Positions 1 to 64,000 of a stretch of 64,000 bases of DNA are shown here, piece by piece. The notes below the pieces were generated by a model. It saw nothing but the letters and a program-made list of their open reading frames with translations, searched no databases and had not been told where the DNA came from. Each line of letters starts with the position of its first letter. Positions within the stretch are counted from its first letter, which is position 1. This DNA comes from a phage: the sequence record PX880099.1; one strand, written 5' to 3'. A program made the translations under genes and the position numbers.

Positions 1-1
1 G

Positions 2-250
2 ATCGCCCAGGATGTAACAGCCTTTATTAATGCTAATCTTGCCGCTATCTCTGAGGCAATGAGCGACGGCGCAACAGCCAACCAGATCGGGAATGATTTA
101 CATTTTACCCGTAACGGTCACGGCGTAGGATTTTGGGATCGCCCTGAAATATACACCACTAACACGGCGAACCGCCTAACAAATGCAGCTAAGTTTATGC
201 CGAACGTGTCGGCTTACATTGGTGAAGATAATTTGATTTATATTGAATAA
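2..250 (+). CDS. hypothetical protein, 3' fragment (gene starts left of window)
   Basis: Frame open from window edge (codons 2-58, no stop) through ORF 59..250. Confidence 0.4.
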   Translation: MAQDVTAFINANLAAISEAMSDGATANQIGNDLHFTRNGHGVGFWDRPEIYTTNTANRLTNAAKFMPNVSAYIGEDNLIYIE

Positions 251-256
251 AAAGTA

Positions 257-284
257 TTGACACAGATCGCCAGTGTGCTAATAT
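257..284 (+). promoter_or_regulatory. sigma70-like promoter (TTGACA-16-TAATAT) followed by conserved leader CACGTAGGGCGG and hairpin 295-313
   Basis: TTGACA 257-262, TAATAT 279-284; leader hairpin GGGCGGCAATGGTGCCGCC. Confidence 0.6.
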
Positions 285-331
285 TTACCACGTAGGGCGG
301 CAATGGTGCCGCCGATAATGAGGAAAATAAA

Positions 332-631
332 ATGGAAACTATCGCTATTGTTACCGTAGAAAAACTGGTTGTTGGTGATGTGTTCGCGTTAATGGTGCCT
401 AACAGCAGCAAACTGGGCGCTTATGAAGTGATGGACCATAAAAATGAATCATTTGGCGACGGTTGCACAATGGCGGTAAAATCCTTAAAGGATGGAATCA
501 TCCGCCAGGCTAACTGGCACAAAGGGAATCAAGTCGGTTTAATATCAGCTAATTTCTTGCCAGAAGAGCAAACGTTAGACCAACTATCAGGCGGTAAGAC
601 GTTAGCCGAACTACTGGAAACAGCGATCTAA
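332..631 (+). CDS. hypothetical protein (99 aa)
   Basis: ORF with SD GAGGAAAATAAAATG downstream of promoter 257-284. Confidence 0.55.
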   Translation: METIAIVTVEKLVVGDVFALMVPNSSKLGAYEVMDHKNESFGDGCTMAVKSLKDGIIRQANWHKGNQVGLISANFLPEEQTLDQLSGGKTLAELLETAI

Positions 632-639
632 TCAACAAA

Positions 640-655
640 GGGGCGGCAACGCCCC
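640..655 (+). other. GC-rich stem-loop GGGGCGGCAACGCCCC (intergenic; no U-tract)
   Basis: Perfect 6-bp stem with GCAA loop between ORFs; near-identical copy at 922-937. Confidence 0.5.
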
Positions 656-675
656 ACATCAGAAAGGAAAAGATT

Positions 676-912
676 ATGAGTATTGCAACAGTATTAAACG
701 CCGTTAAAACCGCTGAATCATCCGGCTTGCATGTTGAGCTTATAGATCAACCAGGTGGCGATCTCCTTGTCCAGGTTTACCCGCCGAAAGTAGGGGATGA
801 TTATTATTGGGCTTATTCTGATACGTTCGAACAAGTAGACACGAAAGCGATCACGGCTTTTATTTTAAAAGCTATTGAAGAAAATAACTTTCATCATAAC
901 ATCAATCAATAA
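676..912 (+). CDS. hypothetical protein (78 aa)
   Basis: ORF with SD AGGAAAAGATTATG. Confidence 0.5.
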   Translation: MSIATVLNAVKTAESSGLHVELIDQPGGDLLVQVYPPKVGDDYYWAYSDTFEQVDTKAITAFILKAIEENNFHHNINQ

Positions 913-921
913 ACCATAAGC

Positions 922-937
922 GGGGCGGTAACGCCCC
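922..937 (+). other. GC-rich stem-loop GGGGCGGTAACGCCCC
   Basis: Second copy of hairpin family seen at 640-655. Confidence 0.5.
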
Positions 938-966
938 ATTAAACGCAATAGGAAGAGGATAGACGC

Positions 967-1257
967 ATGAAAAACATGATCGCAGTAGTTGCCCTAGTTG
1001 TTGGTATTAACGCGCCTGTACTGGCTAATGAGTTGTCAGAATCCATCACGCTAACCGATATCAACGCAATAAACCGGATCGGCGTTAATTATCGCCTATG
1101 CCTTGCCGCTAAAACTTTCCAGGACGGCACGACAGAATACCACGGATTCGAGGGTATCCGCTGCGGTGAGCTTGCACGCGACCTTAAAGAAGATCCAGAC
1201 CTTGAGGCCATACCGATGACCGTAAACGGTAAAGCTTACGTAAACCGCCAACAATGA
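967..1257 (+). CDS. hypothetical secreted protein (N-terminal signal-peptide-like segment)
   Basis: N-terminus MKNMIAVVALVVGINAPVLA is hydrophobic and signal-like. Confidence 0.5.
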   Translation: MKNMIAVVALVVGINAPVLANELSESITLTDINAINRIGVNYRLCLAAKTFQDGTTEYHGFEGIRCGELARDLKEDPDLEAIPMTVNGKAYVNRQQ

Positions 1258-1388
1258 GAAAGGTAATCATCACAATGGGGATCGTAGTAGCAACGCTGGC
1301 GCTTATCCCCTTCATGGTTGAACATGTGCTGATCAGTGTTGTCCTTGTAGTCAGTGACCTATTGGAAACGGTTGGCACCTGGTTTTAA
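1254..1388 (+). CDS. small hydrophobic membrane peptide (44 aa)
   Basis: ATGA overlap with upstream stop; translation MRKVIITMGIVVATLALIPFMVEHVLISVVLVVSD...; below ORF-track size cutoff. Confidence 0.35.
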   Translation: MRKVIITMGIVVATLALIPFMVEHVLISVVLVVSDLLETVGTWF

Positions 1389-1562
1389 GATAATAAATAG
1401 GGCTTGCAATAGTCCTATTTTTTGTTATACTTATTGAACGGGCGGCACCTGGGAGCAGGTGAAGATAATCACCGGAAGATCCCGCTATATATCGATAGCT
1501 AATACCTATCAAACAACAAAACATCAAAGAGATAAACTATCAAATCTTTACAATCCTACCTA

Positions 1563-1591
1563 TTGACACCGGATCACGCTTACATTATTAT
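1563..1591 (+). promoter_or_regulatory. sigma70-like promoter with CACGTAGGGCGG leader and hairpin
   Basis: TTGACA 1563-1568, TATTAT-like -10, then TCACGTAGGGCGGGAATGTTTCCCGCC. Confidence 0.6.
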
Positions 1592-1639
1592 TTATCACGT
1601 AGGGCGGGAATGTTTCCCGCCTGATTTAGGAGTCATATC

Positions 1640-1873
1640 ATGATCGAACAAATTAAAAGCACTAAACCAAATGTTAACGGTAATGTTTCTCACTTTATCG
1701 GGGATAATGAAAGAGGTACACCGTACGCCGCCGTAACCGTTCAACCGAACGGGGATTATTGGTTTACCGTGTACGGATCTTACTCTTTTGGACGTTCGGC
1801 ACATGATAAGATCTTGCAAGTGGTTAAGCCTACTGGGAAGAATATCACAGCAGAAAAATTTTATAAAAAATAG
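1640..1873 (+). CDS. hypothetical protein (77 aa)
   Basis: ORF with SD AGGAGTCATATCATG after promoter 1563. Confidence 0.55.
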   Translation: MIEQIKSTKPNVNGNVSHFIGDNERGTPYAAVTVQPNGDYWFTVYGSYSFGRSAHDKILQVVKPTGKNITAEKFYKK

Positions 1874-1874
1874 C

Positions 1875-1903
1875 TTGCTTTATATACCCTGTTAACTTAT
1901 AGT
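1875..1903 (+). promoter_or_regulatory. sigma70-like promoter (TTGCTT-17-TATAGT) with GCGTAGGGCG leader
   Basis: -35 1875-1880, -10 1898-1903, leader TATTGCGTAGGGCGAGC. Confidence 0.5.
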
Positions 1904-1951
1904 TATTGCGTAGGGCGAGCAATACAGCAAGCCCACAAAGAGGAAAATAAA

Positions 1952-2320
1952 ATGAGCAAATCAGCAATTAAAGCACTTGAAAAAGCACAAGAAGTGATCG
2001 CAACGTCAACCACTGGCGCAAAGGTTAATCTCGTTTGTTATCTGACAGATGAAACTATCCGTAAAAATTGGCGTAATGCTGATTTACTGGCTTGCTTATT
2101 GATTAATAGTGTCGCTAATGCTTTCCAGTGTGAAACAGCCGAGAGCCTGGAGGAAAACTTGTTTGATAATATGGATCAAGCCATTGAAACCTATATACAA
2201 TCAAACCTGGATAGCTGGAACAGTAAAACATGGCCCGACAATTTACGCGATACAACTGATCAACTGATCCGCCTTGCCCTGATGGTTGAACGCGATAACG
2301 TTTACAACAGCACAAAGTAA
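1952..2320 (+). CDS. hypothetical protein (122 aa)
   Basis: ORF with SD GAGGAAAATAAAATG. Confidence 0.55.
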   Translation: MSKSAIKALEKAQEVIATSTTGAKVNLVCYLTDETIRKNWRNADLLACLLINSVANAFQCETAESLEENLFDNMDQAIETYIQSNLDSWNSKTWPDNLRDTTDQLIRLALMVERDNVYNSTK

Positions 2321-2330
2321 GATTATACAA

Positions 2331-2356
2331 GGGCGCACTAAGCGCCCTTTAACGTA
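2331..2356 (+). terminator. intrinsic terminator-like hairpin GGGCGCACTAAGCGCCC + TTT
   Basis: 7-bp GC stem followed by short T run; sister copy at 2895. Confidence 0.5.
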
Positions 2357-2385
2357 AAGAAATGTAAATAATGCGCTATCCCCTA

Positions 2386-2414
2386 TTGACAGGGGATCGG
2401 CGTTATATTATATT
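2386..2414 (+). promoter_or_regulatory. sigma70-like promoter (TTGACA-17-TATATT)
   Basis: TTGACA 2386-2391; TATATT 2409-2414. Confidence 0.5.
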
Positions 2415-2459
2415 TAACTTACTGGCAGCAAACAACGAAACGAAACAAAGGACAACATC

Positions 2460-2879
2460 ATGAACATTAAATCAAATAATCCAGCTTACTCCTTCGATAA
2501 CGCTTTTTGTCACGGTAGCGCCGCCAAAGGCTTCGAAATCGATGGTAAATTGGTTATCGTGAACGTTGACGGGGAAGAGGTTGCAGTGTATCCGGTAAAC
2601 GATGTTAAAAGCCGTTTACAATGCCGCATGGATGTTACCGCATATCAGCTTGATCCGGTCCGTGTAGTTGCCTTGGTGTTAGAGGAAGAGATCAAAGCAA
2701 TGCATCACAGTAATAAGTTTATTGGTGACGCGCAGGATAATATGAACGTTTGCCGCCATAAAGTTAATGAAGCATTGAAAGAATGCGGTTTTAAGGATCT
2801 GATGATTAAACGTGATGAAAAATTCCGCTTTCGTAATGACCTGGCAAACCGGATCTACTCAATCTATGAAGCGTTATAA
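2460..2879 (+). CDS. hypothetical protein (139 aa)
   Basis: ORF with SD AAAGGACAACATCATG. Confidence 0.55.
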   Translation: MNIKSNNPAYSFDNAFCHGSAAKGFEIDGKLVIVNVDGEEVAVYPVNDVKSRLQCRMDVTAYQLDPVRVVALVLEEEIKAMHHSNKFIGDAQDNMNVCRHKVNEALKECGFKDLMIKRDEKFRFRNDLANRIYSIYEAL

Positions 2880-2894
2880 TTGACAACAAAACAA

Positions 2895-2920
2895 GGGCGC
2901 ACCAAGCGCCCTTTCTTTTT
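2895..2920 (+). terminator. rho-independent terminator GGGCGCACCAAGCGCCC + TTTCTTTTT
   Basis: GC stem followed by T-rich tract; closes the left gene block. Confidence 0.65.
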
Positions 2921-3505
2921 GCCCGAACAATATTGATAGCTTTCGCCTATGAAAAACCGACACAGAACAAAACTGAATAAATCGCGGTATCGAGCTAATC
3001 AACCAGCAAACGAATAACCATACCTCCCAGGGTTACAGGCTGTTAGAGAGCCATTTAGAGCGGTTAAAATCGATCAACAACCAACAACAAACCATCAAAA
3101 ACACCCTTTTACCTCCTTTCTAGTGCAATGATAACCATTATCATCTACCCATGATTATCTATGCAATATAAGCGCATAATTATAATGTTGATAATAGTTC
3201 GCAACAACTAACCAACAAACAACATAAAACAATAAGCAAACTAATCATAATCAAAGGAATAATAGCAAGATGATTGATAACGACAAACAATCAAACCATG
3301 ATGAATACTAAGCAAGATAACGATAACACGACAAAACAACCAACTAACGAACAATAACAAACGAAACCATTAAAATAATAACTATTAGCAAAATAGTGCA
3401 TGAATGAAATCATTACAAAACGAATCATTCATAGAGTCATCATTAGCACGCTATGCCGGACACATAGCGAGCTAATAATAAGCCAACTACACCCCAACAA
3501 TCATA

Positions 3506-3568
3506 ACCATCGGTGATGGTTATTTCTTGTTACTGCGTAGCTTGCAATAATTGCAAGCGTAATGACGC
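3506..3568. repeat. cluster of short inverted repeats inside the ORF-free region
   Basis: ACCATC-GGT-GATGGT (3507-3521); GCTTGCAA-TAA-TTGCAAGC (3540-3558); GCGT-AATG-ACGC (3557-3568). Confidence 0.6.
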
Positions 3569-4200
3569 TTACACTTATTGCGCTGGCTTATTATTAGCAT
3601 TATATGTAATTACCAAGATCATAACATTAGCGCAATAACAATAATCATTGTGGTAATTACGTAAGGAAACAATTAGCATGGCAATAATTATGGGGGCAAT
3701 GGGAGGATGATTATCATCATTCCGATACATTGCACACTATGCACATAATAGAATAAAAAGCAATAATTTTGGGGGCGAAATGTTACCGCCACAGGCGGGA
3801 ATGTTGAGCAAGTTCTCTTAAACGTAAATAAAATCAGAATAATCTTGATTTATTTTAGTTTTTATGTTAATAAACGTTTAAATAATAATCATTCTCATAT
3901 AAATAATAGTCTGCTTGTCATGAGCGGGATTAGTTGACAATGTTCCGTCATATGATGAGGTTGCCAAGCCATTGATAAATAAGTGTTTGTGTGATTTATA
4001 ATCAGGTGGCCCACCTTGTCGCTATGTTGGCATGAGCCTTGCATAAGTCATTGAATACGAATGATAATTATTCTCATTCGCATGATATTTGGGAATTGTC
4101 GCTGCGTGGACCTGACGGCCCGAAAATTCGCGTTAAGCACTTCTTACGTATGCACCATGATTTTTGCCATATCATATTGATTCTATTAGATATTCTTGCC

Positions 4201-4392
4201 ATGATTGCCATGAAACAGGGTGTCCCGAAATAATCTCTCCCCGTAGATATTTTGGGTTACTTTTTATACAAGAGTGGGGTGTCAAAAATAATCGGTATAT
4301 ATGGGATAATTGATAGGAATCCCCTATGATAATTCGATTGTAATTCCCTAAGATTGATCGTATGATGTTGGTGATTAATGATTGCCATGAAA
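4201..4392. repeat. direct repeats upstream of first early gene
   Basis: ATGATTGCCATGAAA at 4201 and 4378; GGGTGTC(CCG/AAA)AAATAATC at 4218 and 4277. Confidence 0.6.
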
Positions 4393-4419
4393 GATGGCTA
4401 ACGATGAGAGGAGATTATC

Positions 4420-4794
4420 ATGCAAGAGAGTAAAAATGTTCCGTTGAGCAGTGCAACATTGCTTCGCTTCTATAAAGCATGGATTGCCAACTATCCTGCA
4501 ATGAATCGCACAACGAGTGGCTTATGTGGTTGTCTGGTAGATTATGTAGATGATTTTGTTGGTGAGACAACTAGAGAAGAAGATAGAAGATGGCGTGATC
4601 ATTTGTTGGACCGTTTGAAATATGAAATGAGGAAACAATTTACATGTGCAGGGTTGGACTACAATCTTCCGTTCAATGCAGATTGCATGGATTACCTTTC
4701 AGAGTGTATAAACTTGGCGTGTCATACCAACACGTTACGTCTTCAATGGGTGAAAGACAGAATTGAAGATGCAAATAATGCTTGCATTGAATAA
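4420..4794 (+). CDS. hypothetical protein, paralog family A (member 1 of 5)
   Basis: SD GAGAGGAGATTATCATG; shares FYKAW..GLCGCL..LPF..WVKDR motifs with 9603, 12928, 16225, 17530. Confidence 0.6.
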   Translation: MQESKNVPLSSATLLRFYKAWIANYPAMNRTTSGLCGCLVDYVDDFVGETTREEDRRWRDHLLDRLKYEMRKQFTCAGLDYNLPFNADCMDYLSECINLACHTNTLRLQWVKDRIEDANNACIE

Positions 4795-4843
4795 AGATGT
4801 TTGTATAATGGATGACATAACAGATAGCCAATGAGGAGATGAA

Positions 4844-5053
4844 ATGAAGAATTTGAAAACTGTCACAATGTTCTTGACTAATCCTACACGTGTGCAAGCA
4901 CTGGCTAAAGCCAGCCGTGTAGCTGTAGAATTCCAAAACTTTAAGCCGTCCGTTGTGACAGGCAGTGAAACGTGTGTTATCGATTTCATTAACGAATACT
5001 TCCGAGGGAATCCGGTTGGTCGTTACTTTATTAAGGGTCTGAAGGATGCATAG
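4844..5053 (+). CDS. hypothetical protein (69 aa)
   Basis: ORF with SD GAGGAGATGAAATG. Confidence 0.5.
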   Translation: MKNLKTVTMFLTNPTRVQALAKASRVAVEFQNFKPSVVTGSETCVIDFINEYFRGNPVGRYFIKGLKDA

Positions 5054-5054
5054 C

Positions 5055-5276
5055 ATGAAACGCATGAAAATTCGTATTGAGAATGATGGTGGTTATAAAG
5101 GACTTACCCGTGCAAAATTCCCACTTGTGTTGGAAGCTACGGTGGAATACAGTGGGCTTGCTCATGTGCGATTCTCGAAGATGATGGAAGTGCAGGAATG
5201 GTTTTGGGACGAGATAGATGCACGAGAAGGGGAAGATTATGTTTTCTTTCCTCACGAATATGAAATTGTTTATTAA
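5055..5276 (+). CDS. hypothetical protein (73 aa)
   Basis: ATG 5055 immediately after upstream stop, SD AAGGA 9 nt upstream; track ORF starts 5046. Confidence 0.45.
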   Translation: MKRMKIRIENDGGYKGLTRAKFPLVLEATVEYSGLAHVRFSKMMEVQEWFWDEIDAREGEDYVFFPHEYEIVY

Positions 5277-5288
5277 AGGTTGTATGCA

Positions 5289-5528
5289 ATGATCACACCA
5301 CAACAAAATGAAGCAGCAATGGATCTTCTTGATAGTTTGTATTTCGATAATTGGTACTCTGAATGTGAATGGATGAATATGCAAACTCTGAAAGAGAAGA
5401 CAAAAGCGTTGATTACAGTAGATCAATTTCTTGCAGAGACGGAAAGAATGAATTATGATATGGCATCTCGCGCACGACGCGTTTCCATTTTCAATAAAAT
5501 GTTAGCATTATGGGGAGGTAGAAAATGA
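5289..5528 (+). CDS. hypothetical protein (79 aa)
   Basis: Track ORF begins at TTG 5280; first ATG at 5289 with SD AAAGG. Confidence 0.45.
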   Translation: MITPQQNEAAMDLLDSLYFDNWYSECEWMNMQTLKEKTKALITVDQFLAETERMNYDMASRARRVSIFNKMLALWGGRK

Positions 5529-5986
5529 GACAATTCACTATACTGGCAGCTTATGTGCAATGTGTTCACGATTATGTTAGTGCTCATACAGGTTTGCTGG
5601 AAGTTACCAGTAAAATTGAAGGTAATATGGGTACTGTCTGTGTGCAACATACTTTATCCAATGTGCCGTTTAAAGTGTTCACTGTTGTAGCTGCCGATTA
5701 CAATCGTGTAGATGTGCGTTTCTTGGATCATAATTTTCGTAACGCACTAGATAATATCGAAGATTATCTTCCCGTGAAACCTTTGTCATTTCCACCAAGT
5801 CGTGCAAATAATGTAGTGACAAATCTTAATGAAAGAAATGTGGCTATGCACAAAAAAGTCCGTCAACTGAAAATGCTGATGGAAATGCAAGAAGAGATTG
5901 AAAAAGAACTGAAAGAAGATTTTGGTATGCTTCCAAAAGACGCTTTGAAATGGTATGATGAACTAGGAGGAGAAAGTTATGAATAA
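5525..5986 (+). CDS. hypothetical protein (153 aa)
   Basis: SD GGGGAGGTAGAAAATG; ATGA overlap with upstream gene. Confidence 0.55.
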   Translation: MRQFTILAAYVQCVHDYVSAHTGLLEVTSKIEGNMGTVCVQHTLSNVPFKVFTVVAADYNRVDVRFLDHNFRNALDNIEDYLPVKPLSFPPSRANNVVTNLNERNVAMHKKVRQLKMLMEMQEEIEKELKEDFGMLPKDALKWYDELGGESYE

Positions 5987-6173
5987 AGGAACTACTGTAT
6001 ATTTAGTGACTAAGAACACCCCAGGTTGGAATCAGTGCACAACGACTCCATATAAGATTTGTGCAACACTGGAACTAGCACAACGTGCAGAAGCGGAAGT
6101 TGATGCTATGCGATACAGCTACGGGGAGATCATTCCTTTCACTCTGGAACAAGAAGGAGCACATAGTGTTTAA
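5979..6173 (+). CDS. hypothetical protein (64 aa)
   Basis: SD AGGAGGAGAAAGTTATG. Confidence 0.5.
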   Translation: MNKGTTVYLVTKNTPGWNQCTTTPYKICATLELAQRAEAEVDAMRYSYGEIIPFTLEQEGAHSV

Positions 6174-6621
6174 GGTAGGGTTTACTTATAAATTCAAAAG
6201 CGTTGCTGACCAAGGAGATATGGCAACACATGACAAAGCAAATATTGCTGTTTGCCAAGCGATTGGAAACGAAGTTTTCAAAGTTATGAATACAGATGAT
6301 AAGTATGGTCATGTTCTTGAGTTTTATATCAATGGTACCCTCTATACAGCAGGTGTTACCCCAGGGTTTAATTCGTATACTTATTTGATTGATAACGAAG
6401 AATTTAAATATTTTGAAGAAGTAAAGGAGGAAACAATGGGTAAAGCAGAACCACAATGGCATGTTGTGATCGTAGGATCAGAGTGTGTAGATGTTTGTTC
6501 TAGTTTTGAAAAAGCTTCTGAAGTCGCTACAAAAGCTAAGAAGGACTATCCGTCGAAGACGGTTGAGATTTACGCTCGTGTTGCAGTAGCAAACGCCACA
6601 ATCACTATTGATAAGGAGTAA
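6166..6621 (+). CDS. hypothetical protein, tandem paralog family B (member 1 of 4)
   Basis: GTG start 6166 after SD GAAGGAG; N-terminus VFKVGFTYKFKS matches the MFKVGF.Y.FKS starts of the next three genes. Confidence 0.5.
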   Translation: MFKVGFTYKFKSVADQGDMATHDKANIAVCQAIGNEVFKVMNTDDKYGHVLEFYINGTLYTAGVTPGFNSYTYLIDNEEFKYFEEVKEETMGKAEPQWHVVIVGSECVDVCSSFEKASEVATKAKKDYPSKTVEIYARVAVANATITIDKE

Positions 6622-6626
6622 AGCCA

Positions 6627-7085
6627 ATGTTCAAAGAAGGTCATGTCTACCGTTTCCAGGATGAGGATTATATGCGACTATATTCTACCTTTGATAACAG
6701 TATTGCGGCTATCATTGGAGAGAATTTTTTCGAGGTGTTGAGCACTGATGCAAATGGTAATATCTTGTCAATGGTTGTAATAGGTATGAGAGATGGTATT
6801 ATCACTGCTGGTGATGGGGATCGTTACATAATCAATTCTGCTCATATAGATTATTTTGTTGACGGTGGTGTTCGTGGTGGTCGTGGAAAACCCCAAGAAG
6901 AACCTGTTGATACGACAAAAGAAGAGTGGTATGTTGTAATGACTGATGACACCTGTATTTCTGGATTTGAAAGTTATGAAGAAGCTTTGAAAGAAGCAGC
7001 AGAGCATAAAATGGCTAATCCTACAGAAGAGGTTGAAGTTTATAAACGTCTGGTTGTTGCTACCATCGGCGTATCTTTTGTTTAA
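6627..7085 (+). CDS. hypothetical protein, paralog family B
   Basis: N-terminus MFKEGHVYRFQD; C-terminal module WYVVM..YEEALKEA..VEVYKRLVV shared with family. Confidence 0.55.
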   Translation: MFKEGHVYRFQDEDYMRLYSTFDNSIAAIIGENFFEVLSTDANGNILSMVVIGMRDGIITAGDGDRYIINSAHIDYFVDGGVRGGRGKPQEEPVDTTKEEWYVVMTDDTCISGFESYEEALKEAAEHKMANPTEEVEVYKRLVVATIGVSFV

Positions 7086-7097
7086 AAGGGGAATGTT

Positions 7098-7883
7098 ATG
7101 TTTAAAGTAGGTTTTGTTTATAATTTCAAATCGGAAGATACCAAAAAGAATTTTGGTAAAGCTAGTATTCGTAACGCTTTCTTTGTAGGTTGCATTCAAG
7201 ATAGCAAGTTTAAAGTTTTAGATGTTGATTTTCTAGGTTCTGTGTCAAAGGTGAAGGTATTAGACACAAATAAGATCATCGAAGGTAGTTCTGGGCTTTT
7301 TCCTGAAGGCTATAAGCTTGTAAGTTGTATAGATTATAGTCGTTTTGAAGAACATCCTCCTGAAGATTATGAGGATTCTCCTACAGGAGGTTGTGTCTTT
7401 GTAGAAGGTGGTGTCTATAAGTTTGCAAGTGAACAAGATCGTAAGCTTTTCGCCAATTATATTGACGGCGGACAAACGACAAACAATGTAAACCGAAAAA
7501 TTTCCGATCTTATTGGAGATGATCCTTTCGTGATCACAAAGATGGTTGGACAAGATGTAACAGCAATCCGTAGGCTTGTATGTAATACAAATCATGTAGC
7601 AGGTGAAGGTTGGTTCAAAGAAGCTTGTGCACTGCTAATCAAAAGCGATAACCCTTACTTTAAAAATATTAAAAATGCTGTTGAGCCTAAACAAGAGGAA
7701 CCCGCAGCGAATTTTAAACACTATGCTATTGTTAAAGGTATGAATGTCCAACTGGTGTCACATTCTTACGAAGAGATCGCCACAGAAGCAAAAAAGATGA
7801 AGGAAGAATACCCAATTTCTACTGTTGAGATCTATGAGCGTATTGGTGTTGTTAGTATTGAGCCTACTGCGGTAATAAAATAA
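7098..7883 (+). CDS. hypothetical protein, paralog family B (261 aa)
   Basis: N-terminus MFKVGFVYNFKS; C-terminal ..YEEIATEAKK..VEIYERIGVV. Confidence 0.55.
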   Translation: MFKVGFVYNFKSEDTKKNFGKASIRNAFFVGCIQDSKFKVLDVDFLGSVSKVKVLDTNKIIEGSSGLFPEGYKLVSCIDYSRFEEHPPEDYEDSPTGGCVFVEGGVYKFASEQDRKLFANYIDGGQTTNNVNRKISDLIGDDPFVITKMVGQDVTAIRRLVCNTNHVAGEGWFKEACALLIKSDNPYFKNIKNAVEPKQEEPAANFKHYAIVKGMNVQLVSHSYEEIATEAKKMKEEYPISTVEIYERIGVVSIEPTAVIK

Positions 7884-7892
7884 GGAGCTATT

Positions 7893-8330
7893 ATGTTCAA
7901 AGCTAATGCTGTTTACTGTTTCAAAAGTAAAGCTGCCTGTGAAGCTTTCTCTGTGATCTCGGATGAAAATTTCAAAATGGCAGCTTTGATTGAAGGGTCT
8001 TGTTTCCGCGTCGAAGATGTTAGTGAATCAGGGTCTGTTTGCTCATTGACTTTATTGGACAGCGGGGATATTATTGAAGCTGGACAGTATCCGTTCAGAA
8101 GTTGGGAGATATTGTTAGCTCGCGGAGAGCGTAACTTTTTTATGTGTGTGTCTGCGGGGGAAGTTGTGAAAGAAACTAATGATGTTTCTGTTTACAATTC
8201 TGAATTTATAAGTTATAGTGAGTATCAACATCTGGAAGGCATTGTTGGTCACTTGTTATCTCTGATTGACGTTGAATGTGACCTGCCTGAATCATTGAAA
8301 GAAGAATTGAAAGCATTAGATCTGTTATAA
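7893..8330 (+). CDS. hypothetical protein, paralog family B (N-terminal domain only)
   Basis: N-terminus MFKANAVYCFKS. Confidence 0.55.
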   Translation: MFKANAVYCFKSKAACEAFSVISDENFKMAALIEGSCFRVEDVSESGSVCSLTLLDSGDIIEAGQYPFRSWEILLARGERNFFMCVSAGEVVKETNDVSVYNSEFISYSEYQHLEGIVGHLLSLIDVECDLPESLKEELKALDLL

Positions 8331-8357
8331 TGTTTCGCACAACGAAAGGAGAATAAG

Positions 8358-8657
8358 ATGAATCTGACCGAACAGTTACGCCGTATTGCAAAAGAAACTT
8401 CCTTCAACTTCCCTGTTGAAGAAGTGATCGAGACATGTTTTGCTGAAGCACGAGCGGGAAACTTTTCAAGGAATTTCACGCCCTCTGATTTTGGTCTGGA
8501 TAATTCCCCTACCCACCCAGGGGAGATCTACAATCAGGTGAAGTGGATGGATGAAGCAGTAGCAATTCTTCGTGAGCGTGGGCTTATTGTTTATAAAGAA
8601 ATGGATCTGAATGGGGCATACGAGTGGATCACTATTGACTGGTCGGAGGTGAAATAA
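8358..8657 (+). CDS. hypothetical protein (99 aa)
   Basis: SD AAAGGAGAATAAGATG. Confidence 0.55.
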   Translation: MNLTEQLRRIAKETSFNFPVEEVIETCFAEARAGNFSRNFTPSDFGLDNSPTHPGEIYNQVKWMDEAVAILRERGLIVYKEMDLNGAYEWITIDWSEVK

Positions 8658-8866
8658 TGGTTACTATCACATTGACAGTTACACAAGAGCAAGCAGAAGA
8701 ATTACGTGATGCAGTAGCATATATGGGGCGCTCTTATTATATGCCTCATAAATCACAAGATGTTTTTGCTACAGCCGTTGAGAAAGCTTTAAACAAATAC
8801 CGAGAAACTCATGCCGTTCCTAAAGTATCAGTAGAAGAGTTTGGCACTTGGCACGAAGTTCACTAA
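8657..8866 (+). CDS. hypothetical protein (69 aa)
   Basis: ATGA-coupled to upstream gene. Confidence 0.5.
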   Translation: MVTITLTVTQEQAEELRDAVAYMGRSYYMPHKSQDVFATAVEKALNKYRETHAVPKVSVEEFGTWHEVH

Positions 8867-8876
8867 GGAGGTTTCG

Positions 8877-9110
8877 ATGAAAGGTAACAAGATGAAAGTT
8901 AATCAGGTACCGAGCGCATACACTCTGTGGCTTGCGCGAGCGTTAAACCAGACGATCAAAAATCCTAAGAAGCCAATGAAGAGTGGGAAGAAGTTTATGT
9001 CTAAGGGCAAAACAACCTTTGGCTTCACTCGTATGTCTGTTAAGATGAAAAGACTGGGGTATAAGCCAAACTACGCTCGTTACCCTTCCGAATACAACTG
9101 GTTTGATTAA
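8877..9110 (+). CDS. hypothetical basic protein (77 aa)
   Basis: ATG 8877 after SD AAGGAGG; Lys/Arg-rich. Confidence 0.5.
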   Translation: MKGNKMKVNQVPSAYTLWLARALNQTIKNPKKPMKSGKKFMSKGKTTFGFTRMSVKMKRLGYKPNYARYPSEYNWFD

Positions 9111-9125
9111 AGAGGAGAACAAAAC

Positions 9126-9410
9126 ATGAAAACATCTATTCGCGTGAAACATGATCCAAACAGCAGTTACCCATACGCGTATGTTGAACGTCATGAAGGA
9201 GACTATTACACCATAAAACGTAAAGTCCCAACTGATACAGGGTTTAACTTCGATGTTATCGCACTGGATGATCAAGGTGTTGATAATCTGGTGAACGCAT
9301 TACTCGCATTGAAGGAAGTACGACATGAAAATCAGACTAAAGGTAAAGTGGCTTTCGATTCTTGTGATCGTTTAGCCGAAGAGATTGCCGAATGGCGTGA
9401 CACTAACTAA
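9126..9410 (+). CDS. hypothetical protein (94 aa)
   Basis: SD AGAGGAGAACAAAACATG. Confidence 0.55.
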   Translation: MKTSIRVKHDPNSSYPYAYVERHEGDYYTIKRKVPTDTGFNFDVIALDDQGVDNLVNALLALKEVRHENQTKGKVAFDSCDRLAEEIAEWRDTN

Positions 9411-9425
9411 AACAGGAGAAAGATT

Positions 9426-9602
9426 ATGGCTACTTTTCAACAACTGAAAGATGTTTCACGTTTAGTAAGAAAAATCCGAGAAGCAGACGCTGCTGTGCGA
9501 AATGCACTAACGCCAGCAGAGCGTGAAGATCTTGAAGAGGAGGTGAAAACAGCCGAGAATGCTTTTGCTGCGTATCTTTCAACACTGTATACAGGAGGTT
9601 AA
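9426..9602 (+). CDS. hypothetical protein (58 aa)
   Basis: SD AGGAGAAAGATTATG; fills gap; below ORF-track cutoff. Confidence 0.45.
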   Translation: MATFQQLKDVSRLVRKIREADAAVRNALTPAEREDLEEEVKTAENAFAAYLSTLYTGG

Positions 9603-9917
9603 ATGTCAGAAGAACTTAAAGAATTTTATCAGGCATATCATAACTGGCTATTAGCTGGTGCTCCAGATAATAATCCTTTCTGGCATGATAAAGGGTTATG
9701 TAGCTGCCTATATCTTTGGTCTGGTGGTTATGATGACCTAAATTATGAAATGCAAATGCAATTCCGCGAAGCAGGTTTGTCTGAAGAATACCCGTTTGAT
9801 GATGGGGATTGGTTTAAATATGATTTTGCACAAAGAAACGGGCTGCTACATTTGAATGCTGCTCGTATAAAATGGGTAAAAGATCATGTCACACAGGAGG
9901 ATGTGCAATGCCTATAG
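9603..9917 (+). CDS. hypothetical protein, paralog family A (member 2)
   Basis: FYQAYHNWLLAGAPDNNPF..GLCSCL..IKWVKDH. Confidence 0.6.
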   Translation: MSEELKEFYQAYHNWLLAGAPDNNPFWHDKGLCSCLYLWSGGYDDLNYEMQMQFREAGLSEEYPFDDGDWFKYDFAQRNGLLHLNAARIKWVKDHVTQEDVQCL

Positions 9918-10108
9918 TGTTTGTTTTCTTGGCAATTGTTATGGTGGTTCTTTTCGCTGTATGGCTTTGGGATTTTGACCCAGGAGCCGCGCAGCAAAGA
10001 GCTACAGACTTGAAAGAACAATGTATTGTGCTCAAACATGAACGAAATGCGGAGAAATTTCTTGACCTGGAGTGTGATCGCCTTGTAAGATACAAGCAAG
10101 ATAAATAA
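9908..10108 (+). CDS. small membrane protein (66 aa)
   Basis: ATG 9908 after SD AGGAGG; TM segment IVFVFLAIVMVVLFAVWLW. Confidence 0.5.
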   Translation: MPIVFVFLAIVMVVLFAVWLWDFDPGAAQQRATDLKEQCIVLKHERNAEKFLDLECDRLVRYKQDK

Positions 10109-10122
10109 CCTTGAGGTGCAAA

Positions 10123-10311
10123 ATGGTAATTGAGATTAAACTTGAATATGCTGGGGCTGTTGCCTTGATCGCACAAATGCTTGGAGCAAAGATTGAAGAA
10201 GTGTATATCAACGCCTGGAGCGTAGAGATTGATGTTCCTATGGACAACATTGCTAATCGCTTGCTGGTGGCAGAGTGTGAACGCACCAACATAATCTACA
10301 AAGGAACATAA
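10123..10311 (+). CDS. hypothetical protein (62 aa)
   Basis: ATG 10123 after SD GAGGTG. Confidence 0.45.
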   Translation: MVIEIKLEYAGAVALIAQMLGAKIEEVYINAWSVEIDVPMDNIANRLLVAECERTNIIYKGT

Positions 10312-10312
10312 T

Positions 10313-10534
10313 ATGAAAATTAGAGTTTGTGATGTATTGGGTTATGTTGGTTTTGAGAATGTTCAGATTCCTTTTGTTGTTGAAGCACATCTTGTTAGTG
10401 AGGATATGACAACATTCTTTGTTACGATAGAAGAAATGTCCAAAGTTGAGGGATGGGAGTGGTTTGAAGAAGATGTTTGGGAAGGTTGTGATTACGTATT
10501 TTTCTCTGACGAAGTGAATGTTCTTGCGGAGTAG
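10313..10534 (+). CDS. hypothetical protein (73 aa)
   Basis: ORF directly abutting upstream stop. Confidence 0.5.
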   Translation: MKIRVCDVLGYVGFENVQIPFVVEAHLVSEDMTTFFVTIEEMSKVEGWEWFEEDVWEGCDYVFFSDEVNVLAE

Positions 10535-10536
10535 GT

Positions 10537-10743
10537 ATGTCTTGTTTTACAAAAGCAGTCTCCATATGTAAGAAACAGTATGAAAGTGATTACGGAATAT
10601 TTAATATTCCAGTAGATCATACAGTGTATTGTTCATGTGGTGGCAGAATGAAGAAAACAGTGATTTATGCGGATAATGGAGATGAACTTGTTCCAGTTAT
10701 GGTTTGCAAAGCTTGTCATTCTGTTAAAACATTAAAAGCGTAA
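10537..10743 (+). CDS. zinc-ribbon protein (68 aa)
   Basis: CSCGG...CKAC cysteine pairs. Confidence 0.5.
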   Translation: MSCFTKAVSICKKQYESDYGIFNIPVDHTVYCSCGGRMKKTVIYADNGDELVPVMVCKACHSVKTLKA

Positions 10744-10839
10744 GGAGTCGGGACACCCGACGATTGGAGCTAAAAATTTTGCGTACAACCCTTTCCGCCC
10801 AACAGGGGGCGCATCGGGTAAACAAAGAGGAGAGTTTAT

Positions 10840-11238
10840 ATGAAAAAGATTATCGTAGGTTTATTGTTACTCATTGCATCTCTTGGAACAGCGAATGCAT
10901 CTCAAGTTTATGAGTGTGTATCAGACGTAGTTGTTAAAAATCTGAAAGGTGAAGTGATTTCTGGTCCTAAGAAAATGGCTTCTGTTGTCATTAATAAAGA
11001 CAACTCCTTTATCCTTAAAAATTCGGGTGGTGCTTTGATGAGCGGTATTCTTCAAAACACAGGAGGAAAGAGTAAAGATGGAAGTTCTATGTACGGTTCA
11101 CAGCAGTTTATTGGCACTACCGAAGTTGTGATGATGCGCACAGAGTATCGAGATACTTTAGCTTGGTTTGCATTTCTAAAAAATGATAAAACAATAACGA
11201 ATGTTCTTACTCTAGAAGCTGATTGTACGCAACGATAA
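10840..11238 (+). CDS. secreted protein with signal peptide (132 aa)
   Basis: MKKIIVGLLLLIASLGTANA signal-like N-terminus; SD AGAGGAGAG. Confidence 0.55.
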   Translation: MKKIIVGLLLLIASLGTANASQVYECVSDVVVKNLKGEVISGPKKMASVVINKDNSFILKNSGGALMSGILQNTGGKSKDGSSMYGSQQFIGTTEVVMMRTEYRDTLAWFAFLKNDKTITNVLTLEADCTQR

Positions 11239-11246
11239 GGGGATTT

Positions 11247-11693
11247 ATGACTAAAGTGAGGCATTACGCTGTAAACTGCAACGATGCTTGGCGTTTGTGT
11301 CCTGATGATCCGACAGAAGGCACATTTGTAAGATATGAGGATTATAAAGAGTTATCGGATGCTGTGATCGCATTGTTAACTGATATCCGTTCACGTTATC
11401 CAGGACAAGATTTCACTTGCCCTCACATCAAACTTCTTGCTTGTCTGGTAGAAGGTGAGAAAGAAGTGGAAGATGGCTTCAAGCGTGTAGAGTATCAAGG
11501 TGAAACTTTAGAGGTTCCTGAATTTGTTAATTATATTGCAACAGATTCGAGTGGCGAGCGTTATGGCTACAGCCATAAGCCAGAGATTCCTGATTGGATT
11601 CCCGCTTGGAGATATTCCGTTAGGACCGGAGACTATATCTTCCTTGGTGTAGGTAGTAGTAAGGATTGGCGTTTCTCTTTGACAGAGGTTTAA
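11247..11693 (+). CDS. hypothetical protein (148 aa)
   Basis: ATG 11247 after SD AAGGGGA; track start is TTG 11223. Confidence 0.5.
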   Translation: MTKVRHYAVNCNDAWRLCPDDPTEGTFVRYEDYKELSDAVIALLTDIRSRYPGQDFTCPHIKLLACLVEGEKEVEDGFKRVEYQGETLEVPEFVNYIATDSSGERYGYSHKPEIPDWIPAWRYSVRTGDYIFLGVGSSKDWRFSLTEV

Positions 11694-11697
11694 TAAT

Positions 11698-11961
11698 ATG
11701 GAAGAAACATTACCAGCAGCATATCGTTTGAATGATGAGCGTATTTGGGAGTGGACCGACGTTTCTTGTTTTTACCCTGAAATAGTTCAGTATTGGCGAG
11801 CGAAAGGGTGTGTTGTAGTTATCAACCCTTGTGGACCAGTGGATGAAGATTGCTTGTATCTCGATGGAAAGTGGCACAGTTATTGTCGCTGGCCTTTTGA
11901 GTGGATGTGTAAAGAAGATCTCCCAGAGGGTTGGGAGTATCCAAAAGCAAATAGGAGATAA
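11698..11961 (+). CDS. hypothetical Cys-rich protein (87 aa)
   Basis: ORF; several Cys/Trp. Confidence 0.5.
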   Translation: MEETLPAAYRLNDERIWEWTDVSCFYPEIVQYWRAKGCVVVINPCGPVDEDCLYLDGKWHSYCRWPFEWMCKEDLPEGWEYPKANRR

Positions 11962-11962
11962 T

Positions 11963-12325
11963 ATGTCTAAAGATTTTGTTGAAGTGTTTGTCAAAGATGA
12001 AGAAACTGGTTTAGGCACGGGTTTCATTTGTGAAGAAACTTTTAAACGTGAACAAGAAAAAGCTATCCTTATGCGAAACTATGATCATGCACTAGAACAA
12101 TGGAAAAATGCAGAACAAAAATGCAAAAACCTTTATGCAGAAAATAGAAAACTACAAGATCAAATGGAGTTGTTAGCTATCAGTTTACGATCTCTCATTT
12201 TGGCTGTAGAAGATGGTTTTAAAAATCCAGATGGTTTTCCTGTGAGCGATATTGAACATGATTTGTATCTTGCTCGTGGTGCTTACTTTTATGTTAAACA
12301 GAAGTCTGTAGAAGGAGAGAAGTGA
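11963..12325 (+). CDS. hypothetical coiled-coil protein (120 aa)
   Basis: ATG 11963 after SD AGGAGATAAT. Confidence 0.5.
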   Translation: MSKDFVEVFVKDEETGLGTGFICEETFKREQEKAILMRNYDHALEQWKNAEQKCKNLYAENRKLQDQMELLAISLRSLILAVEDGFKNPDGFPVSDIEHDLYLARGAYFYVKQKSVEGEK

Positions 12326-12522
12326 TGGAAGAAAAACTGGAACGTATTATCGAGTTAGCCATGTCTATTGGCTACGACGATTGTTTTCTCCAAACTATTG
12401 GAGAAACACAGAACGATTACGACTCTTGGGTGAAAGAGTTGGAAGAACTCAAAACTTCCTTGATTGCTGACTTTGCTGAAGCAGAGGATAAAGCGGATCG
12501 TTACAACTATCTGTGTCGATAA
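12322..12522 (+). CDS. hypothetical protein (66 aa)
   Basis: ATGA-coupled. Confidence 0.5.
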   Translation: MMEEKLERIIELAMSIGYDDCFLQTIGETQNDYDSWVKELEELKTSLIADFAEAEDKADRYNYLCR

Positions 12523-12525
12523 ACC

Positions 12526-12553
12526 TTGACATTTCTTTTATGTATGGTATACA
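12526..12553 (+). promoter_or_regulatory. sigma70-like promoter (TTGACA-16-TATACA)
   Basis: TTGACA 12526-12531; TATACA 12548-12553. Confidence 0.5.
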
Positions 12554-12583
12554 TACATTATCAACACAGATAAGGAGAGAAAA

Positions 12584-12928
12584 ATGATTAAACTCTTATG
12601 TGCAGAGTCTTCTGTCGAGTTCCTTAAAGAGGGTAAGCAGTATCTAGCTTCCCAAGTTATAGATAATCCAGGTTTGTTTTATATTACAGACGAAGAAGGG
12701 GATACCCTGTGTATCTCTTTGATTATGGATTGTGGTCGGTTTCATGTAATTGAGGATGACACTATTCGTCTCTTTGAGGTTTCCTACACAAAAGACAATG
12801 GTCCTGTCCGTAAATATCAAATTCCAGCAAAATCCGCCTTTAACGCATGTGTACGATTAGGTCAAATCTACGGGGACGATAAAGATTGTCGTGAAGATGT
12901 ATTTATCAACGTGATCGAGGTAAAATAA
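12584..12928 (+). CDS. hypothetical protein (114 aa)
   Basis: SD AAGGAGAGAAAAATG. Confidence 0.55.
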   Translation: MIKLLCAESSVEFLKEGKQYLASQVIDNPGLFYITDEEGDTLCISLIMDCGRFHVIEDDTIRLFEVSYTKDNGPVRKYQIPAKSAFNACVRLGQIYGDDKDCREDVFINVIEVK

Positions 12929-13254
12929 TGAAAACAAGTAAAGATTTGATGGAGTTTTATAAAATTTATCTAGCATGGATTGATGTTGGTGCTCCTGATG
13001 GTAAACCTTTTCGGCGGGATTGTGGTTTGTGTGCCAACTTGTTCGATTATGTGCACAGAGGTAATTACAACCCCATTATAACAACCTTGTCAGATGAAAT
13101 GCACGCACAGTTTTACCATAAAGGGTTGAATCAAGGACTCCCTTTCAATGAGAACTACGATGCATATGTCTTAGAGTCAGATGCAGATGCCTGTCACCTG
13201 AACGTGGACAGAATTAATTGGGTAAGAGATCGTATTGCAGAGGAGGATGAATAA
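12928..13254 (+). CDS. hypothetical protein, paralog family A (member 3)
   Basis: FYKIYLAWIDVGAPDGKPF..GLCANL..INWVRDR. Confidence 0.6.
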   Translation: MKTSKDLMEFYKIYLAWIDVGAPDGKPFRRDCGLCANLFDYVHRGNYNPIITTLSDEMHAQFYHKGLNQGLPFNENYDAYVLESDADACHLNVDRINWVRDRIAEEDE

Positions 13255-13481
13255 TGTCGGATTATAACTGGTATGAACTTGAAGCTGTTTGTCAGTTTTA
13301 TGATTCAATAGTTCTACGTGATCCAATCTGTCAAGAATTGAGTCGCCGTGCAAGTGCATTGGCAATCCGTGTTAAAATAAATGGTTGGAACCCAGACTTG
13401 GAAAAAGAGTTGGAATTTCTCTTAGAAACAACACGTGTCTTCCACAAAGTGTTCCCTGAATGGTTTGAGATGGAAGAATGA
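13254..13481 (+). CDS. hypothetical protein (75 aa)
   Basis: Translationally coupled ORF. Confidence 0.5.
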   Translation: MSDYNWYELEAVCQFYDSIVLRDPICQELSRRASALAIRVKINGWNPDLEKELEFLLETTRVFHKVFPEWFEMEE

Positions 13482-13699
13482 TCATGTGGATTGTGCGTCT
13501 TAAGTATGATGGCCCTAATCCTTGGGTGAGAACAGTTTGCGGATGTGATACTAAAGAGTCAGCAGATAAAGCTGGAAGAATGATAAGTGCCTTTTATAAT
13601 AGTAAACCTCTTTGTTTAGAAATGTCTGGTGTGGTTTGTATGAGCATGTTCGAATACTACTCTTATGAGATCAAAGAACACCAAGGAGAATGGAAATAA
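13478..13699 (+). CDS. hypothetical protein (73 aa)
   Basis: Coupled ORF. Confidence 0.45.
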   Translation: MIMWIVRLKYDGPNPWVRTVCGCDTKESADKAGRMISAFYNSKPLCLEMSGVVCMSMFEYYSYEIKEHQGEWK

Positions 13700-13703
13700 A
13701 TCG

Positions 13704-13732
13704 TTGACAGAAGGATCTGTCTTTGTCATAAT
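13704..13732 (+). promoter_or_regulatory. sigma70-like promoter (TTGACA-17-CATAAT)
   Basis: TTGACA 13704-13709; CATAAT 13727-13732. Confidence 0.5.
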
Positions 13733-13761
13733 CATCTCATCGAAACAAAGAGGAGAAAATC

Positions 13762-14175
13762 ATGAAAAAGTTTATTTGCACCCGTTCCACTAACAGTGAT
13801 ATCCTTGTAGGTAAGGTTATCAAAGGAGAACTCTTCCATGCAAACGGTAAGAAATATATTCTGCTGAAAGATTCTTTCAACGGGGAATATCCGCGCTGCA
13901 CTTTCTTCAATTACAACACTCCGTTTGCTTTAGAAGGAGATGCTTGGGAATGGGCTGAACTCAATCCTTGTTGTGAGGAAGAAGAATCTATGTTCTTAGG
14001 TTTAAACGTTTACCGTGTAGATTACACCATGTGCGGAGCGGAACATTCTGTTCGCGTAGAAGCCGAATCCAAACTACAAGCACCTTTCAAGGCAGGATTG
14101 ACTTTGGGTCATTGTTTGGCAAACATTGAAGATGTTGTGATCCAAAGAGTTGTTTTAGAGAAAGAGGCTATTTGA
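13762..14175 (+). CDS. hypothetical protein (137 aa)
   Basis: SD AAAGAGGAGAAAATCATG. Confidence 0.55.
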   Translation: MKKFICTRSTNSDILVGKVIKGELFHANGKKYILLKDSFNGEYPRCTFFNYNTPFALEGDAWEWAELNPCCEEEESMFLGLNVYRVDYTMCGAEHSVRVEAESKLQAPFKAGLTLGHCLANIEDVVIQRVVLEKEAI

Positions 14176-14227
14176 GAGAAGACGGCACAATATTTAAATA
14201 TAAAGATTAACCACAAAGGAGATAGAT

Positions 14228-14527
14228 ATGCAAGTTGAAGACCTGATCAAAATTTTGAATGAAGCCAAAGAGAAAGGTGCTATCAAGGACTGGAAACGTG
14301 AAACAAGTGAAGACCTATCTCACTGTTGCCGAGAATTTTACATCGAAGGTATTGCTAACGATCATTATACTATTGAATGGTATATTAACTTAATGACTCT
14401 TAAACACGGTTCATTTGAGGTTTGGTTTGATGACATTGATGTAAATGGTTTTCATCCTGGCTATAAAATCGCTATGCAGTTATCTTATCGTAGAGAAGTT
14501 GTAGCACATTTGGGTTTACATAACTAA
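14228..14527 (+). CDS. hypothetical protein (99 aa)
   Basis: SD AAAGGAGATAGATATG. Confidence 0.55.
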   Translation: MQVEDLIKILNEAKEKGAIKDWKRETSEDLSHCCREFYIEGIANDHYTIEWYINLMTLKHGSFEVWFDDIDVNGFHPGYKIAMQLSYRREVVAHLGLHN

Positions 14528-14537
14528 GGAGAAAAGA

Positions 14538-14861
14538 ATGCAAGCAGTTGTTAACGAAGCTATTATGAACTTATCCTTCTTGTTAGCTGGTTTAGGAGGT
14601 GTTCTCATAGGTTTGGCTCTTATCTGGTGTATTCGTCGATTAATCGGGTACCGACAAAAAGGTGTTTCATGTTTTGTATCTTACAATTTTACAACTGCTT
14701 ACAGCAATGAGGTTGGATCTGGTAATGCTCAAGCATTTTTACCAACATATCCTCCTACGGTGGAAGATATTCGAAACTTGGAAGTAGAACTTATGGGACT
14801 AAGTGATAACTATACATCTCTCGTTATTCAAAATATTTTTCGACTAAAACAGGAGGCGTGA
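14538..14861 (+). CDS. membrane protein (107 aa)
   Basis: TM segment LSFLLAGLGGVLIGLALIWCI. Confidence 0.5.
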   Translation: MQAVVNEAIMNLSFLLAGLGGVLIGLALIWCIRRLIGYRQKGVSCFVSYNFTTAYSNEVGSGNAQAFLPTYPPTVEDIRNLEVELMGLSDNYTSLVIQNIFRLKQEA

Positions 14862-15074
14862 ATGAAGGCACATTACCCTCATCCCTTTGATCCTAAAAAC
14901 AAAGCCGTAATTCTTCGTCAGTGGCAACGGGTTTGTCGTACTAAATGTCCAATTAATAGCCAACACAATGTGGACAAGGACTATCTTGGGACATTTGTTG
15001 AATACACTTACATAGACAAAAACAAGCGTAAACAACATGTCGAGGAATACTGTTTAAGAGTAGAATGGCTGTAA
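14862..15074 (+). CDS. hypothetical protein (70 aa)
   Basis: Coupled ORF. Confidence 0.5.
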   Translation: MKAHYPHPFDPKNKAVILRQWQRVCRTKCPINSQHNVDKDYLGTFVEYTYIDKNKRKQHVEEYCLRVEWL

Positions 15075-15086
15075 ATAATAAATACC

Positions 15087-15115
15087 TTGACAAGTGTTTA
15101 TTCGTTTTGTAAAGT
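15087..15115 (+). promoter_or_regulatory. sigma70-like promoter (TTGACA-17-TAAAGT)
   Basis: TTGACA 15087-15092; TAAAGT 15110-15115. Confidence 0.5.
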
Positions 15116-15144
15116 GAGAATACAGCAATGGTTTAGGAGTGGTT

Positions 15145-15816
15145 ATGAAAAAGTTTGTTGTTTACAGTCGTCTTTCTAAACAGAAAAAAGGTGAGGCACA
15201 ATATGGTATGGAGAGCCAAGAGAATGATATCCGTTACTTCTTAGACTCTGTGCCTGATGCGGAAGTTATTGGTCAATTTTCTGAATACTATTCTGGTAAG
15301 GGCGATTGGAAGCAACGTAAGGAACTGGTTAAAGCGGTTGAAATGTGTAAAGCTACCGGAGCAACTTTATTGGTAGCTAAAGTTGACCGCTTGGGTCGTA
15401 ACAACGCCTCCGTAGCAACTCTTCTGGAGATGATCGATGTTAAGATAGCCATCATGCCAGACGCAGATAAAATGGTTATACAGCTTCTATCTGTTCTGGC
15501 TGAACAAGAAGTTAGAGGTATTGCTGATCGTATTAAAAAGGGTCTTGCTGTAGCAAAAAGTAAAGGTGTTTTATTAGGTAGTGCTAATCCTAAAACTGCC
15601 GCTGCACGTAGAAAAGGAAAAATGGAATACAACTCTGTTAAAGCAGACGCTTTTGCAGAGACATTCCGTGAACGCTTGGAGATCCTTAGAGATTTAAATA
15701 CACCTTACAAAACTATTGCTGAAAAATTCAATAGTAAGAAAATAGCAACAGCACGTGGTGGTAAATGGGATGCTAAAACTGTTTCTCGTTTGTGTGCCAG
15801 ACTTAACATTAAATAG
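15145..15816 (+). CDS. serine recombinase (resolvase/invertase family)
   Basis: N-terminal catalytic motifs VVYSRLSKQKKGE...G.ESQ and LLVAKVDRLGRN; C-terminal recombinase-like segment GGKWDAKTVSRL. Confidence 0.8.
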   Translation: MKKFVVYSRLSKQKKGEAQYGMESQENDIRYFLDSVPDAEVIGQFSEYYSGKGDWKQRKELVKAVEMCKATGATLLVAKVDRLGRNNASVATLLEMIDVKIAIMPDADKMVIQLLSVLAEQEVRGIADRIKKGLAVAKSKGVLLGSANPKTAAARRKGKMEYNSVKADAFAETFRERLEILRDLNTPYKTIAEKFNSKKIATARGGKWDAKTVSRLCARLNIK

Positions 15817-15824
15817 GAGAGGAT

Positions 15825-16235
15825 ATGAAACAAGAAAATGAATCTGTAGATCACTTAATCATGCTGTCAACCCTTTTTGCCGGATGGGACGTATTTTTTG
15901 AAAATTTGTTCAATTCTGCTACAGATGGTTCCGATTTTATGCGGCAGTTTAAACGACGAACTGTTGAGGACTATGCTTTCTATTCAGGTCGGATTGAAAA
16001 AGGTTACGAAGATACAAATACAACACTCACCATTAAAGTTTTAGATGTGATGTTTAGTGTTATAGATGCTATCGACGAAAGTCTTCCGATCCTGGACAAT
16101 TGTAATACGAAAGCCTATGTTTACAAAATAGCCCGTGCTTATGTGTCTGCAAACAGTTGTCTTCTTTCCACGCAGATTGCCGTGAACAATCTTGCCAACT
16201 TGTTCGACGAAGGAGAAACTTTTTATGACAATTGA
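15825..16235 (+). CDS. hypothetical protein (136 aa)
   Basis: SD AGGAGAGGATATG. Confidence 0.55.
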   Translation: MKQENESVDHLIMLSTLFAGWDVFFENLFNSATDGSDFMRQFKRRTVEDYAFYSGRIEKGYEDTNTTLTIKVLDVMFSVIDAIDESLPILDNCNTKAYVYKIARAYVSANSCLLSTQIAVNNLANLFDEGETFYDN

Positions 16236-16590
16236 TTTGAAGTGTAAAAGGATTCTTTTAGATTTCTATAATAATTGGTTAGAACACCTCCGTCTCTTTC
16301 CAAGAGAAAGTGGTTACGCTGATGTTGGCTTATGCCGAGGTCTACGTATGTATATAAGTGATGAATTTCGGGCCGAGCATTCTTTAGCATATTCTGTTTA
16401 TGGTATGCAATTAGCCAGTTTTGAAAACGCTGGCTTAGATACAACTTTCCCATTTAACACAGCAAAATCTTTTGAGCAAGAGTGTAAGGAAAAACGTTGC
16501 ATGTTTAATGAAAAACGTGTACAGTGGGTTAAGGATCGAGTTAAACAACTGGAACAAGAGTTGGATTTCTTCTATGATGAGGCAGAATAA
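16225..16590 (+). CDS. hypothetical protein, paralog family A (member 4)
   Basis: ATG 16225 after SD AGGAGA; LLDFYNNWL..GLCRGL..FPF..VQWVKDR. Confidence 0.55.
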   Translation: MTIDLKCKRILLDFYNNWLEHLRLFPRESGYADVGLCRGLRMYISDEFRAEHSLAYSVYGMQLASFENAGLDTTFPFNTAKSFEQECKEKRCMFNEKRVQWVKDRVKQLEQELDFFYDEAE

Positions 16591-16862
16591 TGGATAGACA
16601 AACCTTAAAAACAATGGCAGATGCCACTAATTCCCCGTACTTTGAAAAAGTAAGTAAATTGGTAGCTCAAGCCGCAGAGGAAGGATATTATAACATAAAC
16701 ATCCACAACCCAAGTCTTATACTAGAAATGCCAAGTGATAAGAAGATACAAGAAAGTATCTGTGAAGGTATTGTTAGTTACTGGCGCGAGCGTGGGTGTG
16801 GTGCAAACATGGCTTTAGACAGTGCAAACATTGTAAGATATATAAATATTTCTTGGGGGTGA
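16590..16862 (+). CDS. hypothetical protein (90 aa)
   Basis: ATGA-coupled. Confidence 0.5.
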   Translation: MDRQTLKTMADATNSPYFEKVSKLVAQAAEEGYYNINIHNPSLILEMPSDKKIQESICEGIVSYWRERGCGANMALDSANIVRYINISWG

Positions 16863-16866
16863 TTTT

Positions 16867-17478
16867 ATGATTCAATGCACTCATATCCAAATTACTTGGA
16901 GAGATGAACTTTACCATTTGGGACAATTTACTGTAGGGGAAACATACCCTATCATTAAACATAATCCTAACATCGCAAACTTTGACAGGATGGTTCTTGT
17001 TGAGGACGATCTAGGTCAAACTTATTCTTTAGATCTAAAATATCCGTTTTCTTACGGCTACGATTGGATCGTTACTTTTGAAGACGTGGAGGAAAATAAA
17101 ACAATGAACGAAAAAAATTCTTGGTATTATCGTTGTGAACTGCCGCCAGTAGGTGAAAAGGTTATCTTTGTTCCTGATTTGGAAAGATATTCTTGGGACA
17201 GTTCTTATTCTGTTCCTAAAGAAGGCACCGAAGTTGAAGTTATTGCACATCGCACAACTTCGCATGGTAACGATGTAGCAGTTGTTTTCTGGGATGATGA
17301 AGGCGCTGCTTGTGCAGGTGGCTTTGTTGCAGGTAATTTTGAACCCCTGCCAGATCCTTTGAAGGAGGCAATTTTAGGCGTAGCTTCTTTTGGACTCTCT
17401 TACACATCTGCACAGGAGATCGTAGAAGGTATTTTAAACGGTACCGTTCCAAACGAAATTTTCAAACAGATTAAATAA
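16867..17478 (+). CDS. hypothetical protein (203 aa)
   Basis: ORF with no competing frame. Confidence 0.55.
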   Translation: MIQCTHIQITWRDELYHLGQFTVGETYPIIKHNPNIANFDRMVLVEDDLGQTYSLDLKYPFSYGYDWIVTFEDVEENKTMNEKNSWYYRCELPPVGEKVIFVPDLERYSWDSSYSVPKEGTEVEVIAHRTTSHGNDVAVVFWDDEGAACAGGFVAGNFEPLPDPLKEAILGVASFGLSYTSAQEIVEGILNGTVPNEIFKQIK

Positions 17479-17484
17479 CAGTTG

Positions 17485-17510
17485 CACCCCGTTCTTCGGG
17501 GTGTTATTGT
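17485..17510 (+). terminator. hairpin CACCCCGTTCTTCGGGGTG + TTATTGT
   Basis: 7-bp stem with UUCU loop, weak U tract. Confidence 0.45.
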
Positions 17511-17529
17511 ATACGTAAAGGAGGAGATA

Positions 17530-17868
17530 ATGTATTACACTGAAGACTACATACTGTATAACTTTTTTAAAGGCTGGTTGAAATGGGCTGAACAAGCTCC
17601 TGTCGGAGATTGTGTTTTTCCTTGGGATTCTCGTCAAGGTTTGTGTCGTTGTTTGGAAGATTGGCTTATAACCACAAACTACAACTCAGAAACTAAGAAA
17701 TCTACATCACAGAGACTAAAAATGTTATTTGAAGAAGATGGTTTAGATCCGATTTATCCTTTCGGTGAGGAAAGTTTCCACAATGGTCTTTTCCTTGGCA
17801 CTCAACATTATGATAAAGATCGTGTAGATTGGGTAAAAGAAAAGGTAGCACAGTATGAATGGGGTTAA
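17530..17868 (+). CDS. hypothetical protein, paralog family A (member 5)
   Basis: ATG 17530 after SD AAGGAGGAG; FFKGWLKWAEQAP..GLCRCL..YPF..VDWVKEK. Confidence 0.55.
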   Translation: MYYTEDYILYNFFKGWLKWAEQAPVGDCVFPWDSRQGLCRCLEDWLITTNYNSETKKSTSQRLKMLFEEDGLDPIYPFGEESFHNGLFLGTQHYDKDRVDWVKEKVAQYEWG

Positions 17869-18058
17869 GAATTATCACCGCTGGTTAGAAAGCTATCTTA
17901 AGAAATGTGAACTTGGTGTTCCAGGTTATACTTACGACACGGACGAGATTCTTGATGAAATGGAAGTTTGGTTTAAAGAGCCTCGTGAACTATTGGCAAA
18001 TATTCTAATGGCTTGGGATGGTACGGCACAAAGCATCGGAGGAGGTAGAAATGAGTAA
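17855..18058 (+). CDS. hypothetical protein (67 aa)
   Basis: Overlapping coupled ORF. Confidence 0.45.
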   Translation: MNGVKNYHRWLESYLKKCELGVPGYTYDTDEILDEMEVWFKEPRELLANILMAWDGTAQSIGGGRNE

Positions 18059-18185
18059 GAAATTGTTTAATATTCGTGAGAACCGTGATGGATCGTTCTC
18101 TGTAGTCAATGAGTTTAACGTTTCGGTTGGGACTTTTATTACTAAACGTCAAGCAGAACAAGTAAGAGATACTTTAAACAAGTAA
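18051..18185 (+). CDS. hypothetical protein (44 aa)
   Basis: Strong SD GGAGGAGGTAGAAATG; below ORF-track cutoff. Confidence 0.4.
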   Translation: MSKKLFNIRENRDGSFSVVNEFNVSVGTFITKRQAEQVRDTLNK

Positions 18186-18202
18186 GTTTTTAAGGGGGAC
18201 TT

Positions 18203-18622
18203 ATGTTAGGTAACATCAAAGCTTTTTTCAAACGTATTGTTGAAGGAAGTCCAACAGAAGGTGCATTAGGAAGATCTCTAACAGGAGAACCCCTTGCCAT
18301 AATTTCTATCAGTCGGCATGGTGGATATTCCATTCGACAAACACCTTTAGGTATAGAAGGTAGTATGCTTTCTTGGACAATATCTCAAGTTGGTGATAAC
18401 AGACTTGCAGCTATAGCGTTACTTCGTGGGGAGTATGACTATTGTTTATCAGCATCTTGTAAAAAGCACCTCATAGAGCACATTAGAGACAGAGTAGAAA
18501 GAGAAGGCGGATACTTCTTCGAAACTAAGAGAAACGAACAAGGAACTCTTGACTTCACTAAGGTTTACTGGGACAATCATACTCGTCAAACTGTTGAACA
18601 ACTTCTGGAGGAAAGATGTTAA
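18203..18622 (+). CDS. hypothetical protein (139 aa)
   Basis: SD AAGGGGGACTTATG. Confidence 0.55.
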   Translation: MLGNIKAFFKRIVEGSPTEGALGRSLTGEPLAIISISRHGGYSIRQTPLGIEGSMLSWTISQVGDNRLAAIALLRGEYDYCLSASCKKHLIEHIRDRVEREGGYFFETKRNEQGTLDFTKVYWDNHTRQTVEQLLEERC

Positions 18623-18825
18623 AAGCTTTTGCTGTATACTCTACTGTAGGATTCTTTTATTGGATTATAGTTATTGTCGGATGTTGGTTAGGTTCTTGTG
18701 TTGTGATGGGAGAATGGTTAACATACAATGTATTCGAATGGGATGTAGTTTGTAGATCATTACTTGTTATATGGACTGCTATTGTTTGTTGGATAACTGT
18801 TAGTCTAACATTAGATCTATATTGA
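18616..18825 (+). CDS. small membrane protein (69 aa, 2 TM)
   Basis: Hydrophobic stretches FFYWIIVIVGCWLGSCVV and LLVIWTAIVCWITV. Confidence 0.5.
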   Translation: MLKAFAVYSTVGFFYWIIVIVGCWLGSCVVMGEWLTYNVFEWDVVCRSLLVIWTAIVCWITVSLTLDLY

Positions 18826-19118
18826 TTAATAGATGGTAGATAGATGATCATAGTTTATCTACCTTCACTTACGTTTCATACCTCACTATCGTGAGTAACA
18901 TGAAACATTATTATATAGAAATCTACTACTCGCTATCGCTCGTAAACATATGTTTAGGGTACCATACTTTTTTGAAAAAGTCAATGGTGACTCACCTATC
19001 AATTATCTGTTTAAGATAAGTCTTACCTATCAATCTAACTCTTAACTAGTATTGCACCTATAGTAAGACTATTCCTATAGTTATTAACCCTCTTCTTCTG
19101 TAGAATGTAATTAGATCC

Positions 19119-19147
19119 TTGACAAACTCACAAAACTTGTGTTACAT
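19119..19147 (+). promoter_or_regulatory. sigma70-like promoter (TTGACA-17-TTACAT)
   Basis: TTGACA 19119-19124; TTACAT 19142-19147; in AT-rich gap 18830-19185. Confidence 0.5.
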
Positions 19148-19185
19148 TGTGTCTCACAGGTGAATAATACCGAACAGGAGGAAGA

Positions 19186-19401
19186 ATGAGTTCCAATTTT
19201 CTATACAAAGCAAAAGATTCACGAGATGGAGAGAACCATTGGTGGTTGATCACAGAAGATGGTGTTATCATCCTACCGTGGGACGGAGAGACGAAAGTTC
19301 AAATATTAGAGAAAGTAAAAGGTGTTAGTTTTAATGTTAGTCATGACATAACAACTTTCAAAGCTTTTGCTGTGAATCCTAGTCTTGTTGCTGAATGGTA
19401 A
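19186..19401 (+). CDS. hypothetical protein (71 aa)
   Basis: SD CAGGAGGAAGAATG. Confidence 0.55.
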   Translation: MSSNFLYKAKDSRDGENHWWLITEDGVIILPWDGETKVQILEKVKGVSFNVSHDITTFKAFAVNPSLVAEW

Positions 19402-19414
19402 TCCAGGAGAAAAT

Positions 19415-19633
19415 ATGACTAAAATGTATGCAGCCGTTGATAAGCTGGATGGGTCTGATTCTGTTTTTATTTTGAATAAAATGGGTGTCTTAGTTTATGC
19501 CCGAACTTCTCAAAACATAGAACACCAAGTGGAAGCAGCACAAATTTTAGAGCAAATAACCCCTCCATACCTATACTCAAATGTTGAGCGTTTTAACGAT
19601 GCACTTGGTTTGACGTTAATAGCGGAATGGTAA
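19415..19633 (+). CDS. hypothetical protein (72 aa)
   Basis: ATG 19415 after SD CAGGAGAAAAT. Confidence 0.5.
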   Translation: MTKMYAAVDKLDGSDSVFILNKMGVLVYARTSQNIEHQVEAAQILEQITPPYLYSNVERFNDALGLTLIAEW

Positions 19634-19635
19634 TA

Positions 19636-19821
19636 ATGGCGAAAATGTTGGAAATTGATAATGTCGTAACAATCAACTTTACGTCCATACCTTGCCCCTA
19701 TTGTGGTGGTGCAGGATATGTTATGGCGGATGTAGGTCAAATTTACGAGTGTAACCCGTGCAAAACCACAGGCTATATCGAAATAGAATCAGAGGAGAAA
19801 CACTATGAGCCAAAACGCTAA
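19636..19821 (+). CDS. zinc-ribbon protein (61 aa)
   Basis: CPYCGG...CNPC. Confidence 0.5.
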   Translation: MAKMLEIDNVVTINFTSIPCPYCGGAGYVMADVGQIYECNPCKTTGYIEIESEEKHYEPKR

Positions 19822-20254
19822 AGAAAAAGAAGTAATCACGGTAATCCGTCAGATGGAAGGTGCCGAAAACAACGCTTTTGTTACTAAGATTCTTCTTAAT
19901 ATCTTTGAAGATATTATTTTAAACAATCCTGGTCATAAAGATTATCAGTATGATGTTATGATGGGTGCTTTGCTTGAGATTAACAAAAACACTTTTGCTG
20001 AATATGAGCAACACATGCTTTTACCAGAGGAAGATCAGGATTATTTGTTATCTGGTGCTTTAAGTGCACAAGAAAATTTCTACCACGTTCTTAATATGGC
20101 TTATGCAGATGAACTTGCTGTTTCCCTTGAAGAGCGTATTCAAATGGTTCGTGATGTGATGAATGAACAAATCCAAGAAGTTGAAGACTTGGTAGCAGAA
20201 CCTTTAGCAGAAATTCGTGCAGCTATTGAAAAACAAAAAGGAACTCAATCATGA
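19805..20254 (+). CDS. hypothetical protein (149 aa)
   Basis: SD GAGGAGAAACACTATG. Confidence 0.55.
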   Translation: MSQNAKEKEVITVIRQMEGAENNAFVTKILLNIFEDIILNNPGHKDYQYDVMMGALLEINKNTFAEYEQHMLLPEEDQDYLLSGALSAQENFYHVLNMAYADELAVSLEERIQMVRDVMNEQIQEVEDLVAEPLAEIRAAIEKQKGTQS

Positions 20255-20418
20255 TGCAAGTAGGTGATGTGGTTTGCCTTAAAGGTGCAAACAAACAAAT
20301 GACAGTAATAGAAAGTTATGGTGAATCTTGTAAAGTAACTTGGTTCGATGAAAACGGGGAATTGCAACACGCCATATTCGATCAAAAAGCTTTGAGGAAG
20401 GTTGAAGAAAAAGAATGA
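20251..20418 (+). CDS. hypothetical protein (55 aa)
   Basis: ATGA overlap at both ends; fills coding gap; below ORF-track cutoff. Confidence 0.45.
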   Translation: MMQVGDVVCLKGANKQMTVIESYGESCKVTWFDENGELQHAIFDQKALRKVEEKE

Positions 20419-20678
20419 GCCATCCGTCAATATTTTTCTGTTTTGTAGATCTTGAAAACGAGTCTTTAATCGTTGATAGTGAGGGTTACTTCACTTATTG
20501 GGAATCCGAGCACGAAACTATAAGTGTAGTGAAAGAAATTATGCAAACCAATCCAAGCCTACCAGCGCATAAGTACGGTATTGCAAAAGTGTTTGTTACT
20601 AAAACAGAGTACACAAAAGAGCGAAGCACTTTGTACCATAATATTGAAGTGATTCACTATTTCAAAGATGTTATTTAG
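20415..20678 (+). CDS. hypothetical protein (87 aa)
   Basis: ATGA-coupled. Confidence 0.5.
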   Translation: MSHPSIFFCFVDLENESLIVDSEGYFTYWESEHETISVVKEIMQTNPSLPAHKYGIAKVFVTKTEYTKERSTLYHNIEVIHYFKDVI

Positions 20679-20686
20679 GAGGTTAT

Positions 20687-21295
20687 ATGGAAGAGAAGAT
20701 TTGGGATGGTAAAGATCCTTTAGAAGTTGGACACGTAGCGCGTGTCAAAAAATCTACTACGGGTCCTGGTTTTTCTGGTTTGTATCATATACCAGAAGAA
20801 GGTCAGCACGTTACAATTTTGGCTCGTGACAAACAAAACGGAGCAACGCCTGTGTGGATTGTTCGTTGGTATGACAAAGATCTTAACATTTGCTTGTCAC
20901 CTATTATGGCTCATTTGCTGGAAGCCCCTTGCTCTGAAGAAGCTCTCATTTTTGTTTCTGCTTTTCAGAAAGCCACAGGTTTAACATTAGATGCAAAAGA
21001 TGTGCAAAAAGCACTTGACATTATTGAGGAAGACAACGATACTACATCTAACGACGAACTGGTTGAAGTTACAATATTATCTTCAGCAGATATCCGAGAG
21101 ATTGAGAATTGTGATTTTCCAATCACATTTAAAATGTCGCAGAAAGACGTGCAGTCATCTGGAAGTTGTTTTGGCATACCTCGTTGGTTTTTTGATTCTA
21201 TCAAAAATTCTACTACAGAGGGATCAGACTATGATCAAGATGACATGCTTTGGTTCTTAAAAAACCGAGAGATTGTTCTCTCACCACTTAAGTAA
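20687..21295 (+). CDS. hypothetical protein (202 aa)
   Basis: SD AGGAGGTTATATG. Confidence 0.55.
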   Translation: MEEKIWDGKDPLEVGHVARVKKSTTGPGFSGLYHIPEEGQHVTILARDKQNGATPVWIVRWYDKDLNICLSPIMAHLLEAPCSEEALIFVSAFQKATGLTLDAKDVQKALDIIEEDNDTTSNDELVEVTILSSADIREIENCDFPITFKMSQKDVQSSGSCFGIPRWFFDSIKNSTTEGSDYDQDDMLWFLKNREIVLSPLK

Positions 21296-21304
21296 GGAGA
21301 AATA

Positions 21305-21406
21305 ATGGTTTCATTTATCGTAGGTGTAGTTGTAGGCTATCTTATTAACAAATATCAAGACGTTATCACGGCAAAAGTAAAAGACATTTTAGACTCATCT
21401 AAATAA
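21305..21406 (+). CDS. small membrane peptide (33 aa)
   Basis: SD AAGGAGAAATAATG; MVSFIVGVVVGYLI hydrophobic. Confidence 0.3.
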   Translation: MVSFIVGVVVGYLINKYQDVITAKVKDILDSSK

Positions 21407-21458
21407 TCTATCAAAGCTGCATCTTCAATAGGTGCAGCCTTTTAAAAGGAGATATGGC

Positions 21459-21632
21459 ATGACTAAACGCACTGATTTTAAATGTATGCATTGTGGGAAA
21501 TCTTTTGGGGATCATCAAGCTCGCACATTCAACTGTCCACGTAAAGGTCGCGGAAATTTTAAAGGTTTTAATCCCGCACATGTTTATTCTCCAGATTACG
21601 ATAAGCCAGAAGAAGAAAAATTTGTTATTTAA
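21459..21632 (+). CDS. zinc-binding protein (57 aa)
   Basis: ATG 21459 after SD AAAAGGAGA; CMHCGK...NCPRKG. Confidence 0.5.
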   Translation: MTKRTDFKCMHCGKSFGDHQARTFNCPRKGRGNFKGFNPAHVYSPDYDKPEEEKFVI

Positions 21633-21644
21633 TAAGGAGGTCAT

Positions 21645-21926
21645 ATGGAACTCGTTCAAGAATTGTATAATGCTTTAGGAGCAAAAGGAAAAGATTGGCC
21701 CGAACATGCGCTTATTGCTATAAGAGACTCCGATGGTGAGATTAAGTTTTCAAGCGTAAGTAAAGAGCACATCGTAGAAACAAAACTGGGTATTTACATG
21801 CGTGGAACTTATTGCTTATTCAACACCAGAATGGTAGAAGCCCCTGTTATCGAGGATGGAACAAAAGGTTGCCCCACAATCGTAACAAAATCTGAATATG
21901 AGAAGTTTTTCTACGCTAAGGCTTGA
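21645..21926 (+). CDS. hypothetical protein (93 aa)
   Basis: SD AAGGAGGTCATATG. Confidence 0.55.
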   Translation: MELVQELYNALGAKGKDWPEHALIAIRDSDGEIKFSSVSKEHIVETKLGIYMRGTYCLFNTRMVEAPVIEDGTKGCPTIVTKSEYEKFFYAKA

Positions 21927-21951
21927 CACAGAAACAATACTATAGGATAGT
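21923..21951 (+). promoter_or_regulatory. sigma70-like promoter (TTGACA-17-GATAGT) just upstream of a terminator hairpin
   Basis: TTGACA 21923-21928; GTAGCAATAG repeated at 21961 and 21999. Confidence 0.4.
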
Positions 21952-21970
21952 GATCCTATCGTAGCAATAG

Positions 21971-21992
21971 AACCCGCTTCGGCGGGTTTTTT
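21971..21992 (+). terminator. rho-independent terminator AACCCGCTTCGGCGGGTT + TTTTT
   Basis: UUCG tetraloop hairpin followed by T6. Confidence 0.7.
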
Positions 21993-22017
21993 CATATCTG
22001 TAGCAATAGGAGGTCGT

Positions 22018-22248
22018 GTGTTAAATAAAATCGAAGAAGGTTGTATGGCATTTTTGGTAGATAACCCGTTTCCCTTTATGGTTAAGGTCCATGTAGGAGA
22101 GTATTTAGGTTATGACGAATGGGATTGTAGTATCAATAGTGAAATGCACCACTACCAACCAACAATACTTAAGACGGATCAAATGGCGCGTATTACAGTA
22201 GAGGATGAATTGATCATTGAGTTATACGAGAGAGCACTACACAAGTAA
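22018..22248 (+). CDS. hypothetical protein (76 aa, GTG start)
   Basis: SD AGGAGG then GTG 22018. Confidence 0.45.
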   Translation: MLNKIEEGCMAFLVDNPFPFMVKVHVGEYLGYDEWDCSINSEMHHYQPTILKTDQMARITVEDELIIELYERALHK

Positions 22249-22293
22249 GCTAGAACCCACCTAAATCGAACAGAGACGCTCTAAAATAGAAAA

Positions 22294-22319
22294 GGCACCC
22301 ACTTGGGTGCCTTTGTTTT
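22294..22319 (+). terminator. terminator GGCACCCACTTGGGTGCC + TTTGTTTTA at the rightward/leftward block boundary
   Basis: 7-bp stem, T-rich tail; convergent transcription point. Confidence 0.7.
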
Positions 22320-22590
22320 ATTCTTCGTTAGATTGCGTCTCAGACGCGTTAAATTCGGTTTCAGTACAACTTGCTAGGTAACTTATATTTTGCATCACTA
22401 CGACTACAGGTGTTTGAAGTTTATCTTCTAGCCCCGCAGCCACTTGAGCCAAGGCATTATCAATATTTGATTTCCTAACGCCTGTTCCATGTCCTGTTGC
22501 CAAGTAAAGATTACCTTCCCCTTTTTGTGTAGCATTAGCAAAGTAGTAAACGTAATGTGCAAGGTAGTAATCACGGATTTCTTCAGTCAT
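22318..22590 (-). CDS. hypothetical protein (90 aa)
   Basis: ORF with SD AGGAG (reverse strand). Confidence 0.5.
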   Translation of the reverse strand: MTEEIRDYYLAHYVYYFANATQKGEGNLYLATGHGTGVRKSNIDNALAQVAAGLEDKLQTPVVVVMQNISYLASCTETEFNASETQSNEE

Positions 22591-22609
22591 TTTATTCTCC
22601 TAATAAGAA

Positions 22610-22625
22610 AGGGGCCGAAGCCCCT
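22610..22625 (-). other. conserved hairpin AGGGGCCGAAGCCCCT (copy 1 of 3)
   Basis: Identical 16-mer at 34715 and 40883; gives a UUCG-loop hairpin in leftward RNA. Confidence 0.6.
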
Positions 22626-22633
22626 TGAGTGGT

Positions 22634-23449
22634 TTATTTGTTTAAGTGGTCTTCGACCATTTTAATGAAACCTTCATTGCTGAAGGCTGTTGCAGCTTTT
22701 TCTCGGTAAACAAAAACTCCACGATCTTCATAGAGAAGTGTTTCTTCGTAATTAACTCCAGGGTTAACTACAACCATTTTTGTACCCATACTAAGCGCAG
22801 GGAATAATTCCCAATTAAAATTGATAACTTGGTTTGAACATCCTACTACTACAACCAAATCTTGCATGGTCAAAGTATCGAACAAGTGAGCCATATCTGC
22901 ATACAAAGGTGCAGCCTCACCAAAAAATACAACATTAGGCTTCACCCAGTTATAATCATCTATGTTTATACTATTGTAACCAATATCTACCAGTGTTTTG
23001 TAATCTCCAGGATGCATACGGTAAACTACTTCAGGAAGATATCCGTGCACGTGAATAACAGAATCTCTGTCTACACCTGCTCGCTCTAATAGATCATCAA
23101 CGTTTGTCGTCAAGTTTACTACTTGGTTAGGATATTCCTTAAACCACTTTGCTATTTGAATATGTGCAGCATTAGGTTGTACATCTTTAAGCTCAACACG
23201 TCTTTTGTTATAAAATTCGTGTGTTTTGGCATACAAATCCATACCGTTCTCGTCTACACCACCGACCACTGGAAGATCTGGAGATGTTCTAACACGATAA
23301 CCTGCTTGGAAAGCTCCAATATCGCAGACCTCTTCTAAATCATATTCTTCCCATAAGGCACGACCACTATCGGTGTCTGTTCGGAATGTTCTAATCCCAC
23401 TATCTGCACTTAAACCTGCACCGCTTACAAAAATCACTCGTCTTGGCAT
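22634..23449 (-). CDS. Sir2-family (sirtuin-like) protein
   Basis: VIFVSGAGLSADSGIRTFR (GAG..SGI.TFR), TTNVDDLLERAG (TQN.D.LHERAG-like), VIHVHG; no internal Zn-ribbon cysteines seen. Confidence 0.65.
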   Translation of the reverse strand: MPRRVIFVSGAGLSADSGIRTFRTDTDSGRALWEEYDLEEVCDIGAFQAGYRVRTSPDLPVVGGVDENGMDLYAKTHEFYNKRRVELKDVQPNAAHIQIAKWFKEYPNQVVNLTTNVDDLLERAGVDRDSVIHVHGYLPEVVYRMHPGDYKTLVDIGYNSINIDDYNWVKPNVVFFGEAAPLYADMAHLFDTLTMQDLVVVVGCSNQVINFNWELFPALSMGTKMVVVNPGVNYEETLLYEDRGVFVYREKAATAFSNEGFIKMVEDHLNK

Positions 23450-23925
23450 TCTTCCTCCTCATAATCATCATAATCTTCGTCATCCAAATCGTACACTTCG
23501 TCTTGAGAATAACTCACTTCAAAGTAAATATCAAACTCCGCAAACAAACGTAGAATGTTGGACATGCTATAATAATTATCGTAGGCAGATTCAGCTTCAT
23601 AGTAAACATAAAGCAAATGGTTAGCCTTATCATCTTCCAAATATTTCCCGTCTGCATACGCATAGTCTGCATATGCTTTACCTGCATCTTCCACAAGAGA
23701 ACGATCAAGCAGAGTAGGAAATGGTTTCTCTTTTTCTTTTAGTTTGCTCACCAACCAGTGTGCAATATCATGCCAATCTGCATCCTCTCCGCTGAAGCAG
23801 CTTGCGATTTCGCCAAACTTGGCATCTCCTAAGTCTCCGCTAATAGTGATCATGGTTGAACTATTGTAACCACAAGTTTCGCAATTTGAACAACTGTTGT
23901 GCACATGAATTTCTACTTGAAACAT
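23434..23925 (-). CDS. hypothetical protein with N-terminal Cys cluster and acidic C-terminal tail
   Basis: HNSCSNCETCGY near N-terminus; C-terminus DLDDEDYDDYEEEECQDE; stop overlaps Sir2-like start. Confidence 0.5.
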   Translation of the reverse strand: MFQVEIHVHNSCSNCETCGYNSSTMITISGDLGDAKFGEIASCFSGEDADWHDIAHWLVSKLKEKEKPFPTLLDRSLVEDAGKAYADYAYADGKYLEDDKANHLLYVYYEAESAYDNYYSMSNILRLFAEFDIYFEVSYSQDEVYDLDDEDYDDYEEEECQDE

Positions 23926-23936
23926 ATTCCCTCCTA

Positions 23937-23965
23937 TAAAAGAAAAGCCCCCTGAAACAGGAGGC
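23937..23965 (-). terminator. hairpin + U-tract on leftward strand
   Basis: Stem GCCCCCTG/CAGGAGGC (1 mismatch), followed on reverse strand by TTTTCTTTTA. Confidence 0.45.
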
Positions 23966-23983
23966 TTTGTTCAGATATCGGCA

Positions 23984-24637
23984 CTATACCAGACTTTCAA
24001 GGTATTTGTCAAGGGCTTCTTGATCACCTTGACAAACATAGCAACGGAAGTCTTGAGCCGAAGGTTGTTTATTTTCATCCCAGTCCCAATAAACATTACC
24101 CTTATAACGTGAACCAGGAAACTCAAAAGAGGCTGTATGTGTAATGTATCCTGGGCCACCAGTGAAATCACAGAATGAGAATTGGGGGTATGCCGCCTTT
24201 ACTGCCTCAATAAACCAAGCTTTACGATCTAAAGCTTCATTGATGCTATACGCATGTCTCTCCATTTCTTCCCACGTTTTCCAGACACTTCTTTCATCAG
24301 GAGAAAAGACAAGCCATTCTGGAAGGTAGAGAGTGTCATAGTAATCATCATATTCGATCTCGGAGGCGCACGAGGCTGACTCCTCCAGTCTTGAGTAATC
24401 AAAAGCAGAATATACCCACCAACCATCTTCCAGTAAGGCTTTGATAGGGACGAAGCCTTTATCAGCATATTGATCGAATTGTTTGACACGGTGGCTTGTG
24501 CAGTCTTCAAACTCACATTCTAAACGATATGACCCTTTTCGACGAGCCTCAAGACCGTGTGTACTGAAAATAACAACACTTCCTTCACCATCATTACGAT
24601 CTACTTGATAAGCAACTACTGGTTTTGAATTTGACAT
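23984..24637 (-). CDS. hypothetical protein (217 aa)
   Basis: ORF, last gene of leftward operon 23984-26651. Confidence 0.55.
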   Translation of the reverse strand: MSNSKPVVAYQVDRNDGEGSVVIFSTHGLEARRKGSYRLECEFEDCTSHRVKQFDQYADKGFVPIKALLEDGWWVYSAFDYSRLEESASCASEIEYDDYYDTLYLPEWLVFSPDERSVWKTWEEMERHAYSINEALDRKAWFIEAVKAAYPQFSFCDFTGGPGYITHTASFEFPGSRYKGNVYWDWDENKQPSAQDFRCYVCQGDQEALDKYLESLV

Positions 24638-25320
24638 TATTTCTCCTTATCTAGAAGATTATTAGACAAAAACACTGCACGGGCAAAACCACGTGCTGTT
24701 AGTGATCTAAGTTGTTTTGTTTTTGCACTAGCTCCACCTAAGCTTTTCCAACCCCAGAAGCAGCCTATATGATCTACTGGTTTCTTCACTGGTTGAACAA
24801 AACCATTGCCGTGCCAAATACAAGTTTTCTTTGTATACCCATCACGGGTAGGCATTTTAGGATGAAAGCTTCCTTCCTCTTCAAACAAATACCCACCATA
24901 CTCATAAGGATCAAAGTAAAAATCGGGTTTACGCCATAAGGTTGAAAGTTTACCTACTGGGTTCTCAATCATCCAAGGAACATTATATTTGTTACCCAAA
25001 GCTTCCACTACACGAATATTAGCTAAAGCTTCATCTAATTCCTCTGTGCTACGTTCGTGTTTGCTACCACTACCTGCTAACATAGTGCAAGGTGGAAATC
25101 CAAAAATAATATCGGGTTTAGGTATCCCATAATCTTCAGGGTTGAATGTAGAATCTATCCAGGCATTCACATAGGTTATGTTTGGGTGCTCCATCCTAAC
25201 CTCGTATTTACCGTGATCCCCTTCATCAGCGTTTACACAAAAACACTTGTGACCTGCTTCGGCATAACGTAACACCATGATCCCAGATCCGTCAAACATA
25301 GACAAAACTGTTTTACTCAT
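24637..25320 (-). CDS. C5-cytosine methyltransferase-like protein (short, about 228 aa)
   Basis: Motif I-like LSMFDGSG, motif IV-like FGFPPC, motif VI-like ENPVG; start moved to ATG 25320 (SD GGAGG). Confidence 0.45.
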   Translation of the reverse strand: MSKTVLSMFDGSGIMVLRYAEAGHKCFCVNADEGDHGKYEVRMEHPNITYVNAWIDSTFNPEDYGIPKPDIIFGFPPCTMLAGSGSKHERSTEELDEALANIRVVEALGNKYNVPWMIENPVGKLSTLWRKPDFYFDPYEYGGYLFEEEGSFHPKMPTRDGYTKKTCIWHGNGFVQPVKKPVDHIGCFWGWKSLGGASAKTKQLRSLTARGFARAVFLSNNLLDKEK

Positions 25321-25708
25321 TACCCCTCCATTCAAGACAAGCCATAACTTTACGCCAATCACTTTCTGTAAGAAAAATCTCGTTTGCTTTCTTCCACAAA
25401 TCTAAATCGTGAAGGGTTGGAATACGATATGTTAGTTCACAGAATCTATGCTCTTCTTCTGTAATATAACCAAAATGCAGAGCCACATCGTGAAACCAAC
25501 ACCAACCATGCATCTCTCGAACAACATGGTCATGTTGAGACATTGTTTTATGCCGTAAACCTAACCAACAAGGAACGGATACTTTAGTAGTCTTTAATCT
25601 GTGATCAACAGTATTAGAGTATTCAATAATAGCTGTCAGTTTCAATCGTGCTTTTTCTAAATCCTCATGCGTCACTTTGAAATAACTTTCTGAAAGATAT
25701 CCACACAT
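25313..25708 (-). CDS. hypothetical protein (131 aa)
   Basis: ATG 25708 with SD AAGGAGG 8 nt upstream; track start is TTG 25726. Confidence 0.5.
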   Translation of the reverse strand: MCGYLSESYFKVTHEDLEKARLKLTAIIEYSNTVDHRLKTTKVSVPCWLGLRHKTMSQHDHVVREMHGWCWFHDVALHFGYITEEEHRFCELTYRIPTLHDLDLWKKANEIFLTESDWRKVMACLEWRGNE

Positions 25709-25709
25709 A

Positions 25710-26651
25710 TTAATAACCTCCTTCAAAAGGCTTTACTACATGTTGATTAGCTTTAAAACGTTCAACATAGTCGTTTTCACCCATGTTTTCATATAGTTTA
25801 GTAACAACATAAAAGTTTTCCCAAGCATATTCCCTAAACCAACCACTAGTGATGGATGTGCAGACTTTAGATAAAGCCATTATAAAACTTTGCTTAGGGG
25901 TTGGACCTCCGATCTCTTCACCGAAAGGAATTTGTGAACGTTCCAAAGCCAAAACACACGCTTCTTCATAAACACCTAACAGGCGCACATGTTTTGGTTG
26001 AGCAAAAAACTTTTCTTTGCTGGTCATAACTTCACTTCCATCTTTCATATAAGATTTATATGCTGGAGCATCCATTACCGCGATTGCTTCATGGATAGAA
26101 TCATGATCATAAACATACGGAACCTCATCACCTTTAAAGAAGTCTTTACTTTTTACGTTTAAGTTTGGATGAGAGTAAGTGTATGTTTCTTTCTCACGCA
26201 ACTCATAAATACTCTTAAGATTTTCTGGGATCTTTGCGCCCAGTGATCGCATGAAATGAATATCTTTCATAGTTTTAAAGAAGTGAGGACTATCCTTTTT
26301 AAAACGATGACTCATTTTAAGAAGGTAGAGCACATCTAAAGGAGCAACAACGTGTCCAGCGTAAGTTCGACGAATATCATCAGAGTCTTCACAATAACTA
26401 ATCAAAGCTTCTGTGCTATCTCCTTGAGAAGCAATATCGTATTCCAAATGTGCACCAGCTATCATTTTGACATGGCCTTTGTTCCCTTTACGTTCTACAA
26501 GTTCAACAAACTCATCTTGAGAGAACATTTTTGATAATTCTTCCCACTCTTGTTCTGTACACAGGTAATCTAGATCTACACAAGGGCGATACAAGTCTTT
26601 TCCCATGTCCATAGCATGAATTTGTAATGCACGGCTACCAATTAACACCAT
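25710..26651 (-). CDS. hypothetical protein, possible nucleotidyltransferase-like N-terminus
   Basis: LIGSRAL...VDLD resembles GS...DxD; weak. Confidence 0.5.
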   Translation of the reverse strand: MVLIGSRALQIHAMDMGKDLYRPCVDLDYLCTEQEWEELSKMFSQDEFVELVERKGNKGHVKMIAGAHLEYDIASQGDSTEALISYCEDSDDIRRTYAGHVVAPLDVLYLLKMSHRFKKDSPHFFKTMKDIHFMRSLGAKIPENLKSIYELREKETYTYSHPNLNVKSKDFFKGDEVPYVYDHDSIHEAIAVMDAPAYKSYMKDGSEVMTSKEKFFAQPKHVRLLGVYEEACVLALERSQIPFGEEIGGPTPKQSFIMALSKVCTSITSGWFREYAWENFYVVTKLYENMGENDYVERFKANQHVVKPFEGGY

Positions 26652-26681
26652 AATATTTCTCCTCTATTGGTTGATAGGTTA

Positions 26682-26710
26682 AGTTTATCAAGCTTCCAGA
26701 TTCCTGTCAA
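26682..26710 (-). promoter_or_regulatory. leftward sigma70-like promoter (TTGACA-17-TAAACT)
   Basis: Reverse complement of 26705-26710 is TTGACA; of 26682-26687 is TAAACT. Confidence 0.5.
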
Positions 26711-26715
26711 TAAAA

Positions 26716-26733
26716 AACCCGCCGAAGCGGGTT
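26716..26733 (-). terminator. leftward terminator AACCCGC-UUCG-GCGGGUU + U5
   Basis: Hairpin with T-run on reverse strand (plus-strand AAAAA 26712-26716). Confidence 0.65.
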
Positions 26734-26741
26734 ATTATTTA

Positions 26742-27014
26742 CTAACACATTGAGGAAGAAGAGATCCAAACACCTCTTGTGGTTAAACCATTTTCATCCA
26801 ACTCTACACCATAATCTTCACAAATGAAATCAATATAGTGATCTGCGGCTGGCGTTCCTGTAGGGTAATAAGTTTCTCCGTTACCGTAGTCACCTATCCA
26901 AGCTTGTTCCTGGAACTGTTCACAAAGTTCTTCAATTTCCTTACGAAACTTTCTTTGTGCTTGTTCCATCTCTTTAACTTTCTTTTTTATCAGCAGTTCG
27001 CCTTCAGATTCCAC
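26742..27014 (-). CDS. small protein with C-terminal W-x-SSSS-x-C tail (family C, member 1)
   Basis: C-terminus TRGVWISSSSMC. Confidence 0.5.
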   Translation of the reverse strand: MESEGELLIKKKVKEMEQAQRKFRKEIEELCEQFQEQAWIGDYGNGETYYPTGTPAADHYIDFICEDYGVELDENGLTTRGVWISSSSMC

Positions 27015-27023
27015 AATCTCTCC

Positions 27024-27284
27024 TTAACAGCTACTACTGTGCCAAACGCCTTGAGAATTAACGACGAAACCATCATCACCTTCACCATAACAAGAAGAGG
27101 ATTGCCAATCTTCAAAACAGATTGCGTCATTTTCTAAACTAAGACCAAAACCAGCATCTTCAGCTTCTTTTGTAAGTTCGTCCACTAAAGCCATAATAGC
27201 TTGGGCTTTTTCAGTTAATTCTTCAACATTACGATCACTCATTAGTATTTCTCCTCCGGTTGGAAAACTGAACGACAAGCCCAC
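27024..27284 (-). CDS. small protein with C-terminal WHSSSC tail (family C, member 2)
   Basis: C-terminus SQGVWHSSSC plus internal EDWQSSSCYGEGDDGF. Confidence 0.5.
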   Translation of the reverse strand: MGLSFSFPTGGEILMSDRNVEELTEKAQAIMALVDELTKEAEDAGFGLSLENDAICFEDWQSSSCYGEGDDGFVVNSQGVWHSSSC

Positions 27285-27556
27285 ATACTAGCTTCTTTTA
27301 AATGTTTAATAGCACAACGGATTTGATCAATACGTTCGTATGCAAGATCTAATTCTTTTTCTGTGCCGTCAAAAGACCCATGATATGCTTCACAATACTC
27401 TTCCTCTAAAGCTTTGAAGATTAAACCTAAACGCTCTTCTGCATCTTTAATAGCGTTAACCTTGCCAATCTTATCGTCAGTATGCGCCTTATAACCTTTG
27501 ATATCTTCGATTCCCACTTTACCTCCTATTAACAACTTAAAGAAGATGGATGCCAA
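27242..27556 (-). CDS. hypothetical protein (104 aa)
   Basis: ORF. Confidence 0.45.
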   Translation of the reverse strand: MASIFFKLLIGGKVGIEDIKGYKAHTDDKIGKVNAIKDAEERLGLIFKALEEEYCEAYHGSFDGTEKELDLAYERIDQIRCAIKHLKEASMWACRSVFQPEEKY

Positions 27557-27726
27557 TTTGTTCCAGTATTCTCATTTTCATCTTCTGGATCATAATAACC
27601 ACCCATCCCATATTCAGGGGAGAAACGGAAACCTTTACCAGTCTCATCTGCTAACTGCTCTGCTTCCGCTAAAGCCTCATAAGCTGCTTTTACGGCTTCT
27701 TCTACTGTTTTAAACTTGGTCGTCAT
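27529..27726 (-). CDS. small protein with C-terminal WHPSSLSC tail (family C, member 3)
   Basis: C-terminus TGTNWHPSSLSC. Confidence 0.5.
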   Translation of the reverse strand: MTTKFKTVEEAVKAAYEALAEAEQLADETGKGFRFSPEYGMGGYYDPEDENENTGTNWHPSSLSC

Positions 27727-28000
27727 AAAATTTCTCCTCTCCTAAAGACATGTTGACATGAAATGCACGATATGTAAATTCGTTGTCCGTTGTGTTTGAA
27801 TAAAACTCAAATTGAACAACACCGTCTTGAGAAGACAGATACATGCCAATTTGAACTGTTCCTTCTGGTACCAGGTAAGCATACTCTGGACGTAGTGTTA
27901 CATTGTAAAAATAAAGTTCCCCAACACCCATTTCATCCCAAGCTTCCCAAGCGGTAACGAAGTTACTTTCAAAACTTGTTACTGATCCGAACTCTGCCAT
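27710..28000 (-). CDS. hypothetical protein (96 aa)
   Basis: ORF. Confidence 0.5.
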   Translation of the reverse strand: MAEFGSVTSFESNFVTAWEAWDEMGVGELYFYNVTLRPEYAYLVPEGTVQIGMYLSSQDGVVQFEFYSNTTDNEFTYRAFHVNMSLGEEKFYDDQV

Positions 28001-28491
28001 AAAACCTCCTCAATCTTGTAGTTTGACTCCATCTCCAACACATTTCCACGAACGTCTCTCCGAAGAAAGGCATAAGCTTTATTAGGTATTGTAGACTCAT
28101 ATTTAACCATATCTGGCACAGCAAAAGATACTACTACTCCTGCTGGGCTTCTGTCAAGAGCCTTATTAATATTTCTAAGGATATCGTTAGCCAAGATTTC
28201 TGCCAATTCTCCAAGAACAGTTTCGGTTATATCTTTATATCCCATTAAGTATTTGTTGATATCTTTCATCTCTGTATTGTTCAGAGTATAGTCCAAAGGA
28301 TAGAAATTCAAAGCGGAGTCACTTTTATGTGTCCACATGAAATGCACCCGATCCGAGCAGAATCGTAACCCTCTGTGAAGAATATCTTCTACAACAGGGA
28401 GAATTTCTTTTGTCACATCATTAACCATGTTGTAATCTAAGATTTCTGCCAAGTTTGTTCTTTGTTCACCACGTTTACGTTTAGGAATCAC
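27979..28491 (-). CDS. hypothetical protein (170 aa)
   Basis: ORF. Confidence 0.5.
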   Translation of the reverse strand: MIPKRKRGEQRTNLAEILDYNMVNDVTKEILPVVEDILHRGLRFCSDRVHFMWTHKSDSALNFYPLDYTLNNTEMKDINKYLMGYKDITETVLGELAEILANDILRNINKALDRSPAGVVVSFAVPDMVKYESTIPNKAYAFLRRDVRGNVLEMESNYKIEEVLWQSSDQ

Positions 28492-29062
28492 TTGTTATTG
28501 CCCTCATTACCAAAGGTCGTAGAAAATCGTAAATCTCTTGTTTTGTTTTCCCACGAATGTTTAAACAAGGAACATTATTGGCTTTAGCTATCTTCCAAGC
28601 CGTAGCTGTTCCACCTTTTGCATCTCCATGTTTATCAGTATTAGCACAAGCCAACAAGAAACATGATGGAGCAGGATTCTCCAAATCTCTACCTAACACT
28701 TGATGCACATTACGTTGGTGCAATTTTCTAGCACCCTGCTTAAGCTTTTCATAGGCTGGGTGAACATCTTTGATCCATTGCACAGAGATAGCATAGTTCA
28801 TTGTATCTGGTTTTGCAAGAACAATAACATCCCCTGGAATCTGATTACCTTTGAAATTTTCCCAAGGAACATAAATCTCCTTGTTAGTAGGATTTTCAGA
28901 CTCTTGGACACCTGTTTCAAAAGCAGAATCACTACCCTCTGCCTTCCCAGACCTTAATTTAAACCCAAGGTTTGAAAGCCATTTCCCTATGCCTACCATC
29001 AAAGCCCACTCTTCTTCGGATATGTCTCTACTTCCAACTCCCGTATAGAACAGTTCTGCCAT
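28481..29062 (-). CDS. DprA/Smf-like (SLOG-type Rossmann fold) protein
   Basis: FYTGVGSRD ... RSGKAEGSDSAFETG resembles the GxR ... SGGAxGxDxxA pattern; start at ATG 29062 (SD GAGGTG). Confidence 0.4.
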   Translation of the reverse strand: MAELFYTGVGSRDISEEEWALMVGIGKWLSNLGFKLRSGKAEGSDSAFETGVQESENPTNKEIYVPWENFKGNQIPGDVIVLAKPDTMNYAISVQWIKDVHPAYEKLKQGARKLHQRNVHQVLGRDLENPAPSCFLLACANTDKHGDAKGGTATAWKIAKANNVPCLNIRGKTKQEIYDFLRPLVMRAITSDS

Positions 29063-29069
29063 AATCACC

Positions 29070-29378
29070 TCAACAAGTAATTTCAAAAGGTGTATAGGGT
29101 TCCGTATTTCTCATGATCCAAGGACTGCTAGGATTGCTCGGATCATAAGGACCGAAAGGTTTTATGGTAGGTTGTGTTTCTTTCTTCTGAATCTCTTCAA
29201 AAATACGACGAAGTTCAGAATATTCTTGATCCACCATAAGATTCGGTGCATCTGATTCTACAGCTTGCAGGTTATTTTCCTTAAAAACAACCTCACGAAC
29301 AAGATTAACATCCTCTGTTTCTAAGATAACTTCTTTACGGATATTACCTACACTTTGAATAATTGTAATCTTATACAT
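29070..29378 (-). CDS. hypothetical protein (102 aa)
   Basis: ORF. Confidence 0.5.
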   Translation of the reverse strand: MYKITIIQSVGNIRKEVILETEDVNLVREVVFKENNLQAVESDAPNLMVDQEYSELRRIFEEIQKKETQPTIKPFGPYDPSNPSSPWIMRNTEPYTPFEITC

Positions 29379-30121
29379 TAATCCTCCTCAAGAGTTGAAT
29401 AAAATTGAAGACCACCGTCCATATCGAAATAAGCAAATGTTAAGTTATTATTGAACACAGATCCAGTATCCATATAAACACGATTCGCATTGATAATAGG
29501 TGTTTTTACATAAGAGTGTCCATGAAACACATAATCCACACCCATCACAACAGGAAGTTTCATTCCCTCTTTAGCACAGTCTACCATGTCTCTGTCCCAC
29601 ATAAGTGCTTCAGCAAAACGGTTTTCCTGTGTTTTTGTCATCTTCAAAATGTATTCTGGAATATCTGTTACAGGGAGATATTCCAAAGAAGATGGATACC
29701 CACCATGAATAAACGCAAGTTTCATGCCTCTGTAGTTAACAATGAGAACAACAGGTAAATCTTCTGTCATCATTGCTAAGGCTGTAGCTCCTTCTTCACC
29801 ACATTCTTCAAGGACCGTATATCCTCCATTTTGATACCAACACTCGAAGTAGCTACGATCTCCTTCCAGCATACCTTTAATCATCATATCTTCATGATTT
29901 CCACGAACAGCGTAGCGATTGTGTTTACGAGTAAATTCTAAAACACAACGAAAGTTTTGCTTTCCACGGTCAGTAAGATCTCCTAAAGATACAACTACAT
30001 CTGTATCTCGGATACCTAACTTTGCCTTTCCTTTTTCATACAAATTATAACAACCGTGTAGATCTCCAATTATAAAAAGATCTTGATCGCTTTTAACAGT
30101 AATTTCTCTGTGTATGATCAC
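29378..30121 (-). CDS. Ser/Thr protein phosphatase (calcineurin-like metallophosphoesterase)
   Basis: GDLHG, GDLTDRG, GNHE motifs. Confidence 0.85.
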   Translation of the reverse strand: MIIHREITVKSDQDLFIIGDLHGCYNLYEKGKAKLGIRDTDVVVSLGDLTDRGKQNFRCVLEFTRKHNRYAVRGNHEDMMIKGMLEGDRSYFECWYQNGGYTVLEECGEEGATALAMMTEDLPVVLIVNYRGMKLAFIHGGYPSSLEYLPVTDIPEYILKMTKTQENRFAEALMWDRDMVDCAKEGMKLPVVMGVDYVFHGHSYVKTPIINANRVYMDTGSVFNNNLTFAYFDMDGGLQFYSTLEED

Positions 30122-30447
30122 TTATCCTCCTCAAAATCTAAGAAAATAAAAATATTTACCTTTCCTTCAATCTCTTGTTCTAAAACAAGATCGGCAAATT
30201 CTGCATAAGCTTTCTCTTCAACTTTTTCAATATGTTCTGCGGCATCTTTAAAAGGTGTATCCCCATCCACCTTTACTAATAAGAAAAGAGATCGCATTTC
30301 GACGCTTTTACTGTTACGAGGAAGGAAATCTACAGCTTCAACAATTCTCCAACCCAAATAGCCAGGGGTTTTATGAATCTCCCCTAAATACTTTTCTAAG
30401 ATTTTACGACCCTCGTCGATAAGGGCTTGTTCTGTAGTAATTTCCAT
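30118..30447 (-). CDS. hypothetical protein (109 aa)
   Basis: ATGA-coupled ORF. Confidence 0.5.
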   Translation of the reverse strand: MEITTEQALIDEGRKILEKYLGEIHKTPGYLGWRIVEAVDFLPRNSKSVEMRSLFLLVKVDGDTPFKDAAEHIEKVEEKAYAEFADLVLEQEIEGKVNIFIFLDFEEDK

Positions 30448-30457
30448 TCCTTCCTCC

Positions 30458-31048
30458 TCAAATTATTAACGAAACCGCATGACTAAATCTTGGTTCAGAT
30501 ATAACCTCTGCTACAGTCACATATGTATCGTGCAGCCAAAAAGATTCTACTCTACAAACACAAATACCGTTGATAATGAAATCTACACAGGATTTATTAT
30601 TTTCGCACACCTGTTGACTATAAACAACCCCTAAAGAGTCATAAAGTGATCTCACTGTTGCTATCATTTCATCTGTTTCGTCTTCCTGTGAAACAAAGAA
30701 AACGAATACAGACAAGTTATTAGCGAAAGTATTGCTATTCTCTACTTCAACCGACTTACAAGGTAAAAAGGAGTAATATTTACCGCTAGGTATCAATTTC
30801 GCCTCAACCTGGTTAAGTATGCTTTGAGATGGTTTTGTTACATAAAAAAGATTTTCTGTTGGGTTTTCAACATTACTCCTTACTATGCAACGAGTGGGGT
30901 TCGAAGGATCAAAAACATGATCGAAATCGACACACACAGGTAAGTTAACAACTTTAAACTTTTTGCTAAGAATGCTTACTGCTGTAAAAATCAAACCAGC
31001 ATTTATTTTGCCAGTGAAAGTTGAACGCATAACTACTCCTCGGATCAT
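30458..31048 (-). CDS. hypothetical protein (196 aa)
   Basis: ORF. Confidence 0.5.
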   Translation of the reverse strand: MIRGVVMRSTFTGKINAGLIFTAVSILSKKFKVVNLPVCVDFDHVFDPSNPTRCIVRSNVENPTENLFYVTKPSQSILNQVEAKLIPSGKYYSFLPCKSVEVENSNTFANNLSVFVFFVSQEDETDEMIATVRSLYDSLGVVYSQQVCENNKSCVDFIINGICVCRVESFWLHDTYVTVAEVISEPRFSHAVSLII

Positions 31049-31239
31049 TCTACCAAAGAGAATTCCGCCTCTTCCAGGTAGATTACAGACCTTGTTGCAT
31101 GATATTTAACGCTCCAGAAATTACCTTCGCGCCGTAAAAGTATCTCATTCACATCAAGATTGCTTAGAAAAACCATATAACTTAAAGCTTGTTGACGCGT
31201 TGAGAATTGTTTCTCTAAAAGTTCTTCTCCGCTCTGCAT
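31045..31239 (-). CDS. hypothetical protein (64 aa)
   Basis: Coupled ORF. Confidence 0.45.
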   Translation of the reverse strand: MQSGEELLEKQFSTRQQALSYMVFLSNLDVNEILLRREGNFWSVKYHATRSVIYLEEAEFSLVE

Positions 31240-31284
31240 AATCCCTCCTTAAAATACTCCCTCCGAAAAGGGAGTATAAGTATA

Positions 31285-31488
31285 TCACGTAGTTGTTATG
31301 TTGTCTTCTTGGATACTAGAATCCACTTCTGCAAACATATCTTCTGCACTGTAATTATTTCCAGTCCAGCGTGATAAAAGGACAGCACCAATCTCTTTTG
31401 CATGAGATTCGGACTCCGCATAAACGTTAGTCCCAGTGTCACCTTTTTTCTTTTCATGTGCATAAATGCAGTAATAATTGTAAGCCAT
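31285..31488 (-). CDS. hypothetical protein (67 aa)
   Basis: ORF. Confidence 0.45.
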   Translation of the reverse strand: MAYNYYCIYAHEKKKGDTGTNVYAESESHAKEIGAVLLSRWTGNNYSAEDMFAEVDSSIQEDNITTT

Positions 31489-31724
31489 TAGTCTTCCCAG
31501 TCATTGTCCTCGGTAGAGTGAACCAAAGCTCGCACGATACCACCGTAATCTACTGCCTGATTTGCAGCATGTTCGGCATAAACTTCAATGGCTTTTTTGA
31601 AGAAAAGAGCAGTAGCTGCTTCAATATTATCCATTTCGCCATCTACATCAGTAGAAAGTGAAAGGTTGAGGCTTTCATCTACTTCATCAAAATCAATAGC
31701 CACTGTCATAATTAGTTTACCCAT
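31488..31724 (-). CDS. hypothetical acidic protein (78 aa)
   Basis: ORF. Confidence 0.45.
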   Translation of the reverse strand: MGKLIMTVAIDFDEVDESLNLSLSTDVDGEMDNIEAATALFFKKAIEVYAEHAANQAVDYGGIVRALVHSTEDNDWED

Positions 31725-31736
31725 AGTTCACACTCC

Positions 31737-32246
31737 TTAAACAAAATAAAATGGTTGAGAGAGGCCCAAACGATTCTTTGGGTCGTATACATACCAAGCG
31801 TATGCTGTCTTATCTGTTCCACCTGCAACAAACGAAGGCCGTTCTGAAAGGACTATAAGGTTCGTTGGTGGATTCTTTTGATGGAACTCTCGTCGTTTCT
31901 TTGACTCCAAGAAGCCCAACCGAAGAAGATAAATACAAACATCCGCCTCTTTTAAGCTCTTTTCCAAGAACTCCATTGCTAACTTGAATGGAGGATTTGT
32001 GATTATAATGTCGGGACGATTTTCCCATTCATGACTAAAATAATCTTTACCTTCTTCAAGTTCACAATATTCTGAACCTTCAGGAAAATGGCGATAAATC
32101 GCTTCAGCTTCACCTCTACAAGGTTCTGCAAAAACCCAACCTTCTTCCTTTAGATTTTTGAAATCTATAACACTAAACAAACTATTGATTGCTTTTTGCG
32201 GTGTCGGATAATAATCGCTCGTTGGGCGATCATAATCTAATGCCAT
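31737..32246 (-). CDS. putative DNA methyltransferase (NPPF motif, N6A/N4C class)
   Basis: DIIITNPPF (motif IV-like). Confidence 0.4.
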   Translation of the reverse strand: MALDYDRPTSDYYPTPQKAINSLFSVIDFKNLKEEGWVFAEPCRGEAEAIYRHFPEGSEYCELEEGKDYFSHEWENRPDIIITNPPFKLAMEFLEKSLKEADVCIYLLRLGFLESKKRREFHQKNPPTNLIVLSERPSFVAGGTDKTAYAWYVYDPKNRLGLSQPFYFV

Positions 32247-32664
32247 CTAAAATCTCCTCTTTTGTAATATTATCCAACTCTTTAAAGGATGAAATCTCAT
32301 TTAATAATCCTATTTGATCAGCCTCTAGAGGATAAGTGTTTTTATCTGTTTTTCTAGACAGAATATCTTCAACAAACTTATCAATAGCCAAAGAAGAATC
32401 ATAAAATTTTAAAAGTTGGTAATCCATAGGAGATATTTTGTCATCTCTTAGAAATATTTCTAACATGTTTTCAGGAGTATCGTGGTTTAGTTTATGTTCA
32501 CCAAAAATATTAACTTCGTAAACATCTTTGCCAAACCAACGTTTTTTCTTTTCAACAGTATAGGTTTTTGCCACCAGACCATCTAAACAGTTTCTTGCCC
32601 TCTTACATGTTTGACGGTAAGAGTGGATAGCGCCTTCAACAAACTTAGCAGGAACTTGTAACAT
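32230..32664 (-). CDS. hypothetical protein (144 aa)
   Basis: ORF. Confidence 0.5.
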   Translation of the reverse strand: MLQVPAKFVEGAIHSYRQTCKRARNCLDGLVAKTYTVEKKKRWFGKDVYEVNIFGEHKLNHDTPENMLEIFLRDDKISPMDYQLLKFYDSSLAIDKFVEDILSRKTDKNTYPLEADQIGLLNEISSFKELDNITKEEILDGIRL

Positions 32665-32709
32665 TATTAATCTCCTATGTTTAAGAAATGCCCCCGAAGG
32701 GGCAGTTTG

Positions 32710-33402
32710 TTAAATAGCGGTTCCTTCGAAATCCGCCACATTTACGAGATTAATATTTTCAGATTTAGAAGTCAAGTTGTTTTCTGCAACAGATTTTTCT
32801 TCAGTATCCGCCTCGTTACCTGCCACGTTACGAGGTTCTTCTTCACCGTAGGGATTACCGAATTTCAAAAGATTGATTAATTCTTCTTTGGAGAAGTTTT
32901 CTAAATCATCGTCTGTTAATTCAATAATCTCGTCTTGTTCTTCAATAAATGTTTCACCACCAGAAAAAGCATCTCGCTTTTTAGCTACTTCCATAGCCTG
33001 TTCTGGTGTTGCCCCTGCATCAAGAGCAGCTAAAGCAAAGTCTGACCCACTCCCCACTGCATAATATTCTTCATCAATCGGATATGCACGTGTTGGGTTG
33101 TTACCTTCGTGCAGGAAAATACGTCCGTCTGGATGAACAACAAGTGCAATAAACTCTTCATCTTCTTTGTCTGGATCAGAATGAATCATCAAACCAGGGA
33201 CAGCATCGCGTGCTGCTTCGCACTGTAGATTTTGTTCAAACCATTGAAAGAAAGAAAGCACGGAGGTCAGACGACCAGCACCACCTACAAGGTAATCTCC
33301 AATTTTTCGGACCTTTTTGAAATTAATAGAATCTACACGTCCACCAAAAGTTACCTTACCATCACTCAAAATCTTATTTTTGGTTGCAATAATTGTCGTC
33401 AC
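32710..33402 (-). CDS. HslV-like Ntn-hydrolase peptidase (proteasome beta-type) with acidic C-terminal extension
   Basis: MTTIIATKN (Thr right after Met), GGAG, AVGSGSDFALAAL resemble HslV TTIV...GFAGG...AIGSGG..A.AAA. Confidence 0.6.
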   Translation of the reverse strand: MTTIIATKNKILSDGKVTFGGRVDSINFKKVRKIGDYLVGGAGRLTSVLSFFQWFEQNLQCEAARDAVPGLMIHSDPDKEDEEFIALVVHPDGRIFLHEGNNPTRAYPIDEEYYAVGSGSDFALAALDAGATPEQAMEVAKKRDAFSGGETFIEEQDEIIELTDDDLENFSKEELINLLKFGNPYGEEEPRNVAGNEADTEEKSVAENNLTSKSENINLVNVADFEGTAI

Positions 33403-33905
33403 TATTCTTCCTCCTCTGTTAATGTTTTAAGAACCGCTTTCCCGCCATTCACATATTTGCAGATGTATTCTATCGCACGTAGTGTCTCTTTGTCAACAAA
33501 AATTTGATCAGACGTTGCGAGCGGGTTATTAAGAAGATCACTGCAATCACGAACAAGCAGTGCTTTCTTATTAAACAAATTACTTAAGAACAGTAACTTC
33601 GCCTCTTCTTCTGTTATATGCAGAAGGCTAGGATCGGAGCCAGCTATTCCTATTATACAATCAAACAAGCTTTCTTTACTATCAGAAAGTTCTTGAAAAT
33701 GGTTTAAAAGCCAATCTTCTCCTAGACACCAACATTTAAACATTTCCAGTTTATCTCGGAGGGTCATATTCTCTAAAGTAAGAGCAATCTCTTTTTCAAT
33801 ATGGTTTACACAAATTTGACGAAATTCGTTAGGTTTTACGAGTCCCGTTTGATAGCACTCATCTATACCGCTTCTTCCGATAGCTATTGTTGCTACACCC
33901 ATCAA
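33402..33905 (-). CDS. hypothetical protein (167 aa) upstream of HslV-like gene
   Basis: ATGA-coupled to HslV-like ORF. Confidence 0.5.
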   Translation of the reverse strand: MMGVATIAIGRSGIDECYQTGLVKPNEFRQICVNHIEKEIALTLENMTLRDKLEMFKCWCLGEDWLLNHFQELSDSKESLFDCIIGIAGSDPSLLHITEEEAKLLFLSNLFNKKALLVRDCSDLLNNPLATSDQIFVDKETLRAIEYICKYVNGGKAVLKTLTEEEE

Positions 33906-33937
33906 TCCTCCTTATAAATGGCTTCCCTGCCATGTTA

Positions 33938-34696
33938 TTAAATAAACACTTCAGTAATCAGTTTAGACAAACGTCCACGTTTATTATCGTCCGTTGTCAG
34001 TTCAACGTATCCAATAAAATCTACAATTGGCTCACGAACACCTTCTTCATTTTCTGGATACAAAAGTTCCAAAATTTGATGCAGACCATTGCTACGTTTT
34101 TTAATTGCATATGTCTGGCGAACATCGCCTAATACAATAACATGCGTATTAATACCTGCACGTTCAATAAGAAGTTTAAGTGTTTCTGTTGACATAAGTT
34201 GTGCTTCGTCAATAATGACGATTGTATTATCCAGGGTAGCCCCCAACAAATAGTTAGGAATATTCAATTCGATCTTACCTGATCCAATATCGTTTTCCAA
34301 TTTGTTGGCTGTCATGAATTGCTGGAAAATACGTTTTGTAGATTCATAGTGTGCTGCTAGTTTATCTGTTTTATCCCCAGACAAGAAACCAATCTGGTCA
34401 TCTCCGACTTCAGTAGGGTTCTTAATAAAAAGTAGTTTACGGAAGTCTCCTGAACGAAGCATCTGCAAAGCTTTCCATAAAGCAACAGAGGTTTTACCAG
34501 TCCCTGCCGGAGCATTTACAACAGTCAGATCATTCCAAATCATACTTTGAACAATCTTATTTTGGTCCCCTTCAGGCATAAATTCATCTAAACGGTAATC
34601 GTCATTACCTACCGCTTTTGCTGCATAACGGCTTTCAATCTTTGCTGAATTAGCCAGTTTCTGCCGTTGTGTTTTAGCTGCGGTTTTATTTCCCAT
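33938..34696 (-). CDS. phoH: PhoH-like ATPase
   Basis: Walker A NAPAGTGKT; Walker B IIDEAQ; start taken at ATG 34696 (MGNKTAAK). Confidence 0.85.
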   Translation of the reverse strand: MGNKTAAKTQRQKLANSAKIESRYAAKAVGNDDYRLDEFMPEGDQNKIVQSMIWNDLTVVNAPAGTGKTSVALWKALQMLRSGDFRKLLFIKNPTEVGDDQIGFLSGDKTDKLAAHYESTKRIFQQFMTANKLENDIGSGKIELNIPNYLLGATLDNTIVIIDEAQLMSTETLKLLIERAGINTHVIVLGDVRQTYAIKKRSNGLHQILELLYPENEEGVREPIVDFIGYVELTTDDNKRGRLSKLITEVFI

Positions 34697-34714
34697 AGTA
34701 GCACTCCTTTTAGA

Positions 34715-34730
34715 AGGGGCCGAAGCCCCT
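34715..34730 (-). other. conserved hairpin AGGGGCCGAAGCCCCT (copy 2 of 3)
   Basis: Between lysozyme stop and phoH start. Confidence 0.6.
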
Positions 34731-34733
34731 TTA

Positions 34734-35234
34734 TTAGTTGTAAGCATCTAAAGTTCCAGAAGTCAGAACTTTAATTACTCGTTCAGCACGGTTTGGCGTC
34801 TGGCTATACCATCGGCTTTTACGCATGTTTTTACCTGCTTGAGTATAATATGCATTGCTGATTAAAGTCAAGCTATTTTGAAACCCTTCAGCACCTTTTA
34901 ACCCCAACTGGAAAACCATGTTGATTATTCCCAATTTACGAGTATCACTAACCTTATCATAGATTGGTGATAAGATAGTACTGTTTTTTATGTCTCTCTT
35001 CACTTTTGCAACATCGTCAGCAAAGATTTGACGGGCTTCTTTTTCTGTGATAACTCCATTAGTCTTACGACCAAGAAGATTATCTAAGATTTGAATAGCC
35101 TTTGCTTTATCTTTTATTTTAGTCAGAAGGTGTCCTATGCCGACTGTCCAATAACCAAGATGGTCTTGATAAACAGTAAGCTTCAGTCCTTCATCGACTC
35201 GTAGCATATCAAACTCATCTACTACTTTAGCCAT
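34734..35234 (-). CDS. T4-type lysozyme (endolysin, GH24)
   Basis: LRVDEGLKLTVYQDHLGYWTVGIGHLLTK and C-terminal RWYSQTPNRAERVI closely match T4 lysozyme. Confidence 0.95.
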   Translation of the reverse strand: MAKVVDEFDMLRVDEGLKLTVYQDHLGYWTVGIGHLLTKIKDKAKAIQILDNLLGRKTNGVITEKEARQIFADDVAKVKRDIKNSTILSPIYDKVSDTRKLGIINMVFQLGLKGAEGFQNSLTLISNAYYTQAGKNMRKSRWYSQTPNRAERVIKVLTSGTLDAYN

Positions 35235-35241
35235 TTACTTC

Positions 35242-35391
35242 CTATTCGTCGTCTCCTACTCCGTGATCCAACTCGTTAAACAACAGATGTTCTGGAGAAG
35301 TTTCACGTTTTGGTTTCGTTTTCTTTATGTTGGACTTCAGCTCATTTGCCAAAGCACGAGAAAAGATCTTACGTTTCTGTTTACTTTTCAT
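35242..35391 (-). CDS. small basic protein (49 aa)
   Basis: MKSKQKRKIFSRALANELKSNIKKTKPKRE...; below ORF-track cutoff. Confidence 0.3.
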   Translation of the reverse strand: MKSKQKRKIFSRALANELKSNIKKTKPKRETSPEHLLFNELDHGVGDDE

Positions 35392-35396
35392 AATTG

Positions 35397-35657
35397 TTAC
35401 TCCGCAATTTGAGCCATGAGATCACGCAGTTCGGTAAAACCGCCTACGTATGTTACCTCCCCGTTCACTTCAGACAGAATTTGTGGAAATGTGCGTGGAG
35501 GAACTCCGGTAAGATCAACAACTGTTTTAGTCATTGATTCTAAATCATAGTCTTGGTCAAGACTTAAATATTCAAACTGTTTATTGCGCATAGTCAATAG
35601 TTGTTTTGACATTTCACAAAATTGACAGTTAGGTTTACCAAAAATTACAAATTCCAT
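35397..35657 (-). CDS. glutaredoxin (thioredoxin-fold)
   Basis: FGKPNCQFCEMSK CxxC active-site-like; 86 aa; adjacent to rml and nrd genes. Confidence 0.7.
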   Translation of the reverse strand: MEFVIFGKPNCQFCEMSKQLLTMRNKQFEYLSLDQDYDLESMTKTVVDLTGVPPRTFPQILSEVNGEVTYVGGFTELRDLMAQIAE

Positions 35658-36499
35658 TACCTCTCCTTATTAAGTAATACTGCTAAAGACTGTTCAATAC
35701 CTTTATTTAAATCTGATTTTGTAAGATAGTGACTGGTTACTAGTTGTGACTTCACCGGACGTGCTGCTGGAGCATTATAGGTTGAAGCTGATACCGCCGA
35801 TATCTTAACAGGTTCTGGCATCTGTGTCAAGATCTTTTCCGCAAACTCCGCCCAAGAAATAAGATGGCTTCCTGCAAAATGGTAAGTCTTAACAGACCTT
35901 GACCAACCTGTTTTTAATACTTCAAAAATAGCTTCTGCTAAATCTGGAGCATATGTTGGACAAGAGAACTGATCAGCAACAATAATAAAATCACGTTGTC
36001 CATCATTATAGCGAGACAACATGGTTTTTAGAAAGTTATTTCCAAATTCGCTATATACCGAGGCTGTTCGAATAATATATGCATTTGGGTTAACTCCTCG
36101 CACCATTTTTTCACCAAGTTCTTTCGTATACCCATAATTGTTTATTGGGTTAGGTGTAGTATCTTCAAAAATAGGATGAGAATAATTAAAAATATAGTCT
36201 GTGGAAATATGCACAAAATCAATTTTAAGTTTGCTGCACACTGCCGCAATATTTGCAGGGCCATAAGCATTAACAGCCAAAGCAGTAGCAAAATCTTGTT
36301 CGGCTTTATCTACAGCCGTATAAGCGGCGCAATTAATAACACCATCTACATAATCTTCAATAATAGCGTTTCGCACAGCTTCAAAATTTGTAATATCTAC
36401 ACGTTCTTTAGGATAAATTAAAGATACATTTGCAGGGGCAACTTTACGTAAAGCTTGTCCCAGTTGTCCATTACCACCCAATACCAAATATGTTAGCAT
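35657..36499 (-). CDS. rmlD: dTDP-4-dehydrorhamnose reductase
   Basis: N-terminal YLVLGGNGQLG Rossmann motif; 280 aa; ATGA-coupled to rmlC. Confidence 0.8.
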   Translation of the reverse strand: MLTYLVLGGNGQLGQALRKVAPANVSLIYPKERVDITNFEAVRNAIIEDYVDGVINCAAYTAVDKAEQDFATALAVNAYGPANIAAVCSKLKIDFVHISTDYIFNYSHPIFEDTTPNPINNYGYTKELGEKMVRGVNPNAYIIRTASVYSEFGNNFLKTMLSRYNDGQRDFIIVADQFSCPTYAPDLAEAIFEVLKTGWSRSVKTYHFAGSHLISWAEFAEKILTQMPEPVKISAVSASTYNAPAARPVKSQLVTSHYLTKSDLNKGIEQSLAVLLNKER

Positions 36500-37059
36500 A
36501 CACCCTCGCTACGTAACTGTTGAAAAGATTTAGCCATTGCATCTTTTGTTGATAGGATAGGTTTAAAACCTTCATCAAAAATCATATCGAAGCCCCAATC
36601 GATCCCTATATCAGGATCATCCCAACGTAAACTTTGTTCACTAGAAGGGTCGTATGGAGTTGTGCATTTGTATTCAAAGATAGCATCCATACTCAAAACT
36701 ATAAAACCATGTGCCAAACCAGGTGGAAGCCAAAACTGCGTATGGTGTCGTGCACGAAGAACAACACCGTCCCAAGCACCGTAAGTAGGACTATCTTTAC
36801 GTAAGTCTACAGCGAAATCCAATACTTCACCACTTACACAACGAACAAGCTTACCTTGCGGATTATTTGTTTGAAAGTGCATTCCTCGCAAAACACCGAA
36901 GTTTGATTTAGACATGTTATCTTGAACGAAAGTTTGTCTACCAATAATATCTTCGTATTTTTGTTCATTATATGTTTCTAAAAAGAAACCACGGTCATCT
37001 TTATAAACGTCTGGTTTGATAATTACCGCACCTTCAATTTTTGTTTTTTCTACTTTCAT
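36493..37059 (-). CDS. rmlC: dTDP-4-dehydrorhamnose 3,5-epimerase
   Basis: [25 protein letters not shown]; start at ATG 37059 overlapping rmlA stop. Confidence 0.85.
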
Positions 37060-37934
37060 TTTCCCTCCGCTAATTTGAGTAGGTATTGCCCGTACTCTGT
37101 TTTCTTCAGTGAGTTTCCATGATAGACCAAAGTCTCTAAAGAAATCCACCCTTTTTTGAAAGCAATTTCTTCCAGGCACGCAATCTTCAATCCTTGACAG
37201 TTCTCAATAGTCTGCACGAATTGACCAGCTTCCATCAGACTGGCGTGTGTTCCTGTGTCAAGCCAAGTAAATCCTCGTCCGAGAACTTCTACTTGTAACT
37301 TCCTGTCTTCGAGGTAGCTGCGATTGATATCGGTGATCTCCAGTTCTCCACGCGCGGAAGGGGTTACTTCTAATGCACGTTGAATAACAGAGTTATCATA
37401 GAAATACAAACCTGTGACAGCATAATCTGATTTAGGATTTTCAGGTTTCTCTTCAATAGAAATAACTTGACGATTACTCCCAAATTCAACCACACCGAAT
37501 CGTTCAGGATCTTTCACCAAACACCCGAAGATACAAGCTCCGCCCCAAACATCTACCATCTCACTAGCGTTAATCAGTAGTTTACCAAAGCTTTGTCCGA
37601 AGAACAGGTTGTCACCTAAAATAAGAGCAACAGAGTCTTCTCCGATAAAATCTTTACCGATGATGAAAGCGTCCGCAAGACCTCGTGGCTCGGATTGGAT
37701 TGCGTAAGTGAGTTTTATCCCAAACATAGACCCATCTCCAAGAAGATGCTCAAAGTCTTCCTGATCGCCTGGTGTGGTGATGATTAAGATATCCTTAATG
37801 TCAGCCAACATCAATACCGATAAAGGGTAGTAGATCATGGGTTTGTCATACACAGGGAGCAATTGCTTGCTCACACTGCGTGTTACCGGATGAAGGCGGG
37901 TTCCACTTCCTCCCGCCAAAATAATACCTTTCAT
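37056..37934 (-). CDS. rmlA: glucose-1-phosphate thymidylyltransferase
   Basis: [39 protein letters not shown]. Confidence 0.9.
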
Positions 37935-37942
37935 AACCCTCC

Positions 37943-38935
37943 TTAAATCTTCTCACTCCACCATTGAGGGTTGTTTAAGTACCATTCAATCGTTGAGTAG
38001 AGATCTTGTTCAAATGTAGAGTTTGCACTCCAACCCAGTTCAGACTCTATTTTAGAAGGATTGATTTCATAACGCAAGTCATGTCCTTTACGATCTTCAA
38101 CAAAAGTTATCAAGTTGGAAGAAGGGTAGGTTCCTGCTTCTGGATGTACAGCATCCATGTAGTCACAAACCATATAGATGATCTCCATATTGGTTTTGGG
38201 ATTACGTGTTCCAACATTATACGTTTGACCTGGTTCTCCACCTGTTGCCACTTGAAGAATAGCTCGCGCATGATCCTCAACAAAAAGCCAGTCTCGCACC
38301 TGATCGCCTTTACCATACACCGGAATCTCTTTATTCGTCAAGATACTTGTGATGATTTTTGGGATCAGCTTTTCTGGATGTTGATAAGGTCCAAAGTTAT
38401 TGGAGCAGTTGGTTATCACAACAGGTAAACCGTAGGTACGGTACCAAGCTTTCACAAGATGGTCAGATGCTGCCTTAGACGCACTGTACGGGCTTGAAGG
38501 GGCATAAGCTGTCTCTTCGGTAAAGGGAACGCCAGAGTCTGCCATATCGCCGTACACTTCGTCTGTGGAGACGTGTACGAACATCTTCAGTTTATTTTTT
38601 GGGAGGAGCCTTGCAGCTTCCAATAAATTGTATGTGCCAATAATATTGGAGTCGATGAAAACTCGTGGATTCTTGATAGAATTATCCACATGACTCTCTG
38701 CCGCTAAGTGAATGATGAAATCGGGATTGCACTCTACTACTAAACTTTTGACCTGGGTTTCGTTTGCCAAATCTGTTATGCTTAGTTTAACGTGAGTGAT
38801 ATCGCCTACATTCTCAATATCTGCTGCATAGCCCATCTTATCAACGACAAAAACTTCGTTATTGGGATCTTGACAAAGAGAGCGCACCACGGCACTCCCA
38901 ATAAAACCAAGACCACCTGTTACCAGATAGCGCAT
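37943..38935 (-). CDS. rmlB: dTDP-glucose 4,6-dehydratase
   Basis: [30 protein letters not shown] (YxxxK), HVSTDEVYG. Confidence 0.9.
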
Positions 38936-38944
38936 CAGTTCTCC

Positions 38945-39271
38945 TTACCAGACATGTTGAGAAATAATAGTTTCCGTTTTAATGTTATATTTTTCAAGTA
39001 GCTTTGCATAGGCTTCTTTTGCATTCTCATTCAATTGCTCAAGATCTACAGCTATGCTTCCTTCTCCGCCTTCTAAATCAAGGCCATATATGCAATAAGA
39101 CTCATCCGCATCGTAGAAAGGAGAGATGCGGCTTAAGTCAAGACCTTCTTGTAAGAACCAGTTAAAATCTCCGTCAAATTCTTCTTCAATTCTAGGATCT
39201 TCTCCTACAGCCTCTTCCCACTTATTAAAAGGTGCACCCTGTAACATACGCCATTCGATATCAATACCCAT
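38945..39271 (-). CDS. hypothetical acidic protein (108 aa)
   Basis: ORF. Confidence 0.5.
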   Translation of the reverse strand: MGIDIEWRMLQGAPFNKWEEAVGEDPRIEEEFDGDFNWFLQEGLDLSRISPFYDADESYCIYGLDLEGGEGSIAVDLEQLNENAKEAYAKLLEKYNIKTETIISQHVW

Positions 39272-39425
39272 TTTTCATCTCCTCCTCTTCTTGAGCAGCT
39301 TTAATAATTGCTTCATAAATATCGTAAGCAATGCCTCCACAACATCTAGCTTCGAAAGCTATTGCTTCTGCAATGTGATCTGTTAATTCTCGTGGAATGC
39401 GAACATACTCTTTTTCACTCTCCAT
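39261..39425 (-). CDS. small hypothetical protein (54 aa)
   Basis: MESEKEYVRIPRELTDHIAEAIAFEARCCGG...; below ORF-track cutoff. Confidence 0.3.
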   Translation of the reverse strand: MESEKEYVRIPRELTDHIAEAIAFEARCCGGIAYDIYEAIIKAAQEEEEMKNGY

Positions 39426-39567
39426 CTTCTACCTCCAACCCTTCTTTTTCAAAGACTACTACTCGTCCCTCACCATGACAATTCAGGCAAGGAAATGTTA
39501 CCATAATTTCCACTTCCATCTGTCCCGTCCCACCGCACACAGGACAAAAAATAAGTTTTTCAGCCAC
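39415..39567 (-). CDS. small zinc-ribbon protein (50 aa, GTG start)
   Basis: SD AGGAGG then GTG; CPVCGG...CLNCHG. Confidence 0.35.
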   Translation of the reverse strand: MAEKLIFCPVCGGTGQMEVEIMVTFPCLNCHGEGRVVVFEKEGLEVEDGE

Positions 39568-39776
39568 TATTCCTCCTTAATTATTTCAAATTTGGCAACA
39601 CCATTTACAATAATATGACCACAAGACATAACTCCTAGCCAAGGATCGCCGTTTTTCTTCAGGCGTTTACCGAATACATCACAAAAACCATTCTTCATTT
39701 CAGAGGCTTCATAAGAAGCCCCTTTATCAAAAACGTCTTTGAATGTGTCAATTATACCAACACATTTCAAAATCAT
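39567..39776 (-). CDS. hypothetical protein (69 aa)
   Basis: ATGA-coupled to nrdB. Confidence 0.5.
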   Translation of the reverse strand: MILKCVGIIDTFKDVFDKGASYEASEMKNGFCDVFGKRLKKNGDPWLGVMSCGHIIVNGVAKFEIIKEE

Positions 39777-40861
39777 TCGAAGTCAAGCTCCTCATCATCA
39801 GAGAGATCTTTGTTAGCTGAATTCAATTTGTAGTTAGTTAACTGAATCTCTTGGGCTGCTGACTGAATCAAATCAGGATTCAACCATTTTTCCATCCAAG
39901 CTAAAGGGCTATGTTTAGGTGCTTTAAACTTGGCTTTCATTTTCAATCGACGATAAATAGGAGCAGCATTGAAATAAACCCACTGTTTAGACAATTCGGC
40001 GTTAAGACCTACAATAAAACGACCTTCACTAAACAGGTAGTCACACCACTGTTCCTCTTGTTCAACAACAGTGTCGAGGATCAAAGTCAACTCTTCAATA
40101 TTGTCTTCGTAAATTTTACGCCAAATTGGGTCATGCATCAATGCATCAATTACAGCATAATCCATCTTAACATGCAAGATTTCATCTAGCATAATTTTCT
40201 GGATCAGTTTACAAGCCCCAACAAACAGTTGTTGTTCTGCCATAGCAAAAGTAGCAGAGAAGGAAGATATAAACTGAATACCTTCTAATCCAATTAGGGC
40301 TACCATCCCTTTAAGAATCAGCAATCGAAGTTCATCGTTAGCTTCAATCAATCCTAGAGCATACTTATGACCAGCTTCTTCCAACTGACCCATGATATCA
40401 GCAATGATACCCATACGATTGAAAATTTTATCATTAATCATAATCTGATTGATGACTTCGATTGGATCTGGAGTACATTGACGGATTATTTCAGAATACG
40501 TTAACGCATGGAGAACTTCCATTTCACTCTGCTTCATCATCATAGCACAGGCTTCATTGTTACTCAAGAATGGAGAGAACAAAGTGATGATTGATTTTGC
40601 AAGAGAATCATTTTCCCATTGGAACGATAAGTTTTTAATCATAACATCATAGTTGTTTTTAGAACAAGCTACGAAATCTTTACGTGTCTGATCCAGATTG
40701 ACTTCATTCTCATCCCAATCTTGTGCTTTTTGAAGTTTGTAGAGTTTGTGCATCTCTGGATAAGTTACGTTAACAGAATCAAAGATCCCTAATTGTTCCC
40801 CTAAAAATACTGGATATTTTCCTGTTTTGTAAACTTCATTGTGTAAATTAATTGCTGCCAT
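39773..40861 (-). CDS. nrdB: ribonucleotide reductase small (beta) subunit, class I
   Basis: LIGLEGIQFISSFSATFAMAE, acidic C-terminal tail DDEELDFE. Confidence 0.85.
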   Translation of the reverse strand: MAAINLHNEVYKTGKYPVFLGEQLGIFDSVNVTYPEMHKLYKLQKAQDWDENEVNLDQTRKDFVACSKNNYDVMIKNLSFQWENDSLAKSIITLFSPFLSNNEACAMMMKQSEMEVLHALTYSEIIRQCTPDPIEVINQIMINDKIFNRMGIIADIMGQLEEAGHKYALGLIEANDELRLLILKGMVALIGLEGIQFISSFSATFAMAEQQLFVGACKLIQKIMLDEILHVKMDYAVIDALMHDPIWRKIYEDNIEELTLILDTVVEQEEQWCDYLFSEGRFIVGLNAELSKQWVYFNAAPIYRRLKMKAKFKAPKHSPLAWMEKWLNPDLIQSAAQEIQLTNYKLNSANKDLSDDEELDFE

Positions 40862-40882
40862 TTAAAATTCTCCTCAATAAAA

Positions 40883-40898
40883 AGGGGCCGAAGCCCCT
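40883..40898 (-). other. conserved hairpin AGGGGCCGAAGCCCCT (copy 3 of 3)
   Basis: Between nrdA stop and nrdB start. Confidence 0.6.
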
Positions 40899-40905
40899 AG
40901 TTTCA

Positions 40906-43146
40906 TCACATCTTGCAAGCTTCACAACCACCATCAGAATCTTCTTGTGCTAAAGAGTCTGCTGATTTTGTTCTACTATTAAGGTAATACAATGATTTGC
41001 CACCCAGTCTAGCAAAATTCAGAATAAACTGCATCTCAGCTTTCACGGATAAACGTCCACCTACCAATTTAGAATAATCTAGCCAAGAATCACAAGAAAT
41101 TCCTTGGTCAGTAAACTTGGTAAAGATACCATACATTTCTGCAAGATCTTTAGCCGGAGTATCCCAGGCGGATTGGTAGAACATTTTCAGTTTTTCGTAG
41201 TCTGGAACAATAAATAATACACTACCTTTCTGACTCTGTTTATACATAATAGTATCACGAACAGGATACAAAGAGTTAGTAGTATTGCTTACCAAACTGC
41301 TGGACTCATTAGGTGCAATAGCAGCCAATACACTGTTACGGATACCACCTTGTTCAATGATTTCAGCACGTAAGCCTTCCCAGTCCATTTTAAGATCAAA
41401 ATTACCGATACTATCTACTGTTTTAGCATAGGTGTCAATTGGTAGCCAACCTTGAGGCCATTTGGTCTTATCGATCCATTCCGCATTACCTTTTTCCTTA
41501 GCCAGACGCAGAGAGGCTTTTGCCAACCAAAAGTAATGACGTTCTGCAAGTTCATGCATTAATTTTTTAGCATAAGCATCTGAATAATTTACAAAATTAC
41601 TTGCCAAGTAATGCGCTAAGTTTGTAATACCTACACCAATAGATCTACGTGCTTTAGCAGTTATTTCGTTATGTTTAAATGGATAATCCATTGTTTCAAT
41701 AACGTTGTCAATTGTCAATACAGTGTAGTATGCAACATCCTCATATTCTTCAGGTAATACACGACCAGCAACAATAGAAGATAAGAAGCATAAAGCCAAT
41801 TCTTGATCTTCTGTATTCTCACCAGTAAAGAGATCCGGCATACTGTGGAAAGCTTTAGTTGGCAAGAAGATCTCTTGACACAGGTTTGATTGATACACCG
41901 TATCCAGGAAAGGTGTATGGTTGTTAACGTTGTCAGCAAAGAACATGTAAATACGTCCTGTTTCTGCACGTTGAACAATAATCTCTGTCAGAAGATCACG
42001 AGCCTTAACAAATTTTTTCTTAATGCGTCGTCTACTTACTTTGTCATAAACTGCATCAAACTCTTCTTCACTTTTATATAAAGCTTCATAAAGTTCAGGA
42101 GCATCATCACAACTAACTAACATCCAGTCTTCGTTTTTTGCTGCTCGACGCAAGAACGAACGGTTAACAACAATAGAATAATCTAGTTTATCCACTCGTT
42201 TATCTATAGGTGTTGTTGGATTCTTCAGTCGAATCAGATCGTCGAAGTCTGGTTCAAGTATGGTAAAGGTAACTGTAGCACTACCTCCACGGCTTGCTTG
42301 CTTTGAAGCTCCAACACTATCTTCCATCCATTTCAGATACGGAAGAAGACCACCGTGAATAATACGATTATTCTTAACACCTTGACCTGTGGCACGAGTT
42401 TGAAGATTAACACCAATACCTGCGTTATTCAACGTATACTCATGAGCTAAGTAATTAGCAATGGCTAAAGATTCTGCCGTATCGTCTGCACGGAATAAAC
42501 AACAAGACGCACTTCCTTTGATTGGAGTTCGTAGAGTTGTCAGATACGGCGATGGCAGATTAATCTTAAGATCGCTAACATAAGTATAAAGTTTTTTAAT
42601 ATCTTCTATACGGCGTTCTTTTGGTTGGATCTCCATAACCTTCATTGCGACACCAATGAAAAGAAACTGTGGAGACTCATGCACCACATCGTTTACTGCA
42701 TCTCGAATAAGATATTTATCCACCATTTGACGTAAAACAGAATAACCATAAGTTAGATTTTTATTATGCTTTACAATCTTACCGATTTCTTTGATCTCTT
42801 CATCAGTATAATCCATTTTAGCCCAATGACCACGTTCTACCATATCATGATAAAAGGTATTCAGTGAAGGGATACTGTGGTATCCCCCATGAGCCTGTTT
42901 GTAAATCATACCTAGAAGAAGTCTTCCTGCCATATCACTGTAAGCTTGTGTTTTCTTGTCAATACACGCTGCAATCATTGCTTTATGCAGATCACGTGTA
43001 GACACACCGTCATAACACCGCTTCACAGCTTCTAATTCAATTTCAGACCAGTTTAGTTTACCTGCTGCAAATTCCGACCACTTGCGAAGTTTTTCTGGGT
43101 TAAACTCCTCTGTCTTACCATTAGATTTAGTTACAAAACGAATCAA
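40906..43146 (-). CDS. nrdA: ribonucleoside-diphosphate reductase large (alpha) subunit
   Basis: 746 aa; SNLCQEIFLPT active-site region; C-terminal CEACKM. Confidence 0.9.
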   Translation of the reverse strand: MIRFVTKSNGKTEEFNPEKLRKWSEFAAGKLNWSEIELEAVKRCYDGVSTRDLHKAMIAACIDKKTQAYSDMAGRLLLGMIYKQAHGGYHSIPSLNTFYHDMVERGHWAKMDYTDEEIKEIGKIVKHNKNLTYGYSVLRQMVDKYLIRDAVNDVVHESPQFLFIGVAMKVMEIQPKERRIEDIKKLYTYVSDLKINLPSPYLTTLRTPIKGSASCCLFRADDTAESLAIANYLAHEYTLNNAGIGVNLQTRATGQGVKNNRIIHGGLLPYLKWMEDSVGASKQASRGGSATVTFTILEPDFDDLIRLKNPTTPIDKRVDKLDYSIVVNRSFLRRAAKNEDWMLVSCDDAPELYEALYKSEEEFDAVYDKVSRRRIKKKFVKARDLLTEIIVQRAETGRIYMFFADNVNNHTPFLDTVYQSNLCQEIFLPTKAFHSMPDLFTGENTEDQELALCFLSSIVAGRVLPEEYEDVAYYTVLTIDNVIETMDYPFKHNEITAKARRSIGVGITNLAHYLASNFVNYSDAYAKKLMHELAERHYFWLAKASLRLAKEKGNAEWIDKTKWPQGWLPIDTYAKTVDSIGNFDLKMDWEGLRAEIIEQGGIRNSVLAAIAPNESSSLVSNTTNSLYPVRDTIMYKQSQKGSVLFIVPDYEKLKMFYQSAWDTPAKDLAEMYGIFTKFTDQGISCDSWLDYSKLVGGRLSVKAEMQFILNFARLGGKSLYYLNSRTKSADSLAQEDSDGGCEACKM

Positions 43147-43162
43147 CTTCTCCTCCCTATTA

Positions 43163-43417
43163 TTAATGCATATTCAAAACATCTACATCATAACCGAACT
43201 TCATTTCATTAAAAAGTCCATTAGCATATAGAAAACCTTCAAAATGAGTTATGTCATCAAACCCTTTTGCTTTTGCTCGACGATCTGCTTCTTGTCTTTT
43301 AGGAGATAAACGTTTTGAAGTGTCTAGAATTACAGTTACATTACAACCAATAGTTTCATCAAAATAGACTTCGATTTCACAGCCTTCATATTTATTATCA
43401 GTCATTGTCCCTCTCAT
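43163..43417 (-). CDS. hypothetical protein (84 aa)
   Basis: ORF. Confidence 0.5.
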   Translation of the reverse strand: MRGTMTDNKYEGCEIEVYFDETIGCNVTVILDTSKRLSPKRQEADRRAKAKGFDDITHFEGFLYANGLFNEMKFGYDVDVLNMH

Positions 43418-43857
43418 TGATTAGTATCATCTGCTTTCGCAGGATCATAAGAGTTACCGAAATCATCCATCTTAATATGTGACGCACCCCAACCTGTAAA
43501 TTCTTCATCACCAAAATGAAAAATATCATTTTCTTGATAGATTCGTTTAAAACCACAATTAGGTGAAACAGGGAAAGTGAAAAGCGTTGTATTTGCAAAC
43601 ACTACTCGCTTATCGTTATTGCTTCGGATATTCACATTACGCTCAACAGAGTAGTGTGAATCTTCAGCCATACCCAGCATTACAAGCGACGCTCTAATAA
43701 CAGCATTTTGTTTCTCGTGTGGGATATTGCCATTGTGTTTATTTGATTCTAGTTTCCAGATAGGGGTAGACATTACAGTAGACATGCTTACGGTAGCCCA
43801 AGTTGTAGTATTTACTAATGACATATTTTCTCCTTCGTTTTGAATGGGAGGACTCAC
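43414..43857 (-). CDS. hypothetical protein (147 aa)
   Basis: ORF. Confidence 0.5.
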   Translation of the reverse strand: MSPPIQNEGENMSLVNTTTWATVSMSTVMSTPIWKLESNKHNGNIPHEKQNAVIRASLVMLGMAEDSHYSVERNVNIRSNNDKRVVFANTTLFTFPVSPNCGFKRIYQENDIFHFGDEEFTGWGASHIKMDDFGNSYDPAKADDTNQ

Positions 43858-43922
43858 CTCCTCCCAGTATTGTGCTATATTATACTAAAACTAATACTAA
43901 AGTCAATAACTATTTAAACAGA

Positions 43923-44921
43923 TCACCATTTAGTATGATTTGTTAAAAGTTGACGATGTTGAATCCAACCTTTGAAATTGCCAGACCAAAACTTACCATT
44001 ACGATCTACATGGGTAATACCTGGTTCCCAAGAGTTAAAATCCCAAGGAGCATTGATAAACAAATCTTCAAAACAGTTCTCTCCGTATTGTTCGCATGTT
44101 TCTTGCATTGGGGTGGCTTGATGTTCAAACGGAGAAGCATGAACCTTGCGCCCAGTCAGCAAACGACCATAGATATCTAAAGCTTTATCTTTAGTTGCAT
44201 TTAAACGACGATAGCTAACCTGTGCACAACACGAAGCTGAAATAGCTTTGGCTTCTTCCAAAGTAAGCACGACAACTTCTCCAGATTCATCTTGAACGTA
44301 GTATCCACCAAAAACAAAATGATCGTCACCTTCTGTGCCAATATTATCATAGAAATGGTCTACATAAGGTGTGTGCCATTGCCCTGGTTTCAGCACTTCT
44401 GGTGTAGATTCTTCATACTCTTTGTGCATCTCTTTAGCCAAAGCTTCGATAGTAGGATCGGCTTCTTTGTCATCACGTAGCCACCAGAAATTTTCATATT
44501 CTGTTGCTGTCAGAACTGTTTTAATTCGTTGGAAAGGTTCCAGAAGACGGTTTGCAACTTGTTTGTGGTACCCTGCCAAAGAGAATTCTTCTGCAAAACG
44601 TGCTGCACTAAGCGCGGCAAGATCCCACCACTCTTGAGCAGTATAACCTGCATCAATAAGAGCGTCATGATCAACACCTTTATCCTGCATACCAGGTTGG
44701 TTAGCCCCAAAACGATAAGGACGAGCAGGCTGATTTCGCACCATTTCGATCAGTGTTTTAACAGGTATAGCACGGCTAGAAGCAGCGTTACGACTGAATA
44801 GGCGGTGAGTCATCAGTTCTGAATGAATAATACGTGGATATTCAAGTTCGAAAGTTACAATCTCTTTTCCGTCTTCAGTGATGGAATGTGCAATAATACT
44901 AGCCGAAATCTGTTTTGTCAT
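43923..44921 (-). CDS. thyX: flavin-dependent thymidylate synthase
   Basis: ThyX motif THRLFSRNAASSRA (RHR...S...S.R). Confidence 0.8.
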   Translation of the reverse strand: MTKQISASIIAHSITEDGKEIVTFELEYPRIIHSELMTHRLFSRNAASSRAIPVKTLIEMVRNQPARPYRFGANQPGMQDKGVDHDALIDAGYTAQEWWDLAALSAARFAEEFSLAGYHKQVANRLLEPFQRIKTVLTATEYENFWWLRDDKEADPTIEALAKEMHKEYEESTPEVLKPGQWHTPYVDHFYDNIGTEGDDHFVFGGYYVQDESGEVVVLTLEEAKAISASCCAQVSYRRLNATKDKALDIYGRLLTGRKVHASPFEHQATPMQETCEQYGENCFEDLFINAPWDFNSWEPGITHVDRNGKFWSGNFKGWIQHRQLLTNHTKW

Positions 44922-44930
44922 TTTTTCTCC

Positions 44931-45539
44931 TTAGTTTTTAAAATTGTTCAAAGTGTTAAAAACATCCAAACATGTTAGCCACTGATCTTCTAAACCTGTG
45001 ATCACAACATTTGGTTTTTTCTTTAGTTCTTCTAGATGGTTATCTTTATAAGGCGTATTAAAATATATTTTAACCACTTCATCTGGAAAATATAGTAGGT
45101 TATCAGCCCTGTCATCTATTGCTATATCACAAGGCAATAAATATTTTTCTTTCGTAGCAAAAAAGCCGTTACCAGATCCTTTGCTAAAATCAATCGTATC
45201 TAATGTTCTTAAAACATGCTTATGTTTAGAACTTAAGTGACCACCTTTTGTCACACTTGCGATCAAAAGATTGCTACCTTTCCTTGAAACATACTTTAAG
45301 AAATCTGGCATACCTGGAACAAAACCCATTGTATCATAGAGATGAGGATTATCCAGAAATCCGTAAGGATCTATATTGAACTCCTCCCTGAAACCAGGAA
45401 AGTAGTTGGTAAGATCATAGTCTGCATTTTTTGTGAATGTGTCTATCTTAACACCAAGTCCACTAATCTTATTCAACCATTCTAACCAAGCAACATCTAA
45501 TGGAGCCACAACTAAATCCCAATCACATACTATCTGCAT
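44931..45539 (-). CDS. HAD-like 5'(3')-deoxyribonucleotidase (putative)
   Basis: N-terminal IVCDWDLVVAPLD resembles the D-x-D-x-V-[LV]-A HAD motif I; about 200 aa. Confidence 0.4.
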   Translation of the reverse strand: MQIVCDWDLVVAPLDVAWLEWLNKISGLGVKIDTFTKNADYDLTNYFPGFREEFNIDPYGFLDNPHLYDTMGFVPGMPDFLKYVSRKGSNLLIASVTKGGHLSSKHKHVLRTLDTIDFSKGSGNGFFATKEKYLLPCDIAIDDRADNLLYFPDEVVKIYFNTPYKDNHLEELKKKPNVVITGLEDQWLTCLDVFNTLNNFKN

Positions 45540-45575
45540 AAAACCTCCTCTCTCTTTTAGTATAGTTATCTTATA

Positions 45576-46151
45576 CTAACTTTCAATTTCCTGCAATAGG
45601 ATTTTGACTATTTGTTTGCGGCGTTTTGCTACTGTGCTTTCAGGTTCTATTTTACGCTTCTTCAACCAAGCTTTATCTTTCTTAGCTCTACACAAAGCTA
45701 TCGCTTCTTTTTCAGCTTTTGCTTCTTCAAAAGATATGCCTTGCTTGTCTGCATAAGCAAGAATAGAGTTGCACAATTTACAAACCATTCGCAAATCTTC
45801 TTCTTTCACATAGATTAAACGGAAAACAAAAAGAGGAATATCATCAAAACATTGAAGTTGTTTTGCTGCGTGAATATGATCCACTTGGAAGTCTTTCATT
45901 CCTCCTCTATGTCCACATATTTCGCACTCACAATTCCAAACTTGTTTTGGTTTTCCAGTTTTCTTATCTATCATTACATTGCCGTCTTTATCTACACGAT
46001 CAACTTTAAAACGCCTTGCATTGATAACCTTAATTTTATTAGGGTGTCTCATCCATGCTTTTCTAAAGCATCCCCTAAGATAAGTATAAAATTCAGCTTG
46101 TGTTTTCCAGGGTGTTCCTTCACCCCACATTATTTTTGGTTCACCTGCCAA
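45576..46151 (-). CDS. HNH-endonuclease-like protein (putative)
   Basis: CECEICGH...VDHIHA...KLCN; basic C-terminus. Confidence 0.4.
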   Translation of the reverse strand: MAGEPKIMWGEGTPWKTQAEFYTYLRGCFRKAWMRHPNKIKVINARRFKVDRVDKDGNVMIDKKTGKPKQVWNCECEICGHRGGMKDFQVDHIHAAKQLQCFDDIPLFVFRLIYVKEEDLRMVCKLCNSILAYADKQGISFEEAKAEKEAIALCRAKKDKAWLKKRKIEPESTVAKRRKQIVKILLQEIES

Positions 46152-46318
46152 TATTGCTCACCTTTTTAGCTGTATATTCCCCTGGTGGGATATTATGTTT
46201 AAAAAACAAAAGGCGGTCTAACCCCGCCTTGCACATTGTTTCTGGAATAGTCAAAGTTAGTAAAAGTTTATCACCTTTTCGGTTGAATATTTTATAAACT
46301 TCTCCTGCTCCATATTGT

Positions 46319-46720
46319 TTAGTATTGCTCGCCACTAATACGTTCCTTAAGTTGTTTAATAGCTTCGATTGCATCTACATAAGAAGAGTTATACATGTGT
46401 TTCAGTGCCACTCGTATTAAAGGATCTTTTGTGAAGAAATCAATAAGAAGCATAGCTTGATCATGTTTAGCTGCATTTGTCATAGATGGATAATTTTCAC
46501 GAACCATATACGTGTTATTTTGCATAAGGGTTCTTTCTAGTTCAATACAATGGATAGCTTTATCTAGGTTAATCTGACGTTCACCTTTAATACGTGTTGC
46601 GTATTTTGCCAATTTGCAAAAACAAGGTGTGCCACCAACCAAATAAGCTAGTTCAATAGGTTGCATTGCCATTTTTGTGTAGTGATCACCGTCAACCTGA
46701 TTATCAAAAGCATTAGACAT
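46319..46720 (-). CDS. hypothetical protein (133 aa)
   Basis: ORF. Confidence 0.5.
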   Translation of the reverse strand: MSNAFDNQVDGDHYTKMAMQPIELAYLVGGTPCFCKLAKYATRIKGERQINLDKAIHCIELERTLMQNNTYMVRENYPSMTNAAKHDQAMLLIDFFTKDPLIRVALKHMYNSSYVDAIEAIKQLKERISGEQY

Positions 46721-46976
46721 AATTTTCCTCCTGAATTCCTACTGCGCCTTCTTCTGGGTAGTCTGTATAATAAGCTACCCTACCTTGATAGATAACATCA
46801 CCATCATTATTGTAGATTGCTGTATCTTCTTGAATTGTTATTTCAACATCAAGTAAATCTGGGTCTTTCTCGATGGTATAGTTCAAACCTAACATTTCAA
46901 ACAGTTCGAAAATTTCGTTACCTGTTAATGTAATGCTCATATTTCCTCCTTTTATTGTGGTTAGCAGAGTATACAC
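46713..46976 (-). CDS. hypothetical protein (87 aa)
   Basis: ORF. Confidence 0.5.
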   Translation of the reverse strand: MYTLLTTIKGGNMSITLTGNEIFELFEMLGLNYTIEKDPDLLDVEITIQEDTAIYNNDGDVIYQGRVAYYTDYPEEGAVGIQEENYV

Positions 46977-47026
46977 TAATATAAAATTTTTGTCAATAAA
47001 AAAGGGAGCAATAAGCTCCCTGATTA

Positions 47027-47986
47027 TTAGATTCCAATAATAGTTGCTGCTCGTTTATCCTTGGATCTGGTGTTTGCTCTACTACGTGACAAACCTCCGC
47101 AAGATTCACAACGAATGATATCGAAAGAACTTACCGCAGTGTGGTATTGTTTACCAGTAACAACGTGAACGTGATCACTGCCACAACGAGAACAACGGAC
47201 CTTCTCATCTGGGTAATAAGCGGATAAGTTAGGATGCTGTGGAATCCACGGAAGGATTTTCATATACAAATCACGGAGTGAAACAACATCGCCATCATTG
47301 TAAATCTGCATACGTTCAAAAGCATCACGATCACCTTCACAACATGCTTTCCATAAAGGGAACCCCTCGTTATCCAGTTTTTCACTTTCTGTTTCGAAAT
47401 ATGCTCCCATTTCTTTAAGGGAGTTGGAAGGAAGTGCAAATTGTTTCTTAGCTGCCTTCAATGTATCAACAACTACATAATTAGAAGGAGGAGCCATATC
47501 GTGATATGCAAATCGTTGGTTAATGTATGCACGGTCAAACTTATACCCGTTGTGTGCCACAACTACATCTGCCTCATTCAGAAGGTTCCAAAGATCTTGG
47601 CAAAGCTCCCAATCATCTGTATGATCGATATCGAAAAGAGGATAAGAAGATAAGTTCTTACCTTCTACTTCACCTGTATACAAATCAGCAGAAGAGTAAG
47701 ATAACAAATAACCCCTACGAATTACCTGGTCTGGAGAAATGAAGGCTTTGAATCGACGGAAAGTATATGCAATCTCTGGTGCAGTTTCAACATCAATAAT
47801 TTTAATAACTGGTTGTTTCTTTTTAACTGGCTCTTGTTTACTTGCACCGAAACGTGCAAGGAAATCATTTACTGTGCTTTTTCTTGTTGGACTACCTAAA
47901 ACAATTGCTGCAATATTGCGAGAAGACATACCCTCTGCACTCATACTAAGGATATCTGCTTTCTGCTCTTCTGTTAATCTGCTCAC
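47027..47986 (-). CDS. DEDD-type 3'-5' exonuclease with N-terminal HTH-like region and C-terminal Cys cluster
   Basis: IIDVETAP (Exo I), VVAHNGYKFD (Exo II); RCSRCGS...CESCGG. Confidence 0.55.
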   Translation of the reverse strand: MSRLTEEQKADILSMSAEGMSSRNIAAIVLGSPTRKSTVNDFLARFGASKQEPVKKKQPVIKIIDVETAPEIAYTFRRFKAFISPDQVIRRGYLLSYSSADLYTGEVEGKNLSSYPLFDIDHTDDWELCQDLWNLLNEADVVVAHNGYKFDRAYINQRFAYHDMAPPSNYVVVDTLKAAKKQFALPSNSLKEMGAYFETESEKLDNEGFPLWKACCEGDRDAFERMQIYNDGDVVSLRDLYMKILPWIPQHPNLSAYYPDEKVRCSRCGSDHVHVVTGKQYHTAVSSFDIIRCESCGGLSRSRANTRSKDKRAATIIGI

Positions 47987-49101
47987 TCTGCCTCCTGTTG
48001 TGAGATGTATGACTGAAGCATACTCTCAAATGTTGTATCGTCATTATCCCAGCGTTTCATATATACCAACTGGAAAATTGTTTCTATCCATTCATCTGTT
48101 GTCATATGGACTTCTTCTCCATCCCAAGAAGTAAAATTAACACCATCTGGGAACCACGAGTAGTAAGTATCTTTAACTGTTTGGAAAAGCTCTGCTTGAG
48201 TTTTACAAGCTGAAAGAAGATTAAAACAAGTAATATCTCCAAACTTAATATCAAAATCTTGATAAGGTCGGATACTATCTGTTTTATCTCCCATTAGCAT
48301 CTGATAGGCTAACCAATAACTTCCCCAACCTTTAACTTCTTTCTTTTTACCTTTATCTACGATCCATATGTCGCCAATAGACTCGTCAATAAGAATTATA
48401 TCTGGATTTTTAAATACTCCATCCTCTTTGTAGAAATTAAAAAGGATACTAGGAGTATGTAAACTATCTTTATCTATAGACACTACGATATAAGAAAATT
48501 TACCCGTCCTTTTATAATCTTTATAACCTTGGAAACCATACTTCTCTAACTCATCGTCAGCCTCTATTACAGTAACAACATCACCATTGTGGAACTCCAC
48601 AAGATAATCTTTGGTTTCTGAAAGCTGAAGTGGTTTGATATCTAATCGTTCAGATTTATATTCTACAGGCATTTTGAAGGCGTGTCTGAAAGTTTTTCCT
48701 ACGCCAATAACTCCGCAATATTTTTCTAAACGTAGATGTTTTAGAATACCTAAGACTTTTGTTTTAGCTGCTTGGAAGGTGTGTCCGATATCTTCTGGCG
48801 GGTATTGCTTATCAATGATTTCGAACTCTTCCTTTGTGAAGGGACGTTTGTTTTTGGAGGCTCTTTCTGCATTTGTATCTCCTAGCCAACCTCCAATTTT
48901 AGTCTTGCTTTTACCCCAAAACTCTGTCTTATTTTTAAATTCCTTTTGAGCACCTGAAGGGATGTGCTTCGCAATGATTGTTCTTTTCTCTAATGCAGAC
49001 GCTGCTTGGAAAGCAATCTGATCATAATCAATTGCAGCTATTGTTTCTTCGTTGACATATAAATGAAGATCTTCAGGTTTAATTAAAATATAACCGCTAA
49101 T
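47983..49101 (-). CDS. T4 RNase H-like 5'-3' exonuclease / flap endonuclease (putative); start codon uncertain (possibly AUU)
   Basis: IAAIDYDQIAF, IEADDE, LIDESIGD and MLMGDKTDS resemble T4 RNase H acidic motifs; frame is open 143 codons upstream of the first ATG (48672) with no ATG/GTG/TTG; ATT at 49101 sits 5 nt after AGGGGGG. Confidence 0.45.
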   Translation of the reverse strand: MSGYILIKPEDLHLYVNEETIAAIDYDQIAFQAASALEKRTIIAKHIPSGAQKEFKNKTEFWGKSKTKIGGWLGDTNAERASKNKRPFTKEEFEIIDKQYPPEDIGHTFQAAKTKVLGILKHLRLEKYCGVIGVGKTFRHAFKMPVEYKSERLDIKPLQLSETKDYLVEFHNGDVVTVIEADDELEKYGFQGYKDYKRTGKFSYIVVSIDKDSLHTPSILFNFYKEDGVFKNPDIILIDESIGDIWIVDKGKKKEVKGWGSYWLAYQMLMGDKTDSIRPYQDFDIKFGDITCFNLLSACKTQAELFQTVKDTYYSWFPDGVNFTSWDGEEVHMTTDEWIETIFQLVYMKRWDNDDTTFESMLQSYISQQEAE

Positions 49102-49114
49102 ATTTCCCCCCTAA

Positions 49115-49324
49115 TTATTCATCGTCATCCTCTGTTGAGAATGTTTTAGTATACGGACATTGACGACTTTTCGGGATTGCTATAACTTCATCTTGGTTAG
49201 CGTTAGAATAGTAGCAATATTTTGTGTTGCCATTAACTTCAGAATCAGACAAGATTAAAGTAATTTGACCTGCTGCTACTGTGAAACTAAAAGCTAAAAG
49301 AACGACTGTCAGAATCTTTTTCAT
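49115..49324 (-). CDS. small secreted protein (signal peptide)
   Basis: MKKILTVVLLAFSFTVAAGQ. Confidence 0.5.
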   Translation of the reverse strand: MKKILTVVLLAFSFTVAAGQITLILSDSEVNGNTKYCYYSNANQDEVIAIPKSRQCPYTKTFSTEDDDE

Positions 49325-49396
49325 AACGCCTCCTAAAAAGCCTACCTCATTAAGTAGGTAGGCATAATATCATAACTAATCCCGCAAGTCAAGAAC

Positions 49397-50275
49397 TTAT
49401 TTAAGGATTGTTGCTTTGGTTAAATCTTCCATCAGACCTCGAATCTCATTGAAGCACAGAAGGACTGAAGCTTCAATACTACCTTCTTCGTCTGCAAAAT
49501 ATTTCGGAAAACGTAGTTTAGAAAGTTTAAACTCTTTATCCACTACAAAATCTACAACACCGTCATATTCAAGACCGATTGCAACCACATCTTTACCATC
49601 TTCTTTTAGTTCGACAGCTTTAGACTCGTATAGGGATTCTTTACTCCAAACAACAACGCCCTCGCTATCCTCCATTTTGATATAATTTCCGAGAGTAATA
49701 CGATCTGCTTCGTGATTCTCCAGCAATTCACCAAAACCTTTTACAATAGCTTCTTCGTGCACACTAAAACCTACCGAAGGGAAAGTCCCCAGAACGGAAC
49801 GGAGGAAAGAAGTAATCTCTTCTGCAACCTTTTTACTTCCATTAAGAACATAAAGAAGATTCGTAGTTTTATCCAAGACAACATAGTTAAAGAAATCTTC
49901 AGGTTCTGTTTCAGGCAATAGTGCAAATTCAATATCTTCCTTCATTGCTTTGACTACTTCTTTATCAACATAAAACTCTTTACCTTCGCTCTCCATGTCC
50001 TGACGCATTTCTTCTAGACGTTCATTCAGAATACGTTTAACTTTCTTTTTATCTACCTTCTTCACAGATTGACCTACATTAAGCAGTTCAAGATCTGAAA
50101 ACTCTTTTACAAATTTAGAGTCATCTTCGAAACGAACAAGACCGATAGTGTGTGACTGGGAGCCTTCTGCTGTTACAAACTCCAGAGGAATATCTGTAAT
50201 GCTGTTAAGGGATGCTACAGAAGCATTGTCACCAACAACCATAGGCAGAGCGGATTTAAAAGATTTTACAAACAT
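49397..50275 (-). CDS. RdgC-like recombination-associated protein
   Basis: Central segment KEVVKAMKEDIEFALLPE...LLYVLNGSKKVAEEITSFLRSVLGTFPSVGF aligns by eye with E. coli RdgC; about 300 aa. Confidence 0.5.
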   Translation of the reverse strand: MFVKSFKSALPMVVGDNASVASLNSITDIPLEFVTAEGSQSHTIGLVRFEDDSKFVKEFSDLELLNVGQSVKKVDKKKVKRILNERLEEMRQDMESEGKEFYVDKEVVKAMKEDIEFALLPETEPEDFFNYVVLDKTTNLLYVLNGSKKVAEEITSFLRSVLGTFPSVGFSVHEEAIVKGFGELLENHEADRITLGNYIKMEDSEGVVVWSKESLYESKAVELKEDGKDVVAIGLEYDGVVDFVVDKEFKLSKLRFPKYFADEEGSIEASVLLCFNEIRGLMEDLTKATILK

Positions 50276-50331
50276 GTTTCCTCCTATTTAATACATCTCA
50301 CATTACCGCCCATAAGGGGCGGCTTACAACA

Positions 50332-51057
50332 TTACTTATTAATAATACCTGCAATATTAGGTTTGACAAAGGTCGATGGTTTCATGATCTTACCTTTATC
50401 ATCAAAGAACACATACACTTTCTGTTTTTCATTATAAACAGCATGAACACCAGTGTATGCTCCTTCTGGACGATTGGCATTTCGTTCTTCAATTGCAGTG
50501 CATTCTTGTGCAATGGCTGAATCGATATCTGAAGTTTTCCAAGTTTTCAGCAACTGTTGTTTAGTTGGATACTTGGAATCATTACTTTTCAATACCTCTT
50601 TAATAATTTTCTTTTCTGGATATTTTGAACGGATTAGAGTGTCACGAGACATACGCATAATACCAGCAGCCATTAGTGCCATTTGAACTGGTTCTGTAAA
50701 TGTTTGTTCCAAAGCATCAAAATCAGTATACACAGTTGGAGTAAAAACATCGCCTACAGCATAGTCCAAGAAATTCATCGTATGTTCTTCACCAAAGAAC
50801 ATGTAAGTCAGATAACTGGATACTACAAAAATATCCGCTGCTGCATCCAAGAGTTCTACATGATCGTTTACTTTCGCGGCTGTTTCATACTCTTTAAGCT
50901 CTTCACGAACGAACCCGATTTGGGACATAAATAGCTCTTGAGTGAATTCAGGTTGTTCACCACCTCGTGCTTTGGCATTCCAATCAATCACGTGCTTTGC
51001 TGCATTTTTGAAAAATTCAGTATCGAATTTAATATCTTTAAAAAAATTCTCGATCAT
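50332..51057 (-). CDS. hypothetical protein, possible MazG-like nucleotide pyrophosphohydrolase
   Basis: VREELKEYETAAK...VELLDAAADI resembles the EExxE...D all-alpha pattern; weak. Confidence 0.35.
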   Translation of the reverse strand: MIENFFKDIKFDTEFFKNAAKHVIDWNAKARGGEQPEFTQELFMSQIGFVREELKEYETAAKVNDHVELLDAAADIFVVSSYLTYMFFGEEHTMNFLDYAVGDVFTPTVYTDFDALEQTFTEPVQMALMAAGIMRMSRDTLIRSKYPEKKIIKEVLKSNDSKYPTKQQLLKTWKTSDIDSAIAQECTAIEERNANRPEGAYTGVHAVYNEKQKVYVFFDDKGKIMKPSTFVKPNIAGIINK

Positions 51058-51066
51058 TATAACTCC

Positions 51067-51249
51067 TTATTTAAAATAGCTTTCTAGAAAGTTGCTAATA
51101 TTTACTACAGTCTCACCCATGTAAATTCCTGCGAAACCGAAAACAAGCATACGTGGAATATTGAAATACCATTTATCCGCCGGAAAAGATGCCAGAATTA
51201 CAATAGCAATTGCTATCAACATCATAAGAATTGTTGCTAAAATTATCAT
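51067..51249 (-). CDS. small membrane protein (60 aa)
   Basis: ATG 51249 overlaps upstream stop (ATGA); MIILATILMMLIAIAIVILASF. Confidence 0.45.
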   Translation of the reverse strand: MIILATILMMLIAIAIVILASFPADKWYFNIPRMLVFGFAGIYMGETVVNISNFLESYFK

Positions 51250-51440
51250 AAAAATGCCTCCAGGTATTTTGCACAATGATAAGCTAAGAAACAAGAAACT
51301 ACCGCATACCCAACTCCAGACATACATGAATCAATCGCAACACATATGGTTCTTTTCTTTGAATTCTTAGGAAAGTTTTCAGAAGCATTCATACAATAAA
51401 AAGAAAGCACACTGAAAACGATTAAAATGGCTAAGAACAT
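51246..51440 (-). CDS. small membrane protein (64 aa)
   Basis: MFLAILIVFSVLSFY hydrophobic N-terminus. Confidence 0.45.
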   Translation of the reverse strand: MFLAILIVFSVLSFYCMNASENFPKNSKKRTICVAIDSCMSGVGYAVVSCFLAYHCAKYLEAFL

Positions 51441-51449
51441 TTTTCCTCC

Positions 51450-52577
51450 TTATTCTGCTGGTTCCCAAGTGCCTGGGATCATTTCTCGGATACGAACACC
51501 AACAGGTTTTGTTGGAATACCTTCATCTGAAAATTCTTCATACTCTATTTCAACGAACTGATTAATCAAGGTAGAAGCATTCTCTGCTTTACGATAATTG
51601 ATAGTCTCATGAGCATCTTTACGCATTAAGAATTCGACTACTTTACCATTTTCCATCTCACCTGTCAACACTCCATCGCCATTTTTATCACTTTTTGAAT
51701 TTGTTACTTTAACTTCAAGGGTGTGGCGAGGCTTACGTTTAATAACGTCATAAGAACGTTTATCAAATTCGTAAACTCCGTGAGCATTACGATATACTAC
51801 ACCTTCAGCTTTCTCAAGTAAAGCTTTTTCATAGAAAGCATCAAACTGTTCTTGGTTTTCAATATACTCTGTATGAACTACACAAATAAGCTCATCAAGA
51901 CCATAATCCTCCACTACTGCCTTAAGAGCAGTAAGAACATCAACACGTTTTTCAAACGGTAGATCTGGAACTGGAATATCGTATACGTAATAATTCAGCA
52001 AAGGCGTATTTGCATTATGCTTCTTCCAGGCACTGTTAATTTGTTGCAGACTAAGGACACCTAACCCAGCAAACACTTCACCATCAAGAGGATGACCAAC
52101 AACTTCACTAATAAAGTTTGGAATACCTTTCCAATGAGGTGGCAGGTTATACACTTCTCCAGCTTTTGATAAACACTCCCCTTTCATGTTAATCATAGAA
52201 CGTAACCCGTTCAGTTTGTATTGTGCATAACCAGGGAACACAACCCTTTCAGGATAATCTTTATAATCCTGGCATTTCATTGGTGTAGAAGGAACATGGT
52301 TTTCAGCTTCTTCTTTTGTTTTATAATAGCCATTCTTTAACTGTTTTGTCCATTTGGCAAAAGCTTCAAGTTCAGCTTGTTCTTCCGGTGTTGTTTCATT
52401 GGAACGACCAATGTTTTTTGCTTCTGCTGTATAAGATTTTTCTGTGATTTTTCCACCTACCCTTCCATGAGCTACAGTAACAACTGCACCATCTGTATAC
52501 ACTGTCCACTGTTTAAGTTTTCCTTTTGAATCTTTACCGTACAGCGTTTGATTTGTTTGTTGCATTAGTCCTCCCAT
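51450..52577 (-). CDS. ATP-dependent DNA ligase (nucleotidyltransferase superfamily)
   Basis: Motif I YKLNGLR (KxDG-like), motif III HPLDGEVF, motif IV EGVVYR, motif V VIKRK. Confidence 0.55.
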   Translation of the reverse strand: MGGLMQQTNQTLYGKDSKGKLKQWTVYTDGAVVTVAHGRVGGKITEKSYTAEAKNIGRSNETTPEEQAELEAFAKWTKQLKNGYYKTKEEAENHVPSTPMKCQDYKDYPERVVFPGYAQYKLNGLRSMINMKGECLSKAGEVYNLPPHWKGIPNFISEVVGHPLDGEVFAGLGVLSLQQINSAWKKHNANTPLLNYYVYDIPVPDLPFEKRVDVLTALKAVVEDYGLDELICVVHTEYIENQEQFDAFYEKALLEKAEGVVYRNAHGVYEFDKRSYDVIKRKPRHTLEVKVTNSKSDKNGDGVLTGEMENGKVVEFLMRKDAHETINYRKAENASTLINQFVEIEYEEFSDEGIPTKPVGVRIREMIPGTWEPAE

Positions 52578-52786
52578 TTAAAAACTGAAATTTTCAATCT
52601 GTTACACACTTCATCCAAATCTGCGTCGAGTAACGTTGTAGATGTTGCCAACATATAATCAATGCTTGTGAAACCTTGCCCTTTGGCATAGTCAAGCATA
52701 TCTTCATACATATCTTCAAGATCACCGTCATCAAAAGTAGCTAGAAAATCCTCGTCCCCGCTACGAACATAAAATGCAGTACTCAT
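52565..52786 (-). CDS. hypothetical acidic protein (73 aa)
   Basis: ORF. Confidence 0.45.
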   Translation of the reverse strand: MSTAFYVRSGDEDFLATFDDGDLEDMYEDMLDYAKGQGFTSIDYMLATSTTLLDADLDEVCNRLKISVFKWED

Positions 52787-52974
52787 TCTTCTTCATCCCA
52801 AGATTCAAAAGCACAACAATCATCGGTTTCTATAATACCAACACGTCCGCAGGTATTGCAAGTGATTTTATCCCCGTAGAATAAATAATTTTTATCACCC
52901 TTTGTGTTTACAGTTATGTCATTACTACCACAAGGGCAAGTCAGCCAACCAACAACAACGATATCTTTTTTCAT
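52783..52974 (-). CDS. zinc-ribbon protein (63 aa)
   Basis: CPCGS...CNTCGR...CC. Confidence 0.5.
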   Translation of the reverse strand: MKKDIVVVGWLTCPCGSNDITVNTKGDKNYLFYGDKITCNTCGRVGIIETDDCCAFESWDEEE

Positions 52975-52983
52975 AATCCCTCC

Positions 52984-53310
52984 TTAAGCGTTCAGTTCGT
53001 TGTTGAGTTCGTAAATCTCTTCTTGAAGAGCATCAATCTCTTCCTCCAAACGGGAGATCTCTTCTTTTAGATATACCATTTCGGATTCTTTCTCTTCTAA
53101 TTCATTTTCAAATTTTACTTTATTAGCCTCATTTTCATAATGCAGTTCAGCGTAATCATCACGCATTTGTTCAATAAGATGAATCAGAGACAAGATATAA
53201 TTGTCTCCCGTTTCATCACGCCACTCTTCACCGTGACGGAGAACGGTAATTCGTCCAGTATCTTCATCTAAAATTGTCTCATATTTACGATCATCTGTAT
53301 AAATCTGCAT
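52984..53310 (-). CDS. coiled-coil protein (108 aa)
   Basis: Heptad-like LEEKESEMVYLKEEISRLEEEIDALQEEIYELNNEL. Confidence 0.5.
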   Translation of the reverse strand: MQIYTDDRKYETILDEDTGRITVLRHGEEWRDETGDNYILSLIHLIEQMRDDYAELHYENEANKVKFENELEEKESEMVYLKEEISRLEEEIDALQEEIYELNNELNA

Positions 53311-53319
53311 TATTTCTCC

Positions 53320-53724
53320 TTATTGAAGTTTAAGTGAACCACGAAGACGTTTCTCTTGCTGATCACGGATATATTGTGGAACATCGTGAATTGAATCATT
53401 ACCGTGCCTATTTTCAACAACTAAAGAGATAACTTGATAACCAAACTCTTCAGCAAGAGCTAGATAAGGTTTAAGTTCTTTCTCTGTGGTTGAAGTATTA
53501 GAAACAATAATCTTGTTAAGATTAGATGCCATAGCATCACGAACAATACCCTGACACCATGCGTGTGCTTTACCTACATTTTCTGGCTTCCAGTCGTAAA
53601 CACCACTTTCTGTGTAATGATATTGATCTGCCTCACAGATAGGCCAATAACCTTCAGAAATAATTTCTGCTACTGTAGATTTACCAGCACCTGAAACGCC
53701 ACGTAAAATGATAAGTTGTTTCAT
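53320..53724 (-). CDS. P-loop kinase (polynucleotide/nucleotide kinase-like)
   Basis: Walker A ILRGVSGAGKST; 134 aa; abuts RNA ligase gene. Confidence 0.55.
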   Translation of the reverse strand: MKQLIILRGVSGAGKSTVAEIISEGYWPICEADQYHYTESGVYDWKPENVGKAHAWCQGIVRDAMASNLNKIIVSNTSTTEKELKPYLALAEEFGYQVISLVVENRHGNDSIHDVPQYIRDQQEKRLRGSLKLQ

Positions 53725-54657
53725 TTATCCTCCAAAAAAGTTTTCGATTTTTTCACGTCGCTCTTGCTGATTTAAAGCAGCCCATTGAGTCTTCGTAAAA
53801 TTATTTCGAATCCATTCTAACAAAGCGTAATATTCTTCGTCAACCATTTGTTTGGCATTTTTTGGATTATCCCAAATCAGATCCCACTTTTTATCTCCAC
53901 CGCGCATAAGAAACTTCTTAGTAAGATAGTGTGGTGATTTAATTTTTAAAAGTAAGTTGAACGGATAGTTTGTTTCACGAACTACAAACCCTTCGTGTTT
54001 ACAATGTTTAGACATTTCAACAACATCTGAAAACTTAACCATTGGATGAACTTCAGGACGCTTAAATTTGGTGACAGAAGCAATTCCATCAAGAGCACCT
54101 TCAGGTAACATAAAACTTGTCCCATCAGGATTTTGAATTCTGGCACCAATTAAGTATGCACCTGGTTCTTCTTCGACAATATGCGGATCAGAAGGATCAC
54201 AGATTTCAAAAAGAAAAGTTGCTTTTGCACTCTCTGTCCATTTAATGAAATGTTCTATGTCATCACACTCTGAAACAATATGATTCTTTGCAATACTTGC
54301 AAAATCTGATTCAAGGCTTCCTGTTGTCGATACAATAAGTTGACCTTTATATACACCTACAGAGGCCATAAAACCATTTACTTTACGAACCACATCTACA
54401 AGTTCATCCGCTGGTAGATCTGTGCCATTCTCAAAACGATTAAAAATCTTAGTGAAAGGCCAAATAACAACATTGTCATCAGCATCAACAACAATTCCGC
54501 GACATTCTAGAAGACGAGAATCAATGCTCCATAAGTTATCCCAGAAAACTTTGTTCTTATACTTAAGAACAGATAGACCAGAATACTCTCCTTCTCTATA
54601 TGTTTTCTTATGAACTAAACCTTTTTCAACCAAATCGTCGCAATTAAATTTAGCCAC
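53725..54657 (-). CDS. RNA ligase, T4 Rnl1-like
   Basis: LLECRGIVV (T4 Rnl1 LECRGIMF), motif I RKVNGFM, motif IV EGFVVR, motif V LLKIKSPHY. Confidence 0.6.
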   Translation of the reverse strand: MAKFNCDDLVEKGLVHKKTYREGEYSGLSVLKYKNKVFWDNLWSIDSRLLECRGIVVDADDNVVIWPFTKIFNRFENGTDLPADELVDVVRKVNGFMASVGVYKGQLIVSTTGSLESDFASIAKNHIVSECDDIEHFIKWTESAKATFLFEICDPSDPHIVEEEPGAYLIGARIQNPDGTSFMLPEGALDGIASVTKFKRPEVHPMVKFSDVVEMSKHCKHEGFVVRETNYPFNLLLKIKSPHYLTKKFLMRGGDKKWDLIWDNPKNAKQMVDEEYYALLEWIRNNFTKTQWAALNQQERREKIENFFGG

Positions 54658-54658
54658 A

Positions 54659-55210
54659 TTACTCTCCTTTGATTATTTTGTGATGGTCTACAGTCACGAT
54701 ATCTCGTTTACTCATCATAGAAATTATCTCATCAAAATGCAAGATTTTTCCGTGTGCATCCCAACCCACATCTAACATTTTACCATAAGCTTCATCAGGG
54801 AAAGATCCGTGGGAATGCCCGTGTAGCATGATTGATCCACGACCTTGTTTATTCCAGGAGGCCATAGGGTAATGGCTTAAGACGAAGAACAGCTTCTGAT
54901 ATTTCACTTCGTCATAATACACCACTTCTCCATACTCTGCAAGCACTTCTCGGTGTTTGCTGTAGTCATGGTTCCCAACACAGTAGGTGATATCTCCTTG
55001 GAGACGGGAAGCAATTTTACGGGTATCTTCTTCTGTCCCAAAACAGAAATCGCCTAAATGCCACATCTTGACACCAGGACTCGTAGCACATTTATTCCAT
55101 GCTTCGATCAGTGCTTCTGTCATGTGGTCCATATCCTCCCACGGTCGATATTCAGGAGCAAACTCTCGTATACGTTTGTGCATAAAATGCAAATCACTTG
55201 TAATAAACAT
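54659..55210 (-). CDS. calcineurin-like metallophosphoesterase
   Basis: SDLHFMH, LGDFCFG, VGNHD, LHGHSH. Confidence 0.7.
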   Translation of the reverse strand: MFITSDLHFMHKRIREFAPEYRPWEDMDHMTEALIEAWNKCATSPGVKMWHLGDFCFGTEEDTRKIASRLQGDITYCVGNHDYSKHREVLAEYGEVVYYDEVKYQKLFFVLSHYPMASWNKQGRGSIMLHGHSHGSFPDEAYGKMLDVGWDAHGKILHFDEIISMMSKRDIVTVDHHKIIKGE

Positions 55211-55566
55211 TAGTATAATCCCTCGCTAAATAGGTCACGATCATGACCATTACGTTCGTAGTCAATCTGGTCTGCGTGTTTTGCAATGATGTATGCATCT
55301 TCACGACTCCACCAATTGTAATACTGATCAATAAAACCTTGATTGTTTGGAAGACAGTGTATTTTATCAAGCACACCTGCTTCTTTCAATACATTCAATT
55401 GTGCAGATAATACAGGATTTGCATGTCGAACACAAGGAATAATTAACTCTTCACCATTATTCAAAATATACTTATTCGCAGCACAAACAATAACACGTTG
55501 CGCATAATGTCCCTCACCGATCCAAGTGAGAGGTTGGTAACAAATGTTCTGACCAATACTGCTCAT
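55210..55566 (-). CDS. hypothetical protein (118 aa)
   Basis: ATGA-coupled to phosphoesterase. Confidence 0.5.
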   Translation of the reverse strand: MSSIGQNICYQPLTWIGEGHYAQRVIVCAANKYILNNGEELIIPCVRHANPVLSAQLNVLKEAGVLDKIHCLPNNQGFIDQYYNWWSREDAYIIAKHADQIDYERNGHDRDLFSEGLY

Positions 55567-55577
55567 TAAGTTTCTCC

Positions 55578-55922
55578 TTAATAGTGAACACGCTTCATTT
55601 GAATACCATAACGCAGCATGGATTCTTTTGCAAGCATGAATTTATCCCCAGCGGCGGGATTAGAAGTATGCACGAAAATGGTAGGTGAACCAAAACAAGG
55701 TTTACCAAACGCCAGAAGTTCTTCCAGGTGCAGGAAAACATCATACCCATCTTGGTCTGACTCCATACCTAAATCATTGTCAAAAGACCACTCGGTTACT
55801 CTTCGATACAGTTTAGCAGGATCATTGAGAAAGGCCATAGCTTCTTGTGACGTTTTAAACCAAATTGCATCTTCCTGTCCATAGTCGGCTGGGTTCCGCA
55901 TATCATCTATCCAAACTTTCAT
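55578..55922 (-). CDS. hypothetical protein (114 aa), receiver-like N-terminus
   Basis: MKVWIDDMRNP...WSFDNDLG pattern; family not confidently recognised. Confidence 0.45.
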   Translation of the reverse strand: MKVWIDDMRNPADYGQEDAIWFKTSQEAMAFLNDPAKLYRRVTEWSFDNDLGMESDQDGYDVFLHLEELLAFGKPCFGSPTIFVHTSNPAAGDKFMLAKESMLRYGIQMKRVHY

Positions 55923-55932
55923 ATAACCTCCT

Positions 55933-56403
55933 TTAAGCTGGCATGATTAAAAAAGAACTTTCCACTTCAAAATGCCAATCATCAACAAGCCCTGATTCCC
56001 AATCCTTCTCTTCATGGAAAGAGCAAATCCAACGATACATACCTGGCGGTGTATTCTCAACATCTTCTGGCAACCCATAATCCAAAGCTGTCTTACCGTT
56101 CTCTGTAAAACTAGGATGGAGATTAGGAGCTTTCAATACAGAAACCCTGCCTCCAACATCTACAGCCACAATCCACTCTGTCATGTATGGGCTGTCATAT
56201 TGAGGCTCATCAGAACCTACCTCAACAGCCTCTGTGCGTAAGATGATAATAGCCTGCTCTGTGATTGGGGCTTTGACAATATAACCGTGGTCCTCAAAAA
56301 GATCGATAACCTCGAACTCATCGCCGTTTTCGACACCATAACTCTTATTCAAAGAGATAAACTTCGGGTTATCATCGTAAGCTTTAGTTACTTTAATTCT
56401 CAT
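55933..56403 (-). CDS. hypothetical protein (156 aa)
   Basis: ORF. Confidence 0.5.
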   Translation of the reverse strand: MRIKVTKAYDDNPKFISLNKSYGVENGDEFEVIDLFEDHGYIVKAPITEQAIIILRTEAVEVGSDEPQYDSPYMTEWIVAVDVGGRVSVLKAPNLHPSFTENGKTALDYGLPEDVENTPPGMYRWICSFHEEKDWESGLVDDWHFEVESSFLIMPA

Positions 56404-56624
56404 TTTTCCTCCTTCACTTTAACCTCAAATTCTACAGGCTTACCCTCAATGTAAAAACACTGATACTCTGCCTTATCATCCTCGTCACGAGGCCAAGTTA
56501 CCAAGGAGTTATAGCAATCTTCTGGTGCTTTGAAGATGGTTTTAGTCTCCACAGTAACATTCCCATTAAGTGTTGCCAATACCACCCACCCAGCTACAGT
56601 GATCATAGTGCCTCCACTTTCCAA
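56400..56624 (-). CDS. hypothetical protein (74 aa)
   Basis: ATGA-coupled. Confidence 0.45.
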   Translation of the reverse strand: MESGGTMITVAGWVVLATLNGNVTVETKTIFKAPEDCYNSLVTWPRDEDDKAEYQCFYIEGKPVEFEVKVKEEK

Positions 56625-56785
56625 GTTTTACCATTATCAACCAAGGTCTTTGCTACAGCATACTCCTTCCCATTAACAAAGAAACAATAAACGATAAAAG
56701 ATTTCCCTATTGTTACTGTCCTAGTAACCTCTACGCGTTTAACACCTTGCATGTATTTTGCCTTACCGGAATAGAGCAAAATCAT
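56603..56785 (-). CDS. hypothetical protein (60 aa)
   Basis: ORF. Confidence 0.4.
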   Translation of the reverse strand: MILLYSGKAKYMQGVKRVEVTRTVTIGKSFIVYCFFVNGKEYAVAKTLVDNGKTWKVEAL

Positions 56786-57063
56786 TTTGCATTCCTCTTG
56801 TTGTTGATAACATCCATAGCAGTATATGGTTTATTAGTGCCATGATACTCCAGAATCATTGGAGAGCCTTCTTGCACCACTTCAAAGATACCATAGACAG
56901 AGCTTTCAGCAAATACCATTTGCTTCGTGCCTTCATCGTTTACAACGAGAGAAAACTTCTTGCCTGTCCCGTTGAGGATCTCATATTTCTTGCCAACAGT
57001 GAATAATCCAGAGTACCACTCACTATCTGTTGCTTTTACACACTTCAGGAAAGTCTTGATCAT
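56782..57063 (-). CDS. hypothetical protein (93 aa)
   Basis: ATGA-coupled. Confidence 0.5.
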   Translation of the reverse strand: MIKTFLKCVKATDSEWYSGLFTVGKKYEILNGTGKKFSLVVNDEGTKQMVFAESSVYGIFEVVQEGSPMILEYHGTNKPYTAMDVINNKRNAK

Positions 57064-57413
57064 TTCTTTTTGCTCCTCTTCTTAGATTTATCATACAAAC
57101 CTAACACAGCAGCCTCTTTTGCACAAGTAGGGACTGAAGTCATTCCTCTTCGCTTTGCATCGGGCAGGTTGAGCGTCCACCATCCGAACCAGTAGATTTG
57201 GTCTTCCGTGAGTGGTTCAGCCATTGGATCTGCCTCCTGCTCCTCAAGACGTTGCAACGCTTCTTCAATCTTCTCAATTGGTGTGTCAAAGACGAATGCC
57301 TCCGTATCAAACTTATCTTTCTTAGGAACTGATTTGGCTACTTTGAGAACCTCGTTTTTCGGTTTCTTAGTAACGTTCTTTGGCTTTGATAACTTCTTCG
57401 GTGTTTTCGCCAC
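57060..57413 (-). CDS. lysine-rich basic protein (117 aa)
   Basis: N-terminus AKTPKKLSKPKNVTKKPK; C-terminus KSKKRSKKK. Confidence 0.5.
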   Translation of the reverse strand: MAKTPKKLSKPKNVTKKPKNEVLKVAKSVPKKDKFDTEAFVFDTPIEKIEEALQRLEEQEADPMAEPLTEDQIYWFGWWTLNLPDAKRRGMTSVPTCAKEAAVLGLYDKSKKRSKKK

Positions 57414-57606
57414 TTACTACCTCCATGCGATCTAAAAAGTCATTCACAAATCTCCAATAACGTTGACCTGTTCTAAGATCTTCATAGATAACAACAGGAT
57501 CAAACACTTTAGATATTCCGGCAGGTTTTGGAAATTCCACGACCGTATATAAGCCACCTTTCGATACACAAGAATAGGTTACACCTGTAATTGGATATTT
57601 GCTCAT
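57367..57606 (-). CDS. hypothetical protein (79 aa)
   Basis: ORF. Confidence 0.45.
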   Translation of the reverse strand: MSKYPITGVTYSCVSKGGLYTVVEFPKPAGISKVFDPVVIYEDLRTGQRYWRFVNDFLDRMEVVSGENTEEVIKAKERY

Positions 57607-57797
57607 TTCTTTACGTACTCCATGATTGGGGTATGGTCGCCAGTGAGCGTCACACGGTTGTAGGAAACGTTTTGTGTCTTCAACGTCTCAACCCATTCCA
57701 GGAAATGTTCTTTCGCTTCTGTGTAGTTCTGGGTGCCTTTAACAACATGAATATCATCCAGGGTGACACGGAATACCATTTGAATAACGTCTTTCAT
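57603..57797 (-). CDS. hypothetical protein (64 aa)
   Basis: ATGA-coupled. Confidence 0.45.
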   Translation of the reverse strand: MKDVIQMVFRVTLDDIHVVKGTQNYTEAKEHFLEWVETLKTQNVSYNRVTLTGDHTPIMEYVKK

Positions 57798-57893
57798 TTC
57801 TTACCTCCTTTGTTGTCAAAATAGCTTACCAGAACATCGTGAACCACACAAATGGCGAAAATCAGAACAATTGTTGCCAGGACTGGGTGCTCA

Positions 57894-58217
57894 CTAATTA
57901 GTGCTATCATCTTTAACTACCTCCAGTTGCCTTTCGAGTTTAACTTTGTTTGAGAACTGATAATGACACAGCTTACAATCAATGTCAACAATCTGATCGT
58001 GATTTAACCCTACAATTTTAACTTCCTTTGCACCATCCCACTCTAAGTATTCGAAGTCTGATAAACAACTACTCTTACTTAAAATAAAATCCACCTGTTT
58101 CCACTCCACCTGCATATCATCGATATGATAAGCTGCACAGAATACATCATGGTAGTAAAATGCTATCATAACCATCTTTTCATCAACAGCAACTACTTCC
58201 CGCCTTGTAAATCTCAT
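57894..58217 (-). CDS. hypothetical protein (107 aa), first gene of leftward block
   Basis: SD AGGAGG before ATG on reverse strand. Confidence 0.55.
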   Translation of the reverse strand: MRFTRREVVAVDEKMVMIAFYYHDVFCAAYHIDDMQVEWKQVDFILSKSSCLSDFEYLEWDGAKEVKIVGLNHDQIVDIDCKLCHYQFSNKVKLERQLEVVKDDSTN

Positions 58218-58470
58218 TCTAGCCTCCTAAACGCGTCTCTGACGCACTTTTTATATATAAGATGATAAATCACCTTACCTCATAAGTAAACTTGCTCCAC
58301 GAGCCTCTTATGAAGCTTACGTCATAGGTTATACTATTGCTACCTATTTAAGCAAGTTTTTGCACACAGAAAATAATTTTTAATAAAACTCTTGACTTTT
58401 GTGTTCGAAGTATGCTACCCTAGAAATCTATTAACGAGCGCAGCGAGTTAAGGTTTTAGGTTGTTGATGT

Positions 58471-58505
58471 AGTACTCTGTACTCAAGTACTGTACTCCGT
58501 ACTAG
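58471..58505. repeat. tandem GTACT-containing iterons
   Basis: AGTACTCTGTACTCAAGTACTGTACTCCGTACTAG; further GTACAG copies at 58562-58585 and 58659-58668. Confidence 0.6.
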
Positions 58506-58506
58506 A

Positions 58507-58546
58507 TTAATAATTATTAAATATTCATAATAAATAATTATTAGAT
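58507..58546. repeat. AT-rich block with AATAATTATT direct repeats
   Basis: AATAATTATT at 58509 and 58535. Confidence 0.5.
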
Positions 58547-58636
58547 CTAACAAATAGGTACAGTGTATCAGAACTGGTATGTACAGATCAACTTCTATCA
58601 ATTAAAAATAAAATAATAAATTATTATAAATAATAC

Positions 58637-58665
58637 TTGATTTATAGATTAGTATGAAGTACAGT
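58637..58665 (+). promoter_or_regulatory. rightward sigma70-like promoter (TTGATT-17-TACAGT)
   Basis: TTGATT 58637-58642; TACAGT 58660-58665; 33 nt before ATG 58698. Confidence 0.4.
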
Positions 58666-58697
58666 ACGAAACATCTTAACAAGAATGGAGGTGTGCA

Positions 58698-58883
58698 ATG
58701 ATTAGTGAGAATCCGTGCAAATGGCATCATGTGCCTATTAAAGATTGTATGTCTTGTAATCCACGTTCTATTTATAACATTGCATCTTATGACGATGACA
58801 ATGTGTTAGACGATGATGAAGGCTGGGAGGATTTAGATTGGACTGGTTATGAAACCAAAAAGGATAAAATTATTCCTAGTTGA
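58698..58883 (+). CDS. hypothetical Cys-containing acidic protein (61 aa)
   Basis: SD GGAGGTGTGCAATG. Confidence 0.5.
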   Translation: MISENPCKWHHVPIKDCMSCNPRSIYNIASYDDDNVLDDDEGWEDLDWTGYETKKDKIIPS

Positions 58884-58920
58884 CTTAAGATATCCTTCGT
58901 GCTAAACTAGAAGTGAGGAG

Positions 58921-59172
58921 ATGCCGATCACTCCCCATTTGGGGTTCGAAGGATATATGCAAAATAGCTTTTATTTTAGGTGCCGTGCTTGTAATAGGCA
59001 TTTGACAAACCACTCCAGACGTGATAAAAATGGAGTCATCAAGGAATCAGACCTCTGTTCTATTTGCACAGGTTTGGCTTTTGATGATAGTCCCGAAAGG
59101 GTTTATCAGCATCAATGTATAACAGACGTTCTCGTGTCAAACTTGGTAGAGGACGAACAACTAACAGATTAG
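58921..59172 (+). CDS. zinc-finger protein (83 aa)
   Basis: CRACNRH...CSICTG; SD GAGGAGATG. Confidence 0.5.
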   Translation: MPITPHLGFEGYMQNSFYFRCRACNRHLTNHSRRDKNGVIKESDLCSICTGLAFDDSPERVYQHQCITDVLVSNLVEDEQLTD

Positions 59173-59180
59173 GAGGAACA

Positions 59181-59429
59181 ATGTCTCTATTAGAAAAACA
59201 CGTGTTTGAAGATGGTAACGGCAATGCAGTTTTTCTTTTCCATCCAGAAAAATACACATCTGAAAACAATGGTACAACTTCTATTGTAATCACTAAAGAT
59301 GTTAAAGTTATTGATTTCTTGGCTCTGATGCGAGAGATGGATCTTGAAATTAATACTTTTAACGCAGAAGCTTTGGTTGTTGCTCTTCTGGAAAAGAAAG
59401 ATAGTGAAGAAGTAGCAGAATATGCTTAA
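59181..59429 (+). CDS. hypothetical protein (82 aa)
   Basis: ATG 59181 after SD AGGAGG. Confidence 0.5.
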   Translation: MSLLEKHVFEDGNGNAVFLFHPEKYTSENNGTTSIVITKDVKVIDFLALMREMDLEINTFNAEALVVALLEKKDSEEVAEYA

Positions 59430-59436
59430 ATAACTA

Positions 59437-59466
59437 TTGACAAACGTATCCTTCATATGTTAGGAT
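59437..59466 (+). promoter_or_regulatory. promoter, tRNA-cluster type (TTGACA-N11-ATGTTAGGAT)
   Basis: TTGACA 59437-59442; shares ATGTTAG(R) downstream element with promoters at 60025 and 61189. Confidence 0.5.
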
Positions 59467-59479
59467 ACGTTCATCAAGT

Positions 59480-59670
59480 GTGGTAACAGGGTCGTTGACT
59501 TTTGTTAAGAGGGGCTTGCACTGCGGATAGTGTTAGAGACTACTTCTTCAGAGGTTAGCTACCAAAGAGGAAAAGGAATAGTCTCGGCTCAAGAACTTTT
59601 ACGCTGAAAGTTGGGCTTGGTCTTAGAGAATGTAGCGGTTCTCTACAATCGTCAGCGTCTCTGTTACCAC
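59480..59670 (+). ncRNA. candidate structured small RNA / tRNA precursor leader
   Basis: GTGGTAACAG (59480-59489) is the exact reverse complement of CTGTTACCAC (59661-59670); internal stem GAGACTA/TAGTCTC (59536/59579); no ORF; sits between promoter 59437 and tRNA-Met. Confidence 0.35.
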
Positions 59671-59676
59671 ATTTAT

Positions 59677-59751
59677 GGCCCTGTAGCTCAATGGGAGAGC
59701 TGTCGGCTCATAACCGATAGGTAGCTGGATCGAAACCAGCCAGGGCCACCA
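59677..59751 (+). tRNA. tRNA-Met (CAT), elongator type or Ile-lysidine
   Basis: Hand-folded cloverleaf: acceptor GGCCCTG/CAGGGCC, anticodon loop CTCATAA, T-arm GCTGG-ATCGAAA-CCAGC, CCA encoded. Confidence 0.75.
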
Positions 59752-59753
59752 AC

Positions 59754-59828
59754 GTCTTTATGGTGTAATGGATAGCACAGGAGTCTTCTAAACTCTTAGT
59801 CAAGGTTCGATTCCTTGTAAAGACACCA
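59754..59828 (+). tRNA. tRNA-Arg (TCT)
   Basis: Acceptor GTCTTTA/TAAAGAC, anticodon loop CTTCTAA, T-arm CAAGG-TTCGATT-CCTTG, CCA encoded. Confidence 0.75.
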
Positions 59829-60024
59829 GAACATTTTAACATGAATTAGCTCAAGTGATTTGAACCCACTACTGATCATGGTGGCAGAGAATGAGGCAAG
59901 TATGTCAGAAATTATAAACAAAGGCCACGGTTATATTAGAAGACATAAATGCTCGAAGAGCACCGTTCGTGGAGAACGGGGGTTGGTGGAGTCACCATTC
60001 ATGGTAAAATGTTTTAAAAAACTA

Positions 60025-60059
60025 TTGACAACAAACATTATTTTATGTTAGATTATAAG
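60025..60059 (+). promoter_or_regulatory. promoter, tRNA-cluster type (TTGACA-N11-ATGTTAGATT)
   Basis: TTGACA 60025-60030; ATGTTAGAT 60045-60053. Confidence 0.5.
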
Positions 60060-60062
60060 TAT

Positions 60063-60153
60063 GGAAGGGCAAATCGACGTGGCGACGAAAACGGTCTTGA
60101 AAACCGCCGAGCTTGAAAGAGCCTTGGGAGTTCGACTCTCCCTCCTTCCGCCA
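60063..60153 (+). tRNA. tRNA-Ser (TGA), long variable arm, atypical D-arm
   Basis: Acceptor GGAAGGG/TCCTTCC, discriminator G, anticodon arm ACGGT-CTTGAAA-ACCGC like E. coli Ser-UGA, T-arm GGGAG-TTCGACT-CTCCC; D-stem could not be paired by hand. Confidence 0.55.
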
Positions 60154-60158
60154 GATTA

Positions 60159-60244
60159 GGTAGATTGGTGAAATGGTAGCCACAACAGTTTGCTAAACTG
60201 TAGTCGGAAACGGCGTGTAGGTTCGAGTCCTACATCTACCGCCA
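60159..60244 (+). tRNA. tRNA-Ser (GCT), type II
   Basis: Acceptor GGTAGAT/ATCTACC, anticodon loop TTGCTAA, long variable arm, T-arm GTAGG-TTCGAGT-CCTAC. Confidence 0.75.
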
Positions 60245-60415
60245 AGTTATCTTTAATGTAGCTTGTTGCTCTTAGTTGCTTGGTGTAACTTTTTGGAAGG
60301 ATGGCTGCAACCATCTTACTTTAATAGAGTAAACTTTCGGCAGATGGCCCCCACCATCTTACCGATACCTCATAGTCAGTGGTGCGAACACTGGCTATTT
60401 TAAAGATAATTTTAT

Positions 60416-60490
60416 ACATCGTTAGCCAAGCGGTAAGGCACTTGACTTTTAATCAAGGGAGCGAAGGTTCGAATCCTTCACGATGTACCA
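60416..60490 (+). tRNA. tRNA-Lys (TTT)
   Basis: Acceptor ACATCGT/ACGATGT, anticodon arm CTTGA-CTTTTAA-TCAAG, T-arm GAAGG-TTCGAAT-CCTTC. Confidence 0.7.
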
Positions 60491-60495
60491 AACAC

Positions 60496-60582
60496 GTAGG
60501 TATCGCATAGCGGCAATTGCTGGAGACTGTAAATCTCCTGCCCTTCGGGGCTTCGTTGGTTCGAGTCCAACTACCTGCACCA
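60496..60582 (+). tRNA. tRNA-Tyr (GTA), type II
   Basis: Acceptor GTAGGTA/TACCTGC, anticodon arm GGAGA-CTGTAAA-TCTCC, long variable arm, T-arm GTTGG-TTCGAGT-CCAAC. Confidence 0.75.
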
Positions 60583-60589
60583 AATTAAA

Positions 60590-60674
60590 GATGGATTGGC
60601 CTAGTGGTTGGGCGACGGACTGTTAATCCGTGAACGAAAGTTCTAGCAAGGTTCAAATCCTTGATCCATCGCCA
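60590..60674 (+). tRNA. unusual type II tRNA with anticodon GTT (Asn codons) on a Ser/Tyr-like scaffold
   Basis: Perfect acceptor GATGGAT/ATCCATC, discriminator G, 3-bp D-stem GCC/GGC, anticodon arm ACGGA-CTGTTAA-TCCGT, 15-nt extra arm GAACGAAAGTTCTAG, T-arm CAAGG-TTCAAAT-CCTTG. Confidence 0.6.
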
Positions 60675-60753
60675 AATAGTGCTTGTAGAGTTAATAGAAA
60701 CCTCTAGAATTTTCTAGAATTGTAGATATCAAATCCTACCAAGCAAATATTTT

Positions 60754-60828
60754 GCTCCTATCGTATAACGGCTATTACGGTTGCCTTGTAAGCAACTTAT
60801 CAGGGTTCGAGTCCTTGTGGGAGCACCA
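60754..60828 (+). tRNA. tRNA-Thr (TGT)
   Basis: Acceptor GCTCCTA/TGGGAGC, anticodon arm GTTGC-CTTGTAA-GCAAC, T-loop TTCGAGT. Confidence 0.7.
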
Positions 60829-60850
60829 ATTTAACTCTAAAGGAGTGTAT

Positions 60851-61174
60851 GTGACAGAAAAAGAGTTAGAGAAATATTTTAATATCAATGTTTTCGATGG
60901 TTTTGATGATATTGAAGATGTTGAAAGATATTATGAAGTAGAGTTAGATAAGGATAACATTGTAATTCTTTCTGCCACTTATGATTGTGCATATTATGAA
61001 GGTGAATCTCACGTTTATTTCTATGATATGAAAACATCTTTGTTTTATGAAGTACACGCATATCATTGTTCTTGTTATGGCTTAGAAGGTCAGTGGGAAC
61101 CTGAAGAAATAGGTGATTTGAGCTTTACGGTTGCATATCTAAACAGACGTGGTGCATCTACTATTTTAAAATAA
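60851..61174 (+). CDS. hypothetical protein inside tRNA cluster (107 aa, GTG start)
   Basis: SD TAAAGGAG then GTG 60851; track ORF (from TTG 60752) trimmed because it overlaps tRNA-Thr. Confidence 0.5.
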   Translation: MTEKELEKYFNINVFDGFDDIEDVERYYEVELDKDNIVILSATYDCAYYEGESHVYFYDMKTSLFYEVHAYHCSCYGLEGQWEPEEIGDLSFTVAYLNRRGASTILK

Positions 61175-61188
61175 ATATTAAAAGCCTC

Positions 61189-61218
61189 TTGACAAAGGGG
61201 CTAATAATATGTTAGAGT
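61189..61218 (+). promoter_or_regulatory. promoter, tRNA-cluster type (TTGACA-N11-ATGTTAGAGT)
   Basis: TTGACA 61189-61194; ATGTTAGAG 61209-61217. Confidence 0.5.
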
Positions 61219-61229
61219 AATATTGTTAA

Positions 61230-61304
61230 GCGGGTATAGTGTTAATGGTAGCATATGAGGTTTCCACCCTCCAGGTGCAGGTTCAAGTCCTGTTACTCGC
61301 TCCA
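61230..61304 (+). tRNA. tRNA-Gly (TCC)
   Basis: Acceptor GCGGGTA/TACTCGC, discriminator T, anticodon loop TTTCCAC, T-loop TTCAAGT. Confidence 0.7.
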
Positions 61305-61404
61305 AGATTATTTAAATGGAATCGCTAGAGAAAATTTCTCTTTTCGCTCATGGTTTTCTCCTTCAAACTCTAGCGGTTCTTTTTAAGTGATTTTTTAGTT
61401 TTAT

Positions 61405-61479
61405 TGGAGATTAGCCTAGTGGGAAGGCAACGGCCTTTGAAGTCGTGATGACTAGGTTCGATTCCTAGATCTCCAGCCA
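61405..61479 (+). tRNA. tRNA-Gln (TTG)
   Basis: Acceptor TGGAGAT/ATCTCCA (U1-A72 as in E. coli Gln), discriminator G, anticodon loop CTTTGAA, T-arm CTAGG-TTCGATT-CCTAG. Confidence 0.7.
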
Positions 61480-61486
61480 ATATTTA

Positions 61487-61562
61487 CAGTGCGTAGCGCA
61501 GTTGGTAGCGTGGGAGCTTTGGACGCTTCAGGTCGCAGGTTCGAGTCCTGCCGCACTGACCA
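61487..61562 (+). tRNA. tRNA-Pro (TGG)
   Basis: Acceptor CAGTGCG/CGCACTG (C1-G72), anticodon arm GGAGC-TTTGGAC-GCTTC, T-arm GCAGG-TTCGAGT-CCTGC. Confidence 0.75.
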
Positions 61563-61567
61563 AATTT

Positions 61568-61642
61568 GCAGAGATAGCTGAGACGGATTAGTGCTACCCT
61601 GAAAAGGTAGAAAGGATGGATCGTTACCATCTCTCTGCACCA
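61568..61642 (+). tRNA. tRNA-Phe (GAA), non-canonical T-loop
   Basis: Acceptor GCAGAGA/TCTCTGC, anticodon arm CTACC-CTGAAAA-GGTAG, T-arm GATGG-ATCGTTA-CCATC. Confidence 0.6.
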
Positions 61643-61719
61643 AATAACACCATCCAAGGAGTAGACTTGGTTAACTGTCAATAGCACATTGAGGCTTCTT
61701 ACAGTGGTGTACTTATTAT

Positions 61720-61804
61720 GGCTAAGTGGTGGAATGGTATACACGATACGCTTAGAACGTATTGCCCCAAGGGATTGTGAGTTCGAGTCTCACCTTAGCT
61801 ACCA
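61720..61804 (+). tRNA. tRNA-Leu (TAG), type II
   Basis: Acceptor GGCTAAG/CTTAGCT, discriminator A, anticodon arm ATACG-CTTAGAA-CGTAT, long variable arm, T-arm GTGAG-TTCGAGT-CTCAC. Confidence 0.7.
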
Positions 61805-61819
61805 AATTATTAGATGTTT

Positions 61820-61898
61820 CGCGGGATAGAGGAGTCTGGTCGTCCTCGCCAGTTTCATATGCTGGAGATCGTTGGTTCAAATCCAACTCCCGTTACCA
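61820..61898 (+). tRNA. initiator-like tRNA-fMet (CAT)
   Basis: 5' CGCGGGA like E. coli initiator CGCGGGG; 1:72 mismatch (C/U); A11:U24 in D-stem; anticodon loop TTCATAT; T-arm GTTGG-TTCAAAT-CCAAC. Confidence 0.55.
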
Positions 61899-61917
61899 AA
61901 TTTTGCAAGGAGATAAA

Positions 61918-62331
61918 GTGACAGCCAAGAAATCAGCCCAGTTGGGAATGAACGTAAGTACCGCTACGGGCAGGTTAACAAAAGATATAATGTGGCGACT
62001 GATCGTTCAGACAAATCAGAACATGTGCTTTCATTGCGGTAAAGAAATGACGAGAGAAGACTTCTCCATCGAGCACAAAGTTCCTTGGTTGGATAGTGAA
62101 AACCCACAAGACTTATTTTTTGACTTGGACAATATTGCTTTCAGTCACTTATCCTGTAATGTTGCCGCAGCACGTAAGCCGAACAAAGGTATTATTCCTC
62201 ATGGAACATCATCAGGATATGATACTCACAAATGTAGGTGTGATGCATGCAAAGCAGCAAAAGCTGCAAGACGTAAAAAAGAATACACACCAGAAAAGCG
62301 CAGAGCAACTTACGAGCGTACTGGTAAATAG
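61918..62331 (+). CDS. HNH homing-endonuclease-like protein inside tRNA cluster
   Basis: CFHCGKEM...IEHKVPW...NIAFSHLSCN; GTG 61918 after SD AGGAG; track ORF (from 61762) trimmed because it overlaps tRNA genes. Confidence 0.65.
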   Translation: MTAKKSAQLGMNVSTATGRLTKDIMWRLIVQTNQNMCFHCGKEMTREDFSIEHKVPWLDSENPQDLFFDLDNIAFSHLSCNVAAARKPNKGIIPHGTSSGYDTHKCRCDACKAAKAARRKKEYTPEKRRATYERTGK

Positions 62332-62336
62332 ATAAT

Positions 62337-62419
62337 AGCCGGGTAGATTTAAAAGAGTATGGTACTCAATATGGCTCCAAACCATAGATCAGGGGGTTCG
62401 ATTCCTCACCTTGCTGCCA
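62337..62419 (+). tRNA. tRNA-Trp (CCA)-like, irregular (possible pseudo-tRNA)
   Basis: Anticodon arm TATGG-CTCCAAA-CCATA matches E. coli Trp loop; T-arm GGGGG-TTCGATT-CCTCA; acceptor AGCCGGG/CCTTGCT has 1 mismatch; extra nt between acceptor and D-stem. Confidence 0.35.
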
Positions 62420-62424
62420 ATTAT

Positions 62425-62500
62425 TGTGGTATCGTACAGATGGTTAGTACACTCGACCGATAATCGAGAAACAACGGTTCGACTCCGTTTACCACGACCA
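62425..62500 (+). tRNA. tRNA-Ile (GAT), C33 in anticodon loop
   Basis: Acceptor TGTGGTA/TACCACG, D-arm GTAC-AGATGGTTA-GTAC, anticodon arm CTCGA-CCGATAA-TCGAG, T-arm AACGG-TTCGACT-CCGTT. Confidence 0.55.
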
Positions 62501-62614
62501 AACTCCGTGCCAGCGGTGTCTTCGAAGAACAAGCCTAGTTCCTTCTAAGATGGAGGGGTGCGACTCCTTAACGCACAATCATAATAAAGCATTTCAAATT
62601 AACAGTATTTATTG

Positions 62615-62636
62615 GCCTCCTTATTGGAGGCTTTTT
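62615..62636 (+). terminator. rho-independent terminator GCCTCC-TTATTG-GAGGC + TTTTT
   Basis: Hairpin plus T5 immediately after tRNA cluster. Confidence 0.7.
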
Positions 62637-62705
62637 GCTATCTATTGAATAAAACTTGACTTATTATTTTTTATATGTTAAGATAAAGTTTAGGAGGATT
62701 TTATT

Positions 62706-63002
62706 ATGCCTAAACTAAAACGTGGTCGTGGAAGACCAACAGCCGAAATGCAACAGATTTACGCAATGGATGCGGCGCAAGCAAGTGTAAAAGAATTATT
62801 TGCAGAGCATTATTTAGAAGCTATGCGGTATATTGTTGAACTTGTTAATGATAAGGATGCAGCAAAACCTCTCCGCTTCCAAGCAGCTAAAGCTATTAAA
62901 GAGCAAGTAGAAGAATGGTTAGAAGAACATTATGAAGCTATGGAAGAAGAAACCCCTGCCGTGCAGAATACAGATGACGTTCCTAAAAAGATCGTAATCT
63001 AA
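62706..63002 (+). CDS. hypothetical protein with N-terminal AT-hook-like KRGRGRP
   Basis: SD TAGGAGGATTTTATTATG. Confidence 0.55.
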   Translation: MPKLKRGRGRPTAEMQQIYAMDAAQASVKELFAEHYLEAMRYIVELVNDKDAAKPLRFQAAKAIKEQVEEWLEEHYEAMEEETPAVQNTDDVPKKIVI

Positions 63003-63017
63003 TCCCTCTCCTCTCTT

Positions 63018-63086
63018 GGGGCTTTGCCCCCTCCTCCTTGTTATTTTTAACACCCCTCTCCGAAAGGTTAGGGGCTTTTTATTTTT
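63018..63086 (+). terminator. tandem terminators (GGGGCTTTGCCCC...; CCCCT...AGGGGC + TTTTTATTTTT)
   Basis: Two GC hairpins each followed by T-rich tract. Confidence 0.65.
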
Positions 63087-63091
63087 AATGC

Positions 63092-63121
63092 TTGCAATTG
63101 TATATCCTTTTGTGATAAGAT
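63092..63121 (+). promoter_or_regulatory. sigma70-like promoter (TTGCAA-17/18-TAAGAT)
   Basis: TTGCAA 63092-63097; GATAAGAT 63114-63121. Confidence 0.4.
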
Positions 63122-63142
63122 CAGATATGAGGAGGATAAAAT

Positions 63143-63313
63143 ATGCGCAATTTTGTAGTTAAAAATGATTTTAACCGTTCTTCTTATCATAAAGATAAAA
63201 AGAATGATTACACACGGGCTTGGAACTTGGAGGAAGAACTTTATGATGACAGAGAAGACGTGGGAAGAGATCCTAGCGGAGGCTCAACCAATGGAAGTGA
63301 AGAAGATAGTTAA
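63143..63313 (+). CDS. hypothetical acidic protein (56 aa)
   Basis: Strong SD GAGGAGG 6-7 nt before ATG 63143; below ORF-track cutoff. Confidence 0.4.
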   Translation: MRNFVVKNDFNRSSYHKDKKNDYTRAWNLEEELYDDREDVGRDPSGGSTNGSEEDS

Positions 63314-63380
63314 TAATGCCCCTTCTCTTCCTAAAATAAAATTTTATGAGGAAGCAGAAGATAATGAATCTAAAGACTAA
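63243..63380 (+). CDS. hypothetical protein (45 aa), alternative/overlapping frame
   Basis: SD GGAGGAAG 9 nt before ATGATG 63243; part of track ORF 63165..63380; overlaps 63143-63313. Confidence 0.3.
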   Translation: MMTEKTWEEILAEAQPMEVKKIVNNAPSLPKIKFYEEAEDNESKD

Positions 63381-63756
63381 AACTGTATTAGGTTTTGTTT
63401 TAATTGTTGTTCTTATTCTTACCGGAATGTTTGCTTATAACAAGATACGTGAGTCTGGCTACAAAGATGGTGTTGCCTATCAAACGCAATTATATCAAGC
63501 AGCCCAAGCAAAAGCAAAACAGGATTTTGATGTTCTTCAAAAAAGAGCCGATGAAGAAAGAGCATTATTAAATACTCAAATAAACAACTTGTCTAAAAAC
63601 AATGCACAATTAAAAGCAGATTTAGAGAAGAAGAAACAAACGATCAATGAGGATACAACGAATTATGCAAAAACTAATTCTGGCAGTATGTCTTGCTTTG
63701 CCCCTAATGATGACGGGTTGTTCATCATCAACAAAAGTTTCCCCAGTTCTTATTGA
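63346..63756 (+). CDS. i-spanin (Rz-like: N-terminal TM anchor + coiled coil)
   Basis: TM segment TVLGFVLIVVLILTGMFAY then charged coiled-coil region; the o-spanin gene is embedded in its 3' part; alternative start ATG 63364. Confidence 0.6.
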   Translation: MRKQKIMNLKTKTVLGFVLIVVLILTGMFAYNKIRESGYKDGVAYQTQLYQAAQAKAKQDFDVLQKRADEERALLNTQINNLSKNNAQLKADLEKKKQTINEDTTNYAKTNSGSMSCFAPNDDGLFIINKSFPSSY

Positions 63757-63991
63757 TGAGTGTAAGGCCGTAGCAATAGAAAAGGTTAGAGGTCCAGATT
63801 CTGATCTGATGGATAAAGTATCGACACCTGTGCCATACACTAAAAATCAAATTGCAAAAGGGGTTAGTAGATCTGAAGTTGTTAACAACCAAACTCAAAA
63901 CAATGCTCTTTGGGAGCAAGATAGACGAAAGGTTTTAGGTTTACAAACATATATTAAAACACTGCAAGAAAAAGGTATTATTGCTGAATAA
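63647..63991 (+). CDS. o-spanin (Rz1-like outer-membrane lipoprotein)
   Basis: Lipobox LAVCLALPLMMTGC; overlaps i-spanin 3' end in another frame; alternative start ATG 63665. Confidence 0.6.
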   Translation: MRIQRIMQKLILAVCLALPLMMTGCSSSTKVSPVLIDECKAVAIEKVRGPDSDLMDKVSTPVPYTKNQIAKGVSRSEVVNNQTQNNALWEQDRRKVLGLQTYIKTLQEKGIIAE

Positions 63992-64000
63992 GGAGGGAAT

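What the first reader, a model, noticed from the sequence alone, without database searches (positions are those of the whole stretch)
6166..8330. Tandem array of four paralogs (family B) with a shared MFKVGFxYxFKS N-terminus
Four consecutive genes begin with near-identical N-termini (VFKVGFTYKFKS, MFKEGHVYRFQD, MFKVGFVYNFKS, MFKANAVYCFKS). Three of them also share a C-terminal module (W-[HY]-V-V..., (Y/F)-E-E-A..., VE(I/V)Y-x-R). The third carries a large insertion and the fourth has only the N-domain, consistent with tandem duplication and domain shuffling.
Basis: seen in the sequence. Interest (0 to 1): 0.5.

Follow-up and report, generated by a model that had tools for sequence, protein, structure and literature searches.

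The report
Tandem GoF-like early-gene array
Four neighbouring small genes of this E. coli phage are diverged copies of one two-part protein related to the phage T4 early protein GoF, and sister phages carry one to four of them, joined in different ways; a real but fairly ordinary gene family whose function is still unknown.

Summary
Window 6166-8330 holds four tightly packed + strand genes: A (151 aa), B (152), C (261) and D (145). They are homologous far beyond the first 12 residues. Two details need correcting. The "insertion" in C is a second copy of the N-domain, so C is N-N-C. D carries a conserved acidic tail of its own.

The N-domain belongs to the GoF/Frd.2/MotB.1 beta-barrel family of T4-like phages (SH3/"LSm-like" fold; PMC12152347). 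The evidence is reciprocal PHROG hits, an HMM built only from window sequences that finds T4 GoF, hhalign (91%), and an AlphaFold2 model with pLDDT about 90.

The C-module is a small strand-strand-helix-strand unit of about 50 aa with no Pfam family. It follows a disordered linker.

The window is a Phapecoctavirus. Relatives carry NC|NC|NNC|N+, NC|NNC|N+, NC|NC|N+, NC|N+ or a single NC. Crossovers lie in the conserved first codons, in the linker, and at the ribosome-binding site. This directly supports tandem duplication, deletion and domain shuffling.

Orthologue dN/dS is 0-0.44, so the genes are under purifying selection. Function is inferred only: dispensable, probably early, host-takeover binding proteins. 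It is a new member of a known kind, of modest interest.

The parts
6166..6621 (+). Gene A, 151 aa, architecture N-C. N-domain 6166-6426, C-module about 6445-6618. GTG start with AAGGAG at 6154-6159.
   Evidence: best family phrog_3710 at 3.6e-16, phrog_622 at 6.5e-10
6627..7085 (+). Gene B, 152 aa, architecture N-C. N-domain 6627-6866 (aa 1-82), disordered linker aa 84-98, C-module aa about 100-145.
   Evidence: AF2 model pLDDT 80; phrog_3710 at 4e-34
7098..7883 (+). Gene C, 261 aa, architecture N-N-C. N1 7098-7358, N2 7395-7673, C-module about 7710-7880.
   Evidence: two N-domain hits in one ORF; BLASTP of A and B to aa 100-257 and separately to aa 1-44/55; phrog_3710 at 2.4e-42
7385..7390 (+). 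AGGAGG inside gene C, 4 nt before codon 100 (GTC), where the second N-domain begins (V-F-V-E-G-G-V-Y-K-F). Probably the relic Shine-Dalgarno sequence of a formerly separate gene.
   Evidence: read from the sequence; inference
7893..8330 (+). Gene D, 145 aa. N-domain 7893-8153 plus a conserved acidic helical tail 8154-8327 (LEGIVGHLLSLIDVECDLP...).
   Evidence: phrog_22975 at 2.4e-98 and phrog_622 at 5.9e-9; tail conserved in P0023

Best explanation
This is a tandem, co-oriented and probably co-transcribed array of four accessory genes. It lies in the block of small genes of unknown function at the left end of a Phapecoctavirus (phAPEC8-like) genome.

The array encodes five copies of one N-terminal domain of about 85 aa. 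That domain is a five-stranded SH3-like ('LSm-like') beta-barrel homologous to the N-domain of the T4 early proteins GoF and Frd.2. The shared MFKxGxxYxFKS motif is strand beta1, whose aromatic residues form part of the core. In three genes a disordered acidic linker joins the barrel to a strand-strand-helix-strand C-module of about 50 aa. The fourth gene has a different acidic helical tail.

Shown here: the array evolves by unequal or illegitimate recombination between paralogues, at the conserved first codons, in the linker, and at the ribosome-binding site. This produces gene gain and loss, N/C chimeras and an N-N-C fusion. Each copy is nevertheless kept under purifying selection.

Inferred function: abundant, individually dispensable proteins, probably made early, that help take over the host by binding a partner through the variable surface of the barrel. 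By analogy with GoF, the pathway affected is most likely host or phage mRNA fate, acting post-transcriptionally. Most copies are strongly acidic, so I think the direct ligand is more likely a host protein than naked RNA.
For: Homology among the four genes.

Link to GoF and Frd.2:
- T4 GoF and Frd.2 belong to phrog_622 (E 5e-38 and 4e-46), and GoF also hits phrog_3710 at 8e-12.
- A, C and D hit phrog_622 at 1e-9 to 1e-13. A, B and C belong to phrog_3710, and PHROGs named goF are also hit.
- An HMM built only from the five window N-domains finds T4 GoF at 22.8 bits and Frd.2 at 13.8 bits. It also finds both in six-frame scans of T4 DNA.
- hhalign of the N profile against GoF gives 90.9% probability, E 1e-6.

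Fold:
- AF2 model of B: N-domain pLDDT about 90 with five strands, linker pLDDT below 50, C-module about 88.
- 56 BFVD matches at E<=0.001; the named ones are mostly proteins of T4-like phages.

Recombination and copy number:
- Array variants and junctions.
- N and C identities disagree: L012 gene 1 has an N-domain closest to B (41%) but a C-module closest to A (40%, against 21% to B).
- tblastn frequencies of orthologues: D in 61 records, B in 58, A in 24, C in 17.

Selection: dN/dS is 0-0.44.

Charge: pI is 4.4-5.7 and net charge -4 to -15.

Position: in phi92 the single copy is the third gene after the left terminal repeat.

Biology of GoF (early, abundant, dispensable; the D25Y mutant stabilises mRNA but wild type does not): PMC12152347.
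Against: No experiment bears on these proteins. Timing of expression is inferred from position only, and no transcriptome was found.

Wild-type GoF itself has no known activity. Only the D25Y mutant stabilises RNA, so the functional analogy is weak.

Sequence identity to GoF is only 17-29%, and the match to MotB.1 is marginal.

The AF2 alignment had only 17 sequences. Foldseek against the PDB gave nothing significant; the best match was FeoA at E 0.66.

Promoter and terminator scans were at background level, so co-transcription rests on gene spacing alone.
Confidence: 0.6

Rival explanations
1. The barrels are true RNA-binding, Hfq/LSm-type chaperones. They bind phage or host transcripts directly and protect them from nucleases, and each paralogue has its own RNA specificity.
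Confidence: 0.2
2. The array is a counter-defence or host-range cassette. Each paralogue neutralises a different variable host factor or immune system, and the turnover of copies reflects an arms race.
For: Presence and absence vary sharply among phages that are 96-98% identical. Chimeras and fusions occur. Surfaces are variable while the core is conserved. The location is among accessory genes at the genome end. The proteins are acidic and small, as are many known phage inhibitors of host proteins (own knowledge).
Against: There is no match to any known anti-defence protein. dN/dS between orthologues is low (0-0.44), not the signature of positive selection, although the sample is small and the comparison is gene-wide. 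No link between array content and host was tested.
Confidence: 0.15
3. The barrel is a Tudor/KOW-type module that docks on RNA polymerase or Rho and alters termination. This was the original antitermination idea for goF.
Confidence: 0.05

Closest known systems
T4 GoF (comC-alpha) / Frd.2 / MotB.1 family of 'LSm-like fold' early proteins (Kim et al. 2025, PMC12152347; phrog_622)
   Same: Homologous N-terminal beta-barrel of about 85-90 aa, starting at residue 1 with an aromatic-rich beta1. A flexible acidic linker is followed by a small variable C-terminal domain. The proteins are small and acidic, several paralogues occur per genome, and the copies are dispensable.
   Different: The family was described only for Tevenvirinae; here it is in Stephanstirmvirinae. 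[quoted passage not shown] One gene has two barrels. The C-module (strand-strand-helix-strand, about 50 aa) is longer than the strand-helix C-terminus of GoF and Frd.2 that I read from their sequences (inference). Identity to GoF is only 17-29%.
FeoA / DtxR-IdeR C-terminal SH3-like domains
   Different: No sequence similarity, no metal-binding histidines noted, and the scores are below significance in Foldseek. The resemblance is of fold only.
ClpS (adaptor of the ClpAP protease)
   Different: 13-16% identity and no hit by sequence profile. ClpS has three helices against one here. The same module also matches de novo designed strand-strand-helix-strand miniproteins, so it is a generic minimal fold.
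Gene 'accordions': tandem amplification of accessory genes in viruses (poxvirus K3L; T4 tifA-dmd region; own knowledge)
   Same: Copy number of an accessory gene changes by unequal recombination between tandem copies.
   Different: Here the copies are old and diverged (22-32% identity) and are maintained as distinct genes. They are not recent identical amplifications.

Membership tests
GoF/Frd.2/MotB.1 phage beta-barrel ('LSm-like fold') family | Sequence homology of the N-terminal domain to the GoF/Frd.2 N-domain | tested here: met
   Reciprocal PHROG hits. The window-only HMM finds GoF at 22.8 bits and Frd.2 at 13.8 bits. hhalign gives 90.9% probability, E 1e-6. MotB.1 matches only marginally (4.7 bits).
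GoF/Frd.2/MotB.1 phage beta-barrel ('LSm-like fold') family | Bent five-stranded antiparallel beta-sheet N-domain | tested here: met
GoF/Frd.2/MotB.1 phage beta-barrel ('LSm-like fold') family | Flexible linker followed by a variable C-terminal domain | tested here: met
   Linker residues 84-98 have pLDDT below 50. The C-module at 100-145 has pLDDT about 88. D carries a different tail.
GoF/Frd.2/MotB.1 phage beta-barrel ('LSm-like fold') family | Early expression, abundance, dispensability | not testable with these tools
   Only indirect evidence. The array lies next to the left terminal repeat in phi92. A and C are naturally absent from most sister phages. No transcriptome was found.
GoF/Frd.2/MotB.1 phage beta-barrel ('LSm-like fold') family | Effect on mRNA stability (known only for the GoF D25Y mutant) | not testable with these tools
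   Needs reporter and RNA half-life assays as in PMC12152347.
Sm/LSm/Hfq superfamily proper | Sm1/Sm2 sequence motifs, an N-terminal helix before beta1, and ring oligomers | tested here: not met
ClpS | ClpS sequence family and its three-helix, three-strand core | tested here: not met

The most novel reading that the evidence does not exclude
The array is a modular specificity system. The barrels are interchangeable recognition modules, and the conserved first codons and the linker act as recombination joints. Phages can thereby swap, fuse or drop cassettes and retarget different host factors, such as RNA-degrading or RNA-sensing defences, Rho, or proteolytic adaptors. Array content would then help determine host range within Stephanstirmvirinae.
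Probability: 0.12. Interest if true: 0.65.

Novelty: new member of a known kind. Interest (0 to 1): 0.3.

Why it matters
It extends the recently defined GoF/Frd.2 beta-barrel family beyond T4-like phages. It also shows that this family can form a tandem, recombining array with double-barrel fusions and a previously undescribed C-terminal module.

The natural variants with 1, 2, 3 or 4 genes in phages that are otherwise 96-98% identical are a ready-made genetic series. They could be used to ask what GoF-type proteins do, a question open since goF mutants were isolated as suppressors of rho-mutant hosts. The function itself remains unknown, so the finding is useful rather than surprising.

Tried and rejected
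- Single-sequence AlphaFold2 of gene C failed (pLDDT 37). A 17-sequence alignment was needed.
- The word-indexed protein searches returned only close relatives.
- The IMG/VR pattern scan gave one locus.
- The afdb50 fold library was unavailable.
- The exhaustive HMM search returned giant VCBS-repeat adhesins among its hits. They match only profile positions of about 35-64, summed over many repeats. I rejected them as motif-level false positives after reading the sequences.
- Weak Pfam hits were all below their cut-offs and are not used: DUF2782 (1e-4), FRD2 (0.03), and DUF7336 on the C-module (0.013; 2 of 19 members).
- PDB sequence searches found only a de novo design, H10. Foldseek against the PDB found nothing significant.
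- Promoter and terminator scans were at background level.
- Pseudogene or junk duplication is rejected by dN/dS of 0-0.44 and intact Shine-Dalgarno sequences.
- The 'insertion' reading for gene C is rejected by the domain hits.

Full report
**What is there**

The window is about 96-98% identical to E. coli myoviruses of the genus Phapecoctavirus (phAPEC8/ESCO13 group, Stephanstirmvirinae). At 6166-8330 there are four + strand genes:
- A, 6166-6621. It has a GTG start preceded by AAGGAG, and ECO340P1 is annotated with the same start.
- B, 6627-7085.
- C, 7098-7883.
- D, 7893-8330.

The genes are separated by only 5, 12 and 9 nt, and each has a Shine-Dalgarno sequence. No promoter-like or terminator-like signal stands out above background. 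Co-transcription is therefore inferred from spacing alone.

**Is the similarity real?**

Yes. BLASTP gives these results:

| Pair | Region | E-value |
|---|---|---|
| A - B | full length | 4e-16 |
| A - C | C aa 100-257 | 9e-9 |
| B - C | C aa 100-254 | 5e-7 |
| A - C | aa 1-44 of each | 1.5e-5 |
| C - D | C 1-69, D 1-67 (39% identity) | 2e-9 |
| A - D | about 85 aa | 2e-4 |
| B - D | about 85 aa | 3e-4 |

Gene C is therefore not an A/B-type protein with an insertion. It is an extra N-domain (aa 1-90) placed in front of a complete A/B-type unit (aa 100-261), that is N-N-C. An AGGAGG at 7385-7390 lies 4 nt before codon 100, where the second domain begins with V-F-V-E-G-G-V-Y-K-F. It looks like the relic ribosome-binding site of a once separate gene (read; inference).

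D has the N-domain plus a 55-aa acidic tail. That tail is conserved in distant homologues (P0023; gene 2 of L010), so it is a module in its own right. HMMs of the N- and C-modules find five N copies and three C copies in these four genes and nothing else in the 64-kb window.

The genes are real. dN/dS against orthologues in four sister phages is 0-0.44.

**What family is it?**

A, B and C belong to phrog_3710 and D to phrog_22975. All also hit phrog_622 and/or PHROGs named 'goF mRNA metabolism modulator'. T4 GoF and T4 Frd.2 are both members of phrog_622 (E 5e-38 and 4e-46), and GoF hits phrog_3710 at 8e-12.

An HMM built only from the five window N-domains finds T4 GoF at 22.8 bits, Frd.2 at 13.8 bits and MotB.1 marginally. 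It also picks goF and frd.2 out of six-frame translations of T4 DNA. hhalign of the N-domain profile against GoF gives 90.9% probability, E 1e-6.

[quoted passage not shown] They share an N-terminal five-stranded 'LSm-like' beta-barrel, a flexible linker and variable C-terminal domains (PMC12152347). That paper does not mention phAPEC8- or phi92-like phages. A few GenBank records already carry 'goF' labels on these genes.

**Structure**

Single-sequence AlphaFold2 of C failed. With a 17-sequence alignment, B gave mean pLDDT 80:
- Residues 1-82 have pLDDT about 90. Strands lie at 6-10, 35-40, 46-51, 58-60 and 77-82, with short helices at 13-20, 24-30 and 71-76.
- Residues 84-98 are a disordered linker.
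- Residues 100-145 form a compact strand-strand-helix-strand module with pLDDT about 88.

Its invariant aromatic residues (F2, Y8, F10) are part of a set of invariant, mostly hydrophobic positions. This explains why the motif is the best-conserved part.

Foldseek against the PDB gave nothing significant. Against BFVD there are 56 matches at E<=0.001; apart from the phAPEC8-group proteins at the top, the named ones are mostly proteins of 140-180 aa from T4-like phages.

**Evolution of the array**

This is the best-supported part. Architectures, from HMM census of fetched loci:

| Phage or locus | Architecture |
|---|---|
| window, ECO340P1 | NC \| NC \| NNC \| N+tail |
| phAPEC8_ev052 | NC \| NNC \| N+ (the 64-aa ORF and A are absent) |
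| tuntematon | NC \| NC \| N+ (C is absent) |
| phAPEC8 | NC \| N+ |
| phi92, W22 | one NC gene |
| L010 (uncultivated relative) | NNC \| N+ |
| L012 (uncultivated relative) | NC \| NC |
| L013, L014 (uncultivated relatives) | NC \| NC \| NC |

In phi92 the single copy is the third gene after the left terminal repeat.

The junctions are visible:
- In tuntematon the crossover lies inside ATGTTYAAAG, codons 1-4 of C and D. The surviving D therefore carries C's leader and begins MFKV.
- In phAPEC8 the crossover lies in the linker (CAAGARGAACC, encoding QEEP). It fuses B's N-domain to C's C-module; this is protein P0006 (phAPEC8_0024).
- In ev052 the crossover is at the ribosome-binding site and start codon.

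Deeper shuffling is also seen. L012 gene 1 has a B-like N-domain (41% identity) but an A-like C-module (40%, against 21% to B's). P0005 combines A's N-domain with a different C-module variant.

By tblastn over the phage collection, close orthologues of D occur in 61 records, of B in 58, of A in 24 and of C in 17. Only about five records carry all four genes.

The paralogues are old. Window N-domains are 22-32% identical to each other, about as far apart as each is from GoF at 17-27%.

The exhaustive HMM search of 1.84 billion representative proteins found only 48 hits. About a third of these were VCBS-repeat false positives. The rest were small proteins with architectures N-C, N+other, N-N, N-N-C and N-N-N.

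**How it probably works**

Shown: homology, fold class, modularity, recombination and purifying selection.

Inferred: these are individually dispensable proteins, probably made early, that bind a partner through the variable barrel surface.

The only functional data for the family come from T4. GoF is early, abundant and non-essential. The D25Y mutant stabilises mRNA post-transcriptionally. Wild-type GoF and MotB.1 do not.

The proteins here are acidic, with pI 4.4-5.7 and net charge -4 to -15. Only the two barrels of C are near neutral. I therefore favour a protein ligand, or mimicry, within host RNA metabolism over direct RNA binding, at low confidence.

Rival readings are a true RNA chaperone, a counter-defence cassette, and an RNAP/Rho-docking Tudor/KOW-like module. 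They are set out with their tests in the rival-explanations section.

**Verdict**

The family is a known one, GoF/Frd.2, found here in a new phage lineage and in a new arrangement. It is a new member of a known kind, and interest is modest (0.3).

Noticed in passing
window 4420-4794 and 9603-9917; 5046-5276 and 10313-10534: Two further paralogue pairs flank the array in the same order. The first pair are both phrog_2510 (BLASTP E 1e-11). The second pair are 73-76-aa proteins ending in DYVFF (37% identity, E 5e-13). Together they suggest an old segmental duplication of a block of about 1 kb.
   Followed up: partly
window 7385-7390: An AGGAGG lies inside gene C, 4 nt before the codon where the second N-domain starts. 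It is probably the relic ribosome-binding site of a gene that became fused. There is no in-frame start codon next to it.
   Followed up: partly
window 5525-5986: This 153-aa gene lies upstream of the array, separated from gene A by a 64-aa ORF (5979-6173). It occupies the position of phi92 gp001, which is annotated there as having a 'predicted transcription-repair coupling factor fold', and in SKA64 as 'transcription-repair coupling factor'. It has no Pfam hit, and its homology to gp001 was not tested.
   Followed up: no
public records matched: Records named Campylobacter phage B15/A150/A145/A110a, Acinetobacter phage vB_AbaM_ABPW7 and Klebsiella phage ZCKP1 carry this E. coli-phage region. 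Where measured, nucleotide identity is 97% (B15 and ABPW7). The host labels look doubtful.
   Followed up: no
proteins P0016, P0017, P0019, P0022, P0054 and others: Giant VCBS-repeat adhesin-like proteins reach E as low as 1e-18 against the N-domain profile. They do so only by summing many repeats that match profile positions of about 35-64. This is a trap for automated family expansion.
   Followed up: yes
L003 (tuntematon) 1501-3131 against window 5500-7130: This stretch, which contains genes A and B, is only 89% identical, while the DNA from gene D onward is 94-96% identical. That suggests mosaic exchange of this part of the array between phages.
   Followed up: no

What the first reader, a model, noticed from the sequence alone, without database searches (positions are those of the whole stretch)
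15145..15816. Small serine recombinase in the early region of a lytic-type genome
The ORF has clear resolvase/invertase catalytic motifs but no attachment site, excisionase or repressor was seen nearby, and it sits among small early genes behind its own promoter. It could drive an invertible segment elsewhere in the genome, resolve replication dimers, or be a remnant of a mobile element.
Basis: partly seen in the sequence, partly recalled or inferred. Interest (0 to 1): 0.5.

Follow-up and report, generated by a model that had tools for sequence, protein, structure and literature searches.

The report
Orphan serine recombinase in lytic phage
The ORF is a real, intact and strongly conserved small serine recombinase gene of phAPEC8-like (Phapecoctavirus) lytic coliphages; it is already annotated in public genomes, and I could find no DNA target for it, so its role remains an inference (most likely it acts on the phage's own replicating DNA).

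Summary
Window 15145-15816 (+) encodes a 223-aa serine recombinase (Pfam Resolvase, E=5e-18). All catalytic residues (Y7, R9, S11, D81, R82, R85) are invariant in 44 homologues. A sigma70-like promoter (15087-15115) sits directly upstream.

The window is a Phapecoctavirus, a ~150-kb lytic myovirus. The protein is >=99% identical in 63 public genomes (dN/dS 0-0.02) and 57% identical in the sister genus (phi92). Many records already annotate it as resolvase, DNA invertase or serine recombinase.

It is a one-gene cassette of promoter plus ORF. The cassette sits at a different locus and on the other strand in the sister genus, and it has no conserved partner gene.

I found no invertible segment. 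There are no flanking inverted repeats above chance, and no inversion among the Phapecoctavirus genomes compared. There is no res-like site next to the gene, and no prophage or plasmid form in 5,426 E. coli genomes.

Its C-terminal domain resembles the 'Recombinase' domain of large serine integrases, not the Hin/gamma-delta HTH. The closest non-phage relatives sit on small plasmids next to par genes or res-like dyads, and in prophages.

Best guess (about 0.35): an early enzyme that resolves or circularises phage replication intermediates. This is ordinary and already known, with function untested.

The parts
15087..15115 (+). sigma70-type promoter of the recombinase cassette (-35 TTGACA 15087-15092, 17-nt spacer, -10 TAAAGT 15110-15115)
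   Evidence: scores it 10/12, second best on the + strand in 12.5-18.5 kb. The hexamers, but not the spacer or the leader, are conserved in ESCO13, phiWec179 and PsgM04F, where they lie inside the 3' end of a different upstream ORF. Comparable TTGACA-type promoters sit directly upstream of the homologue in phi92, FKP3, ICP1, Shewanella 1/40 and VnaP.
15135..15139 (+). ribosome-binding site AGGAG, 5 nt before the ATG
   Evidence: Read from the sequence.
15145..15816 (+). serine recombinase ORF, 223 aa including the stop codon
   Evidence: Nucleotide differences to 536P1, DIJ07P1 and ESCO13 are 9, 7 and 16 synonymous against 0, 0 and 1 nonsynonymous.
15145..15570 (+). catalytic domain plus long helix E (residues 1-142); catalytic Ser11 is encoded at 15175-15177
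   Evidence: Pfam PF00239 covers residues 5-142. The model shows strands 2-10, 39-48 and 74-77 and helix 109-139. Foldseek matches Sin, gamma-delta and Bxb1.
15589..15801 (+). C-terminal four-helix DNA-binding domain (residues 149-219). The motif I-A-x-x-[FL]-N-x-x-x-x-x-T-x-R-G-x-x-W is of the type found in the 'Recombinase' domain (PF07508) of large serine integrases.
   Evidence: Weak PF07508 hit at residues 187-216 and no HTH_7 hit even at E<=1. Several homologues carry precomputed PF07508 hits. The model has helices 149-172, 175-183, 188-197 and 210-219 with pLDDT ~90. A192, N196 and T202 are nearly invariant.
31045..31296 (-). the 'empty site': where the recombinase cassette sits in the sister genus (between the phi92 gp054 and gp052 homologues). 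Here it holds only a terminator-like hairpin and the gp052 homologue (31045-31239).
   Evidence: The phi92 locus gp061..gp045 is collinear with window 35234..27734 except for gp053, the recombinase. The small ORF 31045-31239 is 34.5% identical to phi92 gp052, E=3e-7. Sequence.

Best explanation
The ORF encodes a catalytically competent small serine recombinase. Host RNA polymerase transcribes it from its own promoter at the start of infection. It is kept because it benefits the phage. The most likely job is conservative site-specific recombination on the phage's own DNA: turning circular or head-to-tail multimers into monomers, or circularising the incoming terminally repeated genome, as plasmid resolvases and P1 Cre/lox do. 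The site would be single-copy and elsewhere in the genome, and it has not been identified. Shown: gene integrity, catalytic residues, fold, promoter, conservation, cassette nature, and the absence of an adjacent site, an invertible segment or a lysogenic form. Inferred: early expression, enzymatic activity, and above all the substrate and the biological role.
For: Every catalytic residue of the family is invariant and the fold prediction is confident. Purifying selection is strong: 32 synonymous against 1 nonsynonymous difference among four Phapecoctavirus copies, and dN/dS 0.11-0.24 to more distant relatives. The gene is in 63 Phapecoctavirus records at >=99% aa identity and in the listed Justusliebigvirus records at ~57%. 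That identity falls within the range of 162 reciprocal-best orthologues (median 71%, lower quartile 54%), which fits vertical descent. A sigma70-type promoter lies directly upstream in every lineage examined. Full-length relatives with the same architecture (35-40% identity) are the only recombinase on 5.8-6.5 kb plasmids. One has a 34-bp dyad with a 2-bp centre and repeated half-sites just upstream of the gene. Another lies back-to-back with parA. These are the classic settings of multimer-resolution systems. In phi92 and Shewanella phage 1/40 the gene lies in a DNA-metabolism block with a DprA-like protein, and in 1/40 also a ligase. The subfamily has short direct terminal repeats (342 bp in BME3; PMC12210895), so it must pass through joined or circular forms. 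The one paper that comments on the gene makes the same guess (PMC10282059).
Against: No recombination site was found. The 60-70 bp upstream of the gene conserve only the promoter hexamers between phages whose proteins are ~100% identical, so there is no res or operator there. Genome-wide scans for 28-bp even-centred dyads gave chance-level numbers. Lytic phages that package from concatemers have no obvious need for monomerisation, and most manage without such an enzyme; rV5-type relatives gave no tblastn hit. In ICP1 the homologue is in only 8 of 85 matching records, so it is dispensable there. Tn3-type resolvases need supercoiled substrates, so circularising a linear genome would require different properties. 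Relatives in prophages look like invertases or integrases, so the family does not dictate the reaction.
Confidence: 0.35

Rival explanations
1. DNA invertase: it flips a segment elsewhere in the phage genome, for example in tail-fibre genes or a promoter block, to switch host range or expression, as Gin, Cin and Pin do.
For: PHROG 125 and many GenBank records call it 'DNA invertase'. A 43%-identical relative (P0071) lies beside tail/baseplate genes of a prophage that has its own large serine integrase. Three copies of TTGTTCTTCGA, one of them inverted, lie inside the neighbouring genes. Within the subfamily, a 1.3-1.5 kb three-gene block at a divergent-promoter junction (536P1 75.7-77.2 kb, outside the window) has opposite orientation in phi92/alia/BME3 compared with VEcB(MT932211) and all Phapecoctavirus.
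Against: The only inverted repeats in the window and in whole genomes of both genera are terminator hairpins and chance-level 17-18-mers. The longest pair that flanks the gene (14672-14709 / 16808-16845, 74% complementary) lacks its left arm in ESCO13, which has the identical enzyme. There is no HTH_7 domain. Window, 536P1 and DIJ07P1 are collinear throughout. 61-63 of ~65 Phapecoctavirus records cover >=80% of each 25-kb or 4-kb query in one place. In the early region extra places were seen only where a record starts or ends, apart from one oddly assembled record. The inverted block in the sister genus has non-conservative junctions (about 200 bp of unrelated sequence, a gene fusion), no flanking repeats, and alleles that are more diverged than their flanks. 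It therefore looks like an old rearrangement.
Confidence: 0.1
2. It targets DNA that is not the phage's own: host chromosome switches, prophages, satellites or plasmids. It would serve as a host-takeover, anti-defence or competition factor.
For: It is expressed from a host-type promoter among small early genes, which is where takeover and anti-defence genes usually sit. No site was found in the phage genome. In ICP1 it belongs to an alternative accessory block of early genes present in 8 of 85 matching records, the pattern typical of arms-race genes. It is a movable promoter+ORF unit.
Against: The idea rests only on circumstance and on absence of other evidence. No anti-defence role is known for any serine recombinase. 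The protein is invariant across phages isolated on many different E. coli, Shigella and Klebsiella hosts, so the target would have to be equally invariant. The PADLOC and anti-defence libraries were not searched.
Confidence: 0.15
3. Selfish or neutral cassette: a moron-like gene that persists by hitch-hiking or its own mobility, with no benefit to the phage.
For: The unit is promoter + ORF only. It occupies different loci and strands in the two genera while the flanks stay syntenic. The upstream neighbour is itself swapped between close relatives and is shared with T4-like phages. The gene is sporadic in ICP1.
Against: Within each genus the location is fixed, and the gene is present in essentially every genome. 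Selection is strongly purifying. Divergence matches that of other orthologues. No terminal repeats or target duplications are seen at the cassette ends; the stop codon abuts the next gene's RBS.
Confidence: 0.1
4. Integrase for a hidden lysogenic or carrier state.
For: Relatives at 33-37% identity sit at the edge of a P. aeruginosa prophage next to host genes, and in a primase/terminase-bearing island. PHROG 95 'integrase' also matches.
Against: Megablast of the gene and its flanks found no match in 5,426 complete E. coli genomes, plasmids included. No repressor or excisionase is present. All isolates are described as lytic.
Confidence: 0.03

Closest known systems
Plasmid multimer-resolution serine resolvases (the functional class of Tn3/gamma-delta TnpR, RK2 ParA, Sin and beta)
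   Same: Catalytic domain with Y-R-S...D-R-x-x-R and a long helix E. Size is about 200-230 aa. The best PDB sequence matches are Tn3 and gamma-delta resolvase (E=3e-6 and 6e-6). The nearest non-phage homologues are on small plasmids beside par genes, with a dyad site upstream.
   Different: The C-terminal domain is not the HTH_7 of TnpR/Hin. There is no res site next to the phage gene. The replicon is a 150-kb lytic phage. Sequence identity to solved resolvases is low and limited to residues 45-146.
Hin/Gin/Cin/Pin DNA invertases
   Same: Small serine recombinase, phage-borne, and given the same database label (PHROG 125).
   Different: No HTH_7 domain. No adjacent invertible segment and no 26-bp inverted sites. 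No inversion polymorphism. Those enzymes belong to temperate phages and lie next to tail-fibre genes.
Large serine integrases (Bxb1, phiC31, TP901-1, LI)
   Same: Bxb1 is the top Foldseek hit over the whole model. The C-terminal motif matches positions 19-48 of Pfam PF07508.
   Different: Only 223 aa. It lacks most of the recombinase domain, the zinc ribbon and the coiled coil. No attP/attB or RDF context is present.
P1 Cre/lox (functional analogy only)
   Same: A phage-encoded site-specific recombinase that can circularise a terminally redundant genome and resolve dimers.
   Different: Cre is a tyrosine recombinase of a temperate plasmid-prophage with a known lox site. Here no site is known and the chemistry is different.

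Membership tests
Serine recombinase superfamily (Pfam PF00239 Resolvase) | N-terminal catalytic domain scoring above the Pfam gathering cut-off | tested here: met
   66 bits against a cut-off of 23.3, residues 5-142.
Serine recombinase superfamily (Pfam PF00239 Resolvase) | Nucleophilic Ser and the Tyr/Arg/Asp/Arg/Arg active-site set (gamma-delta Y6, R8, S10, D67, R68, R71) | tested here: met
   Y7, R9, S11, D81, R82 and R85 are invariant in 44 sequences. D81-R82-L-G-R85 aligns with the DRLGR motif of the Tn3 and gamma-delta resolvases; the correspondence of Y7, R9 and S11 to gamma-delta Y6, R8 and S10 is from knowledge of the family.
Serine recombinase superfamily (Pfam PF00239 Resolvase) | Catalytic activity (DNA cleavage and strand exchange) | not testable with these tools
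   Needs biochemistry.
Hin/Gin-type DNA invertases | C-terminal HTH_7 (PF02796) DNA-binding domain | tested here: not met
   No such hit at E<=1; the C-terminus matches PF07508 instead.
Hin/Gin-type DNA invertases | Two inverted ~26-bp sites flanking an invertible segment, usually next to the gene | tested here: not met
   nothing above chance. The flanking pair I1 is not conserved.
Hin/Gin-type DNA invertases | Orientation heterogeneity of the segment among or within isolates | tested here: not met
   Assemblies are collinear. Heterogeneity within a lysate is not testable without reads.
Hin/Gin-type DNA invertases | Fis-dependent enhancer | not tested
   There is no reliable sequence signature to search for.
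Tn3/gamma-delta-type resolvases | Multi-subsite res immediately upstream, overlapping the gene's promoter | tested here: not met
   Only the promoter hexamers are conserved upstream among phages with identical enzymes. No shared dyad exists across lineages.
Tn3/gamma-delta-type resolvases | Association with a transposase or a plasmid replicon | tested here: not met
   The gene lies in a lytic phage genome with no transposase nearby.
Large serine integrases | Length of at least ~400 aa with a full recombinase domain, zinc ribbon and coiled coil | tested here: not met
   223 aa; PF07508 is matched only at profile positions 19-48 of 102. The model has four helices after helix E.
Large serine integrases | Integrated (prophage) form in host genomes | tested here: not met
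   No match in 5,426 complete E. coli genomes.
YneB / Mpi / XisF / CcrB NCBIfam equivalogs | Score above the curated cut-off | tested here: not met
   Scores of 32.5, 22.6, 27.4 and 17.5 bits against cut-offs of 175, 272, 375 and 900.

The most novel reading that the evidence does not exclude
Strictly lytic ~130-150 kb myoviruses (Stephanstirmvirinae and some Vibrio and Shewanella phages) keep an immediate-early, partner-less serine recombinase with a trimmed integrase-type DNA-binding domain. It would perform a reaction not yet described for lytic infection. One option is RecA-independent circularisation or monomerisation of a short-DTR genome at a cryptic site (a serine 'Cre/lox'). The other is site-specific rearrangement of host or rival mobile-element DNA as a takeover or counter-defence move.
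Probability: 0.15. Interest if true: 0.6.

Novelty: already known. Interest (0 to 1): 0.27.

Why it matters
The practical point is that recombinase genes are used as red flags when phages are screened for therapy. This one is universal in phAPEC8/phi92-type therapeutic candidates. It shows no sign of mediating lysogeny: no prophage or plasmid copies in 5,426 E. coli genomes, and no att site, repressor or excisionase. On the scientific side, a conserved early serine recombinase with no visible substrate in a lytic phage is a small open question. Finding its site would show either how short-DTR genomes are circularised or resolved, or a new kind of host manipulation. It could also yield a compact 223-aa recombinase for engineering. 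None of this is established here.

Tried and rejected
1. The longest inverted repeat in the window (I1, 38 nt, 74% complementary) flanks the gene. I rejected it because its left arm is absent from ESCO13, which has the same enzyme, and both arms are coding.

2. A 26-bp dyad AATAAATACCTTGACAAGTGTTTATT overlaps the -35 hexamer. It is not conserved in ESCO13 or phiWec179. The 25-bp palindrome over the -10 in FKP3 is not kept in phi92.

3. Whole-genome self-comparison of 536P1 and alia gave only terminator hairpins, promoter-hairpin direct repeats and chance-level 17-18-mers. The even-centred 28-bp dyad scan was at chance level.

4. I considered the GATAATNATTATC-type palindromes near the genome end as sites. 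They are enriched, but they are odd-centred, lie at the DTR boundary in BME3, and keep their symmetry through compensatory changes. That points to packaging or structural signals rather than a crossover site.

5. The inverted three-gene block in the sister genus was followed through four genomes. It has no flanking repeats and its junctions are not conservative.

6. No conserved neighbour or RDF was found. Downstream genes are unrelated across lineages except within genera. A 367-aa protein recurs only in two Vibrio phages.

7. ICP1: the homologue lies in an alternative ~3.5-kb early block, with no clean insertion boundaries.

8. The site motif of the prophage relative (TTGTTCTTCGAC) was searched in the phage genomes and gave nothing meaningful.

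9. Rfam on the non-coding terminus region gave nothing.

10. Literature: there are no experiments on this gene, only a one-line speculation.

11. The population-level inversion test via search_dna_similar is coarse. Inversions under about 5 kb inside a 25-kb query could escape it. 536P1 50-74.5 kb and 78.5-90 kb, and window 28-64 kb, were tested only on three genomes plus cross-genus synteny.

Full report
**1. What is there**

The + strand ORF runs from ATG 15145 to TAG 15814-15816 and encodes 223 aa. An AGGAG ribosome-binding site lies 5 nt upstream. It matches Pfam Resolvase (PF00239) over residues 5-142 at E=5e-18. Residues 187-216 match the 'Recombinase' domain PF07508 weakly, and there is no HTH_7 hit. 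PHROG 125 'DNA invertase' matches at E=3e-32. No NCBIfam equivalog is reached.

In an alignment of 44 homologues down to ~30% identity, Y7, R9, S11, D81, R82 and R85 are invariant; from knowledge of the family these correspond to gamma-delta resolvase Y6, R8, S10, D67, R68 and R71. An AlphaFold model (pLDDT 88.8) shows the resolvase core, a long helix E (109-139) and a four-helix C-terminal domain. Its best structural matches are Bxb1 integrase and the Sin, gamma-delta and TP901-1 catalytic domains. By sequence, the nearest solved structures are the Tn3 and gamma-delta resolvases.

**2. Where it is**

The window is a Phapecoctavirus: phAPEC8-like, subfamily Stephanstirmvirinae, a ~150-kb lytic myovirus, with 95-99% nucleotide identity to 65 records. 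GenBank records already label this gene resolvase, DNA invertase, serine recombinase or recombinase family protein. Some label it, wrongly, as an ABC-transporter ATP-binding protein.

One paper notes the gene in phage SKA64 and guesses that it keeps concatemers as single genomes (PMC10282059). Another overlooked it (PMC10269720). I found no experimental work.

The 1.1-kb non-coding stretch at window 2920-4040 corresponds to the region holding the 342-bp direct terminal repeat reported for BME3 (PMC12210895). Several records start or end at window ~3.8-4.06 kb. The gene therefore lies about 11 kb inside the left end, in the rightward block of small early genes.

**3. Conservation**

The protein is >=99% identical in 63 records. 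It is 67-75% identical in outlying Phapecoctavirus-like phages, ~57% in Justusliebigvirus (phi92), and 52-55% in the Klebsiella phages FKP3 (Justusliebigvirus) and FBKp34. Identity is 30-38% in ~130-150 kb Vibrio and Shewanella phages, including some ICP1 isolates.

Nucleotide differences among four Phapecoctavirus copies are 32 synonymous and 1 nonsynonymous. dN/dS to phiWec179, Tr1 and FKP3 is 0.11-0.24. The 57% identity to the sister genus lies within the spread of 162 reciprocal-best orthologues (median 71%, lower quartile 54%). The gene is functional and, within the subfamily, probably vertically inherited. It is neither a pseudogene nor a remnant.

**4. A one-gene cassette**

A TTGACA-17-TAAAGT promoter lies at 15087-15115. 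In ESCO13 and phiWec179 the same hexamers sit inside the 3' end of a different upstream ORF. Homology with the window starts exactly at the promoter. Equivalent promoters precede the homologue in phi92, FKP3, ICP1, Shewanella 1/40, VnaP and 277E43-1.

Gene-order comparison of 536P1 with Justusliebigvirus alia shows everything collinear except two items. One is the recombinase itself. In the phi92 type it lies on the other strand, between the gp054 and gp052 homologues, inside a block of PhoH, HslV, a methyltransferase, a phosphatase and a DprA-like protein. That block is fully syntenic with window 35234-27734, but there the slot (31045-31296) holds only a hairpin and the gp052 homologue.

The movable unit is therefore promoter + ORF, about 0.73 kb. 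The stop codon abuts the next gene's RBS. No downstream or upstream gene is conserved across lineages, so there is no candidate accessory or directionality factor. In ICP1 the homologue sits in an alternative ~3.5-kb early block present in 8 of 85 matching records.

**5. Search for a substrate**

(a) Adjacent site. Between phages with identical enzymes, only the -35 and -10 hexamers are conserved upstream. Dyads seen in single genomes are not shared.

(b) Inverted repeats. In the window and in whole genomes of both genera, the only convincing ones are terminator hairpins. The pair flanking the gene fails the conservation test. Even-centred 28-bp dyads occur at chance frequency.

(c) Inversions. 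Window, 536P1 and DIJ07P1 are collinear end to end. 61-63 of ~65 Phapecoctavirus records cover >=80% of 536P1 1-25 kb, 25-50 kb and 74.5-78.5 kb in one place. In the early region, extra places among the listed rows arise only where records start or end, apart from one oddly assembled record.

(d) The second non-collinear item is a 1.3-1.5 kb three-gene block carrying divergent promoters (536P1 75.7-77.2 kb, outside the window). It is inverted in phi92, alia, BME3 and OZ035773 relative to VEcB(MT932211), ECGD1, PHB05 and all Phapecoctavirus. Its junctions are not conservative: about 200 bp of unrelated sequence, and one gene fused to its neighbour in alia. No repeats flank it. The two forms differ more inside the block than in the flanks. 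I read it as an old rearrangement that segregates by ordinary recombination, not as a live switch, but this was not excluded with read data.

(e) Lysogeny. No match to the gene and its flanks exists in 5,426 complete E. coli genomes, plasmids included.

**6. What relatives do**

Full-length homologues with the same architecture (35-40% identity) occur on 124 plasmid records. Among them are 5.8-6.5 kb plasmids of Klebsiella, Synechococcus and Marinovum, where the homologue is the only recombinase and follows ~650 bp of non-coding DNA. The Klebsiella plasmid has a 34-bp dyad with a 2-bp centre (TATCATTTGTTTGCCG-AA-CGGCAAATTTATGATA) at -67 to -34, plus repeated TGATTTTTA half-sites. That is a textbook res-like layout. 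A 43%-identical metagenomic relative is divergent from parA next to a primase.

Other relatives look different. One lies at the edge of a P. aeruginosa prophage. One is in a primase/terminase island. One lies beside tail/baseplate genes of a prophage that has its own large serine integrase, with three copies of TTGTTCTTCGA, one inverted, in the neighbouring genes. The subfamily therefore covers resolvase-, integrase- and invertase-like settings, and homology alone does not fix the reaction.

**7. Best explanation**

An active, early-expressed serine recombinase retained for a phage-beneficial reaction. It most plausibly acts on the phage's own replicating DNA, resolving multimers or circularising the short-DTR genome. 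The supporting evidence is the plasmid-resolvase affinities, the DNA-metabolism neighbourhood in the likely ancestral locus (phi92, Shewanella 1/40), the early promoter, and the fact that a single site per genome suffices and would escape repeat searches.

Confidence is only ~0.35, because no site was found and lytic phages have no proven need for such an enzyme. The rivals are: action on host or foreign DNA (0.15), invertase (0.10), selfish cassette (0.10) and integrase (0.03). The remainder is unassigned.

**8. Comparison and novelty**

It works like, and belongs to, the serine recombinase superfamily. It fails the defining tests for Hin/Gin invertases (no HTH_7, no inverted sites, no heterogeneity). 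It fails those for Tn3-type resolvases (no adjacent res) and for large serine integrases (too short, no prophage form). Its small size combined with a stub of the integrase 'Recombinase' domain is shared with many plasmid 'recombinase family proteins', so the architecture is not new.

The gene is already annotated, and its possible role has already been speculated on. My additions are the negative evidence on inversion and lysogeny, the cassette relocation, and the selection data. Interest is low to moderate (0.27). The most novel reading still open is a serine 'Cre/lox' or a host-directed recombinase in lytic infection, at about 0.15 probability.

Noticed in passing
window 2920-4040: A 1.1-kb non-coding, A/C-rich region. 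It is homologous to the region carrying the 342-bp direct terminal repeat of BME3, and several public records start or end at window ~3780-4060, so this is probably the physical genome end. ATGATAAT/ATTATCAT-type palindromes are enriched here (5 of 17 window matches to GATAATNATTATC; 5.5 expected in the whole window).
   Followed up: partly
window 3440-3610: Three palindromes: GCTATG-ccggaca-CATAGC, ATAACCATC-ggt-GATGGTTAT and GCTTGCAAT-a-ATTGCAAGC. They are bracketed by a 24-nt inverted repeat (3462-3485 / 3584-3607). Compensatory substitutions keep the dyads in 536P1, alia and BME3. There is no Rfam match. This may be a packaging, origin or structured-RNA element.
   Followed up: partly
window 279-310 and 1586-1617; 536P1 (L006) 82-92 kb; alia (L012) 81-90 kb: More than 10 direct copies of an early promoter plus GC-hairpin unit (…TAATATTTACCACGTAGGGCGGCAATGGTGCCGCTCA…). 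They resemble the promoter-stem-loop cassettes of T4-type phages. Indel breakpoints between genomes coincide with them.
   Followed up: partly
window 14862-15074: The 70-aa gene just upstream of the recombinase is a DUF7202 protein (E=2e-37). It is 77-82% nucleotide-identical to a gene of T4-like coliphages, and ESCO13 and phiWec179 carry an unrelated gene in its place. This looks like horizontal exchange between unrelated lytic phages. It is also the feature mis-annotated as an 'ABC transporter ATP-binding protein'.
   Followed up: partly
window 58218-58697: A 480-bp non-coding region at a divergent transcription point. It has five GTACT repeats at ~8-bp spacing, further GTACAG motifs, and two AT-rich 28-bp dyads (58512-58539, 58615-58642). 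It is partly conserved in the sister genus. The layout is origin-like: iterons plus an AT-rich stretch.
   Followed up: no
536P1 75.7-77.2 kb (L006 25700-27200); alia 74.6-75.9 kb (L012); L027, L028, L029: A three-gene block with divergent promoters has opposite orientation in two sets of Justusliebigvirus genomes. In alia one of its genes is fused in frame to the neighbouring gene. There are no flanking repeats and the junctions are not conservative. It lies outside the window.
   Followed up: yes
536P1 65730-66461 (L006 15730-16461): Two non-coding blocks are ~99% conserved between genera and are separated by a 485-bp insert in 536P1. The whole 779-bp stretch is absent from DIJ07P1. It looks like an intron or homing element. 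A separate 50-bp stretch, 100% conserved across genera (536P1 26900-26949), sits at the edge of a 2.4-kb insertion that DIJ07P1 lacks.
   Followed up: no
window 60217-62506: A cluster of repeats with tRNA T-arm and acceptor sequences (GGTTCGAnTCC…CCA), indicating a block of about 10 or more tRNA genes. It was not checked with ARAGORN.
   Followed up: no
L003 1745-5857 versus L019 2634-5603: Eight ICP1 records, including the 2017_DRC_48 isolate examined, carry an alternative ~3.5-kb early block in place of ORF31-ORF39 of reference ICP1. The block holds the recombinase homologue plus six ORFs with no family assignment.
   Followed up: partly
L030 109-127, 1550-1566, 4322-4345: In a bacterial prophage, a 43%-identical small recombinase lies beside tail/baseplate genes. 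Three copies of TTGTTCTTCGA, one inverted, lie inside those genes. This is a candidate multiple-inversion tail-fibre switch in this subfamily.
   Followed up: partly

Follow-up and report, generated by a model that had tools for sequence, protein, structure and literature searches.

A phAPEC8-like E. coli myovirus (Phapecoctavirus; 98.6% identity to vB_EcoM_Schickermooser) carries three identical 16-nt hairpins that probably serve as leaky Rho-independent terminators on leftward mRNA, each hairpin then guarding the message upstream of it; we put the probability of this reading at roughly 75%. The stretch of DNA analyzed, referred to here as the window, is 64,000 nt long. As an earlier sequence-only reading had reported, the exact 16-mer, AGGGGCCGAAGCCCCT, lies at 22610-22625, 34715-34730, and 40883-40898. 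A count across the window returned exactly these three copies, and a search allowing up to 2 mismatches found no fourth. None is expected by chance (0 of 100 dinucleotide-preserving shuffles contained any match), and relaxing the search to GGGGCNNNNGCCCC while permitting 1 mismatch gave 4 matches in the window versus 0.21 expected. Read on the minus strand, every copy gives (A)AGGGGC-UUCG-GCCCCU(U), in agreement with the GGGGC-UUCG-GCCCC hairpin proposed for leftward RNA. The terminator indices quoted below have only an approximate zero point because the d'Aubenton-Carafa 1990 formula was paired with modern energy parameters.

Site 1, 22609..22626, minus strand: hairpin AAGGGGC-UUCG-GCCCCUU, then UCUUAUUAGGAG and an ATG at 22590; terminator index +13.8.
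Site 2, 34714..34731, minus strand: hairpin AAGGGGC-UUCG-GCCCCUU, then CUAAAAGGAG and an ATG at 34696; terminator index -11.5.
Site 3, 40883..40898, minus strand: hairpin AGGGGC-UUCG-GCCCCU, then UUUUAUUGAGGAG and the nrdB ATG at 40861; terminator index +27.3.

The three copies are intergenic on leftward genes, each preceded by a stop codon and followed by the ribosome-binding site of the next gene. Site 1 separates a Sir2-like gene (ORF 22634-23449) from AGGAG and a conserved 90-aa ORF (orf90); site 2 separates a phage lysozyme gene (stop at 34734) from AAGGAG and PhoH; and site 3 separates nrdA (stop at 40906) from GAGGAG and nrdB. Pfam matches on the flanking genes were SIR2, Phage_lysozyme, PhoH, Ribonuc_red_lgC, and Ribonuc_red_sm. 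The gap from stop to stem is 7 nt after the Sir2-like gene, 2 nt after lysozyme, and 7 nt after nrdA, and a Shine-Dalgarno sequence follows the hairpin by 4 to 9 nt. The resulting order of stop, 2 to 7 nt, hairpin, 4 to 9 nt, Shine-Dalgarno, and ATG is common to the three sites and to all relatives. No promoter-like site was found between hairpin and ATG at any of the three.

The statement that every copy falls between a stop and the next start stands, with the proviso that for site 2 this requires a PhoH start at 34696. This is the start annotated in phAPEC8, inny, and KP13-26, and its Shine-Dalgarno and ATGGGAAA are conserved in all relatives. The ESCO13 record instead takes the longest ORF, starting at 34747; that reading would run through the site 2 hairpin, and the ATG at 34747 is not conserved (GATTCT in L008).

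Each hairpin consists of 5 G-C pairs, 1 or 2 A-U pairs, and a 4-nt loop, and each is present in minimum-free-energy folds; at sites 1 and 3 the G-C core gives a hairpin energy of about -9.6 kcal/mol, with a stem of 5 to 7 bp. All three sites have a GC-rich stem-loop on the transcribed strand within the size limits for an intrinsic terminator (stem about 5-14 bp, loop 3-8 nt), in sense orientation past a stop codon, and a terminator consensus scan calls all of them. The 8 nt past the stem contain 6, 3, and 7 T's at sites 1, 2, and 3, respectively. Taking about 5 or more U's in 8 nt to define the U-tract of an intrinsic terminator, sites 1 (6/8) and 3 (7/8) have one and site 2 (3/8) does not. 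The earlier remark that U-tracts do not always follow is thus apt, among the three, for site 2 only; sites 1 and 3 have decent U-tracts, the latter having the shape of a canonical intrinsic terminator. Across lineages, the hairpin/U-tract index is positive in 6/6 for site 1 and 7/10 for site 3, and it is negative in 5/6 for site 2. Because the U-tract of site 2 is poor in most lineages, “terminator” may misname that copy. The sequence-only reading underrated the simplest explanation: sites 1 and 3 combine canonical U-tracts with the scores of ordinary Rho-independent terminators. The inspected records of relatives leave all three sites unannotated. A literature search on Phapecoctavirus and Stephanstirmvirinae for transcriptomes or mapped RNA ends returned nothing usable, its one RNA-seq match concerning a defense system and not phage transcripts.

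The window is rich in related structures. First-order Markov simulations predicted 14.4 perfect hairpins with a 4-nt loop and 0.11 with a UUCG loop, versus 32 and 6 observed, and all six UUCG hairpins are intergenic. Besides the three focal copies, the structures that bear on the argument are as follows.

21971..21988, plus strand: hairpin AACCCGC-UUCG-GCGGGUU in the rightward block; terminator index +26.0.
22291..22314, no single strand: bidirectional terminator AAAGGCACCC-ACUU-GGGUGCCUUU; terminator index +30 and +32 on the two strands.
26716..26733, minus strand: hairpin AACCCGC-UUCG-GCGGGUU; z = -4.5; terminator index +29.6.
32689..32704, minus strand: hairpin UGCCCC-UUCG-GGGGCA, then UUUCUUAAACAUAGGAG; missed by the sequence-only reading.
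47003..47021, minus strand: hairpin AGGGAGC-UUAUU-GCUCCCU, with UUUUUUAU running into a TTGACA-17-TATACT promoter (46996-46968); terminator index +31.5.

The hairpins at 21971 and 26716 are the same 18-mer on opposite DNA strands, with UUCG in the hairpin's own transcript each time. Both had been assigned to the leftward block, which is correct for 26716; the copy at 21971 belongs to the rightward block and has UUCG in rightward RNA. The 26716 hairpin has a UUUUUAU tail that runs into a TTGACA-17-TAAACT promoter (26710-26682), making a terminator-promoter composite. It is conserved with its UUCG loop in inny and KP13-26, and its equivalent in phAPEC8 is annotated as an ARNold terminator at 28198-28211; counting against the terminator reading, ARNold as run by the phAPEC8 authors called none of the three GGGGC sites. 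The bidirectional terminator sits where the rightward and leftward blocks converge and closes the leftward block, the one containing the three copies; its phAPEC8 equivalent is annotated as a terminator at 23789-23806. At the position matching 47003 in relatives, with orthology judged from offset alone (about 11,000-11,280 nt in a collinear block), the hairpin is of the GGGGC type, with a GAAA loop in inny and UUCG in KP13-26. A search of the whole window against Rfam at gathering thresholds returned only 14 tRNA matches (59677-62497) and no curated family at the focal hairpins.

Three lines of evidence show that selection acts on the RNA: sense orientation, stems kept while stable loops are exchanged, and compensatory changes at 32689. 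UUCG lies in the sense transcript in 6/6 UUCG hairpins of the window and 8/8 of the complete phAPEC8 genome, on either DNA strand, and the UNCG and GNRA loops of inny and KP13-26 are likewise sense oriented. In relatives whose proteins are as little as about 70% identical, all three sites retain an unchanged GGGGC/GCCCC stem. The loops vary, with GAAA or UACG at site 1; GCAA, GUAA, or GAAA at site 2; and UUCG, UUCA, GAAA, or a variant GGGGG-CUUUGU-CCCCC at site 3. The loop is UUCG, UACG, GAAA, GCAA, or GUAA in 9/11 distinct site-by-loop states, and the UNCG and GNRA classes make up 12/256 possible tetraloops. UNCG and GNRA tetraloops reportedly interchange at fixed positions in rRNA as well. 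The likeness is that two hyperstable loop classes switch at a fixed helix end with the stem kept, but the setting here is mRNA, in a short terminator hairpin, and not a structural RNA.

Since the three focal stems never vary, they provide no covariation evidence. Such evidence comes from the orthologues of the 32689 hairpin, where both sides vary in 4/7 stem pairs and 94% of cells remain paired (an alignment of 5 sequences, loop-anchored by hand). The covariation score of this 5-sequence alignment was reached by 0/500 shuffles, and slid registers gave none. We also ruled out a plus-strand DNA mini-hairpin with a CGAA loop, as the sense strand of relatives reads GAAA, GCAA, or GUAA and orientation tracks transcription, not DNA strand.

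These hairpins closely resemble the C(UUCG)G hairpins of phage T4, defined as (X)2-8 CUUCGG (Y)2-8 with X complementary to Y and mainly intergenic (Tuerk et al. 1988, PNAS 85:1364, as summarized in PMC8948821). The focal hairpins fit that definition as GGGG-CUUCGG-CCCC and share with the T4 elements a position just past stops, sense orientation, T-rich tails, and even an identical AAGGGGCTTCGGCCCCT. The latter is tabulated, after hoc and e.6, among the Rho-independent terminators predicted for a T4-like phage, together with many further CUUCGG terminators (PMC5931544, Table 2). That list also includes GNRA-loop variants (GCAA at nrdB; GAAA at RNA C and gene 54), paralleling the loop exchange at the window's three sites. 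The phage studied here belongs to Stephanstirmvirinae, not Tevenvirinae, and the resemblance is therefore one of convergence, not homology. Supporting wide use of this hairpin, IMG/VR contains at least 125 copies of the exact 16-mer in at least 120 unrelated viral contigs with GC contents of 33-64%; among the 125 copies listed, 100 have at least 4 T's in the 8 bases that follow on the UUCG side. On the favored reading, the three copies are identical because this is the minimal optimal terminator hairpin that many phages have reached, and not because they are copies of a mobile repeat.

The structure, RNA-strand orientation, conservation, and terminator-like tails of the three copies are seen directly, and from them we infer termination, read-through, and stabilization. 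The copies are independent, orthologously conserved intercistronic RNA hairpins, each having a 5-bp G-C stem with a C-G closing pair, a hyperstable UUCG cap, and 1 or 2 flanking A-U pairs. Sites 1 and 3, where a U-tract follows the hairpin, would act as ordinary intrinsic terminators; like those of E. coli, they combine a 5- to 7-bp stem, a 4-nt loop, and 6 or 7 U's in the next 8 nt, although the focal stems are close to the lower limit of length. Site 2, with only 3 U's in 8, probably terminates weakly and may function mainly as a structural 3′ cap or pause. Given that no promoter lies between hairpin and next gene, termination is likely leaky or the role is likely 3′-end protection, and with the Shine-Dalgarno only 4 to 9 nt away, some polymerases presumably read through. 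A possible mechanism for leakiness is repression by the ribosome: a model terminator a few base pairs past a translated stop is almost fully repressed (PMC4824070), and the focal stems stand 2 to 7 nt past theirs. The hairpin remaining at the 3′ end would shield the upstream message from 3′-exonucleases, and the upstream gene (nrdA, lysozyme, or Sir2-like) would obtain more mRNA than the downstream gene.

The sequence-only reading had suggested RNA stabilizers or processing sites that set differential expression within long operons. The part concerning RNA-level hairpins that modulate expression is supported by the orientation, the stems and loops, and the compensation at 32689, and a stabilizer role, which has precedent, is plausible. 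Processing by RNase III, whose sites comprise a duplex of roughly 20 bp or longer that is often broken by an internal loop, is rejected, as stems of 5 to 7 bp are far too short and no longer conserved helix surrounds them. A version in which the hairpins never terminate, with an RNase E-type cut in the A/U-rich spacer, the hairpin capping the upstream 3′ end, and differential decay within the operon, is unlikely but is the strongest competitor. It would account for the conservation of site 2 across the subfamily despite its poor U-tract, and for genes such as nrdB that have no room for their own promoter past the hairpin, such that transcripts must cross it; stabilizing roles have also been reported for CUUCGG hairpins in T4, according to the summary in PMC8948821. 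A pure stabilizer would not need the 6 or 7 T's in 8 nt kept at sites 1 and 3, however, nor the T-runs that follow most of the 125 listed copies elsewhere. We consider it improbable, to a greater degree, that AAGGGGC-tetraloop-GCCCCUU is a dedicated, sequence-specific posttranscriptional mark, where an RNA-decay or antitermination factor of host or phage origin might dock or stop and so set nrdA:nrdB and lysozyme:PhoH ratios, or else a short homology patch guiding cassette exchange at the nrdA|nrdB hotspot. Bearing on this idea are the invariance of the stem at at least three loci across genera and the retention of site 2 without a U-tract.

Two further proposals are very unlikely. One treats the copies as repeats of a DNA-level element, such as a short patch of homology serving recombination and module exchange, like the PeSLs of T4, a palindrome that moves, or a site recognized by a protein or nuclease. 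Three identical 16- to 18-mers in one genome invite this view, as does the nrdA|nrdB junction beside site 3, which in relatives may be uninterrupted or may carry an ORF of roughly 320 bp or a gene for an HNH endonuclease (an apparent 1-kb “insertion” there in vB_EcoM_01, PP129558, is an assembly artifact with an N run and a duplicated junction). Comeau, Arbiol and Krisch (2014, PMC4122927) proposed that PeSLs (promoter-early stem-loops), in which a terminator stem-loop is joined directly to an early sigma-70-type promoter, mediate shuffling in T4-like phages, and the stem-loops at 26716 and 47003 resemble them in being fused to a sigma-70-type promoter (UUUUUUAUUGACA...), but that trait is confined to these two; no promoter adjoins the three focal copies, which are thus not PeSLs. 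The copies are alike only within the hairpin, with just T-rich tails and Shine-Dalgarno motifs beyond, and each has a positional orthologue in distant relatives, indicating that they are old and independent and not recently spread. A mobile REP- or MITE-like palindrome, which should have conserved sequence beyond the palindrome and a patchy distribution in close relatives, is excluded by unrelated flanks and orthologous positions across genera, and loops of UACG, GCAA, and UUCG at the three sites of a single relative (IMGVR_UViG_3300014004_000001) argue against concerted evolution or gene conversion. Hairpin orientation also follows transcription, and we saw no sign of indel mediation by the focal copies: the one indel examined, a deletion in the window, sits between two GGAGGATT ribosome-binding-site repeats and not hairpins. 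The other proposal is translational, with the hairpin shielding the downstream ribosome-binding site from structure upstream or bringing stop and start close for coupling or reinitiation. The identical stop-hairpin-Shine-Dalgarno-ATG arrangement at the three sites and in all relatives is consistent with it, but so compact a layout is what one expects of any terminator when a phage genome is tightly packed. The hairpin also occurs where no gene follows (site 1 of KP13-26) and before promoters (26716 and 47003), and nothing specific favors coupling.

The three hairpins are the standard short GC stem and UUCG loop with which T4 and many other phages end or protect mRNA past a gene, and are newly seen examples of a well-known kind. 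The finding is an ordinary one that raises no new biological question, its class of mechanism having been known since 1988, and its value is for annotation. Likely transcript ends or attenuation points, absent from the Phapecoctavirus records inspected, can be placed at the hairpins, and the hairpins help settle one start codon, that of PhoH, at 34696 and not 34747. They also illustrate, cleanly and on a small scale, how UNCG and GNRA tetraloops swap on a fixed stem in mRNA terminators.

The 16-mer AGGGGCCGAAGCCCCT occurs at exactly 22610, 34715, and 40883 (0 copies expected by chance), and no further copies with up to two mismatches were found in the window. Their minus-strand sequence is (A)AGGGGC-UUCG-GCCCCU(U), confirming the nonrandom exact repetition and the leftward GGGGC-UUCG-GCCCC hairpin described in the sequence-only reading. 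From end to end, the 22000-42000 region is 98-98.7% identical to phAPEC8-like E. coli myoviruses (Phapecoctavirus, Stephanstirmvirinae), with vB_EcoM_Schickermooser as top match. GC skew and the ORF map delimit a rightward gene block up to ~22300, a leftward block (~22300-58300) that holds all three copies, and then a rightward block that includes clustered tRNA genes (14 at 59677-62497, plus strand; the phAPEC8 annotation has 11 in the same place). A Pfam check of flanking genes placed the copies as follows.

22610, minus strand: site 1, between a Sir2-family protein gene and a conserved 90-aa ORF (orf90)
34715, minus strand: site 2, between the phage lysozyme and PhoH genes
40883, minus strand: site 3, between nrdA and nrdB

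Counted from the stop codon of the preceding gene, the stems start after 7, 2, and 7 nt at sites 1, 2, and 3; an AGGAG-type Shine-Dalgarno sequence follows 4-9 nt past the end of each stem. The proposed stop-to-start position holds at sites 1 and 3, and site 2 would likewise be intergenic if PhoH begins at 34696 (minus strand). That start is used by the related phages phAPEC8, inny, and KP13-26 and is kept, ribosome-binding site included, in all relatives; the longest-ORF start at 34747 (minus strand), used in ESCO13, passes through the hairpin, overlaps the lysozyme gene, and is not conserved. With its conserved Shine-Dalgarno sequence and ATG, 34696 is likely the true start.

A consensus terminator scan lists all three sites on the minus strand. 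The terminator index, an approximate hairpin/U-tract score (formula after d'Aubenton-Carafa et al. 1990, energies from ViennaRNA), came to +13.8 at site 1, -11.5 at site 2, and +27.3 at site 3, compared with +20 to +32 for clear unit-end terminators in the window. It was positive in 6/6 lineages for site 1 and 7/10 for site 3, and negative in 5/6 for site 2. By these values and signs, sites 1 and 3 look like ordinary intrinsic terminators, and site 2 combines a conserved hairpin with a poor U-tract; the earlier remark that U-tracts do not always follow the hairpins fits site 2 and not the other two.

No promoter-like site lies between hairpin and next start codon at any of the three sites, and we therefore infer that transcription reaches nrdB, PhoH, and orf90 by read-through past the hairpins. 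Unlike these, the hairpins at 26716 and 47003 directly adjoin TTGACA promoters. In these terminator-promoter composites (26682-26733 and 46968-47021, both minus strand), the U-tract enters the -35 box (UUUUUUAUUGACA...), an architecture resembling the promoter-early stem-loop (PeSL) motifs of T4-like phages. In a published experiment, a model terminator a few base pairs past a translated stop codon was almost completely repressed, with full efficiency only beyond ~30 bp (PMC4824070); such repression would offer a mechanism for the read-through.

We compared the syntenic blocks of Justusliebigvirus inny and Klebsiella phage KP13-26, as well as IMG/VR loci for which PhoH, nrdA, and the Sir2-like protein served as anchors. 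The GGGGC/GCCCC stem is unchanged at all three sites in these relatives, and the loop differs.

Site 1 loops in the window and relatives: UUCG, UACG, GAAA
Site 2 loops in the window and relatives: UUCG, GCAA, GUAA, GAAA
Site 3 loops in the window and relatives: UUCG, GAAA, UUCA (in phAPEC8, on a GGGGC stem), or a GGGGG-CUUUGU-CCCCC variant

Nine of the 11 distinct site-by-loop states are of the UNCG or GNRA class (12 of 256 possible tetraloops), as expected if a stable RNA hairpin is under selection; neither a DNA motif nor a loop-reading protein predicts this exchange. Because the focal stems never vary in the relatives compared, they yield no covariation. In the sister hairpin at 32689, 4/7 pairs changed on both sides and 94% of cells are paired, in a small alignment of five orthologues anchored by hand on the loop; slid registers gave no covariation.

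Scanning the window for perfect stems of ≥5 bp with 4-nt loops returned 32 hairpins versus 14.4 expected, and 6 with UUCG loops versus 0.11 expected. Those 6 are the three copies plus the following.

26716, minus strand: UUCG hairpin
32689, minus strand: UUCG hairpin
21971, plus strand: UUCG hairpin

The 21971 and 26716 hairpins have the 18-mer AACCCGCUUCGGCGGGUU in common, on opposite DNA strands of oppositely transcribed blocks, so each carries UUCG in its own mRNA. Both had been assigned to the leftward block, which is correct for 26716 only. All 8 UUCG hairpins in the complete phAPEC8 genome are in sense orientation. That phage also has a fourth GGGGC-stem hairpin (RNA loop UUCU) just 3' of the DNA polymerase gene (~3590-3603 of the fetched locus L004, record 103590), a region beyond the window. 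Four further hairpins were seen in the window.

31254-31277, minus strand: 9-bp hairpin AUACUCCCU-UUUCGG-AGGGAGUAU, then UUUAAGGAGG, filling a further gap between genes of the leftward block
63018-63031, plus strand: terminator-like GGGGC-UUU-GCCCC, 3' of a rightward-block ORF whose end is at 63002
63055-63085, plus strand: terminator-like CCCCUCUCCGAAAGGUUAGGGG then a U-run, 3' of the same ORF
297-312, plus strand: perfect hairpin GCGGCA-AUGG-UGCCGC, ~12 nt past a TTGACA-16-TAATAT promoter-like site (257-284)

The last has 7 copies in phAPEC8 early regions, annotated there "PHIRE promoter"; instead of a promoter, the element may be an operator or a 5'-terminal stem-loop of early transcripts.

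The nrdA|nrdB junction is polymorphic among relatives (window, 40861-40906; fetched loci L002, 42316-42723, and L167, 710-1366). In the window, nrdB lies directly 3' of the hairpin with no extra ORF; phAPEC8, ESCO13, inny, and KP13-26 have an extra ORF of ~110 aa there. The nieznany, iGC_PHA_EC001, and VivaForever phages carry an HNH endonuclease gene at the junction; in nieznany, the one inspected of the three, this gene separates the nrdA stop from the hairpin. T4 has mobE between nrdA and nrdB. An apparent 1-kb insertion in vB_EcoM_01 (PP129558.1, L168 ~760-1640) was dismissed as an assembly/scaffolding artefact, being an N run flanked by duplicated junction.

Three identical copies could represent a mobile or recombination-guiding repeat. 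This is unlikely: the copies have unrelated flanks and occupy orthologous positions in different genera. Moreover, the only indel inspected, the ~320-bp small ORF present at the nrdA|nrdB junction of phAPEC8, inny, and KP13-26 and absent from the window, has its ends in two GGAGGATT ribosome-binding-site repeats, not in hairpins. The window's shorter junction looks like a deletion between these repeats. IMGVR_UViG_3300014004_000001 has UACG, GCAA, and UUCG loops at the three sites, so the copies evolve independently, without homogenisation.

The sequence-only reading proposed RNA stabilisers or processing sites. The stems are too short for RNase III processing. Sequence alone does not separate a purely post-transcriptional stabiliser role from leaky termination; site 2 is where such a role is most plausible. 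What stands from that proposal is that RNA hairpins would tune expression within operons. It missed the canonical terminator form of two of the three copies, and also that their motif is the phage C(UUCG)G hairpin, a classic element. Exact copies of the 16-mer AGGGGCTTCGGCCCCT number at least 125, spread over at least 120 unrelated IMG/VR contigs whose GC content ranges from 33% to 64%; among the matches listed, 100/125 occurrences have T at ≥4 of the next 8 bases on the UUCG side (mean, 4.9 T versus 1.3 A). In a study of a T4-like phage, whose authors checked predicted terminators against the phiSITE database, the predicted Rho-independent terminators include TAATCATAAGGGGCTTCGGCCCCTTTCTTCATTT, located after hoc, and ATAATGATAAGGGGCTTCGGCCCCTATTACTTGG, located after e.6, with CUUCGG loops in most Table 2 entries and GNRA loops in a few (PMC5931544); PMC8948821 cites Tuerk et al. 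for phage CUUCGG hairpins. The three-copy pattern is explained by a textbook element, and sites 1 to 3 are unannotated, newly noted instances of the already known C(UUCG)G hairpin class.
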